From positions 64,001 to 128,000 of the forward strand of contig CAWBHS010000022.1 in the NCBI GenBank assembly GCA_963788655.1: DNA of 64,000 nucleotides, given 5' to 3'. Source of the DNA: an uncultured Verrucomicrobiae bacterium. GTDB taxonomy: Bacteria > Verrucomicrobiota > Verrucomicrobiia > Limisphaerales > JAFGQR01. The position numbers and the translations under genes were made by a program. Below are positions 1 through 64,000 of the stretch, in pieces (positions within the stretch are counted from its first letter, which is position 1; the number at the start of each line of letters is the position of its first letter). Below the pieces are notes generated by a model. That model saw only the letters and a program-made list of their open reading frames with translations, did not search any database and was not told the DNA's origin.

Positions 1-100
1 CCGTGCCGTTGCCCGGCGGAGCGCTCCCCGTGCGGGCCGCCGAAGTGGATCCGGCCACCGCGGAGTCGGACGCGGCCAAGGCGGATCCCGCCGGCCATCG

Positions 101-1450
101 ATGGACGACGTCGTGCCGTTGATCTTGATTGAAGAGGTTCCGTTGACCGATGCCATTCGCAACCTGGCGCGGCAGTCGGACCTCAACTTCATGTTCGATC
201 CCCAGATCACCATGACCAACCAGCCCAACATTTCCATTCGGTTTGAAAACGTCACCGCGCAAGAGGCGCTCCTGGCCGTGCTGGACAACCACAACCTCAG
301 CCTGATCCAGGAACCCAAGTCCAAAATCGCGCGCATTGCCATCAAGGATCCGAAAGCCGAAGATCCGCTGTTCGTCAAAGTCATTCAGCTCAAGTACTGT
401 GATCCCACCAACTTGGTCGATGTCATCAAACCCACTTTGTCCACGCGCAGTAAAGTGCTGGCCGACCCGCGCACGCGCCAACTGATTGTCTCGACCACCG
501 AAAAGGAAATGGACGGCCTGGTGTCCTTGATCGACAAACTGGACGGACGCACCAAGCAGGTGCTGATCGAGGCGCGTATTCTGGAAACGTCGATGAATCC
601 CCAAACGGTCAAGGGCATCGATTGGTCCGGAACTTTTTCCGCGCAGAACTTTACGTTCGGCAATAACCTTCGACAACCCACGGCATCTGAGAGCTTAAAT
701 CCAATCAACCATGATTTGTCCGCTGGGATTCCGAAGCTCATTGCCAGCTCGGGTGGCGGCTTCACCCCCTCGACTGCTTTCCTCAACGCGGATGGCGTTA
801 AAGCTGTCCTCTCGTTCTTAAACAGTGATTCGGACACCGAAGTGCTCGCCACCCCTCGAGCGGTGACCCTGGACAATCAACCGGCGACGTTGGAAGTGAC
901 GCGCGCGTTTCCGATTTTCCAAATTACTCCCGGATCAGCGAATTCACCGGCGGGCGCCACGATCAACTACACCAACCTCGGAACCATCTTGACGGTCACG
1001 CCGCGCATTGCGGCGGACAACAATGTTTCTATGACGGTGGTGCCCGAAGTTTCCAATATTGACGGCAAAGACGAGCAGACGATCAACGGGCAACAAAACG
1101 TGGCCAACATCTACGCCATCCGGCGGATCGAAACGCGGGTCATGATTCCCAGCGGCCATACGTTGGTGATGGGTGGTTTGGTCAGCGACGGTTCCACCAA
1201 AGCGTACACGAAAGTACCGGTTTTGGGAGACCTGCCGATCATCGGCCTGGCCTTCCGTCACGAGAGCAAAGAGCGCAAGCAGCAGAACATGATCATTTTT
1301 GTTACTCCGACCATTGTGGAAGACGATGCCTTCCAAGTGGCCAGTACCGGCAAGGAGTTTATGCGCACCAAGTTCGTCGAACCGCCCGAGGTCGAAATGA
1401 ACGCGTGGGACAGCGCCAAGCCGCACGATTGGACCAAGCCGGTGGAATAG
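101..1450 (+). CDS. Type II secretion / type IV pilus secretin (GspD/PilQ family), probably 5'-partial
   Basis: Has an STN-like N-domain and an N3 domain (ADPRTRQLIV...IDKLD), then the secretin core (QVLIEARILE, LATPRAVTLDNQPA, GTILTVTPRI, KVPVLGDLPIIGLAF, IIFVTPTIV). No signal peptide at 101, so the true start probably lies upstream of the window. Confidence 0.93.
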   Translation: MDDVVPLILIEEVPLTDAIRNLARQSDLNFMFDPQITMTNQPNISIRFENVTAQEALLAVLDNHNLSLIQEPKSKIARIAIKDPKAEDPLFVKVIQLKYCDPTNLVDVIKPTLSTRSKVLADPRTRQLIVSTTEKEMDGLVSLIDKLDGRTKQVLIEARILETSMNPQTVKGIDWSGTFSAQNFTFGNNLRQPTASESLNPINHDLSAGIPKLIASSGGGFTPSTAFLNADGVKAVLSFLNSDSDTEVLATPRAVTLDNQPATLEVTRAFPIFQITPGSANSPAGATINYTNLGTILTVTPRIAADNNVSMTVVPEVSNIDGKDEQTINGQQNVANIYAIRRIETRVMIPSGHTLVMGGLVSDGSTKAYTKVPVLGDLPIIGLAFRHESKERKQQNMIIFVTPTIVEDDAFQVASTGKEFMRTKFVEPPEVEMNAWDSAKPHDWTKPVE

Positions 1451-1487
1451 TTTCCCCCAAAACACTACTCGATCTGTTCTGCGCGTC

Positions 1488-1515
1488 AGCCGCCTCCTTG
1501 GGGAGGCGGCTTTCC
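1488..1515 (+). terminator. Putative intrinsic terminator after the secretin gene
   Basis: Perfect 10-bp stem agccgcctcc-ttgg-ggaggcggct with only a short T run, about 40 nt after the stop codon. Confidence 0.45.
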
Positions 1516-1663
1516 GCTTGGAAACAAGGCTTGGTTTTCCCAGCGGCGCACCGTAGTTTTTTCGGTCGCAGCAGAACGCCGGTTGGCGTGCTCGCCTCCA
1601 ATCAAGTTTCCAGGTGCCGGAGGCGGCCAGCGGCGAACATTGATGAACGAACGAAGGGCAACC

Positions 1664-2512
1664 ATGGTCAAAAAGATCTCGAAATCCAAGTTGGCTCCCT
1701 CGCGGCCAAAGCATTTGAACGTTGGCTGGGCACGCCCCACGCACTTCGACCTGCCCATTCCTAAAAACGAATCCCGGCGTCTGGCCACGCTGCACGGGTA
1801 CAAAATCCTCGATACGCCGCCGGAGGAAAACTTCGACGCCATCACCCAGTTGGCGGCGCGCATCTGCCAAACACCCATTGCCCTGATTTCGCTGGTGGAC
1901 GCGGACCGGCAGTGGTTCAAGTCGCAGATCGGAGTTGAGATGGTGGAAACGCCCCGGACCGTGGCTTTGTGTGCGCATGCCATCATGCAGCGGGACGTGT
2001 TCGTGGTGCCGGATGCGACCGCGGACCGGCGCTTTGCGAACAACCCCCTGGTGGTCGGTCCGCCGAACATCCGTTTCTATGCTGGCGCGCCGCTGGTTGC
2101 GCGCAACGATCACGCCTTGGGAACGTTGTGTGTGATTGACCGCGTGCCCCGTTCCCTGACCCGCGACCAAGTCGAATTGCTCCAGATGCTGGGACGTCAG
2201 GCCATGACGCAGTTGGACCTGCGCAAACAGCTTGCCGGCTCCCACCGCCAACTGCTCGAACTGCGGTTGGCCCACCGGAATCTGGCGAAGCAGACCGAAC
2301 GCCTGGAAGCCAATCAACAGGCCATGGAGACGCGCGTGCAGGGCGTTGAAAGCGATCTCAATGGCGCCGTGCAACGGGCGACGGCGGCCATCGGGCAATT
2401 GGCCTCGGGGAAATTGGACCGCCCGCAACGCGCCGGCCTTCGGGCCTTGCAGCAAACCGTTGCCCAGCTCGAACGATTGGCTCAGGACGCACCGCGACCA
2501 AAAACGCGGTAG
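1664..2512 (+). CDS. GAF-domain sensor protein with C-terminal coiled coil
   Basis: Typical GAF signature: [23 protein letters not shown]...[13 protein letters not shown]...IRFYAGAPL...LGTLCVID. Start chosen at ATG 1664 behind gaaggg; ATG 1643 is an alternative. Confidence 0.85.
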
Positions 2513-2581
2513 CGGAGCGTTGAGTGGTTACTGTGCAGGCGACTGGATGGAAGAAACTTTGGATTAACCGATGGTTTTGTT

Positions 2582-2716
2582 TCCCCTTACCCCGGCCCTC
2601 TCCCCCCGGGAGACGGAGAATCGATGACCGGTCTTCTGAAAACACGATGTCCCTTGGTTTCCGTAGCGGCACCTCCATCGGTTCCCTCTCCTTGGGGAGC
2701 GGGTTAGGGTGAGGGA
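2582..2716. repeat. REP-like palindromic element (ccctcacccc/ggggtgaggg type)
   Basis: Imperfect terminal inverted repeats tccccttaccccggccctctcc ... ggagcgggttagggtgaggga, in an intergenic region between convergent genes. Confidence 0.65.
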
Positions 2717-2825
2717 GAAGGAGCCGATTGAATGTCACCATGCGTAGTCCATCCCAAACTCTCATCAGTAAAGCGTTTAAGAACTGAAGAGTTGACGCGG
2801 CTAACCCGAACATTCCACACACGTT

Positions 2826-2896
2826 GTAGCCACCGACGTGAGGAGGCGCACCTGGAGCCACTTACCTGAGCTCCGCCTCCTCACGTCGGCGGCTAC
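2826..2896. repeat. GTAG-type REP doublet
   Basis: 23-bp inverted arms gtagccaccgacgtgaggaggcg / cgcctcctcacgtcggcggctac with one mismatch. Confidence 0.8.
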
Positions 2897-2941
2897 GGAC
2901 CGGTTGGCGTTTTAAAACAGGCTCTTAGCCGTGACTATTCA

Positions 2942-3074
2942 GTAGGACAGGCGTCCCGCCTGTCCCGAACGAGTGCAAACCAACAACTTGTATCACGGCG
3001 CCGCGAGTGTCTCTATGTCACCAAACGGTGAGGATGCCTTGGGCTATTCGAGACAGGCGAGACGCCTGTCCTAC
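2942..3074. repeat. GTAG-type REP doublet
   Basis: 23-bp inverted arms gtaggacaggcgtcccgcctgtc / gacaggcgagacgcctgtcctac; each arm is itself a hairpin. Confidence 0.8.
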
Positions 3075-3139
3075 CACGCCGAACTGCCTCATCGCAGCAC
3101 CAGCCACTGAATTGATACGGCTTAGCGAACCGGCGCGGG

Positions 3140-3751
3140 TTATTTGCCCGTGCCGGGACTGGTTGAACTGGCCGGCGCGTTGGCATTGAGTTGTGCCAGG
3201 ACCGCGTCGGTGAGGTCCGTCTGCCCGCTGTGATACACCACTACTGGAATGCGGCTGAGACTTTCGCCGGCCACGTCCAACACCAAGCCATAGCCATCGG
3301 CCTTGGCCTTCGCGGTCACCACCGCGCGAATCTCCGTGATGATGTTTTCGCGCATGCGCCGTTCCTGTTCCTCCATCGTCGTATTGGCCTGGGCCCGGAA
3401 TTGGGCCATGCTTTGCTCCAGATCTTGAATTTCCCGGAGCTTGGTGGCCGCGGCGTTCTTGCGTTTTTCCCGTTCGTCCGCCGAGATGGCCATGTTGTTG
3501 GCTTCTTCCAACGCCTTCTTGTAATCCTCGGTGGCTTTCTGATGCTGCGCCGTCAACGCGCTCATTTCCTTGTCCATTTCAGCGCCGCGTTGTTTGAGGG
3601 ATTCCGTGGCGGCCTGGGTTTTGTAGTACTTATCGAAGACCTTGCGGAGATCGATAATTGCGATGCGCCCCTGCGCCAAAGACGCGGGTGCCAGTGCCAG
3701 GAACAGAAAGGCCGCCAGGACCAGTTGATTGAGTCTTTTTGTCATCTTCAT
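3140..3751 (-). CDS. skp: OmpH/Skp periplasmic outer-membrane-protein chaperone
   Basis: Signal peptide, RIAIIDLRKVF, long coiled coil, GYGLVLD and DLTDAVLAQLN; lies directly downstream of bamA. Confidence 0.93.
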   Translation of the reverse strand: MKMTKRLNQLVLAAFLFLALAPASLAQGRIAIIDLRKVFDKYYKTQAATESLKQRGAEMDKEMSALTAQHQKATEDYKKALEEANNMAISADEREKRKNAAATKLREIQDLEQSMAQFRAQANTTMEEQERRMRENIITEIRAVVTAKAKADGYGLVLDVAGESLSRIPVVVYHSGQTDLTDAVLAQLNANAPASSTSPGTGK

Positions 3752-3764
3752 CGTTCGATTGAGA

Positions 3765-6326
3765 TTAGTAATCGCGCGTCCAGCCCACGCTGAACTGGAA
3801 GCGACCGCTGCTATTATTGTACCGTTCCGCGGTCAGGGGAATCCCATAATCGAGCCGCAACGGGCCGATTTGCGGGATGTTCAACCGCAGCCCCACGCCC
3901 CAGTTGTCGTTGTAGAAGTGGGTGTCGCCAAATCTGTTCGGGTCGTATGGATCGCTGAAATGCGTGTTAAAGCTGTAGGGATCCTGATAGACCATGCCAA
4001 TATCGTAAAACACGGCCAACCGCAGAATCTCAATGATCGGGATGCTGTATTCCAACGACCCAAACCAGTAGGTGCCGCCTCCAATCGGTTCGCCGGAGAT
4101 TGAGGGGCCGACATCCCGGTAGCGGAAGCCGCGCAGCGTGTCGGGACCACCCATGAACCAGCGGTCGAACAACGGCACAATGGACGTCCGATTGTAACGG
4201 TCCACCACGCCTATCCGACCGGAAAACTCGATGATGTGCTTGGGCAGCAGGCCCTTGAAATACCACGACGTCCGCAGCTCAATATTGTAGAAATCGCTGT
4301 CCCCGCCAAAGGGTCCGCCGGCCAGTTCGCCATAGAGTTCGGTCCGTTGTCCGCCATCGGGCAGGAAGATGTTGTTAAAGGAATTGTGCCGGTTGTCATA
4401 GGTCAGGCCGGTGCCGAATTTGGAAACCAGCCGCCGGCCTTCCTCATGTTTGATGATCTCCGGCGCATTGGGATCCACGTTCAGGATGCCGATGTTCTCG
4501 ATGGTGTAATTCAGGGTGCCGCGGAGATAGTCGTTGCCCAGCGCACGGGTCAAGCCCAGTTTCATTCCGGTACGGACTTCTTCGTAAAGATCATTGAGGC
4601 TTTGGTTGCCCAGGTTGCGATGATACAAGTCCGTGCTGAACTGCAGCTTCTTGCCCAGAAACCAGGGCTCAATAAAGGTCAACAGGTAATCCTGCCGCAC
4701 CGCGCCGTATTGCACGCGCAGCCGCAATTTCTGGCCGCCGCCGCGGAACAAGGGCGGGTGGAACAAATCAAAGTTTTCCTCGGACACTTCCACGAAGCCT
4801 AAAATGCTGTCCACCGTGCTGAAGCCCGCCCCAAATCCCAGCCGCCCGGTGGTGCGTTCTTCGACCGATACCACCAGGTTGCGCCGATTGGGCACATCGG
4901 TGGGTTCCGGCTGCATGTCCACCTTGTCGAACAACCGCATGCCGCGAATCCGGTTTTCGCTGAGCTTGACCTTCACCAGGTTGAACACTTCGCCCGGCGA
5001 TACGGCCAGCTCCCGACGGATGACGCGGTCGCGGGTCTTGATGTTGCCTTGAATGTCGATCTTTTCGATGTAGGCCTTGTCGCCTTCCTCCAGCTCATAG
5101 ATCAGGTCCATGGTCCCCGTTTGGGTGTTGGCGATCTTGTGGGCTCCCACGGGAATGCCGCGCATGGAGCCTTTGCCGATGTAGCCCTCATTGCCGTAGA
5201 AATCGCGGATGACCTCGAGGTCGCGCTCCAATCCCTGCGGCGTGAACACGGCGCCGACCGGCATCTTAAGCCGCCGGCGAATGGCGTTCGTGGAGAACAG
5301 AGTGACCCCTTTGAAGCCAATCGCGCCGACCTTGTATTGTTTGCCCTCGGAGATTTCGAACACCAACGCAATCCGGTTCTTCGCCACCGGCAATTGGCGA
5401 ATGTCCTTCAACTCGAAATCAATGTAGCCGTGGGTCCGGTAAAACTCCGCCAGTCGTTCCTTGTCATCCTCCAACTGTTCTTCCTTCAGCACGCCGGAAC
5501 CGGTCAGCCACGACAACCACCAATGCCGCCGGGTTTTTATTTCTTTCCGCAACTTGCGCTGGCTGAACGCCCGGGCGCCTTCGAAGTAAACGTCGTCAAT
5601 GATCTGCTTGTAGGACTCTTTGATTTCAAACGTCACCGTGCAGCGCCCCGTCCGTTCTTCGTAGTTGATGACGTATTTGACTTCGGTGCCCGGATAGCCC
5701 TTTTTCTGATAGAGCTTCTTGATTTCCTGTGTGAAAAAGAAAATCTTTCGCTCGTCCAGCGGCTTGCCAATCATGCTCTCCATTTTGGTCTTGGGCGGCG
5801 ACACCGTGTCCGCGCGTTTGCGGGCGGAAGGGGGCGAGAAGTCTGCGGAAATCTTCTTCAGCAACTTCTTGCGGGAATACTTTTTGTTCCCTTCGAAGAG
5901 AATTTCCGTCAGCGTCGGCCGGCCTTTCAGAGCGTAGGTCAACACGATGCCTTCGGGCGTGGGTTCCTCGAGCACGCGGACCTCCATGAAATACCCGGTC
6001 GCATACAGGTTGCGGATGTCATCATCAATGAGCATCCGGTTGTACTTCTCCCCTTCCCGCACGCGCATGTTGGCGCGGATGAGATCGCGGCTGACTTCCT
6101 GGGGACCGACGTTGGTAATGATGATTTTCGAGACGACGGTCTGCGCGTGCGCGGTGGGAACCGCGCTCAACCACCAACCGCACAGGCTCACCAGCACCAG
6201 CCACCGCCAGAGTCGCCGCCCAACGAAGCGGCAATCCGGTTCGACCCGCGGCGCCGCCAACGCCCGAGTTTCCCGGCTAAATGTCTGCCGGGATGTCGTC
6301 GCTGCTAATTTTGGCGGCACTTTCAA
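3765..6326 (-). CDS. bamA: Outer membrane protein assembly factor BamA
   Basis: POTRA repeats (DDIRNLYATGYF, IQGNIKTRDRVIRREL), barrel start GRLGFGAGFS, LRGF motif and C-terminal GPLRLDYG...FQFSVG. Start uncertain: TTG 6326 overlaps the dnaB end, and there is an in-frame TTG near 6260. Confidence 0.96.
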   Translation of the reverse strand: MKVPPKLAATTSRQTFSRETRALAAPRVEPDCRFVGRRLWRWLVLVSLCGWWLSAVPTAHAQTVVSKIIITNVGPQEVSRDLIRANMRVREGEKYNRMLIDDDIRNLYATGYFMEVRVLEEPTPEGIVLTYALKGRPTLTEILFEGNKKYSRKKLLKKISADFSPPSARKRADTVSPPKTKMESMIGKPLDERKIFFFTQEIKKLYQKKGYPGTEVKYVINYEERTGRCTVTFEIKESYKQIIDDVYFEGARAFSQRKLRKEIKTRRHWWLSWLTGSGVLKEEQLEDDKERLAEFYRTHGYIDFELKDIRQLPVAKNRIALVFEISEGKQYKVGAIGFKGVTLFSTNAIRRRLKMPVGAVFTPQGLERDLEVIRDFYGNEGYIGKGSMRGIPVGAHKIANTQTGTMDLIYELEEGDKAYIEKIDIQGNIKTRDRVIRRELAVSPGEVFNLVKVKLSENRIRGMRLFDKVDMQPEPTDVPNRRNLVVSVEERTTGRLGFGAGFSTVDSILGFVEVSEENFDLFHPPLFRGGGQKLRLRVQYGAVRQDYLLTFIEPWFLGKKLQFSTDLYHRNLGNQSLNDLYEEVRTGMKLGLTRALGNDYLRGTLNYTIENIGILNVDPNAPEIIKHEEGRRLVSKFGTGLTYDNRHNSFNNIFLPDGGQRTELYGELAGGPFGGDSDFYNIELRTSWYFKGLLPKHIIEFSGRIGVVDRYNRTSIVPLFDRWFMGGPDTLRGFRYRDVGPSISGEPIGGGTYWFGSLEYSIPIIEILRLAVFYDIGMVYQDPYSFNTHFSDPYDPNRFGDTHFYNDNWGVGLRLNIPQIGPLRLDYGIPLTAERYNNSSGRFQFSVGWTRDY

Positions 6327-7732
6327 ATCGCGTAAAAGACTTAAAAAATGTCAAATTCACGTCCCCCGTGGGACCATTGCGTTGTTTGGCAATCAACAAG
6401 TTGACCGGAGCGGCATCCTGATCCGGACTGGCATCTTCCTCGTCGCCACTGCTGGGTTTGTACAGCAGGGCCACCAGGTCGGCATCCTGTTCAATCGCGC
6501 CTGATTCCCGTAAATCCGACAACCGCGGTTTGCGGTTTTTGTCCTTTTCCAATTCCCGGTTCAACTGGCTCAGGACGATCACGGGAACTTTCAGTTCCTT
6601 CGCCAGGGCCTTGATCCCATTGGAAATGTCCGCAATTTCCTGCTGTCGGTTTTCGGCTCGACGCGCAGTAGAATGGAGCAGTTGGAGGTAGTCAATCACG
6701 AAAAGCTTGATGCCGTACTGCTGGTACATGCGCCGGGCCTTGGCGCGCAATTGCAAAATGGATAATCCGGACGAATCATCGATGAACAACGGGGCGTTGG
6801 CCAATTTACCCGCGGCCCCGGTCAACTTGGGAAAATCCCGTTCGGCCAGGAAGCCGTCGCGGATGTTGCGCAGGTTCACCCGCGCGCGCGAGCAGAGCAT
6901 GCGCAACACCAGCGAATCGGAGGTCATTTCCAGGCTGAACACCCCCACCGGCAGGCGCTGTTCCACCGCCACGTGCTCGGCGATGTTCATGGCCAGGCTC
7001 GTTTTTCCCATGCTCGGCCGCGCCGCCACCACGATCATTTCCCCGGCGTGCAGCCCGCTGGTCATTTTGTCCAGATCGATAAATCCGGTTCCCACCCCGG
7101 TGAGCATGCCCTGGCGCTGATGGTAATCCTCGATGGTCGAGATCGCGCGATGCACCAACTCCTTCATGGTGTCGGTGGCGGATTCCACCCGGGCTTCGCT
7201 GATGTGCAGGATGTCGCGTTCGACTTCGTCCAGCAGCGAATCCACCTCCCCCGAATGCTCGTAAACCCGCCCGACAACGTCGGTGCAGGTCGTGATCATC
7301 CGGCGGAGAATGAATTTCTCGTGCAGGATGTTCAGGTAATAGCCCAGGTTCGCCGCGCTGGGCACCGTGTCCGGCAACGAGGACAAGTACGCCAGACCGC
7401 CCGCCGCTTCCAATTGTTGCCGGTCTTTGACCCGCTGGTGCAACGTGATGAGGTCAATCGGCTCCTTGTGATCGTACATTTCCACCAACACCTCGGTACA
7501 CCAAGCGGTGGCGTAGATCATAAAAGGCCTCCGCACCGACCTTCAATTTCTCGATGCAAACACCGAGGCCCTCGTTCGGGGACAACAAAATACAACCCAA
7601 CACCCCCTGCTCCGCCTCGGGGCTGTGCGGCGGCAGGCGGTCCACCGGCGGCGCGGCGCGACCGGCGGAATGAGTGGGTGGGCGGGCCGGTCGAGCCAAC
7701 TCGACCGGGGCTGTCGCAATATCGGTAACCAT
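6277..7732 (-). CDS. dnaB: Replicative DNA helicase DnaB, split by one extra base at ~7495
   Basis: The N-terminal ORF carries RLPPHSPEAEQGVLG. The C-terminal ORF carries Walker A AARPSMGKT, FSLEM, VIDYLQL, LSQLNR, DLRESGAIEQDAD and IAKQRNGPTG. Removing one G at 7495-7496 gives continuous ...RHRLVYEVLVEMYD (~484 aa). Confidence 0.95.
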
Positions 7733-7747
7733 CAACTGGATTGAACG

Positions 7748-8068
7748 CTAAACGCTGGCGGATGCCAACGCGGAATTGAAATGATTCTCCTCTTCGATCG
7801 CCGCCAGGATCTCGTCGCAACGCTCGGGGCTGTCGAACAGCATTTTGGGCAATAGGGCGGACCACTGCCGCCCAGGGTTGGCCCCACCGTCGGCGTTGAT
7901 CTCGGCGCAAAACTGTTGGGTGGCGTCATCGAGCAACACGTAACAATCGTCTCCCAAACAATAGGAATCCACCAGGAAGACGGGCGGCACCCGCCGCAGT
8001 TGGTCGAGCATCCGGCACACCGTTTGGATGACCAGCCGAGCCTCATCGTATGGTTTGGAAATCATCAT
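7748..8068 (-). CDS. Small hypothetical protein (~106 aa)
   Basis: ORF ends 13-16 nt upstream of the dnaB start on the same strand and has protein-like composition. No motif recognised; the start could extend to 8263. Confidence 0.45.
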   Translation of the reverse strand: MMISKPYDEARLVIQTVCRMLDQLRRVPPVFLVDSYCLGDDCYVLLDDATQQFCAEINADGGANPGRQWSALLPKMLFDSPERCDEILAAIEEENHFNSALASASV

Positions 8069-8487
8069 TTTCTCAATCTTACCCGCTCTCGCAGGGCCGT
8101 GTCGCGGCAGCCCGTCAGAAATCAGAACTTGTTCATCACTGCCTCGCTGCGTAACACCCTGCTGGGCCTCGTGGGCGCGGGAGTTTGCGAACGCGCTCAG
8201 CAGACGGGAAACTTGGGCGAGCGGCAATGCGGAATTGTTGGAAGTTGCTCCCAAGCTGTTCACAGGTTATCAACACAGGCGGCTTCTCGAAATGGACCGG
8301 CTGCGTCACCTCGAACGGCAACCACTGGCACGGATACCAACGGCGTAATACCCGGTCGCTTTCACCCGGTCGCGCAACCGTCAACTGATCGGTTGGGGTG
8401 AGTTGAACACCGCGATGCTCACGAACGTAGCCACCGTCCACGGCATACCTACGGCTGAGCCTCCTGTGGTTCAGCCGATCTTGGAAA

Positions 8488-8750
8488 TTGCGACGAATGT
8501 ATCGCGAACACGTCCGGCAAATGAAATTAACACGTCGGGTTATCGAATCGCAGGAAACCGAACGCCAGCGGATTGCTCGAGAATTGCACAGACGGCCTGG
8601 AGCAGGATCTAATGCTGATCAAGAACACGGCGAAAGTGACATAGCGACAGGTTGCGGATCAGTCGCCCGCCAAAGAGCGATTAAACGAAATCTCGGACTT
8701 TGCCAGCCGGGCCATCAATGAAGCGCGCGCCATCATGTCGAACCTCCGGA
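8488..8750 (+). pseudogene. Remnant of a HisKA_3 (NarX/UhpB-type) sensor histidine kinase
   Basis: Reads LTRRVIESQETERQRIARELH-(extra A at 8590)-DGLEQDLMLIKNTAKVT-(TAG 8642)-RQVADQSPAKERLNEISDFASRAINEARAIMSNLR. No ATPase domain follows. Confidence 0.75.
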
Positions 8751-8840
8751 ATCGTTACCGCGGAAAGCCAATGGTTATTCATTCATCCTCGGCTTTCCTT
8801 GAACACTTCAGAATTTACAATCGTCCTCAAGAGAAGTCAG

Positions 8841-8863
8841 GGCTCGACGGAGTCTCGCCCTAC
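8841..8863 (-). repeat. Single GTAG-type REP arm
   Basis: Minus strand reads gtagggcgagactccgtcgagcc, a GTAG foot followed by an imperfect hairpin. Confidence 0.5.
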
Positions 8864-9062
8864 CTCATCTATTGCCTATCGCTCCGTGTCCCCACGTAGT
8901 CCCGCTCCCCCATCCCACACACCGCCAAATACATGGCCTCAACCACGCAAACTTGGATGGTCCCCCCGATAGGCAGACTCCGGGTTAACGGCGGCGAGTA
9001 TTGCTGCTTGGCGACATACGAGCTTGACGAGTTGATTCGGCTTCCGCAGACGTGCCAATCCC

Positions 9063-9248
9063 AATCGCTGCGGTCCCCAGGTGGGTGACGGCTGGCTGGA
9101 ACGGTACGGCATTAATGCGGTCATCCACGAGTTCAACTGCCATTGGATTGCCGGCCGGAAGGATTATCCGTCCGCCAAACATTGGCAGGATTACGGCGAG
9201 AAACTCGCGGAAGTATTCTATGAATATTTCGGTTTGGTGAAGCCGTGA
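9063..9248 (+). pseudogene. C-terminal fragment of a truncated gene (possibly an M14-like peptidase tail)
   Basis: Translates to protein-like VGDGWLERYGINAVIHEFNCHWIAGRKDYPSAKHWQDYGEKLAEVFYEYFGLVKP*, with an in-frame stop at 9033 upstream. The family assignment is from recall only. Confidence 0.45.
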
Positions 9249-9291
9249 AGTCGAGTTGAGGCGCTCACGTCGTCACCCACGGTGCAGGATT

Positions 9292-12200
9292 TCAATGCGC
9301 GCACGCCTTGGCTGGGCAGCCTAAACCGCACGTTTTGCAACGGCATGGAAAAGTTCGGTTCCTGAAAACACTCAATGGGTCGCAGTGATCAAGCGTGAAC
9401 CAAGCGCCACAGCCGGGACTGATTACATTACGGGGAGCGATCGCTTCCTGATCCGCCGGCAATAGAGGCAGCCGCCACGGATTGTTTTGCGCGAAGCTAA
9501 AACCGTTGCCCAAGCCATCCAGAGCAGCCCAACTTCCCCGCGGATTGCGATGGATATAGCGTCCGGCCAAAGGATCGAGGAAACGCGACCCGTGCTGAAA
9601 CCAACCAGTCGCCCGGTCGTATCGCTGGCCGGCAAACAAGTAAGGATTACTCACGCCGGAATCGCTTGCGAGCAATTCGAAGGCGGCATCGTCATTGACG
9701 GTGTCCCAGGTTGTGCCACCGTCCTCGCTGCCCGCCATGCTGCCGTTGCCGCGCCGGGCAGTACTGAAACCCCAACTGGCTGCATTGCCGGTGGTATCAT
9801 TCACAATCTCCAGCCAGTACATCGTGCCGGTCTGCACCTCGAACGGCGTGGTCAATAGCGCTTCGTAAACAAATTCAGCGGGGCCCACCATCAAGTTCCG
9901 CCCCGTGGCAGTGCGAGTAACATTGTTGCCGACCGCTTCGGTGAGCAACACCGTTCCCGGCTCGCCCAGGTTGTCGGCGTGAATGCGAATAGTGAAGTCG
10001 TCACTGGGCGGCGGGGAACCAAAGGCGTAGGCGCCCCACCAGCGCATGCCGTAAATTCGTGTCGGCTGGTCAAAAGCAAAGTCGTCGGCAACGAACTGGT
10101 TGGTATCCACGTCGGAAACATAGGCGGAAAGTCCGTCCGGCCATTGCACGTGCGAGGCAATGATGGGCTGGCCAAAGTCTTCGTAAGTGTAGCGCTCGAC
10201 CAAACCGCCTGCCGCATCGCTGAGCGCCACCACGGAGCCCTGATCGTCCAGGTGATAGAAGAAGTCGCTCGCGCCGCGCCGCATGCTGAGGAGGGCGCCG
10301 TCGGAGCTGCGAATGTATGTCGCCAATGTGTTCCGCTGGCCGTCCTGTTCTTCGATGACCCGCTTTCCGTCGTATAAATACCGCGTGGTTTGACCGCCAT
10401 CGTTCTTCTGAATTCGCCGTCCCAGAGCATCATACCCATAGACGACCGGAGAGCCGTTGGCTGGTGTGAGTTGCACCAACCGATTGGCGTAATCGTAATG
10501 GAACGTTCCCTCAGGCGGTCCATTAGTGATGGCGACCAGGTTGCCGTTGGCATCGTACTGACGCCCACCATCGAAAGGAGTGGCCGTGTACTGGTTCAGT
10601 TGCGCGTCCGCCGGCTCCGGCAGCGTCGGATCGAGCGTGTAGTTGCCCGGCGCCGGATCGCTGCTGACGTTCAGCCGGTTGCCCGCGCCGTCCAGCGTGT
10701 AAACCGAATCACGCACCAGCAGGCCGACGCGATTGGTCACCTGCGACTGAACCAAGCGATCCACGGAATCATAGACGAACGTCTCGCTCCGCCGCGAACT
10801 GCCCGGCATGGCGTCCCAGCGGATCACTTTGTTCGCTGCTGCATCCCAGGATAAGTCGCGCTGGTCCAAAATGATGCCCGTGGCGATTTGTTTGTAGGTG
10901 GTATCACTGACGTTGCCCTCGGAGTCGTAACCAATCAGGCTGCGAGTGCCGTTGCTGAAACGACGCGCCTCAATCCGCGCCGGCCCGAGGTAGAACAGTT
11001 CGACCAGCGGTGATCCAGGTCCGCACGAACCGTCGCACGTCTGCTCTACGCGGTTGAGGCCGTCGTAATCGTAATGCGCCGTGCGCTCCTCCCGGATAGG
11101 TCAACGCGACGGCATTGCCAACGCCGTCACGCATCCACGCGGTGAGGTGATCGCTGACCGGCGGAAACGAGGGCGACTCGAAGTTGAGCGTTTCCCGAAT
11201 GCGGTTGCCCAGAGAGTCATACGCGCGCGTCACCAACGAATCATCGTTTTGCGCCTGCACCAGCAGCGAACGGCCATCGTATTGCCGAATTTCGTAACTG
11301 CTGCCCAACACGCCCGGCCCGCGGGCAATCGACCGGCTGATCGGACGATCCAACAAATCGAACATGGTCGCCACTGACGTTCCATCCGCATCGGTGGTCA
11401 GCAGCGCGTTGTCATGCACGTCGTAGCCGTTCACGACAAATTCATTGAGCGGTGGACGATCCTGGTCGGCGGGCCAATCCAGCGTGCCGTAGCCCACCCA
11501 GTTCAACGTGCCGTCCGCCATCCGCGTGAGCATTCGACGGTTCAACGAATCGTAGGCATAACGCGTCACGTTCGTGTTGTCGTCGATCTGCGCGATCAAC
11601 CGGCAGGTGTCATCCCAAATCTGGCGCGTGGTGATTTCGTCGATGACGTTGCCGCTGCCGTCGCCGGTATCGGTCATCTCCCGGCGGATCGCGATCAATC
11701 GGCTCAGCCCGTCATAACTGAAGTGCGTGAGGTTACCACGCGGATCGGACTGCCACGTGCGGTTGTTCCGTGAGTCGTAAGCGTATTGCCGGACTGAATT
11801 CCCGTTGTCGGTCGCGCGCACCAACCGGTCCAGTCCGTCATACTCGTTCGTAACCGCAGTGATCAATGGCGGATTACCCAAGTCAGACAACTCGACCGCC
11901 GTCCGCACGCGAAGGTTTCCATTGGGATCGTAAGCGTAAACTACCTGGTTGCTCCTGACGTCCGTAACGGTGTTGGTGCGATTCGCCGAATCGTACGCAA
12001 TCCACGTGCTGTTGGTCCGGTCGTCGGTCACCTGCAGAAGCTGCGAGTTGTCGTTGTAAACGAACCACGTAGTGGCGGAGCCGTCGTCCAAGGGCTGCTG
12101 GTTCTGCGGATCGAAGAAGACCTGGTCGAGCCGTTCCAGACGGTCCATGGCATCATAGCGCCAGAAGGTCTCGGCCAACCGCCGATTACCGGCGCCGCCC

Positions 12201-15200
12201 AATTGGTCCTGCATTTCCCCGTCGAGCCGTTCGGCCACGCGGTTGCCGTTGGCGTCATAGTGGTCTGTGGTCACGTTGGCCATCGCGTCCGTCACCTGCA
12301 ATTGGCGGTTATAGCCGTCGTAAGCATAGTGGGTCACGCGCGGATTATCCTCCAGTCCCTGACTCCGGCGGATGAGATTCCGATTGCCATCGTAATCGTG
12401 TTGCGTGGTGGACTGGAGCCCGCTGCCGGCGCCACGAGTTTCCAGGAACAACAAGTCACGCTCGTCGTATTCCGAACGCACCAGGTTAAACGGGTCATAG
12501 CCCGCGACCGCTTCGCCATAGCGCACAAGCGTGCGATTTCGATTGGCGTCGTAGGCGTATTCGGTGGCCAGGAATTCCGGGCGCAAGCGGAACGGAATTG
12601 CTTCGGAACTCAAGACCGAGGCCGGCAAGTCAGCACTGCCTTTCTCCTTAGTCGCGCGCACCGGGTAATTCAGAATGTCGTAGTCGAAGATCGTCGAAAA
12701 GTGCGTGTTCGGTTGGAGCTGGCCGGTTTCGTCGCGGTTCTCGACATCGACTCGCACAACGTTGTTATTGGCATCGTAGTAAAAGTCGCGCCGATACCGG
12801 ATGCCGCTGCCGGGCGTCACTTCTCGAGATGTCTCGCGGAGCACTTGGTCCAGCGCGTTCACGTCATAGAGCGTGTCGTGGTTGCGCGGGTCCACGGTTC
12901 GCACCACGTTGCCTACCGCGTCGTATTCGTAAGTGGTCGTGAGGGTCAAGCCTCCGGCATCAACGATCTCCTGCGCCCGGTAACCGCGCTGAGGTCCACT
13001 GTCGTAATACACATACTCGTCCCGCCGCCGATGGCCGCTGCCGTTGTCCGGCAGAACGTGCGCGGTCATTTGGCCGAATTGATTGTATTCAAAGTCCTCG
13101 ATAACTGCTGGCAGACGATGTTGCGTGTGCCGGCGATTGCCGCGGTCGTCGTAGAAGTGCAGCGTGACGTGGTTGCGCGCATCGGTGTGCTTGGTGACGA
13201 AGTCCCGGCCACAGCAACTGCCAAAGCCGTCTTCATATTCGAACGTCTCCACCAACTCCGGTTGATCGCCGCCCAGCGGTCCCGGCAGCTTGCGGCAAAT
13301 CCGCAGGTTCCCCCGGAAACGCGGCGGGGCAGCCGGATTCAAATCCCGCTCGTAAGTCGATTCCGTCGAGTTGCCGTTGGGATAGACCACCCGCGTGACC
13401 AGCGAGTCGATGTTCCATTCTTGCCGCGTGTCGTAGAACGCCGGATCGTCCGGGCGCAAGGGATTCTGGGGACGGTTGGTGGTGTCGGTCGTGGGCTGAT
13501 CCGGCACGGCGCGCCCGGTGAATTCGCGGTGCAACACCGGCCGGTTGCCGGCGTCGAAGTAGCATTCGCTGACGTTCCCGACGCGGTCGTTCACGATGGC
13601 TTTGGTGATCGCAAAGCCGTTGGCCGGACTGGGCGTTTGCGCCACGTAATGGAAGTTCAACACCTCGTTGCTGTAACCCCACACCTGGCGAACCACGCGA
13701 CTGCACGCGCCTTCGATTGGCGGTTCGAAAGTATTCTCCAGCCACGTCTGCCCTTTGCCGTCGGTGATCGTTCGCAGCAGGTGGCTCCCGGGGCAGGCAC
13801 AAGCCGGGGTGGTGTAGGCGTAAATGTTGGTTTTGCCACCGGGAAAGTTGTTGCCATTGACCGCATCAATTACTGCCGGGGAAATCGCCGCTTTCAAATC
13901 GCCGAATGAGCCGTTGGTATCGCCGTCCTGGTAATGCTCGTAACGCACTTGGCGGCCGGTGAAATCCGTCACTGCCTCGATGAAACCATCGTTGTCGTAG
14001 CTGACGGCTATATCGCGATCGAGGGTGTCGGTGATGTTGGTGAGCAAGCCGCGGTCGCTGTAAGTGAACGTCAGTGCGTTGCCATTGCGATCGGCGATGC
14101 GCGCAATGCGGCCTTGGGCGGGACCACCATCCAACGGGAGGAATTCCCAAACGCCTTTGTCGGCGAAGGTCAACACGAACTGGCCGTTGGTGCCAAACTG
14201 GCCTTCGCGGAAGAATTGATTGGCCGCAAACGTCCCATCCGACTGGCGATAATAAGTGTCTTGCCGCGTGTTCCCGTCATACAAGTCGAGGTCCGGTCCG
14301 CGCGGCACAATGCAGATGTTATACGAATAGTCCCAGCCGTAGCCCATCGGCGTGACCAGGCACAAACACGACCGGTATTTGCGGGCCCAAACGAAATCGA
14401 GTCCGCGGCCCTTGATGCACAAGTCCGTCGTGGCGTAATGGAGTTCGCCCGAGAACAGATAAACAAACGGCGGCCCGCACGTATCGCGGCAAACCTCGCC
14501 GGTGCCGGGTTGGGCGGGCGGCGGTTCCGGCGGCTCAAAGACGTTGGTGATGTCGCCGGTGATCGGGAAATCAACCAGCCCCACCCGATAAAAGCGGCTG
14601 GTGGCCGGGCCAACCTCATCCTGCACCGTTATATGTTCGCCCGTCCCCGTCACGGTGGTCAACATCGCCCATTCACCGTCCGCCAGCGCATTCTTGAACT
14701 CCACCGCGTAATCGAGTCCACGTTGGGTGTCAAAGACCAACGTGAAATTGGTTTCCGTTCGTGCGAAGCTTTGAATGCTCGGGGCGATACGTCCCAGCAC
14801 CGTGACGTCAAAACTGCACTGCGCGGAATTGCCACTGGGATCCGTGGCGGTGCAAATCACCGGCACCGTGCCTACGCTGAAAATGGTGCCGGACGGCGGC
14901 ACACATTCGATGAAGGCTTCGCCGGAATTGTCTTCCGCCTTGATTGGGTAAAACGCCGCCACCTGCGGTTTGGTGCAGATCAACACCTGGTTGCTGCAAT
15001 GCAACGTCGGCGGATCGACGTCGGTCACTTCGATCCACCGTTTGGCGCGGCCAATGTTCCCCGCAACGTCCTCGCCCATGAAGAAGACTACTGTGCGTCC
15101 CAGCGGGAAGAACGAACCGGATTCCGGCTTGGCGGTGACCATCGGCGCGGGATCGCAGTCATCAACGAACTCAGGCAGGGGGAAGGTGACGATGGCACCG

Positions 15201-18146
15201 GATTGTCCCGGATCGTTGGGCACCACAATGTCCGGTCCGGCGCTGCACGTCTTGTAGCTCAGCCCGAGGTAATCCACCGCCGTGTTGTTGCTGATGAGAA
15301 CGTCGAGGAGAAGATTCCGCGCCAATGCCGGCTGCAAATCCAGAGTGGTGCCATCTGCCAGCGGCAATTGCCCGAGGTCCAGTGTCAGTTCCACATCCGA
15401 ACCCGTCGTCCAAGGCTGCTCCAAAAGACCCGGTCCCAACGCTCCCGAACCAATTGGCCGGCGCCAGGTCGTTAGCGGATTAAACCCGGTGGCGTCCGTG
15501 AAACCGACCGTGATGAGATCGTCTTCAGGTTGGCCTTCATCCGCGCGGAGATGGATGGTCAACGTGGCTTCAGCTACGCATTCCGGCAACTCGATGAACG
15601 AATGCGCAAAGGGCCGGTCCGGGGTGAATTCATCAAACATGCGGCTGCCTTCCAGCACCAATGCCGCCAGCGTCGAACGCGGCTGCGTTGGGGTTGGCGT
15701 CTGAAAATCGTCGTAGCCGCCGGCCTCCGTCAGCACCGGCGGACCGGCACAGGATGGCAGGTGCGGCCGCGAGGTGTCGGTCACGATGATGGTTGTGTGG
15801 CCGGTGCTGGTATTGCCCGCGCCGTCGGTCACGAGAAACGTCAGCTCCGTCGCGCCCGTATTGATGATCGTTCCCGTTGGAGGATTCTGTTGCACGTTCA
15901 CAGTGCCACATACGTCCTCCGCAATCACACTACCAGTCAGATCAGGAACCGCAGCCTGGCAGTTTTCATTTGCCGGCAGCACTTGCGTGGGCGGGACTTC
16001 GATAATGACTGGCGGAGTTGTATCGGCAACGGTTATCGGGATTGTGACGGTATTGGTGTTATTCGCACCGTCGTGCGCGATGATGGTTACCAAAGTATCG
16101 CCAAGAGGCAGCAGCGTTCCGGCGACAGGATCTTGAGCCAGACTCACCGTGCCGCACGCGTCACCGACCTCCACATCCGCCAACAAATTGGGAGCTGCGG
16201 CCGTACAATCCGCATTTGCAGGAATGGTCATCGGCGGTGGCACACTGGTGAAAGTCGGCGGGGAGACATCTTCCACTGTCAAAGATACGGTAGCGGTGTT
16301 GGTGTTGCTGGCGCCATCGGAAGCGGAGATACTCACCACAGTCAGGCCCAAGCCCACGCGCGTTCCGGCTGCGGGAACTTGCCGCAAGGTCACCGTGCCG
16401 CACGCGTCGGTGGCCACGACATCGGCGAGCAAATTCGGCACTGCGGCGCCGCAGGCTTCGTCGGCTTCCAACGTTTGGTCGGACGGCACGCTCAGCAACA
16501 CCGGCGGGACCGAGTCAACCACCGACAGCACGACCGTCTCCGTGTTAGTGTTGCCAGCACCGTCATCAGCCGCGATAGATACGAGCGTGTCGCCTATGCT
16601 TAGGACTGTCCCGGCTTCCGGTGTTTGTCGCAGGGTAGCGGGGCCGCACGCATCCGTGGCCACGACGTCGGACAACAGGTTCGGCACCGTGGTACCGCAC
16701 GCTTCATCGGCTTCGAGAGTCTGATCTGCAGGCACGTTCGTCAGCGTCGGTGGGGTTACGTCATTCACCGTCACCACGACCGTTACTGTGTTAGTATTGC
16801 CCGCACCATCGTCCGCGGCAATGGACACCAGAATGTCGCCCAAGCCTACCGCCGTTCCCGGCCCAGGATTTTGCGTCAACGACACCGGAGCACACGCATC
16901 GTTCGCTCCTACTTCGGCCAGCAAATTCGGCACGCTGGCGGCACAAGTGTCGTCCGCGACTAGCACACGATCCGGAGGCACCACGGTAAAAGTCGGCGCT
17001 TCCTGGTCTTCCACGGTCACGACTTGCGTGCAGGCAGCGGTTTCGCCACTCTGATCCATTGCCTGCCAAGTCACCAACGTGTCGCCCAGCGGAAACACTG
17101 GCGGCGCATCGTTGGCCACCTCCACCGGACCGCACTCGTCGGTGGCCGTCGGCAGCCCCAGGTCCACCTCCACGGCCGCGCAGCCGCCCGGGTCCGCTGC
17201 CACCGTGAAACTGGCCGGACAGGTGATAACCGGGGGAACATTTTCCACGAAGAGCTGTGCTTCCTCACTCATCATGACCCCAACGGCGTTGGTTACCAAC
17301 ACAGAATACCCGCCGCTTTGAGTGAATTGGACGTCGGTGAGGGTCAACACGGCGTTCGTGGCATCGGGTAGTTCGAAGCCATTAAATAACCACTGGTAAC
17401 TCAACGGCTCACTGCCGGTGGCTTCAACCTGAAAGCTGGTATCGGTGCAGTTAACCGCCGTGTGCGTCGCCGGCGGCGTCACAATGAAGGGTGGTTCGCC
17501 GCCAGGTGAAGAAAACATCAGCGGCTCGCCCACTTGCGCCATGGGCGGTTCGGGCAACCACAATCCATCACTGAAGGTATAAGTTCGCCACCCACTGAAA
17601 TCGCCCGGATCCGGTTGCGCATCCGTGTCGTATTGGTACACCGTGACGCCTTCCACCGGCGGCGTGCCGACGATGGTTTCGTAAGTGCCGACATCGTTGG
17701 TTTGGCGGCTGAGAAATGCAAATTGTCCGGTCGGCAGCTCCACTGGCAACGCTGGCTGGTGGGGTTGGCCCGACAGAACCAGCGTGAACGGAAAGTCACT
17801 GTGGAAGAAAGCGCCTTCACCTGGATTCAACGTGAGGTTGGGCGACCAACCGGTGAACTCGTAAAACGCCTGCACGTATTCCTGGGTGGCCGGGTTCCAT
17901 TTCAAGAGAGATGATCCGGGCGGCACCTCGATCATGATTTCGTTCAGCGTATTCCCGCCATTGTCCAATTGATTGGCAATGGGGGTGAATCCGGGAAGGA
18001 TTTGCACCGGGTATTCCTGGAAACCAATGTCAGACGCGCGGACGGTGGTGGAGAATAGTAAGGCGCAAAACAATCCGATCGCCAGATGATGTAGCGCAGA
18101 GTTCCACTCTGCTGTTTCGCAGATTTTTCAAAAGCTCAATGCGCAT
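9292..18146 (-). CDS. Secreted Ig/HYR-repeat RHS (YD-repeat) protein, ~2950 aa after frame repair
   Basis: Order: signal peptide (...LAIGLFCALLFSTTVRA/SD), Ig domain (GSEPLSYQW), 8 HYR-like repeats, FYRV domain, DUF6531-like segment (VYLFSGEL...MGYGW), many YD repeats, RHS-associated core (FYHLDDQGSV, NPYLFAGQRYD). One extra base at ~11087 joins ORFs 10970-18073 and 9292-10869 (YPGG-RTAHYDYDGLNR). A second +1 shift is needed to use ATG 18146; otherwise the start is TTG 18073. Confidence 0.9.
18091..18135 (+). repeat. GTAG-type REP (gtagcgcaga family) overlapping the RHS gene 5' end
   Basis: gtagcgcagagttccactctgctgtttcgcagatttttcaaaagc aligns without gaps to the inverted copy at 19364-19408. 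Confidence 0.65.
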
Positions 18147-18951
18147 TGGCCCCTCCCGTTTGCTTGGTGGCTCGCACACGATAGAAACGTTGCGAGAGGC
18201 TGCCAGTAATCGAAATGCTCCCCGAATTGTGCGGCCCGCCGGGCAAGGCCTGCCACGTCGAGCCCGGACTCAAGTCATCGCGATACTCGACCGTATGATC
18301 GTAACCCGGACAGGGCGTAAAGCTCAGGATCAATTGCGGCAGCGGCCCGTTGCTGCCCGGATCTGGCATGATGGATAATTCGAGTTCGCACGGGACCGCG
18401 ATCACTTCCAGGTCAATGTCCGCCAAATTGTAATCGCCACCGACGAATTCCTCACCGCCACCGGTCGGCGCCACCAGGAAATCCGTCAACTCCGGCCCGC
18501 CGCTGCCTTCGCGGACGCTGAACCGCGTTTGGCCCTCGGCTAAACCCGTCACCGGAATCCGTAGCAACTCGACTGGTGCATCGCGCCCGGCAGCCGGCAG
18601 GTCCATGAAGGTGTCGTAAATACCGCGCCGGTTTGCGCCGTCGTTGAAACCGGTGGATGACACGGGTGGATCATCGTTGTCGGAAGCCGGCTTCAGCAAG
18701 GATGCATAGTCTGCCTGGGCCACCGCGCCGTTCGTGTTCAACACATCGACATACCAGGAAAAGATCCGGTCCGTCTCCGGGCGCAGGCTCGGCACGATTT
18801 GCGCATAAACGCGCAGCATCGTGTTCTCGCCAACAGCAATGGAGTTCGTGTCCAACCGCATGGTAACCGCAACCGCTTGCCCCAGGCTGCTCGCCACCAC
18901 GCCCAGCAGCGAAGCCAAAACCAGGGCGGGAATGACCAGGTGCTTCTTCAT
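18136..18951 (-). CDS. Secreted cohesin-like protein with C-terminal FYRV domain
   Basis: Clear Sec signal peptide, then a ~150 aa beta-rich domain with cohesin-like pattern (SIAVGENTMLRVYAQ...IFSWYVDV...LLRIPVTGLAEGQTRFSV), then a terminal domain HTVEYRDDL...W...QRFYRVR. Its ATG overlaps the upstream TGA. The cohesin call is pattern-based. Confidence 0.7.
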   Translation of the reverse strand: MKKHLVIPALVLASLLGVVASSLGQAVAVTMRLDTNSIAVGENTMLRVYAQIVPSLRPETDRIFSWYVDVLNTNGAVAQADYASLLKPASDNDDPPVSSTGFNDGANRRGIYDTFMDLPAAGRDAPVELLRIPVTGLAEGQTRFSVREGSGGPELTDFLVAPTGGGEEFVGGDYNLADIDLEVIAVPCELELSIMPDPGSNGPLPQLILSFTPCPGYDHTVEYRDDLSPGSTWQALPGGPHNSGSISITGSLSQRFYRVRATKQTGGANAH

Positions 18952-21900
18952 GGTGCCAGCCTCCCATCCAAGTGATCACGCTGGCCGTTGAACGCTAAAG
19001 CTGCAGCCCCATGCGCAACTCGTCGCCATTCGAGCTTCCTGCCGAAATTCCAATCCAGTTCGCGGCTGCTATTTAGGAGATGCAGTTTCAAATCCGACCC
19101 CAATTCTAATCCCCAATTCCCTGTAGCAGCGGACGTGAGTCCGCTCACTATTTCATCGAAAGAATTCAGAGCGGACTCACGTCCGCTGCTACGAAGATCA
19201 GTGACTGCCGTTTTCGGATTCGCGTCGTGCAGCGTCGTCACCACTCGCCTTGCCTCAAGCTGATTAACGCTGGTTTGAACCATGGAATATTGGGTTAGGT
19301 CCGTCACCTGGGTAACATTCTTTTGGATAGATTCGGAAGCGATTGTGTCATTCCGAACGCGTTGCAGATTAGAAATCTGCGTTACGGCAGATTGGAAATC
19401 TGCGCTACCGTTAGCGGGTTGTGAATCGCCGGTGGATACCAAGTCTGGTGTGACCAAAGGCGACGCGGCGGTTTCGATTGTTGCCAAAGGCCCCTCGGCC
19501 ACAATGACCGGCGCGGGCAATGTCGCCAGATAATTTCCCTTCACCACGTCCACGTCGGCGCTGGTCACCTGGCCGTCTCCGGTCAGATCCTCGTTCAAGT
19601 TTCGTTGCGCGGCGGGCTTGAGCAGGTTTTGCCATATCAAGTAAAGATCCCGATCGTTGACCACGCGGTCGCCATTGGTATCGCCGGTCAGTACGTAAAA
19701 CTCAAAGTTAAAGTCCGCGACCAAGGGCAATCCCGAAGCATCGGTGACGTCGGCCTTCGTCACGGTTAATTGGTAGTTGCCGTCCGGCAAACGCGCCCCG
19801 GTCAAGCCGGGGAACGTGACCATCGCCCGATTGGTCAACGCGTCGTAACTCACCGCCATGTCCGCCGGCGCAATTACCGAACTGGTGGTCAGATTCATCA
19901 GCACCAAATCGGACGCCGTCAAACTGGCCGAAACGTTCTCACTGAATTGCAGCGTCAAACTGCTCACCCGCGACCGTTGCGGCGAGCCGTCGTTGACCGT
20001 TGCTGAAATCAATTCCGGCGGCCCGTTCACGGCGAAGGTCAGCACAAACTCGCCGCCCGCGGAACCGTTACCGTCGCCGTCGAGCGCATTGCCGGCCAGG
20101 TCATACAGGCTGTTCGTCGGCGCACTCTTGACCACGAGCCGATACAACCCCTGCGACAACGGCGCGACAAACCCAATCCGCAGCGTCGTCGAACCGGGCG
20201 TGTAATCCAGGCTGGCGATGAAAGTGTCGCGGTCGATGCCCGCACCGAAGCTGCCATCGGGGCCGGCTTCGACCAGTTCGAACAAACTGCGGCTGCGGGC
20301 GCTGATTGGATTGAGCGCTTCATTGAAGTGGAGGACGATTTCGTTCAATGGCGCCATGACCGGGCTGCCGATTTGGATGTCTTGCGGAGCCGTCGTGGTC
20401 ACGCTGGGCGGTGTTACGTCAAGACTGCTGCCGCGGAACTCGAACGCGCCCAGATCCCAGAACGGTGACACGCCCAGATTGGCCGTGCCGGGATCATCCA
20501 CCGCAGGATACCCTTCCAAATCCGCCACCGCACCGGCCACGGCATCTCCGCGATCGATTGCCGGCGAATTGCGCCGCAGATACGGATTGTCATCCAGTCC
20601 GCCGTCGTAACCGCCATTCTCCGCGCGGTAGCCCAGCGTGTTGTCCGCGCCGTCGAGGTCAACGAACAACGGATCGCCCGCCACGCTGTGCGTTTCCTTA
20701 CCGGTAGCCGCCTGCCAGTCACTGAGCGAGTCGCGAACCTGTCCACCCCAAAAGCCCACGTGCGCGTTTGGATCGGCACCCTGGTTCAACAAATTGTAGT
20801 CGCTGTCGAAGCCGGCCTGCGCATTCGGCGCCACGTAGAGGTCGTATCCCGATTCGGCCCACAGAATGTTATTGCGCAACGTAACGTTGAACGATGGTCC
20901 TTCAAGCCAGATGGCGTCGCCCACCAGTTGATAAATCGTGTTGTTGTCAATCAACGCCCCGATCCCGCGCAGCAGGATGCCCTGGTTATGATTGGCGTAA
21001 ATGGCGTTGAAAGCGATGCGCCCGGTGAAGGAGAAGTCGCCCAGCACGCCGATCGAGTTGCTGTAAATCCAGTTGGCCTCGATCACGCTGTTGCTGGTCG
21101 CGCGAATGCCGGCTTGGGCATTGTTATAGACACGATTGCCTTTAATCGTCGCCCCCGCCGGCGCGTAGATGCCTTGGTCATTGCTGTGGACGACGTTGTC
21201 CAGCACTTCCGACTCCGGCCCGAACGCATAGATGCCCGTCCCGCCCAGTTCATCCTGTTCATAAACGGTGTTGCCCTGGATAAGCGCATTGCCAGACGCG
21301 CGGATGCCGGCACTGACGTTGTTGAAGACGGTGTTTTCCGCAATCGTCACCCGCGACCGCGTGCTGACCGTTTCAATCCCAATGCCGTTGCCATAAACGA
21401 TGTTCGACTGGATCACCGTGTCTTCGCCCAGCGCGATGATGCCGTGCAGCGTATGGCCATAAACGCGGTTGCCTTCAATGAGCGCCCCGGCGCCCGTCAC
21501 ACTGACGGCGGTGTCCGTGTTGTCATAAATCAGGTTCGACTGGATGATGGCATCCGCGCCTTCTACCCGGATGCCATCGCCGTTTTGATAAATCGTATTG
21601 CCGGCAATGGTCACCCGGTCGCTCGCCACCCCCAGTCCTTCCGCGAGATAAATGGCGGCAGCGGTGTTGCCGTAGATCAGGTTGTCGCGCAGTTCAAGAT
21701 CGTCAGCGTCAGCGTTAGGGCCAGCCAACACCGCGTATCGGCCGCCGGTTAGCGTCAATCGTTGCAGGACCACGCCGTCGGCTTCCACCAATTCAATCAC
21801 GGCGCTGCTATCCCGCGTGTCGCCACGGTCCAACACGGCCCCGGCATTGCTCGGACCTTCGATCCGCACACCGCTGTCCTCCGGGCCAATCACCGCGTTG

Positions 21901-24900
21901 GCGATCAATCGATATAGTCCCGTGTCGATTTGCACCACGTCGCCCGCATCCAGATCGTAAACCGCCAGCAACGCGCGCAACGAACTCATGGGCCGGTTGG
22001 GCTGCTTGCCACTGTTCAAATTGTCACCGGTGGCTGAAGTAAATTCGTCGCCGGCCGTTGAAGCATCGTTCACGTAGAAACTCGTTCCGCTGTTCGTAAT
22101 TAAGAACGGCTCGTCAGACACGTCTTTGGGCGACGAGGCCACATTGGCGGTCACGCGGATCAGAGCTGTGTTGGTTTCGGTCACTGGTCCGGCCGTCCAG
22201 GCGAAGCTGGCGCGACCGTCATTGCCCAGAGCCAGCGAGGTTGCCAACGTCGTCCATGATCCGCCGTTGTTCGTGCTCAACTCGAGCGTCACGGTCGTGC
22301 CGGTCGCCAAACCATCCGAGCGCACCTCAATGGTGACGCTTTGGCCCTGCTCGAATTTCTCCAGGCCGTTTGGCGAAAGCACCTGGACAATTTGCGCGGC
22401 GCTCTTCGTAGCGGAACCCGTATTGCCAAACGCGCCCAGGTTCACGCGGCCGCCGTTAGGCGTCGGCTCCTGCGAAGCGTCACTGGCCAAATCGCCCGCA
22501 TCGACAGCCGGCGAAGTGCTTTGCAAATGGAAATTGTCGTCCACTCCATGATCGGCGCCACTGGCGTAACCCAGCAAATTGTCGGCGCCATCCGGATCAA
22601 CGGAGTAGCGGGTCGCGCGTCTGGCTGTGACCGTCGAAGCCCAATTCGTAGAACCAATCCACCCGGCGCGATGAACTCGAAGCTGCCCCACAGTGCCAGT
22701 TTGCCCGCGCCCGTTGTGAACAGCAGGCTGTAATCGCTGTCGAAACCAACCTGGCTGTCATCGGCTATGGACATCGCGTAGCCGCCGCTCACCCAAAGAA
22801 TATTGTTCCGCAACTGTACATCCCGCGAGTTGCCGGTCAATTGGACGGCGTCGCCGGCAAGTTGATAGACGGTGTTGTTCGTGACGGACACGTCGGTCGC
22901 CGCCGTCAGCACGATGCCTTCGACTGAGTTCGCATACACCAGATTATTCGCCAGCGACCCGGTGAACACGGTTACTGCGAGACCGACTCCATTGCTGTAA
23001 ATCGTGTTGCCCAATACGTCCCCGCTGCCCTCGGCGCGAATACCCGTGTCGGTGTTGTGGTAAACCCGATTACCCGTAACGGTCGTTCCATCCGAAGCGG
23101 CGATGCCGTCCTGGTTGTCATATACGGTATTCTGCGAAACCGTGCCGCCCACGGTCTCTATGCCGACGCCCTGAATATGGCCGTAAACCTCATTGCCGAT
23201 AACCTCCACGTTACCGGTCGCACGGATGCCGGACCACACGTTGTCGTACACTTGGTTGGCCGACAGACTTAGCAACACCGCACCGCCCGACGCCAGGATG
23301 CCCACGGCGTTATGATGAACTTCGTTGAGATTCACCAAGCCCGAAACATCAGCCAATTGCATTCCCTCCCGCGCGTGGTCGCGGACCGTGTTGCCGTTTA
23401 CCGTCACATCCTGGCTATAACGCAAATCGAGTCCCACCAACTGGCCCGTTGGCATACCGTCGCCGTAAATCTGGTTGCGCAAAATCTGCAACCGGTCGCT
23501 GCTCACTTGCGCATTGCCGCCGAAATAGATGCCGGCCTCGGTGCTGCCGTAGATGACGTTGTCGCTCAACTCCACGTCGTCGCTGTCCGAAGATTCGCCC
23601 GCCCATACCCCATACCGGCCACCAGTCAGATTCAGTCGCTGCACCGTTACGTTGTCCGCATCCACCAATTCAATCACCGCGGCGCCTGGTCCCGTACTTT
23701 GCCGGTCCAGCACAGCCGGATGGTTCATCGGTCCTTCAATGCGAACACCACTATCCTGCGCGGTAATGTTTACATTGGCGGCCAACGCATATTGCCCGAC
23801 ATCCACCTGAACCAGATCACCGGTGTCCAAATCGTAGGCCAGCAGCAAGGCCCGCAGCGATGCCATGGGATGGTCGGTTTGTTTGCCGCTGTTGGCATTG
23901 TTGCCCGTGGCGGTGGTGAACTCATCATTGAGCGTGCTGCTGTCGTTGACGTAGAAGTTCGAACCGCTGTTGGTCACCAAAAAGGCGTCGCTCAACACGT
24001 CCTGCGGTAATCCCGGCACATTGGCGGTTGCCCGAATGAGGAAGCTATTGGCCTCCGTCACGGGACCGGCGAACCACGTGAACGTCGCTTGTCCCAATGG
24101 ATCCAGCGCCAAAGTCGAGGTGAGCGTCGTCCAGTTCATCCCGTTATTTGAGGAGACTTCCAACGACAATGTATCGCTGCCGGCCAGTCCATACGTCCGC
24201 ACGAGAACGGTCACCATTTCGCCGGCCTCGAACTTTTCCAATCCGGTCGGCGTCAACACCTGCACATATTGCATCGGGCTCGTCGTGGCGGAGGTCGTAT
24301 TGCCGTAAGCGCCCAAGTTAACTCGCCCACCGTTGCGCATTGGTTCGTTCGAAAAATCGTTGGCCAAGTCGCCCGCATCCACGGCCGGCGAACTACTTTG
24401 CACGTGGAAGTCATCATCCATTCCACGATCCATGCCGCCGTTGAAACCCAGCAGGCCATCGGCGCCGGCAGGATTTACGAACAACGGGTTCGCTGTGAGG
24501 CTGTGCCGGTCAAAGCCCAGCTCGTAGAACCACGCCGCCCGCTGCGCAAATACCAGATTGCCCCATTGCGCCAAGCGGCCTGGGAAGGACGTGAAGAACA
24601 GATTGTAGTCGCTGTCGAATCCTGTCTGACTGTCGGCGGTCACGGAAAGCGCGAATCCGCTGCCCGCCCACAGGATGTTGTTCCGCAACTGCACATTCTC
24701 GGAACCGTCCAACACGCGCACCGCATCGCCGCTGGTTTGATAGATCGTATTGGAAAGCAGGGTTGCGCCGCGGACGTCGGCCAATTCAATGGCCGCGCTG
24801 CTGTTGTCATACACAATGTTGTGCGTCAGTTGGCCGCTGAACAACGTGTCGGCCCTAATGCCGGTGGTGTTGCTATAGACAAAGTTGCCGTTGACCTGCG

Positions 24901-27900
24901 CCGTGGTGATGGCGTGGATGCCGGTGCCGTTGGCATACACGCGATTGGTGGTTACGGTCGAACCGGTCAGTGCTTCGAGGCCAATGCTGTTTTGATAAAC
25001 CTGGTTGCTCACTGCTTCGGCGCTTCCCGTCAGGCTGATGCCCACATTGGTGGCGGACAAGTTCTGTTGTGTGACGACGTTATTCTCCACCCGCACGACA
25101 TCGACTGCCGTGATGCCGGTCAGGCGGTTCAGGAAAACAAAGTTGCCTTTGACGCTGGTCGCCACGTCCGCTCGCGCCCAAATCCCATGATCGTTCGCGT
25201 ACGCCGAATTGCCCGTGGCCAGGGCGTTGTTGGCGCGGAGGTCCAGGCCAATTGCATTGTCGTGAACGGTGTTTGCCTGCACCGTGCTGCGTTCGCTGTA
25301 TGCGCCAATACCAATGCCGAGGTTATCGCGCGCGATGTTGCCGCCGACGTAGGCGTCCGGTCCATACACGGCCAGGCCAATGGACTCGTTGTTGTAGGCC
25401 AGGTTGCCATCGGCAAACACGCCCGTGCCGGTCACGCCGGCCGGCGCCCAGCGCACGTCACTGGCCACCGGCACCATGGTGCCCACGAGCGTTTGCGCAC
25501 CATAAGAACGGAGGCCGTAGCGGTTGTCGTGAAATTCGTTGCCGGTGATCACCGTGCGGTCGTTGACCAAACCGCCCAGTTCGCGCCCCACGTAAATGCC
25601 GCTATCGGTCAGGCCAAAGAACTCGTTGTCCGCAATCGTCACGTCGTCGCTGTCCGAGCCGTCGCCGATGAAAACGCCGAACTGCCCGCCGGTAACGTGC
25701 AGTTGCCGCAGTGTGACGTTGTCCGCGTTCTGCAATTCAAACACGTAACTGAACAGGCTCGTATTGCCGCGATCCAACACCGTTTGCCGGTCGGGGAACG
25801 CCGGGTTCGCATACCCCTCAATCGTGACGCCTGCATCGTTCGCCGTGAGCAGAATGTTCGTCGCCAGCACGTAGGCGCCAGCATCCACGCGGATCACGTC
25901 ATTCGCGCCCAAGTCGTACGCTTCCAGCACGGCGCGAATGGATGCCTTGGGCGTGGCCGGTGAAAGACCGTCATTTGCCTCGTCGCCCGCCGCCAACGTC
26001 CAGTCGCCCACGGCGAACGCGCCGTCATTCACGTAATAGAAATGCAGCGTCGCCGTGATGGTGAACGGCTGGTTGCTAAAGTCGTCCTTGGCGGACGCAT
26101 CATTGCGCAGCACACGGATCAGGTAATTGGTGTTCGTGGACAAATTGTTGGGAATGTCCCAGGCAAACTCACCGTCGTTGGCCGTGCTCGATTGGATGGT
26201 CGCGATGGCCGAAGCGCCGCCAGTCTGCCACAGTTCGATTTTGACCGTGCCCACCGTATTGTGGCTGCGCCATAGGATGGTGTTCGTGTGTTCGGTCAGC
26301 CATTGCTCGCCGCCGTTGGGGACCAGCACCATCACGTATTCGGTCGGGCTCTTCGAGGCCTGCGCGGTGTTGCCAAACACGCCCAGGTTGATGAAGCCGC
26401 CGTTGAAACTCGGCTCCTGGTTGAACGCGTCCGCGTCGTCGCCTCGATCAATGCCCGGCGACTGGGCAGCGTCGGAGGTGAGCGTCGCCGCCGGGAACTC
26501 GGGCAATCCTGTGCCGGCGTTGATCACCGGTGCCAGTGCGCCGCCGTGGAAACTGCCGGCAGTGCTTTGCAAATGGAAGTCGTCATCCGCGGTGCCGAGC
26601 ACGTTATCGGCGCCATCAGCGTCCACGAACAACGGATCATCGGACAAACTGAGCCGGTCGGTGAAGGCCGCGTTCTGCCAATCGAAGAGCGTGGGATAAT
26701 CGACATCCTGCCAATGAGCCACCTGGCCGGTGCCGGTCACGCGGAGCAGATTGAAGTCGCTGGCAAATCCAAGTTGGCTGTCCGCCGTCACGGAGATCGC
26801 AAAGCCGCTATCCACCCACAGGATGTTGTTCCGCAATTCGATGTCTTCCGATCCGCCAGTAGCATCTCCTTCGATGGTCACCGCGTTGCCCGTCGGTTGA
26901 TAGATTGTGTTGTTGACGATTTGCACGGCGAAACTGCGCCGCAGCAACACGCCATTGTCGGCATTCGCATAGACCAGATTGTTCGTAATCGTCCCAATGA
27001 ACCGCTCGCCTTCGATGCCCGTAGCGTTGCCGTAAATCGCATTGGCACTGACCGCCACGTTGCCGCTCACAATCAGGCCATAACGGCTGTTATCCGCGAT
27101 GCGGTTTTCGGATACCGACGTGCCATCGCCGGCCACGATGCCATCGTAATTGTCTTGCACGACATTCCGCGCGGCTTGCGCAGTGCCGGTCAGGATCAAA
27201 CCGGCGGCTCCCGTTGTGGTTTGTCCGCTGATCGCATTTCCAAAGACCTGCACGTTCCCCGTGGCCTGAATACCCACCGTCGTATTGTCGTGAACCTGGT
27301 TGCCGCGATTCAACGAGAGGTCGTAATTCCCAATCACCGCCGGCGCGCTGAGGTTGTTTTCGACCACGATGCCGCTGGCGTTGCCATAAACTTCATTCGC
27401 CTCGAACCGTTCGATGGCGCGCCCGACGTAAATGCCCACGCCACCATTGTTGAACGATTGGGAATCCTCGAGCACCGCGTTCACCGCGTCCGATTCGAGC
27501 CGGATGCCATCTTCCGCCGCACCGCTGACCGACAAGTGCTGGCCGACAAATTGGGTACTGGCGTTGTGGACCCAAATGCCTTGCGCGCCGCCGGTGAACG
27601 TCAAATAACGCAACGTCACCCAATCGCCGTCGTTGACATCCACCCACACGAGCCGTTCGTCAGGGAATGCATAGTTGAAATTGGTGGCGCGTCCCGTGCC
27701 GGTCGGACCGGTGATGGTCAGGCCCTCATCATCATTCAACGCCAGGTTGCCGCTCAGCACGATTTGATGGAAGTGCAGGTAACTGCCGTCATCGACATAC
27801 ACCGTGCTTTCATCGCCCAAATCATAAATCCGCAGCACGGTCGGCAGCAGCGGCTTGGGGGCCTCGGGCAGCTTGCCGGTGTTGCGGTTCGAGCCGGTCG

Positions 27901-30900
27901 CGTTGGGCGTGTATTCGTCGTTCACATCGCTCGCGTCGTCCACGTAATAATCATTGCCATTCTCCGGGATCGAGAACGGCTCGGTGCTTTGGTCAATCAC
28001 CGAGTCGTCACCCACCAGCGAGATGCGGAGGTGCAAGCCGTGCGTGCCGTACGTCAGATACGTGCCATTGGGCAACGGGGTGTTCTGCGGAATCCAATCG
28101 AACTCGCCGTCGTCGAGCGTGCCCTCGGTGATGTTCAGCAGGAACTGCGGGCCTTGCGCTGAATCCTGATACACGTCAATCCGCACCGTGGTTTCGTCGG
28201 CGTTGTTGAACGAGTCCCAACGAATTGTGTGCCGCGCGGCCAGTTCCCAATCGGTGTAGAGGTCGGGGAATCGCAATGCCAGGTGAGCACGGCTGGACTG
28301 GTCTTGTTCAGCGATGGTATTGCCGTACGCACCCTGGTCGGGCATCACCGTGTCTGGTTGCACAAACAGGAAGGCGCCGTCGAGGAAGCTGTCATTGTTC
28401 GGCCGCGTTTCGCGGAAGGCTTCGAAGCGATAACTCATACTGCGCGTGCCCGCGGGAAGGTAGGCGCGATCGCCCACCAATTCCCAACGGTCGGTCGTGT
28501 TGGTAGCCAACGCTTCAATCGTCGATCCCAGTTGGTCACCGTTTTCGTCAAGGAAGGTCAACTGGAGCATCGCGCGGTCCTTCACGTCCTCAGTCAACGC
28601 CCGAATGCGTCCGCCAAATACCACCACCCAATCGGCGGAGTCAAGCTGCGCCGCAGTGTAGCCCGCCGCCAGCAGGTCCACGGTTTGTTCGGCCCACGCC
28701 AGCGCATCATGGCCGGACGCAAAATCGCTTCCATCCAGATACGCCGGTGGTGTCGCTCCGCCCAAGCCCGCGCTGGTGTTCACCGTCCAACCGTTGAGTC
28801 CGCTCTCAAAGCCGCCATTAACCAGGAGATTGTTCGCATCGTCTGGCAATCCCTGATCCAGCCGCGAATCGCCCGCATCGATGGTGGGACTGGAGAACCG
28901 TTGCGCCCACCGTCAGATCAAACATGTGGTAATCCGTCAAGCCATGCGCGACGAAGCGCGGTTCGGACCAATCCGGATTCACCACGGTCGTTCCCATCGA
29001 GTGCAAGTCGAACCGATACACGTCCTGCTGCCAATCGAGGATGTCCGTGAAGTCCTTCGCAAAATGCACGAGGATGCCAGCCCGGCTGGCGTGCAGCACG
29101 TTGTAGTCGCTGTAAAATCCGTGGCGGCTGAGCACGTCGAGGTCGATGTCGTAGCCGTCTTCCGTCCACAGGATGTTGTTCAGCAACTCCACTTCGCTCG
29201 CGTTGTTCGTCACGCGGACATTGTCGCCGCTGCGCGTGTAGAAGGTGTTCTGGTAAATCCGCACATCGGTCCGGCCATCGACCAGCACGCCTACGTCGGT
29301 GTGTTGATAAAGAAGATTGTGGATGATCAACAGGTCGTCGCTGGCTTCGATGCTGACGGCATTGTGGTTGAACCGGTTGAACTGGATCACGCCACTGAAC
29401 TGAGTGCCGGTCTCGTTCCGTTCGATCAAGTTGGCTTGCGCGAGGTCGTCCGGTCCCAAAATGCCGGAGCCGTCCACGCCCAATGGATTGCGGTAAATAT
29501 GTTGCCGCTGCATCCGGCCTTCGAGCAGCACGCCGGTGTCGTTCTTGTAAATCTCGTTCGGCTCGGTGCCGCTGACAAAACCCAGTGCCTCCGTATCGCC
29601 AGCCACCGTGGCGTGGACGCCGAGGGTGTTGCGATAAATGTCATTCGCGCTCAAGCCCGCCGCCGCTCCGTAGGCCACACCAGTGTCCCAATAGAACAGC
29701 GCGTTGTGCTCGATCAGGCCGGTGAACGGTGCGGTGATTTTCAAACCGATGCCGGACGCGCCGGACATTTGATTGTCCGCAATGTGCCCGCTGCTGGCGC
29801 CCATGATCGCAATCCCCACCGTGCCGCCGACGATTTGGTTATGTTCGATTATCACCGCACTGGTGCCAGCCAGGGTGAGGCTCACGCCGGTGGCGGCAAT
29901 ATCGTTGTGTACAATTTGAACGCCGCTGCCACCACTGATCGTAATGCCGCCCTCACGCACAACGCTGTGCTGGAGACTGGCATTGGTCGCATTGCTGAAA
30001 TTGATCCCGCCGCGCAAAGCCAAGTCCTGGAGCACCGCGCCGGTCTGGACGTTCACGCTGCCGGTGATGATCGTCGCCGGTTGGCCGAGCGAGAAGAGGT
30101 TGCGATGCGTCTGAAGCGTGCTGCCCGGCGCGCCCAGGATGAGCACGCCATTGTCGTTCGCGGAAATGGTCACCGTGCCGCCGTAAGTGCCCGCGTCCAC
30201 CAGGATCACATCACCGGGACTCAGGTCATAGGCGTTTAGGACCGACTGGATGCTGCGTTTGGGCGTGGCTGGCGTTAAGCCGTTGTTGGCGTCATTACCG
30301 ACCGCGCTGGTGAACAGGTCGCAAGCGCGCGAGGCGTCGTTCACGTAAAACACGCGGGCCAGATCAAAGGTGTTGCCGCGGAAATAAATCTCCGCCGTGC
30401 CGGGCGTGCGGTCCGCCCACGCGACGAACGGATGACCGGCCGCATCCACGTCCAACGCCATCGAGATCACCTCGCCGCCAGTCGGGCTGATGCCGCGCAG
30501 GCTGGCATCACCGGGAAGTTCTTCAACGAACGCATTGCCATTCCATTGCTCGGCAAAGATGGCGGTAAACTGGCCGGTCTCGCGGTCGGTGCGTTCATCG
30601 AGCCAGAGCAGGTGCAATTTGCCGCCGCCGGCAGACAGTTGGGGTTGGGTCGCCGCAATGTCGGTATTGGAAACGCCGCCGGCAAAATTAGCGCCGACGC
30701 CCGCGGCTGACCACGCACCACCCGCGTATTTTTCCGCATAAATTTCCGACTTGCCGCTGGTGTCGTCCTGCCACGCGACATACAGCGCGCCGCCGAAGTA
30801 GGCCAGCGTTGGGGCGTTGCTGGTGCCCGCATTGGCACTGACGCCACTACTGGAGGCGGAACCGCTGAGTTCAGTCCAGCCAGCGCCGCTGTTTTCGCGC

Positions 30901-33900
30901 AGGTAAATCTCCGTTTGCCCGCTGAACGGTTGCGCCCAGGCGACGGCCAGTTTGGTGCCGTCGGTTGCCAAGGCGAGACCAGTTACGTTGGTGGCGGATT
31001 GCGAAATGCCGTTGCCACTGGCTGAACCGGTGCCGACTTCCACCCACGCCGAGCCATTGAACCGTTTCGCATAGACGTTCGTCGTGCCGGTCGAACTGTC
31101 GAGCCACGCCACCACCGGGCCGCTATTGGCGCCACTGGTCACGTTTACAATGACTGCATGATCCGCCGCGCCGGTGCCGCTGATGCCACCACTACCCAGC
31201 GATCCGCCCAAGGCCATCCAGCCGCCCGCGCCGCCATTGGCCGAGGGATCGTAAAGCGCCACGTAGATGTCACTGCTCGGCGCCGTCGAATTCGGTCCAA
31301 GCCACCAACAGATTACCCGCTGCATCCACCGCGACACTCGGCCGGCGTGACGCTCCAGGGGTATCGCTGACGCCGCCGCCATGAGCGCTTCCCGCCAACT
31401 CCTGCCACCCGGCGGCGCTGTGGCGGACGGCGTAAATCTCATAATTCCCATTTCGCTTGTCGGCCCAGACGATGAACTGGGCGGCAGCCGTCGCGGCAAT
31501 GGCCGGTTCAATCGAGAAATCCAAACGCGCCGCTCATGCCCAGGCCCGTGGCGGAACTGCCGAATTCACTCCAGCGGCCATCATAGTCTTCGCCCTCCGG
31601 CAAGGTCGCTGCGGGCGACGGTGTTCACCGGTGATTTGCCGGCGGTGGGCGGCGGCGTCGGTGTCGGCGTCACGAAATCGCTGGGCACCGCCGATTCGCC
31701 GGTGCCGTAGTCCACGAGGTTGCTCGCGCCGGCGCCGGGATCAATGTAGTCATCTTCGCCTTCGCCGTACAACCAGTCATTGCCGCCCTGGCCAAATAAT
31801 CGGTCGCGGCCGGAGTCGGCTTCGCTGCCATTGGTGCCGAAATCGCCGTAGAGATAATCCACCGCGTTGTCGTCACCGGAATCAGCGGAATTGTGCCCGT
31901 AAATCACATCATGATCCGCGCCGCCCAGAATCAAGTCACTGCCGGCGCCGCCTTCGATCACATCGTCACCGGCCCCGCCATCGATGATGTCGTCGCCCTC
32001 GCCGCCGTCGATGGTGTCATTGCCCGCATAACCGAATATGCGATCGTTGCCGGCGCCGCCAATCAATACATCCGCGCTGTCGGTGCCATGAATGATGTCG
32101 TTACCATCACCGCCTTCGACACGCAGCATCCCGCCCTGGCCGCCGTTTAAAGTGTGCGCGCCATCACGAGCGGTCTCCGAAACCGCCGCCAAGCCAACCA
32201 AGATCGCGTCATTCCCGCCGAAGGTGCGTATCGTCGTCGGCGCATTGGCCAAGGCGTTGGCCAGGTTCACAGTGTCGTCGTCTTCGTCGGTGGTGATGGT
32301 CAATGAACTGCCCGTGATGTCGCCGCGCAGGTCCACCACGCTGCCCAATAACGGATCGGCATTGCCGTAATCGCCGCGGATCGTCACCGCATTGGCCGCC
32401 GCGATCAGCCGGTTGGCGGAACCATCCAAATCGTCGGCCACGTTCAGTGTAATCGCCCCCTGCGGCGCGGTGACCGTCGAGCCTTCCAGCAGCACGAGGT
32501 CTTCGCCTTCGAACGCCGAATCTTGCAGCGTCACGGTGATGTCGCCGGTCTCCGAATTGATCTGGTAGGCGTGCAACGCCGAGTTCGCCGCCAGCAGGGT
32601 GACAATATTGTGCGCGGACAGGTCGGTGCTGCGATACAGGCTCAACGCGCTGACGTCCGTGTTGGTGACCTCGGGCTGGATGCGGGCAATGTCGGATTCC
32701 AAAATCCGCGTGATGGTCCCATTGTCGTCCAGGTAAATGGCATCGCCGCGGATCGTGTGCGCGGTGCCGCTCGCGACCGTCGGATCGAGGGCAACGCGGA
32801 AGTTGTGCTTGCTGCCGCTGGCCAAGGTGGCGTCGAGGTCAATTACCGGCGTGCCGGCCAACGCGTCGGCGAGCGACGCTGCCAATTGGATCGTGTTCGG
32901 CCCCAGCGCAATCACGTAATACACCGTATCGCTCGTCAATCCGCCGATGGCCGATCCGCCGCCCGTGTCGTAAATCACCGCCTGGCCAGTCGCATAACCG
33001 TGCGCATAGCCAAGGTCAATCACGTCGCGCGCGTCATCCACGGCCTTGGCCGGATTGAAAAACGCTTCCACGCTGATGGTATGCGCGCTGCCCGTGGCGA
33101 CGGACGCGTCGAGGTCAATGCTTTCAACATCCAGGCTGTGCGCAGTGCCGCTGCCCACCGAACCGTCGAGATCAATGACCCCACCGGCGGGTGTGGCCGT
33201 CAGGAGGATCGTGGTGGCGTTGACCACCCGCACGTAATACGTCACCCCGTTGGTCAAGCCGCCGATGCTCGTGCCGCCCCCATTGCGATAGGTCACCGCA
33301 TCGCCATCAGAGAAGCCGTGATCGAAGCCAAAATTGATGCTGTCATTGGCGCTGTTCACGCCGAGCGTCGGATCGATCTGTTGAAGCGCCTTCAGACTAT
33401 GCGTGCCGGAGGCAGCCGAACCGTCCAGTTCAATACCTTCCACGGCTACGCTGTGAGCGCTGCCCGTCGCCACCGCTCCATTGAGATTGATGATGACCGG
33501 AATGGCGGCAACCGCATCGGCGTGCGTGGCGGCCAGTTTGATGGTCGTGCCGTTCACCACGACCGCGTAATACGTCACGCCATCCGTCAGCCCGCTGATG
33601 CTCGAACCACCACCGTTGCGATAGGTGACCGCCTGCCCGGTTAACAAGCCATGCGCATAACCGAGGTCGATGGTTTCGGCGCCACTCTTCACGGCGGAGG
33701 CCGGATCAAAAGTCGGTGGCAGCGTCTGGGCGTCCGCTTGAGTCAGTGCCAGCTTGATCGAAGTCGGACCGACCACGCGCACGAAGTAAATTGTGTTGTT
33801 GGTTAACCCGCTGATGGGGGCCCCGCCATTCGTGCGGTAAAGCACTGGATCGCCGTTGTTGAAAACCGGCGCGACGCCCAGATCAATGGTATCCGTTGCG

Positions 33901-36900
33901 GCATTCACCTGGGCAACTGGATCGATGAACAAATCGGCGTTGAGACTGTGGGCGGTTCCCGTCGCGACACTACCATTCAGATCGATGATGACGGGTGTGG
34001 CTGCTTCGGCGTCGGCCTGGGAGGCGGCGAGTTGGATCGTGGTCGCATCCACTACACGGACGTAATACACGGTTCCGTCGGTCAGATTACCAATACTCGT
34101 GCCACCGCCGTTCCGATACAGCACCGCCTGACCGGTCACCAGGCGATGTTCGAAGCCCAGGTTGATGGTGTCATTCGTGCTGTTCACCGCGCCCGCCGGA
34201 TCGAAGACCGTTTCAGCGTAGAAACTGTGCGCGGTTCCCGTGGCGGCATCGGAATTCAGATCAATGAAGACCGGTGTGCCGGCCAGCGCGTCCGCTTGCG
34301 AAGCGGCCAATTGGATGGTGGTGGCGTCCAGCTTGATCGCGTAATAGATCGTTCCGTTCGTCAAGCCACCGATGCTCGTGCCGCCGCCATTGAGGTAACG
34401 GACCGGTTGGCCGGTAGTGAAACCGTGCGCCCGCCCGAAATTGATCGTGTCCGACGCGCTGTTCACCGTGGGCATTGGATCGAACGTCCGCGGCACCGCC
34501 AGCGCCGCTTCCTTGGTCATCGCCAGTTTGATCGTCGTCGCATCCACGACCCGCACAAAATAGGTTTCGCCATTGACCAACCCGCCAACGCTGGTGCCGC
34601 CGCCATTGCGATACACAATCGCGTCACCATCCGCCAAACCGTGCGGCGCGCCCAGGTCGATGGTTTCCTGGTCGCTGTCCACCTGCGTCGCGGGATCGAT
34701 CACCGTGTCCACCCGTTCCAGCGCTTCGACCTCCGAGCGCGCCAATTGGATGGTGGTGGGATTCACCACCCGCACGTAATAGACTTCGCCATCGACCAGG
34801 CCGCCGATGCTCGTGTCGCCGCCGTTGTTGTAAATGACGCGCTCGCCGGGAGTGAATCCGTGTTCGTAACCGAACTGGATGGTGTTCGCCGCGCCGTTCA
34901 CCGCCACCGCCGGATTAAAACGCTCATCCACCAGCAGACCGGAGAGCGTCGGACCGCTCCGCAACACCACGGCAATCCGGCCCGTGGGCGTCTGACTGTT
35001 GATCGTGCCGGGGCCGATATTGACATCCACTTCGCCCGCCGCGGAGACAATCGAAATCAAATCCACCACCAGGTCGGCATCGGGCCGTGGATCGCGGAGA
35101 ATGCCATTCAATTGGAGGTAAATGCTGTCCTGCGCCTCTGCCAACAGCGACGGCACCGGCAAATCATCCGTCTTCACCAATCCGGCCTGCAATCGCGTCG
35201 CTGCCGTGCCGAGCCCGCCGCCGGTGGTGGTGAATTCAAGCTGGCGCGTTTCCAGTGACTGGCCGATACCCGCGAGGATGTCGCCGCCGGCGTTGTGAAT
35301 TAGCGTGGCGCCAATCGGGTTATCGATGAATCCGGCGAGGACGATGTCGTTCAGCGCGCCGCTCGGGTTGGCGGTGTTTTCAATGAGGATGGTGCATTGG
35401 TTGTCGTGCGGATTGACGGTGGATTGGAAACCGCCCCGGTCCAGACGCAGCACCTGCACGATTGGCTGGCTGCGGTCAAAGACTTCGATGTTCCCGATTT
35501 GCAGGTCCTTGGTCGAGTGGTTGATGATGGTGACGTGATCAAAGGATGTTTCGAACTGGAACGTGGCGGTGCCGCTCAGCGAAGCCGAAGATGAACCGGA
35601 GGTGAACAGCGCGCTGCCCAACCGGTTGGCCAGGTCGGCCACAACAACGGTGTTCCCTACGACCGACGCACGGGGCGGCGAACCGGGTCCAAGGTCCGTC
35701 ACAATGGTGCCGGCGGCGTCCACTTCGATTTCCACGTCGGGGCCGCTGTAAATGATTACGTTGGCATTGAAGAGAATCGTGCTGGCGGGCGAGTAATGAC
35801 GATTCTCACTCGTGAAAGTAATTCCGAGCAGGAAATTGGCGCGAGCGGAAGCGCGCGCAGTAACACTGGCCGGAACTACGGTGGACTCGACACGGAGCAT
35901 CCGCGTTTCCAGCAGTGAACCGTCCTGCACTTCCACGTTGGATTTCGGCGCGAACGTGAGGCTGGCATTGGCGTCGGCGAAACCGATGCTGCACTGCGCG
36001 TCCGCAGTCGCACTCCCGCTCAAGCCGCCCATCGTAGCGGCAAGTGCGAGTTCGTCAGTTCCAGTCAGGTGATTGTTCTGGCCTACGATGACTTCCGCAT
36101 TCGCGTTAACATCTACGTTTGCGTCGGCTTCGGAATCCGCCCCCACCGCGCGGGCCCGGGTGTCTGAATTGGCCTTCGTGTGCAACAGCGCAATCTCGGC
36201 CAGCAACGCCGCACTGCCGGCCTCGATGGTGACGCCTTCGCCCAGTTTCGTGAGCGTGCGGCCTGCCAGCGTAGTCGTGCCCGAGAGGCTGGTGTCGGCA
36301 TCCGCATGCGCGCTGGCGCCCAACCCGGCGGCATTGGAATCGGAATCGGCGCTGGCGTTGCTCGAAGTGAGCGCGTGGAACAGGAGGTTTTCGGAGGCCA
36401 AAACTTTCGCTCCGTCGCCCACGCCCACAGTGGTTTCGTAATCCACCGAGGTTCCGGAATCTGCCCGCGACACACCGATCAGACCGGCGCCACGCGCTTT
36501 CGTGTTCGAGGTGGCGTTGTGCGTCGATTCGGCGATGATCGTAAAGTCGCCGCCCGCATGCGCGGACACGCCATCGTCCAAGTAAGCCCCGTTGTTATCA
36601 TTGATCGCGGCGTCGGCCACCGCGGCGCCTTTGCCAAAGACGCCAAACGCGCGACCATCCGCATCCGCGTTCGCCAGGTGGCTGGCGCGCGACGTGATCG
36701 CAACGTTGCCGCCCGCGATGACGGAAGTGCCCGCGCCGACTTCGGCTTCGACAGACGCAGTGGAACTGGCGTCGGCGCGGGTCGCTTCCAATCCGATCAA
36801 ACCGCCGGCCGTCGCACTGGCGTCCGCGGTGGCGCCGTGGCCGGTCAGCACGTTGCCGAGCAGATCGTAATTGTGCGCGGTTTGCAGGGTGAGATTGCCG

Positions 36901-39900
36901 CCGGCATTGATGGTAGCGTTGCTGCCAATGGCCGTGCTCACAGTGGCGTTCACCCGAGCGTCGGCGTCGGTCTCGCCGCGCGCCAATAAACCAAAAACCG
37001 CCCCCGGCGCTTCGGCGTATGCGTCGGCGTCCGACAGAGCCGTGAGCGAAATGTCACCGGCCACTTTGACGACGCTGTTGGAACCAATCGCCGTGCTGAT
37101 ATTGGGCGTTGTCCGCGCGTCGGCTTCCGCGCCAATTCCAGCGAGCAGTCCACCGCTGGCGGCTTCGGCGACGGCATGGGTGGTATTGATCCCTTGCGCC
37201 AGCAGCACGAGGTCGTTGGCGCCCGTCACCGAGCCATTCAGGTGAATCGCCGTCGTGCCGCCGACTGTGGCGGTGGCTTTGCTGGAACCCCAGGCCACGA
37301 GGCCAATCGACAGCGCATACGCATCGGCTTGAGCATCGTTAAACGCTTTCGCTTCGAGCGTGATGTCCTGTCCGGCGTGCAGCGTGGAACCGCTACTGAC
37401 TTCGGTGTTGAGATCGGCCGTTGCCGTGGCTTCGGGCACGGTGCCGTTGGCCGCCAGGAATCCACCAACCGGTGCGTGTGCTTCGGCTTCCGCACCTTTC
37501 CCGGCAAGTGCGCCGCCCGGACCGAAGTTGTGCCAGGCCCGAAGAAGAATGTTGTTACCGGCGGTGACGTTGCTGTTCGCGCCGATGAAGGTTTGGAGCG
37601 TGGGCGCAATTTCGGCGCTCGCCAGGCTAAGTCCGAACGCCGCCGCCCCCAGTTGGAACCGGAAGAGATGGGCCGTCGCGTCCGCAGTGGATTGAGAAAC
37701 GACATTTACGTCATGCGCCACCTGGACATTCGCATTCGCACCGATGGAAGCCCGAAGATCCGGGGCAATTTCGATGTCCGCGAAATTAACGGCACCACTC
37801 CCAATGCCCACCGAGATGGCGTGCGCTTGGCCGGTCGCTTCAATGTTCGTGGTGGCGTTGATCGAAAGATCGTTGACCGCCTGACCTTGAGTTTGCCCTA
37901 CGTTGACGCCATCGCCAAGGTAGGCTTGCGTCAGGCCCTCGGCGGTGACTTTGGTAAACGCCGCCCCGGCCACCACCGCGCCGAGTTGGGCTTCGCCGGC
38001 GGTGGCGGAAATGGTTTCGTTGCGGTCGGCATCCACGTTGACGGTATCGGCTTGCGTGATCGAGGAACCGGCAGCAACGAAAGCGATCTGCGTGTGCTCC
38101 GCCTTCAGCACGACCACCGCCGCGCCTAATAAAACAAATCCCGATTGGCCGGCCAGGGCGGTGGTTTCGAGATCGGAGGTCAGTCCGGCAATCACGTTGA
38201 TGTCGCCGTTGGCCGTCAGCGTGCCCGAAGCGTACGCCAGCGTGTTGCTGGACACATCCGCCACCACCACGGAAGCGCCGATGCCCACCACGCCGAACAC
38301 CGCGCCGCCGGCAAGCGCGTCAAAGCCGATGTCTTCCAACGCCCGCACGTTGATGTCGCCCCCGGCAACAATCACCGCGCTGCCGTCAATGAACGCCGAC
38401 GTGCCCGGCGGCGTGGCGGTGGTCGTGTTGACCGCATTAGTGACGCGCTGCTGCGTGGGCGCCTGGCCGGAGATGGCGGACGTGGCTTGTTGCAGGCCGC
38501 TGCCGAGTTGCCGGGTGCTCTCGGTGGCGACGGACGGATTGCCGGAGCCGTCTTCGTAATTGCCCAATTGCAGCGAAATGGGGCTGTGCGTTTTCTCCGC
38601 TTCCTGGCCGGCAAACGCATCACTGGTTTGCGCGTTGATGTTGGCATCGCCTTGGAGGCTGTTGGCGGAATTGGCGCCGTCCGAGTAACTCGGATCGAAC
38701 ATCGAACCCAGCGACCAAACACTCACCGAACCCGCCAAGGCCACGCCGCCCACGCCGAGACTCAACGCAAAGCTGTTTACGTCTTTCAGCGAAAGCGCAT
38801 TCACATCCACGTCCCGCGACGCATGCACATTCGATCCGGAACCGATGGAAGCCGTGGTATCGTTCTCGACGCGGCCAATATCCACTCCACCGGCCAATGC
38901 CCCGATGCCCACCGCGTGCCCGCCGGCAATGGTCAGAACGTCCACCGCGTTGGCCGCCGAGACGTTCACGCTTTGGAGATTGTTGACGTTCGACCGGTCG
39001 GTATTGATGTCCGCCAACGCGCCGATAAACGCCTTGGTGTCTGAATCAATCAACGTAACCGTCACGCCGCCCGCGACGCCGAAGAACAGCCCGCCGCCGC
39101 CAGCCGGGGCGATGTTCAGCACGTCTTCGCTCGAGGATGACTGCACCGCCACGCCGCGGATGTTCTCCGTCGAGAAGGATGAGGTAATGCCGCCGTCGAA
39201 AACCGTCAGGTCGCCCGCCTGGCCTTTGGCATCCACCGTGGCGCTGGCGCCGATCCAGGAACGGGTGTCCTTGTTGAGAATCATGACACCGACCGAATGG
39301 CCGCCACCGCCGATGTAAATGCCCACGCCGGCGCTGGCGGCAATCATGTTCACCTGGGTGTCGTCACGCGACGAAACCAGCACGTTGCCGTCAGCCGTGA
39401 CGATGGCGCCGTCGCCGATCCAGGCGAACGTGGTCGCATCGAGGGTCAACACCGAAACGGCGCCGGAAATGGACACGGCTCCGGAGACCGCCAATCCGGC
39501 CGTAATGGACAGAACGTCTTCGTCGGCGTGTGCGACAACCTGCACATCCCGGCGGGCTTGGACATGCGCGTCGTCGCCAATGTGCGCCTGAGTGTTCAGC
39601 GTTACCACACTCACGTCCGCGCCCGGCGCCACGGCAAACACCACACCTCCTGCACCTACGCCGCCGATGCCCAAGTGATAGTAATCATTACCCGCAACTA
39701 CCCGCACGGTTTGCGCGCTGTCCGCGCCGGTGTTGTTCTCGTTCACCCGGGCGCCGTCACCGATGAAGGCGTTGGTGGTGACGTTCAGGATGTGTACCGA
39801 ACCGCCAATGTTCACCGAACCCACGACGCCGAAGCCGCCGCTAACGGCGATGGTCTCGATGTCATCCTGGTTGGTGGCGGTGACGGCCAGACCTTTGAAG

Positions 39901-42900
39901 AATTGGGTTTGCGCGGAAGCAGTCCGTTGTCCGGTCAACGCGGCGTCGGTCAATTCGCTTTGGCCATCACCGTTCGCGTCCGCGTTCTGCGAATTGCCAC
40001 TGGTGGACGGCGGTGCTTTGACTTCGCCCAAGGCGCTCAGACTGTGTTGTGCGCCGGTGGCCACCGAAGCGTCCAGATCGATGATCGGCGTCCCGGCGAG
40101 CGCGTCGGTTTTGGTAGCGGCCAGTTGGATCGTGTTTGCATCAAGCACGATGACGAAATACTCATCTTCGTTCGTCAACCCGCCGATGTCCGCGCCGCCG
40201 CCGTTCCGGTAAATCACGGCGTCACCGGTGGTGAAATTGTGCCCGGCACTGAACGTGATGGTGTCGTTGCCGCTGTGGACGTCGTTGGCCGGATTGATGA
40301 AGTCCGGCACGAACGAAACGGTGAATTGGCCGGTGTCGGCATTCAATCCCGGCGTCTGACCCAACGCGGTAATGACGGTATCGTCGCCAACGAAAGCTTC
40401 GATAGTCTTGTTGATGAGGTTGACCGCGGCGGCCGCGCCGGCGGTCACCCCGGCGGAACCACCGATGTTGCCGGCGATCTGGTCCAATTCGGTGTCGTCC
40501 GTGGCGCTAATCAGAATGTTGCCGTTCGCCTGAACAGTCGTGGTGCCCGCGGGCGTTACCGCATCATCCGGATCGTCGCCGATGAAGGCGCGCGTGGTGA
40601 TCGTCATCACATAAACACTGGCCGATCCCATAATGGCTGCGCTGCCACCAATGGCCGCGCCGGGCGCAATGGAAGCAAGGTCTTCCCTGGAATCCGCCAA
40701 CACTTGCACGTCGCCATCCGCCGTCACGGTCACGTCGTGCGCAATGAAAGCCTGCGTACCCTTGTTGATGACTGCCACGTCGGCACCGGCCGCCACCCCA
40801 ACGGTGCCGCCGATGCCCAGTCCACCGGCGGCGCTGATCAGCTTGGTGTCATCTTCGGCGCGTACCATTACGCTCGGATCACTGGCTGCACTGATGGCGT
40901 CCACCTGTGTTCCCGCACCAATGGAGGCGTGAGTGGTGTCGGTCAGCGTATTGACGGTCGCCGAGCCCGCGATTCCGGCCGTGGCCGAACCGCCGCCCGT
41001 TATCGCCAGGGTGAAGATGTCTTCGGACGAAATGGAGGTGACCGCCAATCCCGCATTACCGCCGGTGGCCAAATGGGCATTGCCGCCAATCGAAGCTTGA
41101 ACGGTGTCGTCGCGAACCAACGTAGTGTTGGACGCGCCCACGCCCGCATCGCCGCCAATGCCCAAGCCGCCGGCAATCAAGTCGATCTCGGCTTCATTGC
41201 TCGCAGACACGGTGAGGTTACCACCTGCATCCAGCGTGGCATTGCCGGCTACTTGAGCGTCCGTCTCGGCATCGATGACATACACGGAAGCCGCGCCACT
41301 GACGCCAACACTCTGCCCGCCGCTGACATTCGCGGCCAGCGAAGTGATGCTGTTTTCGGATTGTGCTTGAACGGAAATATCATCCCGCGCGTGAACGGCG
41401 GCGCCATTGCCAATCGTTGCCTGGGTGTCCTGATTGAGCACCCCGATCTCCACGCTCGCACCCACGCCGACCGACGATCCAATGGCGACCACGCCGGCGG
41501 CGTTCACCAAGCGAGTGTAAGCGACGGCGGATAGGATTACGGTTTGAGTCGGCAACGGGGCGCCAAGAATTGTAGCAGCGGACGTGAGTCCGCTCTGCCT
41601 TTCTTCGGCGGAGAAGTGAGCGGACTCACGTCCGCTGCTACCAGTTTCTTGGGCGGGCGCCACGGGCACATTGATTTGCGCGTCGTCGCCGATGGTGGCT
41701 TCGGTGGTTTCGCTCAGAATGGTTACCACCACGGAACCAGCCACCGAGGTTTCGTCGGAGAGCGAGCCGCTGACGGCAATGGCCAGGGGGAACAGGTCGA
41801 AGTCCAGGTTGATGCCAATATCAATATCCACGGGCGCCAACGAATAATTCGCGGTGACGGACAGCGAGTCATTCGCATCGGCCCGAACGCGCGCGCCCAG
41901 CGAAGCGCGCGTGGTGTTGTCGATGTAATTGACCGCCACCGATGCGCCCACGCCCACGTTGCCTTTGCTGAAGACTCCCGCGCCGGCGATGTTCTGCAAT
42001 TCCATTTCGTTCTCCGCTTGAACGGTGATGCCAGCGGCAGAATTCAACGACGCATCATCGCTCACGAGGGCCTGGCTGCTGGTCGTGAGCACCAGGATGG
42101 AAATGGAACCCGCCACGCCAGTTTCTTCGGCGCCACTGCCGGCCAAGGCACGCTCGGTGTAGGCGTTCGGATCCGTGGCGCCCATTAAACCTTGCACCGT
42201 TATCGAAGCAGCCGACACACTGACGCCAGTGCCGATGGATGCCTCGGCAGTCAAGTTGGGAATATTCAACGCCACCGCGGCACCGACGCTGGTGTCGGAA
42301 TCTGTCGCTATGGCATCGGCGGTTGCAGTTGCGGGAACATCAGCGGAAGCGATGAGGCTGAAGTGGCCGTTGGCCTCGATGGTCTGGTTCGCCGCTACTG
42401 AGGCAGTGCTCTCGACAATCACCACATTCACGCTCAGCGCCGCGGCCACTCCAACGTCCGCGGAATCGCTCTTGGTCTTGTCGGAGGATTGGTTGTTGGC
42501 GTTCCCCAGCAGTCCCTTGACCGCGGGTATGACCGCGTCGGAGCCCGCGAAGCTTGCCTGATCACTGGTTTGCTGGTCGGCATCCTTGTCGTCGGGTTTG
42601 CTGCCTTTGGCACTGGCTTTCGCGGTGGCGTTGCTCGTTGTGATGGCGCGGGATGCAATCGATACCGCACCGCCGGCGTTGACGCTCCGGGCTACATTTG
42701 CGACCGCGGCTTCTTCGACCACCGCCAGAACCAACGAAGCCCCGACCGCCACGTCCGTCGCGGCGGTCGTTCCGTCAGCCGAGGTTTCCACTTCGGCGGT
42801 GTGCTTCGCTTCAACCGTTAAATCACCTGTCGCGTTCAACGTGTTGCCGCTGCCCAGATGAGCGGTCGTGTCCGAAGCCTCAATTGAAATGGCCACCGCG

Positions 42901-45900
42901 GCGGCCACCGCCGTGCCGCCGGAACTGCCGGTTTGCGCCGTCGTAGTCACGGTGGTGGTAAAGGTCGCGGACACGGTGACGTCGCGGGCGGTTCCGTTCA
43001 CCTGCGCCGTGTCGGCAATCTCCGCACGAGTCGCATTGGCATCATTGGTGGCAAAGGCAAAATTGAGCGCCGCCGAGGCGCCCACGCCCACATCTTCACC
43101 CGAAGCCCCGCCCTCGGCCGGTTTGGCGGTAGCGACGCTGCTTGAGGTCTTCACCGCGCGCACGATGAGGTCACCACCATTCAACGCGATGGCTGCGCCG
43201 GGAAGAATGCGCGCTTCGGTGCGATTGTTCACCAGGTTCAGTGCCAGCGAACCGGCCACGCCAACGTCCTTGGCGCCGGCGCCAGAAGTGGCTTCGGCCG
43301 TGATCGTGTGCGTGGTGTCGCCAGAAACGTCGGTCATCACTGACTCAACCGTGACTCCCTGCGCGTTGACGCTGGCGTTGTTTCCAATGCTGGCCGCGTT
43401 GACGGCTTCCACGTAATTGATCGCCACGGCGGCGCCAACGCCGGTCGAACTCTTGACGGTGGTGGCGTTGGAGTTGGCGGAAGCGTCCACGTTGTTGGAG
43501 GTGCTTACAGTGAATTGACCGGCGGCAATCACCGAGGTGTTGTCCGCCAACGCTGCTTCGGCTTGAGCGATGACAATGTTCAAAGCCAGCGTCGCGGCCA
43601 CCCCGACTGGTCCGTCGCTGGTTTCGGCGGAAGGCGTATCGTCCGAGGAAGTGCCGCCGGTGTTTTCCGCGTGGTCCTTTTGCGCTTTAACCTGCTGGTC
43701 GGAATTGTCCTGCGACCCGGTCTTGCTGGAATCGGTGCCTTTGGCGCTGGCTTTACCGTCGCTCATGGCGGAGGACGAGGCGTGACTGCTGATCATGGCC
43801 GCTCCACCCGCGTCCAGATCACGCGCAACAGTGGCGAAGGTCGTATCATTGATAATGTTCAGAGCCAGCGAAGCGCCAACCGCAACATCGGCCCCGGCGG
43901 CTTCGCCATCGGCAGTGGTGGTGACATTGCCGGTGTGGGTAGCAGCGGCGCCGAAATCGCGGGTCAGGGTGGTCGGGTTGCCGGTACCAAACCGGGCCGT
44001 GGTTTCGTTGATGGAAATGGAAATCGCGACGCTCGCGCTCACCGCGGCGCCACCATCGGACGTGGCTCCGGTCTTGGCCATGGTGGTCATGGTTTGACTC
44101 GAAGTGGCATTGAGCTTCATGTCGCGGAGTGTTCCGGTCAGTTGAGCAGCGTCTTCAATCTCGGCGCGAGTCATGGTGTCGGCGGCGATGTTCAGAGCCA
44201 GGGAGGCGCCTACGCCCACGTCGGAACCCGAGGCGCCACCGGTGGTCGTCGGCTGCGCGGAGGCGGTGTAAGTGGCAGTATTGGTCGCGGTCAACTCAAC
44301 GTCGCCACCCGCAATGATCACGGCAGCACCCGACTTGACCAAGGCTTCGGTGCGGTTCTTGACGATGTTGATGGCTAACGCGCCGGCGACCCCAACGTCC
44401 GAGGCGCCGGCACCGGACATGGCCGTAGCACTGAACGTGTGGGTGGCGTCGCCGGAACTCGTCATCACGGCTTCCAGTGCGAGGCTGCCGGCGTTGACAT
44501 TGGCGTTGCCAGCAATCGACGCTTCGTTCACCACTTCGGCATAGTTGATTGCCACGGCGGCACCGACACCCACGCCTGATCCGCCTTGGGCGGGACTGGC
44601 AAAGTTCGAGCCGCCGCCGGTGCTGCCCTGCACGGTGCTGGCGTTGGCTTGAGCCGAAGAGTCGGTATCGTTGCTGGCGCCGATCGCCAACGCGTTGCTG
44701 ACTTGGACCGTAATGCTTCCGGTTGTCGAAGCGTGGGAGGTTGAATTGGCCAGGTTCACCGCAATGGCCGCCGCCACACTGACGGTGCCATCGGAGGTTT
44801 CAGCGGAAGGCGTGTCGGTGGTGCCGGAATCCGCCACGCCGTTGTCCATCGCCTGTTGATCACCGTAATCGCGTTGGTTGCCGGTCTCCTGGTTGACGCC
44901 GTCAGCCGGGGCTTGCGAATTTTCTTTGGTGCCTTTGGCGCTGGCGGTTGCTTCGGCCTTGCTGGTGGCCGCGGAATGGGCGTTGACCGTAGCGCTGTCT
45001 CCGGCCGTTAGGGAACGAGCGAGAGTGGCCGTGACAGTGTCGTTGGCAATGTTCAACGCGAGGGACGCACCAACTGCCACGTCAGAGCCGGCCGCGGTGC
45101 TGTCAGCAGTCGAGGTGGTCGAAGCAGTGTGCGTTGCCGACAGGGTCAAGTCGCCGGACAAGCTCACGGCATTGCCAGTGCCCAGGCGGGCGGTCGTGGT
45201 ATTATTGGCGATAGTGATCGCGGCGGCGGCACTGACGCCGGTTCCGCCCTGCGATTCGGCGCCGGTACTGGCGGCCGTGGCCAAGGTATGATTGGCGGTG
45301 GCGGTGAGCGACAAATTGTCCGGAGTGCCATGAAGTTGAACCGTATCTTCGATCTCCGCCCGCGTGGTGTTCTCGGTAATGCTGAGCGCCACCGACGCGC
45401 CTACACCAACGTCTGAACCGGTGGCGCCACCTGCAGTTGTTGGCTTGGCGTTCACGGTGTGTTCTGATTGATTGACTGCCGTCAACTGGATATCGCCGCC
45501 GTTGACGGTCACCGATGTGCCCGATTCGATGATGGCTTCACTGGTATTGTTGACGATGTTGATCGCCAACGATCCCGCCACGCCGGTGTCGGTCGCGCCG
45601 GCACCGCTGGTGGCTTCGGCTTTGAACGTTTGCGTCGTGTCCCCGGAAACGTCCGTCATGACTGCTTCTTGGGAGAGACCACCCGCGCTGATAGTGCTAT
45701 TGGCACCGATGCTCGCTTCGTTGGTGGTTTCGACCCAGTTCAGCGCTACGGCCACGCCGACACCGGTCGTCGTGGCTTTGCCCGTAGCTTGGCCATCAGC
45801 CGTGGCGCTGGCGTCGGTCTGATTGGAAACGCTCAAGGTCAGCAGGCCACCCGCGATCACGTTGCCGTTGGCAGGAATCATGGCTTTCGCATTATTAAAT

Positions 45901-48900
45901 GCGAGATTCAAGGCGAGAGCGGCGCCAACGCTGACGGCCCCGTCGCTGGTTTCGGCGCTGGGGGCATCGGTGGTGCTGGTGCCGGCTTTGCCTTCGCCAA
46001 AACTCTTTTGGTCGGCGACCTGATCGTTGGCGGTGCTGTTGCCGGATTGGTTTTGTTCCTTGTCTTTTTCGGTGCCCTTGGCGCTGGCAGTGGCGCTGGC
46101 GCTGGTGGCCGCGCTCGCGTGGGCGGAGAACGTCACATCGCCGGCGGCGCTCAAGGCGCGATCCGTGGTGGCGGTGGTGGTGTCGGTCACCAGGTTCAGG
46201 GCCAGCACGGCGCCCACGGCTACGTCGGCACCCGCGGCTTCGCCAGTGGCAGTCGTCGTGGCACCGGCCGTGTGGGTCGCAGTCGCATTGAGTGAACCGC
46301 TCAAGGTCAAGCTTGCGCCCGTGCCCAAACGTGCCGTGGTGGTGTTCTGGGCCAAGGTAATGGCGACGGCGGCACTGACCGCCGTCCCGTCGCTCGATTC
46401 GGCGCCTGCTTGGGCGGTGGTGGTGAACGTGTGTTGACTCGTGGCGGTCAAGCTGAAGTCGTGCGCGCCGCTGACTGTCGCACCGTCGGCCAGTTCGGCA
46501 ATGGCGTCGTTGGCTGGCGCCAGATTCAACGCCACCGATGCGCCTACGCCTACGTCCGATCCGCTGGCGCCTCCGTCGCTTGTCGGCTGAGCGGTGGCGA
46601 TGTGCTCGGATTGGTTGACCGCGCTAAGGCTCACGTCGCTGCTGGTCAGTGTAATGGTAGAGCCACTCCCGATCAGCGCCCGGCTCCGATTGACCGGCAC
46701 CAGGTTCAACGCCAGTGAACCCGCCACTCCGGTGTCGGTCGCCGCGGCGCCACTGGTGGCTTCGGCTCGGAAGGTTTGGGTCGTGTCCCCGGAAACATCT
46801 GTCATCAACGCCTCCACCGTCATGTCGCCGGCGCTGATCGTGCTGTTGGCGCCGATGCTGGCTTCGTTGACTGTCTCCACCCAGTTCAACGCCACCGCCA
46901 CGCCCACACCGGTCGTTGTGGCCTTGCCCGCGGCCCGGCCATCGGCCACCGCTTGCGCATCGGTCTGGTTGCTGGCGCTCAAGCTCAACACTCCGGCGGC
47001 GGTCACGTTACCAGCGGCAGGAATCAACGCCTGGGAAGTGCTTTGCACCAGGTTCAAGGCCAATGCTGCCGCCACGGTTGTTGCTCCGTCGCTGGTCTCG
47101 GCGCTGGGGGCATTGGTGGTGCTGGTGCCGGCTTTGCCTTCGCCAAAACTCTTTTGATCAGCGACCTGATCGTCCGCGGTACTGTTGCCGGATTGGTTTT
47201 GTTCCTTGTCTTTCTCGGTGCCCTTGGCGCTGGCAGTGGCGGTGGCGCTGCTGATTGCGCTGGCGTGGCTGGCAAATGTCACATCACCGGCGGCGCTCAA
47301 TGCACGATCCGTGGTGGCGGTGGTGGTGGCGGTCACCAGGTTCAAGGCCAGCACGGCGCCCACTGCAACGTCCGTGCCGGCGGCTTCGCCACTGGCGGTG
47401 GTGGTCGCGCTGGCAGAATGGATGGCAGCAACTTCAGAATTGCCAGTGAGTGACAGCGCCGATCCGGTTCCCAATCGCGCCGTGGTTGAATTCTTTGTGA
47501 GCGTCGTGGCCACCGCCGCACTGACCGCCACGCCATCGCTGGCTTCGGCGCCGGTTTCAGTGGTCGTGGTGAAGGTGGATTGACTGGTGGCATTCAGCGT
47601 AAGATCGTTCGCTCCGGTTAAAGTGGCCCCGTCCGCCAATTCCGCCAGGGTTTCGTTGATGGGCACCAGATTGAGCGCGACAGAGGCCCCGACGCCCACG
47701 GTCGGATCTTCGCCCTGGGGAGGTTTCACGACGGGCTTGGCTTCGACGGTGCCGGCGGTCGTGTTGCTCGATATCAGACTGACATTGCCGCCATTGGCGT
47801 TGACGAAACTGCCGCTCTTGATCATTGCGTCATTACGATTGCTGAGGAAGTTGATCGCCAGAGCGCCGGCCACGCCCACGTCGGTCGCACCAGTGCCGGA
47901 GGTGGCTACGGCACTGAATGAATGTCCGGCGGAGGCGAGCGCCTCGATGGAAACGGTGTTGGCCGTAAGATCCAAGTTGCCGCTGAGATAAGCTTCATTG
48001 GTGGTGTCCGCGACGTTGATGGCCACGGCGACGCCGACGCCGGTGGTTGAATCTGCGGCAGTGCTGTCGGCGGTTGCGGACGAAGTAGTGGTGGAACGGG
48101 CCCGGACGCGGAGGTCATTGGTGGCCACGACGGGATTGGTGGTGGCGAGGAAGGCTTCGGTATGCCGGGTCAGGTCCGTAATGGCCAGGGCCCCCACGAC
48201 ATTGACCTGGCCGTCACTGGTTTCGGCGTTGTAATCGTTGAGCTTGGTTTGCGTGTCGGAATTATTGTCGGTCGCGCCGCCAATCGTGGATTTGGCAGTG
48301 GTTGAGATATCCTCCGTCGAACTCGCGTCAATCTGCACGTTGGCTGCGGAGATGGACGCGTTATTCTCGGCGAATGCCCGGGTTGTCGAGTTGACCAACG
48401 CAAACGCTAATGTTCCGCCGACGGTAGTATCGCCTCCAGCAGTGCCATCCGCCATGGTGGTGGCGATAATGTCGTTGTCAGCGGAGAGTGCCAAAGTGCC
48501 CCCCGCGAGGATTGTGGTGGTGTCGGAAAGGCGCGCCGTTGCGGCACTGTCAATCAAGGAGGTAGCCAAGGCAGCATCCACGTCTGAATCGCCTCCACTG
48601 GAAGCGGCCAGGGCATTCGCGGTAGTTTCAACCGTTGATTGCGCGGTAATCGTGACATTCCCCGCGGCGGTAATCTGCGAATTGCCGGTAACCGCCACCG
48701 AAGCAGTGGAATCAACGTCAATGACCGCCAACTCGGCCCCTTGCATATTGAGAAGGCCTTGGGCGGTTGCGTTGATCGTGCTGCTGGCCGTGAGGTTCAC
48801 ATTGCCAGCTTGAATCGTGGCACCGTCGAGCGTGATGGTGGCGCTCGCGCTGGCATCGGTGTCGGTTTTGGTTACGGACGCGTTCAGGCTCACATCGCCG

Positions 48901-49904
48901 GGGGTGAAACCGGAATCCGCTTGTGCCAGAAGACGTGCGCCAACGGCCAGGGAAATATCCCGGGCAGAAAGTGTGATATCGCCGGAGTCACCGGCCGACG
49001 CATCGGATAATGGATCCGAGCCCGCACCTAGATTGCGGCTGGATAATGTTGCCCCGCTAGCAACGGAAATAGTGGTGCCAGCTTCGATCGTCAGATTGTG
49101 CAGGTCTTTGCCTCCAATCGAACCACCTAGGGAAACTGAGCTTCCCGCGACCAAGGTCAAGTTGTCGGCGGTGCCATCGTCGTTGCCCGCGATGGTCGCC
49201 ACCGAGGTGATGGTGATGCTTCCCGTGGCTTCAATGCGGCGAGTGCCCACGATAATGACGGGTCCATCGTAGGTCAGATTACCCGTTACTTGAACATCCG
49301 AAGAAATCACCAGGGGTGAAGCCGCCAATGGCAAACCATTGTCGGTTGCAGCAAGCGCTGCTTCCAAGATTCCGCCGACACGTGAGTTTGCCGCAGCGCA
49401 GGCCGCTAGCTCAGACAACGCCGCTGGCGGAGCGTTGGCGACACGGAGTGAATCCGTGAGTTCCTGAACCATGACGTTCGAGGTTTCCGGGACCGAACTG
49501 CCGACGGACTGAGTGTTGGTTGGCTCGACGGAGCCAAGCGTCGGAGCAATTGGTTCGTTGACGGAAGACGTAGCTTGGACTTCGGCGGAGTCGGCTGGCA
49601 GAGCCTTCTCAGACTTATCGGAGGCTGCCGATGTTGCGGATTGTTCGCTTGGTGTGGCAGCTTCCCCGACCAAGCCATCAAAAACATCGCCCGCTTGCGT
49701 GCTGGGATCGTAAGTCAATTCCGAGGTTTCACTGTCAATGGTCTGAGCCTCGGCTGGGATAACCAGCATGGCGGCGGAAGGATCATCAGTGGTCAGGCTG
49801 GGAGCGGGGTGGGCAATCCCGTCGGCAGAAAGCAATACGCGAGGCTCCAGCGCTTCCAACAGGAACTGGCTGTTTCTGCTTCCAGTCTGAAATCCTCTAC
49901 CCAT
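18948..49904 (-). CDS. Giant LEPR-XLL surface/adhesin-like protein with C-terminal dockerin (~10,300 aa after removing six extra bases)
   Basis: Order: N-terminal LEALEPRVLLSADG, Ala/Gly/Thr-rich filamentous beta repeats, nine HGxxTGxxVxYxNGGG domains, RTX GGxGxD repeats (~31730-32130), beta-propeller-like repeats (~30380-31560), five parallel beta-helix modules, Ig-like domains, dockerin (GDTNGDRVVNDRD...EDLTGDGQVTSAD). ORFs 31581-49919, 31270-31524, 28818-31511, 22442-28849 and 18948-22691 join through +1 insertions at ~31614, 31524, 31280, 28904, 22665 and 22602. Confidence 0.85.
19123..19192. repeat. GTAG-type REP doublet inside the giant CDS
   Basis: Perfect 24-bp inverted arms gtagcagcggacgtgagtccgctc / gagcggactcacgtccgctgctac. 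Confidence 0.9.
19364..19408 (-). repeat. GTAG-type REP (gtagcgcaga family) inside the giant CDS
   Basis: Minus strand gtagcgcagatttccaatctgccgtaacgcagatttctaatctgc forms two tandem hairpins and is translated as SADFQSAVTQISNL. Confidence 0.75.
32745..34920 (-). repeat. Array of eight HG-x-TG...YxNGGG...GLxxGxxYYV domains, nested within one another
   Basis: Eight N-halves and eight C-halves (IDLD...ATGxxH) are visible in translation. A ninth, intact copy lies at ~40040-40300. Confidence 0.85.
41572..41641. repeat. GTAG-type REP doublet inside the giant CDS
   Basis: Same perfect 24-bp arms as 19123-19192 with a different 22-nt spacer. Confidence 0.9.
42100..47900 (-). repeat. Tandem ~1.14-kb (~380 aa) intragenic repeats
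   Basis: Motif SG(A/T/S)xAxxxGVAG(A/S) recurs at ~47880, 46740, 45590, 44400, 43270 and 42130. The KGTEKDKEQNQSGNSTA segment is near-identical in DNA at ~46050 and ~47190. Confidence 0.85.
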
Positions 49905-49997
49905 GAACCGCTTCGGCAAGAACTCCGCCGCCCGCCCAGGTCAGAAATCAATTGGGCAACGTAGTGGTCGTTGAGCTAACCTGAAATTATCAGCGAT

Positions 49998-50026
49998 CCT
50001 ATACCCTATTACCGCGGAGGCGTCAA
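49998..50026 (-). promoter_or_regulatory. Putative sigma70 promoter for the giant-protein operon
   Basis: Minus strand TTGACG-N17-TATAGG, about 95 nt upstream of ATG 49904. Confidence 0.4.
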
Positions 50027-50239
50027 TGTTTCTTTTGGATCTCATTAGGAACGCTCGACATTCCAGCTACCTCGAAGGGAGCACCTTCGATAGAATCGAC
50101 AGGAGTGGCGGTGCCGGGCGCATCGGAATTCCTTGTTAAGTTGCGGGCGACCCGGCAGCATAGCCGGCAAAACCAATGCAGTTACGAGCCAGCCGCAGAT
50201 TACGGCATTATTTGACAGGCACCTCGATGAATCCGGCGA

Positions 50240-51343
50240 ATGAAGATTAAGCGCATTGCGGTCCATCAAGTGGATTTGCCCTTGCACGAAGGCAGCTACA
50301 AATGGTCCGGTGGCAAATCCGTTACCGTGTTCGACAGCACGGTCGTGAGCGTGGAAACCGACGACGGCGTCACCGGTTGGGGTGAGGTGTGTCCCCTGGG
50401 GCCGGCTTACCTCCCGGCTTATGCGCAAGGTGTCCGCACGGGCCTGGCTGCGTTGGGCCCGCAACTTTTGGGCGAAGATCCACGGCAATTGGAGCGTTTG
50501 AACCGGCGCATGGAGGCGGCGCTTAAAGGCCATTCCTACGTGAAGTCCGCCCTCGATATTGCTTGCTGGGATGTTCTCGGACAGGCGGCGGGCCTGCCAG
50601 TGTGCGTGTTGCTCGGTGGCCGGTACGGAGAGGATTTCGGGTTGTATCGGGCCATTTCGCAAGAAGCGCCGGAAGCGATGGCCGGCCGGGTGGCCGGTTA
50701 CCGGGCCGAGGGTTATCGCCGGTTCCAACTTAAAGTGGGCGGCGATCCGGACACGGATATTGAGCGCATCCAGGCGGTTGCCGCCAAACTGCAAACGGGC
50801 GACAAGCTGATTGCCGACGCCAATACCGGTTGGTTGATGCACGAAGCAATGCGCGTGGTGGATGCGGTCCGCGACGTGGATGTCTATGTCGAACAGCCAT
50901 GCCTGAGCTATGAAGAATGCCTGTCCATCCGGCGTCATACGCACCGGCCGTTTGTGCTGGATGAAGTAGTCGATGGGATTGACATGCTGGTGCGCGCCAA
51001 AGCCGATCGGGCGTGTGACGTGGTGAACATCAAGATCAGCAAATTCGGCGGCTTGACTCGTGCCCGCCAAGCCCGCGACTTGTGCGTGGCGCTGGGCATC
51101 GCGATGACCATTGAAGACAGTTGGGGCGGCGACATCGTAACGGCCGCCATTGCGCATTTGGCGCACAGCACGCCGCCGGAATTCCTGTTCACGAGCACAG
51201 ACTTTAACAGTTATGTAACCAGGAGCATCGCCGAAGGCGCACCCCAGCGCGTGAACGGGCGTATGGCGGCTTCGACCGCGCCGGGACTTGGAATTCGTCC
51301 GCGGTTGGAAGCGCTGGGGAAACCGGTGCTCGAATTTTCCTGA
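50240..51343 (+). CDS. Enolase-superfamily (MR/MLE) enzyme, cis-3-hydroxy-L-proline dehydratase-like
   Basis: [24 protein letters not shown], metal ligands DAN / EQP / [11 protein letters not shown] and IEDSWGGD. Confidence 0.85.
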
Positions 51344-51492
51344 CGCATAGTATGCAACAACAAACAATTTTACTGTCCATGAAGCAGGTAAGGCGACGTT
51401 ACTGCGCCGCCGTGACATCAGGGCTGAGCGGCAGATCAGTTCTACCAAGATCGTGGTCCCAAGGTGGGCGTAAGCGCGGGCGCGGACTGTTC

Positions 51493-53133
51493 ATGAACAC
51501 TGACGTAGCGGCGTCGCCGCAGAGTGCGGCAGACATTCTTGAATCAAGACGGCGGCGCGCTGCTACGCCGCCACTGCGGTTCCGGAGAAATCTTCCCCAA
51601 TGGTTGGGCATTCTGATGTTCGTCAGTTTGGGGTGCCTGTTTGTCAAAGCCGCCGAAGCCCCGAAATTGGATCGCCCGAACATTTTGGTGGCGATTGCTG
51701 ACGACCAATCCTGGCCGCACGCTTCGGCTTACGGCTGCCAAGGCATTTCCACGCCGGCGTTCGATCGCGTGGCAAAGATGGGCCTGTTGTTCAATAACGC
51801 TTTTGCCGCGTCACCGGGGTGCAGTCCCTGCCGGGCGGCGTTGTTGACCGGACGCCACCACTGGCAACTGGAAAACGCCGGCACCCATGCCAGTTCGTTT
51901 CCCACGAATTACGTCACGTTCCCAGACTTGTTGGAGCAAGCCGGCTATTTTGTGGGCATGACCGGCAAGGGCTGGGGGCCGGGCAACTACAAAATCAGTG
52001 GGCGCGAACGCAATCCGGCCGGAGCGGCGTTCAGCAAACGCACGCTCAAACCGCCCTTCAAGGGCATCAACAAAAACGATTACGCTGCCAACTTTGCCGA
52101 CTTCCTGGCAGCCCGGCCCAAGGACAAACCGTTTTGCTTCTGGTACGGCGCCACGGAGCCGCATCGCTCCTACGATAAAGGCTCCGGCTTGAAGAGCGGC
52201 AAGAAATTGGCGGACGCGGTGGTGCCGCCATTTCTGCCGGACACGCCGGAAGTGCGCAGCGATGTGCTGGATTATTTTGTTGAAATCGAATGGTTCGATC
52301 AGCACCTCGGGAAAATGTTGCAGCAACTCGAAGCGACCGGGGAATTGACCAACACGCTGATCATTGTCACCAGTGACAATGGCATGCCGTTTCCGCGCGC
52401 CAAAGCCAACCTGTACGAATACGGTATCCATGAGCCCCTGGCCATCAGTTGGCCGGCGCGCGCGCCGGGCGAACGGGTGGTGGACGACCTCGTGGGCTTC
52501 GTCGATCTGACGGCTACCATTCTGGACGCGGCGCAGGTCGAGCATCCCAGCCACAAGACCGGGCATTACACGATTTCTGGCCGCAGCTTGATGAACATCC
52601 TGACCGCCAAGGAACAGGGATTGGTGGACAGTTCGCGCACGATGGCCTTCAGCGGACGCGAACGCCATTCGTCCTCGCGCTACCACAATCTCGGCTATCC
52701 CGCGCGCGCGCTCCGTACGCCGCGGTTTCTATACCTCCGCAATTTTCATCCCGAACGTTGGCCGGCGGGTGATCCGCAGAAATACGAGCGCAACGGTGAG
52801 TTGGGTCCAATCCATGGCGGATATCATGACATCGATGCCGGACCGACGTTGTCGCTGCTGGTAGCGAAACATGACGATCCGCAAATCAGCCGTTTTCTGC
52901 ACCTGGCGGTGGATAAGCGACCGGAAGAAGAACTGTTCGACATTGGTCAAGACCCGGCTTGTCTCACCAACCTGGCGGACAAACCGGACTTCAAAGATGA
53001 ATTGGGCCAACTGCGCGCGGCGCTGGAGAAGTGCTTGAAAGAAACCGATGATCCGCGCATGGGTAACAACCCGGAACTTTGGGAGACGTATCCGCGTTAT
53101 TCGCCCATTCGGAAATTCCCGCCCTCGCCGTAG
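51493..53133 (+). CDS. Formylglycine-dependent sulfatase (sulfamidase-like)
   Basis: RPNILVAIADD, CSPCRAALLTGR (CxPxR motif), TSDNGMPFPRAKANLY and EELFD. A hydrophobic signal precedes the mature domain; start uncertain (51352, 51493 or 51616). Confidence 0.92.
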   Translation: MNTDVAASPQSAADILESRRRRAATPPLRFRRNLPQWLGILMFVSLGCLFVKAAEAPKLDRPNILVAIADDQSWPHASAYGCQGISTPAFDRVAKMGLLFNNAFAASPGCSPCRAALLTGRHHWQLENAGTHASSFPTNYVTFPDLLEQAGYFVGMTGKGWGPGNYKISGRERNPAGAAFSKRTLKPPFKGINKNDYAANFADFLAARPKDKPFCFWYGATEPHRSYDKGSGLKSGKKLADAVVPPFLPDTPEVRSDVLDYFVEIEWFDQHLGKMLQQLEATGELTNTLIIVTSDNGMPFPRAKANLYEYGIHEPLAISWPARAPGERVVDDLVGFVDLTATILDAAQVEHPSHKTGHYTISGRSLMNILTAKEQGLVDSSRTMAFSGRERHSSSRYHNLGYPARALRTPRFLYLRNFHPERWPAGDPQKYERNGELGPIHGGYHDIDAGPTLSLLVAKHDDPQISRFLHLAVDKRPEEELFDIGQDPACLTNLADKPDFKDELGQLRAALEKCLKETDDPRMGNNPELWETYPRYSPIRKFPPSP

Positions 53134-53229
53134 TTATCACGCCGTTTCGGCGCTTGGCTTTGATTTTTACATTGGCTGCTGCGTCATTAACTGCGGCAGT
53201 TACCGGCCGAGGCAAGACCGTGCCCGAAT

Positions 53230-54597
53230 TTACTTTCCTTTCTGGTGCATGAGGCGGGCCAGCCGCAGGGCCATTTCCAAGGATTGCTCGTAATTGAGGC
53301 GGGGGTCCACCTGGCTGCGATACGCCGTGGTCAGATCGGCTTCGGTCACGCCGCTCGCGCCGCCAATGCATTCGGTGACATTGTCGCCGGTTAATTCGAA
53401 ATGCACGCCACCCAAGTGAGCGCCGGCATCGGTCAGGATGCGGAACGACTTTTCGATTTCATCCAGGATTTTGTCAAACCGTCGGGTCTTGATTCCACTC
53501 GCGGTGGTCTCGGTGTTACCGTGCATGGGGTCGCAGCACCAGAGCACCACTTTGCCCTGTTTCCGCACCGCATCCACAATTGGCGGGAATTCCTTCTCGA
53601 TTTTGTCGGCGCCGAACCGATGAATGAGCGTCAGCCGTCCCGGTTCGTTGCGTGGATTGAGCACCTCGCAGAGGGCCAGCACCTCGTCGGCTGACACCTT
53701 CCCACCTATCTTCACTCCGACGGGATTGTGGATGCCGCGGAAGTATTCGATGTGGGCGCCGTCCAGGTTGCGGGTGCGATTGCCGATCCAGGGAAAGTGC
53801 GTGTTCAGGTTGTACCAGCCGGTGCGCCGGGGAACCTGCCGGGTTTGGGCCTGTTCGTAGTGCAGATGCAATCCTTCGTGGCTGGTGAAGAAATCCACCC
53901 GATTGATGTCGCCGACGCTGCCACCGGTTAACGTTTCCATGAACCGCAGCGACTGGCCGATGGACTCGACCATGCGCGTGTATTCCTCGGCCAACGGCGA
54001 CCGATGCACAAAGCCAAGCTCCCAATACTCCGGGTGATGGAGGTCGGCAAAACCGCCGTCAATCAGCGCACGAATGAAATTGATCGTCAGGCCCGAGCGT
54101 TCATAAGCCCGAAGCAACAATTCGGGATTGGGCACGCGGTCGGCTTCGGCAAATGGCGCGCGGTTGACCATGTCCCCCCGGTAGGAAGGCAAGCTCACCC
54201 CGTTCTTGGTTTCCAAATCCGCCGAACGCGGCTTGGCGTACTGGCCGGCAAACCGGCCCACGCGAATGACGCGTTTCTTGCCGCCCTGCACCAGCACCAG
54301 GCTCATTTGCAAAAGGATCTTCAGTTTGGCGGCGATATACGTGGATTCGCAGTCCTCGAAATTCTCCGAGCAATCGCCGCCTTGCAGCAGGAACATTTCG
54401 CCCTGAACCGCCGCGGCGAGCTGTCGGCGCAGCGACTCGATTTCCCAGCTCGAAACCAGCGGGGGCAATCGTGACAACTGGCTCAGAACCGCATCCAGTG
54501 CCGCAGAGTCGGGATAGGTCGGTTGTTGCGCGGCTCGTTTCCGCTGCCAGGATTCCGGCCGCCAGTCTGATACTGTTTGAGGACTATTGTCTTGCAT
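53230..54597 (-). CDS. Class II DAHP synthase (3-deoxy-7-phosphoheptulonate synthase)
   Basis: FLLQGGDCSE, GRFAGQYAKPRS, SYRGD, FTSHEGL, WIGNRTR, DPMHGNT, GGVHFELTGDNVTECIGG and DPRLN. Confidence 0.96.
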   Translation of the reverse strand: MQDNSPQTVSDWRPESWQRKRAAQQPTYPDSAALDAVLSQLSRLPPLVSSWEIESLRRQLAAAVQGEMFLLQGGDCSENFEDCESTYIAAKLKILLQMSLVLVQGGKKRVIRVGRFAGQYAKPRSADLETKNGVSLPSYRGDMVNRAPFAEADRVPNPELLLRAYERSGLTINFIRALIDGGFADLHHPEYWELGFVHRSPLAEEYTRMVESIGQSLRFMETLTGGSVGDINRVDFFTSHEGLHLHYEQAQTRQVPRRTGWYNLNTHFPWIGNRTRNLDGAHIEYFRGIHNPVGVKIGGKVSADEVLALCEVLNPRNEPGRLTLIHRFGADKIEKEFPPIVDAVRKQGKVVLWCCDPMHGNTETTASGIKTRRFDKILDEIEKSFRILTDAGAHLGGVHFELTGDNVTECIGGASGVTEADLTTAYRSQVDPRLNYEQSLEMALRLARLMHQKGK

Positions 54598-54724
54598 GCG
54601 TAAACCAATGAATGTGCCGTGCAGGCCGAAAGAATTCCAACGAAATGTAAGGCCGAGTGCGGCGGACTACGGACTCGATCTTGATTGCTCGCACCGAACG
54701 CTTGTGATAAACACCCCAGACGTT

Positions 54725-56035
54725 ATGAAAACCAATTCTCGTTTGTCCCGTCGATCATTTCTCCAGCGAACTGCAACCGTGACCGGCTTGGTCGGCCTCG
54801 CGCCGCAAATCGTACCCTCCGCCGTGCTGGGCGCGGCAGGGCAGACGGCTCCCAGCAACCGCATCACGGTTGGCTTCATCGGCGTCGGCGGCCACGGCAT
54901 TGGCTGGAACCTTCCGCCGTATCTCCGGCACCAGAGCGCCCAAGTGGTGGCAATGTGCGACGTGGACAACGTTCACATGATTCGCGGCCGCGAAACGGTG
55001 AACGACCGTTACCAGAATGAAGACTGTTTGGGGACCAAAGATTTTCGGGAGGTTCTGGCCCGCAAGGATATCGACACGGTGATGATTTCCACACCGGACC
55101 ATTGGCACACGCTCATCAGCCTGCTGGCCATTCAAGCGGGCAAGGACGTGCAATGCGAGAAACCCACCCTCACCATCCACGAGGGCCGGGTGCTCACCGA
55201 GGCCGTCCGCAAACACAAAACCGTGTTCCAAACCAGCACTGAGGACCGCTCGGTGCCCGAATATCATCGCATGGCGGAACTGGTCCGCAACGGGCGGATT
55301 GGCAAACTCCAGCGCATTGAGGTGGTCCTGCCCAAGCAACCTAATGTGCCTGGGGATCCGACCCCGCAACCGGTGCCGGCCGGCTTGGATTATGAAATGT
55401 GGCTGGGGCCCGCACCGTTTGCGCCTTACACGCGCGATCGTGTGCATTTCAACTTCCGTTGGATTTGGGATTATTCCGGCGGGATTATTTGCGATTGGGG
55501 TGCGCACTTGTTCGACACCGCGCAATGGGCGAACGATACCGAGCGCACGGGACCGGTCGAAGTGGAAGGCGCCGGCACGTTTTGGGAGGGCGGACTGTAC
55601 AATACCGTCAAGGACTACGATGTCACCTACCGTTACGCCAACGGCGTGGTGATGACGTGCAAGCCCGGCAATCCGAGCATCAAGTTCATCGGCACCGATG
55701 GCTGGGTGGGCAACACTGGTTGGCGGGCGCCGGTGCAGGCCAGTTCTCCCAAGATACTGAATTCCAAGATTGGCCCCGAAGAACTGCACCTATACACCAA
55801 TCCGAACGGTGAACACGACGACTTCCTGAAATGCGTCAAGAGCCGCAAGGATCCGTATTTCCCGGTTGATATCGGCCATCGCGTGAGCACGGTCTGCCAC
55901 CTGGCCAACATTGCCATCAAGACCGGCCGCAAACTCAAGTGGGATCCGGCCAAGGAGCAGTTCATCGGCGATGACGATGCCAACAAGATGCTGGATCGTC
56001 CGCGCCGTTCGCCGTGGCAGTTGCCGGAGGTCTGA
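54725..56035 (+). CDS. Tat-exported Gfo/Idh/MocA family oxidoreductase
   Basis: Tat motif SRRSFL, Rossmann GFIGVGGHG, STPDHWH, CEKP, WLGPAP and DWGAHLFD. Confidence 0.93.
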   Translation: MKTNSRLSRRSFLQRTATVTGLVGLAPQIVPSAVLGAAGQTAPSNRITVGFIGVGGHGIGWNLPPYLRHQSAQVVAMCDVDNVHMIRGRETVNDRYQNEDCLGTKDFREVLARKDIDTVMISTPDHWHTLISLLAIQAGKDVQCEKPTLTIHEGRVLTEAVRKHKTVFQTSTEDRSVPEYHRMAELVRNGRIGKLQRIEVVLPKQPNVPGDPTPQPVPAGLDYEMWLGPAPFAPYTRDRVHFNFRWIWDYSGGIICDWGAHLFDTAQWANDTERTGPVEVEGAGTFWEGGLYNTVKDYDVTYRYANGVVMTCKPGNPSIKFIGTDGWVGNTGWRAPVQASSPKILNSKIGPEELHLYTNPNGEHDDFLKCVKSRKDPYFPVDIGHRVSTVCHLANIAIKTGRKLKWDPAKEQFIGDDDANKMLDRPRRSPWQLPEV

Positions 56036-56056
56036 AGACCGACTGAACCGGCAGCG

Positions 56057-58454
56057 TTAGGGCGCCAACGAACTGACGACGCGGTAAAACTTCTGCGAAC
56101 CGCCGGCGAGATTGGTAAAAGTCATCCAGCCATGGTAGGCGAGCATCGGGCCGCCGGGTTCGTCCGTGAAGGTCTGGCTGAAGTTCGTTTTGGATTGTAG
56201 CCGGTAGTACATTCCTCGGAGCGTGGTGAAGCGCAATTCGCACTGGCCGGAGTTCAGGGACCGAATGGTGAGTGCCGCCGGAACGTCGGCTACCGAGCCA
56301 TCGTAGTAATGTTGCGCCAGCGCCCAAACGGCCTGGCCCACCTCGACCGCCGCCTGCCGACCGACCCAATTATCAATAGGCGGATGGATGCCACCCCAGA
56401 TGCGCGAAATGCCGGCTTCGTCGGAGGCATCGTAGTAAGTGGCCCACTGCAAGGTCAGCGGCACCGAAGGGCCTTGTTCAAACCCAAGGGTGTAGTTGGT
56501 GTAAGTGCCGAGACCTCCCGGAAAGTAGGGCGAGCCGGTGATTCCGGCCAGCACTTCGGCCGCCGACCGGCTGAAGGAACTGTGCCCCGAGAAATAGCCC
56601 GGGAATCCGGGCGTGACAAAGTTGGTGCGTTGGTAAGTGCTCCACGTATCGGCATGAATCCATTTCACGCCGCTGTGCTGCGTGAGCGGGTTTGCCGGCG
56701 GACCCGGCCAGGCGCGCACGGCAATTTTGCCCGGCGTCAAACCGGCGTGGCGTCCGGATGCGACCGTGCCCGCGGTCACCAGTTCAATCAAGTTGGTGAC
56801 GAGCGGCAACCCGTCGGGGTTGTAAGAGGGAAGCGCCGGATCGCTGGACTGGCCCAAGCCCGCCAGGTATCGGATGCAACCGATCGGTCGCCAGTCGTCG
56901 TAGTAGCGTTTGGTTCCCCACGCCTCGCAGGCGGCATCATGCACGGCCGCGTTGACCGCGAAGTACATCTTCACATCCCATTCCAGGTCGTCCACCACCG
57001 GGCCGGTACCGCCGATCCGTTTCTCCAACAGCGGACTGTCGGCCACGTAATTGGCCAGCACGTTCCAGTGGCCGGGCGGAGTTTCGGAGGTCGGCCCATC
57101 CGCCCAGAACTCCGCCACGATCCGGGCGTAATCGCCGCGCTTGACGAGATTGGGGGCGTACAGGGAGTCCGGTAACCGGGTTGGTGGTGTAACCGTGCCC
57201 GTCATAGATCTCAAAATCGCCGTTGCCGTAGTTGCCGGCGAATTCCAGGCTGTTGTTGCCCCGGGCGGCCGGAGAAATGTCCATCATCACGCCGTCATCC
57301 GGCGACAATTGGCTGTCCGCCGTGATGTTCGCCACGATTTCCTTCACGAACTGCGCGTGGGTCGGCCCCCCGAAATACGGCGGCGGGCCGGGGTCAACCC
57401 AGGGTTTGGTTGGATCCATGCGCGTCAGTGCGAAGGGACGCACGCCCAGCCATTGGGCGCCGAGGTAGTTCTGGATGGGGCCTTGTGGAAATCCGTTCTG
57501 GTCCACCGCATTGACGATTTGGAGCCGCTGCCAGTGGTTGATGTCCACTACCGTATTGCCAAAGCCGTCATTGATGCCCGGCAGCAAGACGGCGAGCGGC
57601 GGATTGACATAAACGTAGCCGCCCTGGGCGACCGGAAAGTCCGGGTAAGCGACGGGAGGATCGGCCTGGGGATAAGGCGTGCCCCCCGCTTGATTGGCGC
57701 CGTCATTGATGAACCAGGTCGAGACGGCATCATAGATGGCATTGCCTAACCCGGCAGGCGTCGAGGGGTCGCGGGATTGGTTGTTCAGATCGTAGCCCAA
57801 CGCGGTCATCTGGGCATCGTCCGCCGCGAGCGTGGCGGCGGCGGTTTTGGAATAGACATGGCGCTCCTTGAGGAGACGGTAGGCGGCATAGCTAATTGCT
57901 TCGCGCCGGGCTGCCGCTACGTCTGCCGCAGTGTGTTTGCCGCGATAAACGTAGCCCACGGCCACCGGATCGTACGCCGCCCAGGCGTCATACATGCAGA
58001 CCGAAAGGCTGAAGAGGTTTCGCGCCTGGGCCGGTGGGTGCGGGGTGTCAGCTCGGATGGCGGCGAGTGCCCGTTCGTCCCAAATGCGGGCGACCGTCTG
58101 CGCCGCCGGCGCCGCGGGAACCGTGGCAGTTCCGCACGCGAGGCAGAGGAGGATCCGCAGACCGAGCGCCCAATTCCAGCACCTTGGCCGCAACGATTCA
58201 ATTGGAGTAGCTGCGTTCGTGAGAACGCGGCTGATTAACGCAGAGCATTGGCGCACCCAAATGGAAACAAGGCGGTGACTTTCCGGTGAGTGGTAGAAGA
58301 GACCGGCTGGGGTTGTATTCTCCTTTGAATTCACCCGCGTTCTCACGAACGCAGCCACAATGGCTGCAAAGATGCGGCTTAGATCGGCGAAGCGCGCCGT
58401 CTGGCGGTTGGCGGGAAGGCCGCCCTGGATTACCGTTTTGCTTCTGAAGTTCAT
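56057..58454 (-). CDS. Secreted vanadium-dependent haloperoxidase/PAP2-superfamily protein, split by one extra base at ~57161
   Basis: VARIWDE...ARNLF...MYDAWAAYD, EFWADGP, KRYYDDWRP, PGYFSGHS, SRIWGGIH and C-terminal QKFYRVV. Removing one base gives TGLPYAPNLVKRGD. The true start is probably downstream of 58454. Confidence 0.85.
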
Positions 58455-58470
58455 ATTCTGAATACATTGG

Positions 58471-58839
58471 TTAGGGGTTGATGAGCAGCGTGCCGCCGTT
58501 CAATTGTTTGGTGGTGCCGTTGTTGATAAATGGTTTAGCGCGGATAATCAGCGTGCCACCGCTCACGTCTGCCGAGATCAGCGCCTCGTTGACGAGGCTG
58601 ACGGCGGTTGATCCGCCGATGCAAGCGGCCGCGTAGCCGATTTGGCCGCTGTGCCCGCGCAGGGTGAGCCGGTTGGTCAAGGTGGTGCTCGCCACGCCCC
58701 CGCCTGCCGGCTGTTGCAAGGTGACGGGCACCGAGACTGTCGCGCCCGGATAACCCGGCACGATATTGATGTTCAGGGAGTCTTGGGCGAAGCCAGCCGG
58801 GGCAGCGAGGCACGCAAGATATCGGTGAGAAGTTGCCAT
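58471..58839 (-). pseudogene. Probable deletion chimera of exported-protein fragments
   Basis: A signal-like start and PGYPGATVSVPVTL (resembling the first strands of a cohesin) join abruptly to a beta-repeat tail LVNEALISADVSGGTLIIRAKPFINNG. Confidence 0.35.
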
Positions 58840-59166
58840 TACGCGCGTGCCCGCACTGAGCGCTGCGCGCGTGAGGGAGAATTGATCTTCGGGCTCAGAG
58901 CATTTGCCACAGTAATACAATGCCTAAGCAATACTTGAGTGCAGCCCGGACGTCAAGGAGCGTTGGTCGGGTCTTGAGAGTTTGTGGCCGGCGGCGGCCG
59001 GGCTCGCCAATGGTTATGAGTTGGTGCCGGTCAGTTTCCGGAGAGAATTCCGGAACAAGCCAACAACGCGGTTCGCTCGGCATCGATCAGGCGCGGGGAC
59101 GCCCCGCCGGTCCCCCAGTGTGCCGCGCGCTGGTCAACGGATGGAGGAGGACGACGCTCGATCTTG

Positions 59167-59238
59167 CCAACGCCTGGCGTGGTTCGGGGTCAACGGCGAG
59201 GCGCCGTTGACGGCGCCCGAGGCGGGCGCGCTCCCCGA
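59167..59238. repeat. Dispersed palindromic repeat, copy 1
   Basis: ccaacgcctggcg..ttcggggtcaacggcgaggcgccgttgacggcgcccgaggcgggcgcgctccccga is nearly identical to 62784-62854 and abuts the pyk stop codon. Confidence 0.8.
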
Positions 59239-60690
59239 TTATGGCGTCGCGTCCGTAGTCGCGTCGGCACCGTCCAACCGCAGAAACTCAATTCGGTGAT
59301 TGCCGTCGGGATGGCGCGCCGAGGGGCCGGCCACCAGCATCGCCATGTCGCCGGGCAGATCCTGTTCACGAAGCCAATCTTGCGCGAAGTCGCGCCAGTT
59401 GTCGGGATCGTCCGGCAGTTCCACGGGATGCACGCCACAGGAAAACGCCAGGCTCTGCCCAACCGCCCGGTCGTGGCTCAGCGCGATGATCCACACCGGC
59501 GGATTAAATCGGGCGATCATTCGCGCGGTGGCGCCGGTGCGCGTCGGCACCAGCACCGCGCTGCAGGGCACGGTCTCGAGCGCGTGTTCGACCACTGCGG
59601 CAATGGCCTCCGCGGACGTGGCGGGTTTGGATTGCCGGATCTTTGCCCACAAATCATCGAGCCGCGTCGGCGACCGATGGGCTTCGGTGGCGGCGGCGAT
59701 CTTCGCCAACATGGCCACGGCTTCCGCAGGATAGCGGCCCATCGCCGATTCGCCGGAAAGCATGAGGCAGTCCGTCCCGTCCAGAATGGCGTTGGCTGCG
59801 TCGGTGGCTTCGGCGCGCGTGGGCAGACGATTGGTGGTCATGGATTCCAACATTTGGGTGGCAATGATGACCGGTTTGCCGGCGAGACTGGCTTTGGCGA
59901 CGAGCTGTTTTTGCACGACCGCAATTTCCTCGATCGGCACCTCGACGCCGAGATCGCCGCGCGCCACCATGACGCCGTCAGCCGCTTTCAGGATTTCTTC
60001 AATGTGCTCCAGTGCCCCGGAGCGCTCGATCTTGGCAATGATGAAAGGATGCGCCCCGCTCGCGGCCGCCGCGGCGCGGACGGCCTCAATGTCCGCCGCG
60101 GTCTCCACGAAGGACTGGCTGACCGCATCAACGCCGTGTTGGAGCGCGAACTCCAGGCAAGCCCGGTCATGGTCGGTGAACGCGCCAATTCCCAAATCAA
60201 TGCCCGGCAGGTTCAGCCCTTTGCGGGATCGCAGTTCCCCGCCCACTTCGACCTGGCAGTGAACGTCCCGATCCGCGATCCGTTCGACTGCCAGTTGCAC
60301 CAGGCCGTCGTTCAGGAACAGGCGGTTGCCGGGCTTCACCACCTGTGGCAGTCGGGCGAAACTCACAGAGACGCGCTCGGAATTGCCCACCACTTCTTCG
60401 GTCGTCAACGCGAAGCGTTGCCCCGGCTGCAACTCGATGGGCTCGGGATTGATTGTTCCCAGCCGCATCTTGGGTCCGGGCAAATCGGCCATGATAGCGA
60501 CCCGCCGGTCCGTGGCTTGTTCGGCGGCGCGGAGCCGGGCGATGCGTTCGGCGTGTTCGGCAAAACTACCGTGGGAGAAGTTCAGCCGCGCCACGTTCAT
60601 ACCGGCGCGGATTAGCTGCTCGAGCACTTCCGGTGATTCAGAGGCCGGGCCGATGGTGGCAATAATTTTGGTTTTATGATTGGGGAGCAT
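59239..60690 (-). CDS. pyk: Pyruvate kinase
   Basis: KTKIIATIGPAS, ARLNFSHG, DLPGPKMR, IIAKIE, MVARGDLGVE, ATQMLESM, PTRAE and MLSGESA. Confidence 0.97.
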   Translation of the reverse strand: MLPNHKTKIIATIGPASESPEVLEQLIRAGMNVARLNFSHGSFAEHAERIARLRAAEQATDRRVAIMADLPGPKMRLGTINPEPIELQPGQRFALTTEEVVGNSERVSVSFARLPQVVKPGNRLFLNDGLVQLAVERIADRDVHCQVEVGGELRSRKGLNLPGIDLGIGAFTDHDRACLEFALQHGVDAVSQSFVETAADIEAVRAAAAASGAHPFIIAKIERSGALEHIEEILKAADGVMVARGDLGVEVPIEEIAVVQKQLVAKASLAGKPVIIATQMLESMTTNRLPTRAEATDAANAILDGTDCLMLSGESAMGRYPAEAVAMLAKIAAATEAHRSPTRLDDLWAKIRQSKPATSAEAIAAVVEHALETVPCSAVLVPTRTGATARMIARFNPPVWIIALSHDRAVGQSLAFSCGVHPVELPDDPDNWRDFAQDWLREQDLPGDMAMLVAGPSARHPDGNHRIEFLRLDGADATTDATP

Positions 60691-60912
60691 GGAAACCCTT
60701 GCCCTTTAGCCGGGCGTGTTAACAGTCTTCATTACGATCTCACGTTGTAGCCGACGCCGCGGCGGTCTTATGCGGTAAGCCAAGCAGTGTGTTGTTAGCC
60801 GTGTTTTGAAAAGTCTTGGCAACGTTATCTTTCCGACACTGGTCAGGCAAGGGAGATCGCCACTTGGCGTATGTTGCTCATGACGCGTCCCCGCTCCAGC
60901 CAAACTTTTCAG

Positions 60913-60941
60913 TTGACCCGGCCATGGACGATGGATACTTT
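60913..60941 (+). promoter_or_regulatory. Putative sigma70 promoter of the leu leader/leuA transcript
   Basis: TTGACC-N17-TACTTT; the expected +1 falls at or near the GTG at 60948. Confidence 0.55.
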
Positions 60942-60947
60942 CCCGCC

Positions 60948-61022
60948 GTGACTGTGATTGGAAACATTCGACTGCTGCTAGGAAACGTGCTGCTGCTGCG
61001 CAGCGCGGCAGTTGGGTGTTGA
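60948..61022 (+). CDS. leuL: Leucine attenuator leader peptide (24 aa)
   Basis: GTG-start MTVIGNIRLLLGNVLLLRSAAVGC* with two Leu triplets (ctg ctg cta; ctg ctg ctg), directly upstream of a terminator and leuA. Confidence 0.75.
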   Translation: MTVIGNIRLLLGNVLLLRSAAVGC

Positions 61023-61043
61023 TTTGAGTGTGCGATCGAGTTC

Positions 61044-61084
61044 ACCCCACTGCCAGAAATCGGCGGTGGGGTTTTGTGTTTTTT
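61044..61084 (+). terminator. Attenuator terminator upstream of leuA
   Basis: Stem accccactgcc / ggcggtggggt followed by tttgtgtttttt. The upstream ggcagttgggtg can pair with the 5' arm as an antiterminator. Confidence 0.8.
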
Positions 61085-61121
61085 GATCCCAAGCGCCACC
61101 GCCACAACCGAGAAAGAATAC

Positions 61122-62690
61122 ATGAAAAAGAATCGAGTCTATTTCTTCGACACCACGCTTCGCGATGGCGAGCAATGCCCCGGCGCGGCCATGAACTTGC
61201 GCGAAAAAATGCAGGTGGCCCGGCAATTGGCCCAGCTCGGCGTGGACATCATCGAGGCCGGCTTCCCCATCACCAGCGAGGGCGACTTTGCCGCCGTCCA
61301 GCAAATTGCCCGGGAGATCAAAGGACCGGTGATCTGCGGACTGGCGCGCTGCGTGTCCAAGGACATTGACACCGCCGCCGCGGCCGTGAAACCAGCCGGC
61401 AAACGGGGCCGCATTCATGTGTTCCTCGGCACGTCCAAAATCCATCGCGAGTTCAAATTGGGCAAAGCCCAGAACGAGATCTTGCGGCTCGCCGTGGAAG
61501 GCGTCAAACGCGCCAAGTCCTACGTGGATAATGTCGAGTTTTCACCCGAGGACGCCTCCCGAACTGAATTGGATTTCCTGGTCAAGATCGTCGAAGCCGC
61601 CATCGCCGCCGGCGCCACGACCATCAACATGCCGGACACGGTGGGCTATGCTACACCCTCTGAGTATGGCCAGATGTTCAAGCATGTGGTCGAAAACGCC
61701 CGGGGGGCGGACAAGGCCATCTTCAGCGCCCATTGCCACGACGACCTCGGGTTGGCGGTGGCCAACTCCCTTGCCGCCGTGCAACACGGCGCGCGCCAGG
61801 TCGAGTGTACGATCAATGGCATCGGTGAGCGGGCCGGCAATGCCGCCCTCGAGGAAATCGCGATGGGACTCAAAACGCGCGGCAGTTTCTATGGTGGACT
61901 TCAGACGGGCATTCGCGCCGACGAAATCGTCAGAACCTCGCGCTTGGTTTCCCGCATGACCAGTTTCATCGTCCAACGCAACAAAGCGATTGTCGGGGAG
62001 AACGCGTTTTCGCACAGCTCGGGCATCCACCAGGATGGCATTTTGAAGAAGCGCGAAACCTACGAAATCATGGATCCCGAAGACGTGGGCTGGGGCAAAA
62101 CCGAGTTGCCATTGACCAAACATAGCGGGCGGCACGCTGTGGCCGTGCGGCTCAAACAGCTTGGTCTCAAAATGTCCGAAACCGACCTCAACACCATCTT
62201 CGCCCAGGTCAAAGAGATTGGGGACAAGAAGAAGTTTGTTTATGACGACGACTTGGCGACCCTTGTTGAAGGGCACATTACGGAAGTGCCGGAGACTTGG
62301 TCATTGGACTACTTGAATGTCACGAGCGGCAACCACACCGTCCCTACGGCTACCGTGCGCATGGCCAAGGCCGGCGGTAAGAAGTCGGCAGCCGAGATGC
62401 ATCAAGACGCGGGGATTGGCGATGGGCCCGTGGATGCCGCGCTCAAAGCCATCGATCGCATCACCAAAATCCGCGGTCGGTTAATGGACTATTCCCTTCG
62501 CGCCGTTTCGCAAGGCAAAGATGCTTTGGGCGAAGTGACCATCCAGGCGGACTTCGGCCAAGGTAAACTGGTGGCCGGCAAAGGCGCCAGTACCGATGTA
62601 ATCGAAGCCAGCGCCCGCGCCTACTTGAACGCGGTGAACCGCTTCCTCAACGAACACCAGCCCAAGAAGCGGAAGCCCGTACAGCCGTAG
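61122..62690 (+). CDS. leuA: 2-isopropylmalate synthase
   Basis: [52 protein letters not shown] and a regulatory domain with GDGPVDA. Confidence 0.97.
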
Positions 62691-62783
62691 CCCCGGCCAA
62701 CACTCATGGGTGGGACAGGCGCCCCGCCTGTCCACCGGCGCGCCCCGCGCCGGTCAGTGAATGGCGCCCGGTTCTCGACCATT

Positions 62784-62854
62784 CCAACGCCTGGCGACTT
62801 CGGAGTCAACGGCGAGGCGCCGTTGACTGCGCCCGAGGCGGGCGCACTCCCCGA
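62784..62854. repeat. Dispersed palindromic repeat, copy 2
   Basis: Near-identical to 59167-59238. It is preceded at ~62710-62735 by a gggacaggcgccccgcctgtcc hairpin related to the 2942 REP. Confidence 0.8.
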
Positions 62855-63059
62855 TGGCTGCCCGCGGCTCTATGCCCGTTCGGTTCTCCGCCCGGATGGG
62901 ATGTGCGCGCGGTCCTCCGCCGCTTTTGAATTGCACGTCCGAGCTGGTACAGCTCTCTCCAATCCAGGGGCGCCTGTCCGCATTTCGCCAGCCCGGCAAC
63001 CGCTCCCTTGCCAATGGCCCTCCGCCGAAGTAACTTGCCCGCGAATTGTTGTCATTTTT

Positions 63060-64000
63060 ATGAAACGTCGGTTCCTATACAGCATGCTCATTGCTGCGCT
63101 CGGGCTGAATCTTCTGGTCGGCGCACAAATCTATTTTTCGTCCGCCCAAGGGGCCAGCCGGGATGAGCCCTATCCCAATCTGAAGCTGTTCACCACGGTC
63201 CTGGACCGGGTGCGCCAGGATTATGTGGACGGCGACAAACTGACCTACCAGGATCTGATTCATGGTGCGCTCAAGGGCATGCTGAACTCGCTGGATCCCC
63301 ACAGCGAATTCATGGAGCCCATGAAATATGACGAGCTGAAGAAAGACACCCAGGGCGAATTCGGCGGCGTGGGTATCGTGATTTCCATGAAGGACAACTA
63401 CCTTACGGTCGTCGCCCCGATGGAAGACACGCCTGGTTTCAAGGCGGGCATTCTCAGTGGTGATCGCATCATCAAAATTGACGGCAAAAGCACGGAAAAG
63501 CTCTCGTTGCAGGACGCAGTCCAGTGGCTCCGGGGCGCCCCGGGGAGCGAGGTAAGGATGACCATTTTCCGCCCCATCAGCGGCAAGGTGCGGGAGTTTA
63601 AAATCACCCGGGCCCAGATCAAAATTGACACCGTCAAGGACATCAATGGGCGGCGCGAATTCCCCTTGGGCGAGGACAAAATCGGCTACGTTCGCCTGGT
63701 GCAATTCGGCGAACAAACTGCGGAAGATCTCGAGGACGCGCTCAAGAAACTCGATACGCAGGGCATGCAATCGCTGATTTTGGATTTGCGCGACAATCCG
63801 GGCGGTTTGCTCGATACGGCCGTCAAGGTCTGCGACAAGTTCCTGCCCAACGAACAATTGGTCGTCACCACCGAAGGCCGCGAAGGCCATCCCAAGTCGG
63901 AATACTACGCCAATTCGCACAATAAACATCTCAACTTGCCCATGGTCATTCTGGTTAACGGTGGCAGCGCAAGCGCCTCTGAAATCGTGGCGGGCTGCCT
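63060..64000 (+). CDS. ctpA: S41 family carboxy-terminal processing protease (3'-partial; missing from the ORF track)
   Basis: My translation: MKRRFLYSML...GMLNSLDPHS...GEFGGVGI (PDZ) ...LILDLRDNPGGLL...LVNGGSASASEIVAG, running off the window end. Confidence 0.93.
   Translation, partial: MKRRFLYSMLIAALGLNLLVGAQIYFSSAQGASRDEPYPNLKLFTTVLDRVRQDYVDGDKLTYQDLIHGALKGMLNSLDPHSEFMEPMKYDELKKDTQGEFGGVGIVISMKDNYLTVVAPMEDTPGFKAGILSGDRIIKIDGKSTEKLSLQDAVQWLRGAPGSEVRMTIFRPISGKVREFKITRAQIKIDTVKDINGRREFPLGEDKIGYVRLVQFGEQTAEDLEDALKKLDTQGMQSLILDLRDNPGGLLDTAVKVCDKFLPNEQLVVTTEGREGHPKSEYYANSHNKHLNLPMVILVNGGSASASEIVAGC

Follow-up and report, generated by a model that had tools for sequence, protein, structure and literature searches.

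Non-cellulosomal cohesin–dockerin pairs are found in the Clostridium perfringens glycosidases and toxins NagJ, NagH and NanJ (PDB 2ozn, 2vo8 and 2w1n), and in C. thermocellum the cellulosome is anchored by type II cohesin/X-dockerin pairing between the X-Doc of CipA and SdbA, OlpB and Orf2p (PDB 2b59). Giant RTX adhesins of the LapA, SiiE and MpIBP type, exported by type I secretion systems (T1SS), are megadalton proteins without an N-terminal Sec signal, one terminus of which is retained at the cell. In the PVC superphylum, a 'planctosome' has been proposed for freshwater Planctomycetes (Andrei et al. 2019, PMC6461901), and dockerin-rich huge proteins have been described (PMC11573180; bioRxiv 10.1101/2023.11.21.568195). 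Dockerins are over-represented in these huge PVC proteins, whose dockerin partners are, according to PMC11573180, poorly characterised.

In this study, we analysed three neighbouring genes in a window of 64,000 nucleotides (the whole stretch of DNA examined) from a soil-type Verrucomicrobia genome. All of their features lie on the minus strand. We consider it likely that genes 1 and 2 form a translationally coupled, two-gene, non-cellulosomal cohesin–dockerin cassette; the "new surface machine" announced in an earlier note on this DNA was an overstatement.

18948..49919, minus strand: gene 1, LEPR-XLL giant surface protein of ~10,300 codons (ORF maps, junction reads, intact orthologues of relatives)
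18136..18951, minus strand: gene 2, secreted protein of 271 aa (AF2 model, Foldseek, VIA, alignment A1)
9292..18073, minus strand: gene 3, RHS/YD-repeat protein of ~2,900 aa read through a frame change (Pfam, NCBIfam)

Comparison with described systems

The C. perfringens pairs provide the best structural matches for both the dockerin of gene 1 (2ozn_B) and the predicted cohesin of gene 2 (2vo8, 2w1n). Each system has one cohesin and one dockerin, linking (in our case putatively) large secreted proteins and not cellulases. In contrast, the C. perfringens modules reside inside Gram-positive enzymes, whereas the predicted cohesin of gene 2 is a free-standing 271-aa protein of a diderm Verrucomicrobium, and the dockerin of gene 1 terminates a ~10,300-aa giant in which Pfam detects no catalytic domain. 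Moreover, no sequence-level similarity was found between gene 2 and the C. perfringens cohesins (PDB profile, Pfam).

Similar to CipA, gene 1 is a very large protein with an Ig-like X module right before a C-terminal dockerin, and the top Foldseek matches of gene 2 include type II cohesins; the X-Doc entry 4wi0_B matches the X-dockerin of gene 1 weakly (E 7.5e-3). However, the anchoring proteins of cellulosomes have SLH or sortase anchors, neither of which is present in gene 2, and gene 1, unlike CipA, is not a multi-cohesin scaffoldin and bears no CAZymes. Additionally, a disordered tail of 30–200 aa follows the dockerin in the gene 1 family, unlike the X-Doc of CipA. With no CAZyme in gene 1 (Pfam), one cohesin in gene 2 and four Pfam dockerins in the genome, the locus does not belong to the cellulosomes. 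That the pair might tie a huge protein to the cell is itself an idea taken from the type II cellulosome system.

Gene 1 shares with the T1SS RTX adhesins a megadalton repetitive surface fibre, an RTX block and the lack of an N-terminal Sec signal. In contrast, its N-terminus carries the LEPR-XLL motif, its RTX block lies ~4,200 codons from the C-terminus rather than beside a C-terminal secretion signal, and ABC, MFP and TolC genes are absent among the window ORFs scanned, which places it outside that class. Its retention, if any, would be via cohesin–dockerin binding, unlike that of the LapA type. Gene 1 has in common with the planctosome and PVC reports the superphylum, Pfam-type dockerins, giant extracellular proteins and no link to cellulose; they present Pfam-detectable cohesins or no partner, whereas here a Pfam-invisible cohesin-fold family lies next door and the giant bears neither peptidases nor other enzymes.

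Reading frame of gene 1

As assembled, gene 1 is made up of four large stop-to-stop ORFs. The ~10,300 aa given in the earlier note therefore stand as the 49919-18951 span read through the breaks, not as one ORF of the assembly.

31584-49940, minus strand: gene 1 frame, 6119 aa
28821-31565, minus strand: gene 1 frame, 915 aa
22445-28912, minus strand: gene 1 frame, 2156 aa
18951-22757, minus strand: gene 1 frame, 1269 aa

At least six frame changes occur, near 31600, 31525, 31290, 28890, 22680 and 22610, each within a recognisable repeat motif. Gene 1 is best read as one gene of ~10,300 aa because rpoB, rpoC and a dnaE copy of the same MAG are broken alike (3, 6 and many frame pieces, respectively) and the orthologues of relatives are intact. 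Intact giants of relatives align collinearly across the 22.7-kb junction (tblastn), and five open frames of 8,516–11,302 aa, with an N-terminal LEPR-XLL motif and a dockerin of the same subtype (alignment A2) near the C-terminus, are present in 4/5 relatives searched. The frame breaks are thus probably assembly indels rather than biological.

Domain layout of gene 1

From the N- to the C-terminus, gene 1 consists of the LEPR-XLL motif, ~5,900 aa without a Pfam match, an RTX block, about five beta-helix modules, an Ig-like X module, a dockerin and a disordered tail.

49812..49865, minus strand: N-terminal LEPR-XLL motif FLLEALEPRVLLSADGIA (NCBIfam NF012209, 28.2 bits)
31690..32070, minus strand: RTX calcium-binding nonapeptide block (Pfam HemolysinCabind, 91.1 bits, 5 stretches)
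20400..30400, minus strand: about five repeat modules of ~600-700 aa each, right-handed beta-helix (Beta_helix/NosD; Pfam, period in tblastn HSPs)
19701..19976, minus strand: Ig-like X module directly N-terminal of the dockerin (VNDGSPQRSRV...TFPGL...LPDGNYQLTV; alignment A3, model)
19506..19700, minus strand: dockerin of a distinct subtype (Pfam PF00404, alignment A2, model)
18951..19505, minus strand: post-dockerin tail of ~185 aa (pLDDT <50; not alignable among 15 homologues in A3)

The NF012209 match (cut-off 17) lies at aa 26–43 counted from the frame start, and such a motif close to the start of so long a protein identifies gene 1 as a LEPR-XLL giant; no hydrophobic Sec signal or classical signal peptide precedes it in the sequence. 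The unclassified stretch of ~5,900 aa is beta-rich. Kre9_KNH and Big_5 Ig-like domains also lie within the region of the beta-helix modules (Pfam), and the Pfam scan of gene 1 was negative for glycoside hydrolases and for all other catalytic families. The X module was modelled with a pLDDT above 90, and its best match is an Ig domain of the S-layer protein SbsC (Z 10.4, rmsd 2.3, 89 aa).

The two-loop dockerin proposed for the C-terminal end was confirmed. Pfam Dockerin_1 (PF00404, gathering cut-off 22.9 bits) scores 30.6 bits at window positions 19539-19685 and 35.9 bits in the whole-genome scan, and the two calcium loops, DTNGDRVVNDRD and DLTGDGQVTSAD, follow the D/N-x-D/N-G-D...D pattern. 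The subtype consensus is GDxNGDRVxNDxDLYxVWQxLLKPAAxRNLNxDLNGDGQVTxAD; the 15 sequences of alignment A2 have a mean column identity of 62%, and D14, D18, N22, D25, D45, D49 and D56 of the calcium loops are invariant or nearly so across them. In the model, helices 116–126 and 147–159 come after the loops, and residues 102–161 match eight solved dockerins (Z 5.0–7.2), the best of which is 2ozn_B (Z 7.2, rmsd 2.1 over 55 aa). The profile score and the duplicated F-hand calcium loops, each with a helix, define a type I dockerin. The tail behind it is probably disordered and poorly conserved. Only four Pfam dockerins exist in the host genome, and the two best are those of gene 1 and of a second such pair on contig C23.

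As the earlier note had stated for the operon, T1SS, T6SS and TpsB-type genes are absent among the window ORFs scanned; ABC exporter, HlyD or TolC matches were found in 0/26 ORFs or pieces. An Omp85 gene at 3765-6326 reads as BamA because it has five POTRA stretches and adjoins an OmpH/Skp gene.

Gene 2 has a predicted cohesin fold

Sequence and model agree with the earlier description of gene 2, in which a signal peptide is followed by a beta-sandwich and an FYRV tail, the C-terminal module ending in RFYRV.

~aa 1-24, minus strand: signal peptide (sequence, alignment A1)
18394-18882, minus strand: cohesin-fold domain, aa 24-186 (model, fold searches)
18163-18384, minus strand: FN3-like module ending in RFYRV, aa ~190-263 (model)

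The AF2 model has a pLDDT of 86.5 and a pTM of 0.75; within aa 24–186, block pLDDT is mostly 81–97, with two blocks at 70–73. This domain is modelled with the fold of cohesins, which are nine-stranded flattened beta-sandwiches (jelly-rolls) of ~140 aa. In a VIA structural search covering 48,161 chains, cohesin 2vo8 ranked first (Z 14.1, rmsd 2.4, 134/135 aa), and ranks 1–14 were all cohesins or cohesin complexes (Z 11.1–14.1). Similarly, Foldseek ranks first 2w1n, whose cohesin+FN3 double module has the two-domain layout of gene 2; 24 of the top 25 rows have a probability of 1.00, and cohesins are the majority. Gram-positive pilin, CBM-like and GH2-type sandwiches match the fold partly, with Z 9–10 (VIA).

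Searches at the sequence level were all negative. The Pfam Cohesin profile PF00963, through which the earlier note had hoped to recognise gene 2, matched none of gene 2 and its 31 aligned relatives (0/32 at E<=1); NCBIfam and the Pfam window scan gave no match, a PDB sequence-profile search returned none at E<=10, and an hhalign comparison with two Pfam-type cohesins that the host genome encodes gave a probability of 0.1. The cohesin call therefore rests on the predicted fold, on which it was borne out, and the model indicates that the N-terminal domain is a divergent cohesin.

In the ESM Atlas, PF00963 is carried by 64–70% of the members of clusters neighbouring gene 2, which is a lead only. 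Gene 2 carries neither a lipobox nor a transmembrane segment, nor PEP-CTERM or any other anchor that is recognised (sequence, Pfam, NCBIfam). Three longer homologues of 1,135–1,499 aa have a cohesin-like domain at 43–45% identity; the two that were read consist of a signal peptide, the cohesin, an Ig/cadherin array of 10–13 domains and FYR module(s).

Coupling, synteny and co-occurrence of genes 1 and 2

The stop of gene 1 overlaps the start of gene 2 in an ATGA at 18948-18951, as noted earlier, and a Shine-Dalgarno sequence, GGGAGG, lies 9 nt upstream. Homologous loci numbered 29, with a cohesin-like part in 17, of which 15 have readable flanks. In 15/15 of these examinable Verrucomicrobiota loci, the adjacent giant ORF bears the same dockerin subtype, recognised by Pfam in 14/15 and in the remaining one (L016) by alignment A3 and tblastn, with 51% identity in the C-terminal region. 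Two loci are convergent, not co-directional, and the cohesin-like gene and the giant adjoin nonetheless.

A full-length gene-2 homologue is present in 11/200 other genomes of the order, spanning eight families. Exactly the same 11 genomes encode an A2-type dockerin of at least 66 bits, and the remaining 189 have none above 40 bits; related genomes among those counted are not independent samples, nor are the counts of loci and of genomes independent of each other, because both were drawn from the same species collection. Moreover, the host genome holds a second cohesin-like/giant-dockerin pair on contig C23, which is also frame-broken. Collectively, these observations support the view that giant-dockerin genes and gene-2 homologues are a conserved, co-occurring pair, although adjacency and co-occurrence would also be expected if gene 2 aided the giant otherwise, for example in folding or export.

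Gene 3 is a local neighbour

A frame change near 11090, within a YD repeat, splits gene 3, which continues to 9292. As described earlier, it is an HYR/RHS protein, comprising Ig, HYR, an FYRV-type module, DUF6531 (31.4 bits), RHS repeats (RHS_repeat, 80.1 bits; both Pfam), a DUF7901 insert, Rhs_assc_core (34.9 against a cut-off of 32.5) and a short Cys-rich tip; YD_repeat_2x matches as well (NCBIfam). The repeats, DUF6531, core and C-terminal tip assign it to the RHS/YD-repeat polymorphic toxins, and for the tip of ~60 aa that follows the core, neither Pfam nor NCBIfam gave a family match.

The overlap with gene 2 suspected at 18136-18146 does not exist: gene 2 stops at 18136-18138, and the gene 3 frame opens only at 18127, with its first canonical start a TTG at 18073. 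The spacer of 62 nt contains a small hairpin. Near the gene-2 homologues, no RHS family was found among the 23 neighbouring ORFs scanned at 17 loci, where the neighbours include GH2, PNPase, DUF1428, an OEP/HlyD fusion, an oxidoreductase, M42 peptidase, GatB, a POT transporter and others, and the gene next to the C23 pair is Phenol_MetA_deg-like, with no RHS gene beside it. The RHS gene is therefore outside the conserved module. Of the three-gene adjacency expected in relatives, only the pair of genes 1 and 2 is kept, and the role of the RHS protein as a co-exported partner is not supported; gene 3 is a local, unrelated neighbour of the pair.

Discussion

In the two-gene cassette that we favour, gene 1 would form a single giant extracellular fibre of ~10,300 aa with the X-dockerin at its C-terminal end, and gene 2, exported by Sec, would bind this X-dockerin through its cohesin, calcium presumably occupying the loops of the dockerin. 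Binding would couple the C-terminal end of the giant to whatever the FYRV-type module(s) of gene 2 contact. This could be the cell envelope, in which case gene 2 would act as an anchor; alternatively, gene 2 may be soluble and serve at the distal end as a cap or cross-linker. A polarity with the cohesin outward and the FYR module proximal is favoured because the longer relatives have an N-terminal cohesin, a 10–13-domain stalk and a terminal FYR module. Extending this, FYRV-module cohesins might be dedicated envelope receptors for a subclass of LEPR-XLL giants, capturing the X-dockerin with the FYR module in or on the outer envelope, a proposal that we regard as tentative and somewhat doubtful.

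It is unlikely that gene 2 is instead an export or folding helper, that is, a periplasmic chaperone or retention plug that holds the X-dockerin inside the envelope rather than displaying it. Gene 2 has a Sec signal only and no outer-membrane targeting feature, gene 1 has no Sec signal, and tight translational coupling is typical of chaperone–client pairs; however, in one relative (G457), 11 LEPR-XLL matches (E<=1; nine of them above the cut-off, from frames of 4,993–17,972 aa) contrast with a single gene-2 homologue and just three giants with a dockerin, which indicates that the gene-2 partner tracks the dockerin and not the export class. Moreover, the longer homologues place the cohesin on a stalk of 10–13 Ig/cadherin domains, like displayed surface proteins. 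Such a helper would still involve cohesin–dockerin binding and would differ in location and purpose only. Still less credible is a beta-sandwich accessory, carbohydrate-binding or pilin-like, that does not bind the dockerin and adjoins it through shared regulation only. Although gene 2 lacks a sequence-level link to cohesins and other sandwiches (Gram-positive pilin domains, GH2-type) reach Z 9–10, cohesins beat all other folds by 1–4 Z while covering the whole domain, the layout equals the solved cohesin+FN3 pair (2w1n), presence and absence track one dockerin subtype exactly in 200 genomes, and adjacency persists where gene orientation is inverted.

The composition of the locus could also be read differently. 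True pseudogenes in a decaying locus are improbable: gene 1 has at least six frame changes and the RHS gene one, and those of gene 1 cluster in the 22–32 kb repeat region, the 18.4 kb upstream being clean, but the essential rpoB and rpoC are broken at similar or higher density, the C23 giant gene and gene-2 paralogue are likewise broken, and all breaks fall inside well-conserved motifs, with good coding sequence picking up at once after. Least probable of all is a three-part machine in which giant adhesin, cohesin anchor and RHS protein are co-exported as one contact apparatus, which synteny has already largely refuted. The three genes are close together on the same strand, the 62-nt spacer between genes 2 and 3 has no terminator-like site on that strand, and a gene 3 module is weakly similar to the FYRV module of gene 2 (30% identity/57 aa, E 0.012). 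In contrast, 0/23 neighbouring ORFs at the 17 loci are RHS, the second pair of the same genome adjoins a Phenol_MetA_deg-like gene instead, and the start of gene 3 does not overlap the stop of gene 2.

The record of this DNA is thereby corrected, in that the RHS gene is outside the system and the gene fragmentation is probably an assembly artefact. The gene 2 family provides a concrete candidate dockerin partner, invisible to Pfam and NCBIfam, encoded alongside the giant and exactly co-occurring with one dockerin subtype. If the binding is true, it would account for the extracellular attachment or cross-linking of some of the largest proteins of bacteria, would extend cohesin–dockerin biology to diderm soil and freshwater Verrucomicrobiota, and would offer an orthogonal cohesin–dockerin pair for protein engineering. 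If gene 2 proteins were in addition envelope receptors, they would represent a previously undescribed PVC tether of giants to a diderm surface, built from cellulosome parts but serving the same kind of purpose as the retention of LapA or anchoring by sortase, and the first identified partner for the long-puzzling dockerins of PVC giants.

Domain organization of gene 1

Three genes, all on the minus strand, make up the locus:

18948..49919, minus: gene 1, LEPR-XLL giant
18136..18951, minus: gene 2, cohesin-fold protein
9292..18073, minus: gene 3, RHS protein

From the N- to the C-terminus, gene 1 encodes the following:

N-terminus, minus: LEPR-XLL motif (NCBIfam NF012209, 28.2 bits; cut-off 17)
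next: acidic Ser/Thr-rich linker
next: about 5,900 residues with short beta-rich repeats, with zero matches in Pfam
next: RTX block (Pfam HemolysinCabind, 91 bits)
next: short region of propeller-like repeats
next: about five modules of ~600-700 aa containing right-handed beta-helices; Ig-like domains in addition
next: X module, a conserved Ig-like domain
19539-19685, minus: dockerin (Pfam, 30.6 bits; cut-off 22.9)
C-terminal end: tail of ~185 residues, non-conserved and of low model confidence

The dockerin lies where the earlier note had placed it and contains two canonical calcium loops. Its predicted two-helix fold is matched by 8 solved dockerins, with 2ozn_B as the best (Z 7.2, rmsd 2.1, 55 aa). 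When the model of the X module and dockerin was searched with Foldseek, zero matches were obtained at E≤0.001; mostly CopC-like and Ig folds were returned, the X-Doc structure 4wi0_B appeared first at rank 25, and the dockerins were recovered by VIA wide structural search. No hydrophobic signal peptide precedes the LEPR-XLL motif in the sequence read. Tandem Repeats Finder reported zero arrays at a score of ≥100 in 18900-50000; in DNA sequence, the beta-helix modules have diverged too far. Upstream of gene 1, the minus-strand ORF 50048-51490 was rejected as a gene and regarded as Arg-rich antisense junk.

Frame breaks of gene 1

The contig is 202 kb long and belongs to an 8.96-Mb genome of 115 contigs (86% complete, 5.6% contaminated, 59.5% GC). 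Judged by its relatives, this genome falls within the Verrucomicrobiota, with MAGs of Pedosphaera/Limisphaerales type, and one homologous locus bears the label Pedosphaera. According to ORF maps, coding in gene 1 is continuous from 49919 to 18951 on the minus strand, yet it occupies more than one open frame:

31584-49940, minus: stop-to-stop frame, 6119 aa
28821-31565, minus: stop-to-stop frame, 915 aa
22445-28912, minus: stop-to-stop frame, 2156 aa
18951-22757, minus: stop-to-stop frame, 1269 aa

Six or more shifts of frame were located by reading the junctions, near 31600, 31525, 31290, 28890, 22680, and 22610. All of them interrupt a recognisable motif, and in each case sound protein sequence is picked up immediately in another frame; the break at 28890, for example, lies within an 'SPTIDAGD' motif that is intact at other places in gene 1. 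The 22.7-kb junction is spanned collinearly in tblastn by the intact giants of relatives, namely, by residues 31-568 and then 597-1304 of the giant at locus L020 and by residues 467-833 and then 853-968 of that at locus L006, each pair under one sum E-value. Furthermore, the orthologous frames are intact in relatives, at 8,516, 8,681, 10,288, 10,867, and 11,302 aa, and each of these giants begins with LEPR-XLL and carries the same dockerin close to its C-terminal end.

Similar breaks occur elsewhere in the genome. At G000:C45:51013-58956, the rpoB gene is in three frame pieces and rpoC, on one contig, is in six; one dnaE copy is split into over a dozen (G000:C94:1104-4314). These genes are essential yet fragmented, which indicates pervasive indel errors in the assembly and calls for caution with any 'pseudogene' or 'split gene' assignment in this genome. 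On contig C23, a second giant gene is frame-broken and so is the paralogue of gene 2; gene 3 is as well, near 11090 within a YD repeat. Collectively, the frame breaks of gene 1 are probably not real, and a true pseudogene is an improbable reading. Elsewhere in the window, at 56057-58454 on the minus strand, two ORFs with DUF6851 and a VCPO-like helical domain overlap by 278 nt, and they probably represent one haloperoxidase/PAP2-like gene split by an assembly frameshift.

Gene 2 is coupled to gene 1 and has a cohesin fold

The stop/start overlap of genes 1 and 2 is present as proposed in the earlier note: the TGA of gene 1 and the ATG of gene 2 share ATGA at 18948-18951, with GGGAGG upstream. 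The 271-aa product of gene 2 consists of a Sec-type signal peptide lacking a lipobox cysteine, a strongly conserved domain of ~160 aa, and a module of ~70 aa ending in RFYRV, the FN3-like FYR module. Its family comprises 323 proteins at E≤1e-3, mainly of 250-345 aa, and among 32 aligned members the longer forms carry a second FYR module.

Based on an AlphaFold2 model built on these 32 members (pLDDT 86.5, pTM 0.75), residues 24-186 were compared with 48,161 chains in an unbiased search. The best match was 2vo8 (Z 14.1, rmsd 2.4, 134/135 residues), and ranks 1-14 were all cohesins (Z 11.1-14.1), followed by pilin and GH2-type sandwiches (Z 9-10). Similarly, the best Foldseek match of the model was 2w1n, from a C. 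perfringens GH84 enzyme; this cohesin+FN3 double module has its two domains arranged as in gene 2. By sequence, gene 2 gave zero matches in Pfam (E≤0.01 and E≤1), NCBIfam, and a PDB sequence-profile search, and hhalign against two Pfam-type cohesins of the same genome was negative. The cohesin identity suggested earlier for gene 2 is therefore supported by fold and not by sequence. The same genome also has a separate Pfam-detectable cohesin-dockerin locus (G000:C38:219261-220883; L036, L037), in which a 784-aa frame has Dockerin_1 and Cohesin and a second Cohesin adjoins; this locus is unrelated in sequence to gene 2.

Pfam and NCBIfam leave the FYR module unclassified. In a longer gene-2 homologue, F5_F8_type_C_2 matches it partially, over the last 43 of 91 profile positions, with 31.6 bits on the excised 151-aa stretch and 24.4 bits on the whole protein, below the cut-off of 27.8. 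A weak 'W...RFYRV' beta-sandwich signature (E 0.012) is common to gene 2 (18163-18384) and gene 3 (14582-14752, residues 1109-1164), and further large ORFs of the order contain the module too.

The dockerin giant and the cohesin-like gene form a conserved pair

A locus scan using one genome per species yielded 29 homologous loci, 17 of which contain the cohesin-like part, two of them at contig ends. In all 15 remaining loci, a giant ORF with a dockerin adjoins; one of these dockerins, at locus L016, was missed by Pfam but is plain in the alignment of the X module and dockerin region, with 51% identity across the C-terminal region by tblastn. The dockerin giant is upstream of the cohesin-like gene and co-directional in 12 loci, and the order is convergent in 2, so the adjacency outlives inversion. 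The dockerins form a tight subtype (62% mean column identity; consensus GDxNGDRVxNDxDLYxVWQxLLKPAAxRNLNxDLNGDGQVTxAD), preceded in most loci by the same X module.

Co-occurrence is also strict. A full-length gene-2 homologue was found in 11 of 200 other genomes of the order, and exactly those 11, from 8 families, have a dockerin of this subtype at ≥66 bits, while none of the other 189 exceeds 40 bits; in 10 of the 11, homologue and dockerin are separated by no more than ~1.2 kb. Both the loci and the genomes were drawn from one species collection and are mutually related, and thus are not independent samples. Across the phylum, the gene-2 family occurs in 1 of 400 sampled genomes, and it was not found in the one same-genus genome searched, which indicates an accessory, patchily distributed cassette.

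A second complete pair is present on contig C23 of the same genome, which has four Pfam dockerins in total. This pair (G000:C23:9358-35680; L035 = 20001-37000) has its giant in two ORFs (3634 and 4123 aa) and further fragments, with the domains PA14 and Laminin_G_3, and the giant ends in the same X-dockerin; a gene-2 paralogue (61% identical) and then a Phenol_MetA_deg-like outer-membrane channel gene follow. In some genomes, e.g., at G548:C36 and G457:C11, further giants have a dockerin of this subtype and no adjoining cohesin gene, and on certain giants dockerins stand in tandem, two to four in number. A single cohesin protein may accordingly be shared by multiple giants and multiple sites. 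Where the dockerin lies can vary, since a 4,993-aa LEPR-XLL protein of a relative (G457:C61:38040-38798) has it ~170 residues after the N-terminal motif and not near the C-terminus.

In the relative labelled Candidatus Moanabacter (L014:11426-13951), OEP (TolC-like) and HlyD-type domains share an 842-aa frame after the cohesin gene, either as a gene fusion or as a pair of neighbouring genes. Such a neighbour, seen in only 1 of the 17 loci, hints at a possible export link.

Gene 3, regarded as a local neighbour

Gene 3 encodes a bona fide RHS/YD protein with the following domains:

9292..18073, minus: Ig, HYR, FYRV-like module, DUF6531, RHS repeats, DUF7901 insert, RHS-associated core, and short Cys-rich tip
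9292-10869, minus: part of the RHS shell with the inserted DUF7901/choice-of-anchor-R-like domain, ending after the RHS-associated core in the Cys-rich tip

The Cys-rich tip after the core is only ~60 aa with zero family matches, and no obvious immunity gene candidate was found downstream (8400-9290). The overlap of gene 2 with gene 3 thought probable in the earlier note is absent; a 62-nt spacer with a small hairpin lies between them. Promoter and terminator counts in 9000-19200 are no higher than in shuffles. Conserved adjacency extends to the dockerin giant and the cohesin-like gene but not to the RHS gene: none of 23 neighbouring ORFs (≥200 aa, not exhaustive) at the 17 loci encodes an RHS protein, and no RHS gene adjoins the C23 pair. 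We therefore regard gene 3 as a local neighbour, and the three-gene machine does not hold. Other window genes include a GspD/PilQ-type secretin (2-1450) and BamA with five POTRA stretches and Skp/OmpH (3140-6326); these are given as 12-17 kb downstream of the low-coordinate end, 9292.

Predicted binding and the role of gene 2

An X-module dockerin thus ends a giant of extracellular type, the translationally coupled secreted protein has a cohesin fold, and their adjacency and co-occurrence are strict. The cohesin of gene 2 is predicted to bind the X-dockerin of gene 1, which we consider likely. This binding would be calcium-dependent, as are, to our knowledge, all characterised cohesin-dockerin pairs, and it would join the C-terminal end of the giant to whatever the FYR module contacts.

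The cohesin-like domain recurs, with 43-45% identity, in three longer gene-2 homologues (1,135-1,499 aa). In the two that were read, a signal peptide is directly followed by the cohesin, a stalk of 10-13 cadherin/He_PIG Ig-domains, and one or more FYR modules at the extreme C-terminus. Judged from sequence, this layout is that of a displayed surface receptor with a cell-proximal C-terminal module, and it lends some support to a putative envelope-anchor role for gene 2. Nevertheless, no recognised anchor was found in gene 2, and the unclassified FYR module is shared with other large proteins, so that we hold the anchor role as tentative. The main alternatives are periplasmic retention or a chaperone role and a role as distal cap or cross-linker.

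Among solved structures, both partners are closest to the non-cellulosomal cohesin-dockerin modules found in C. perfringens glycosidases, and the X-module-plus-dockerin arrangement recalls type II cellulosome anchoring. In the literature, dockerins are noted in huge PVC proteins (PMC11573180; bioRxiv 10.1101/2023.11.21.568195), and a 'planctosome' is proposed on Pfam-detectable modules (PMC6461901). Full-text searches, in which few subscription journals were covered, found no description of this pair or the gene-2 cohesin family. Collectively, the locus is a real cohesin-dockerin cassette of two genes, conserved and tied to a LEPR-XLL giant protein, in which we infer binding on the already known cohesin-dockerin principle.
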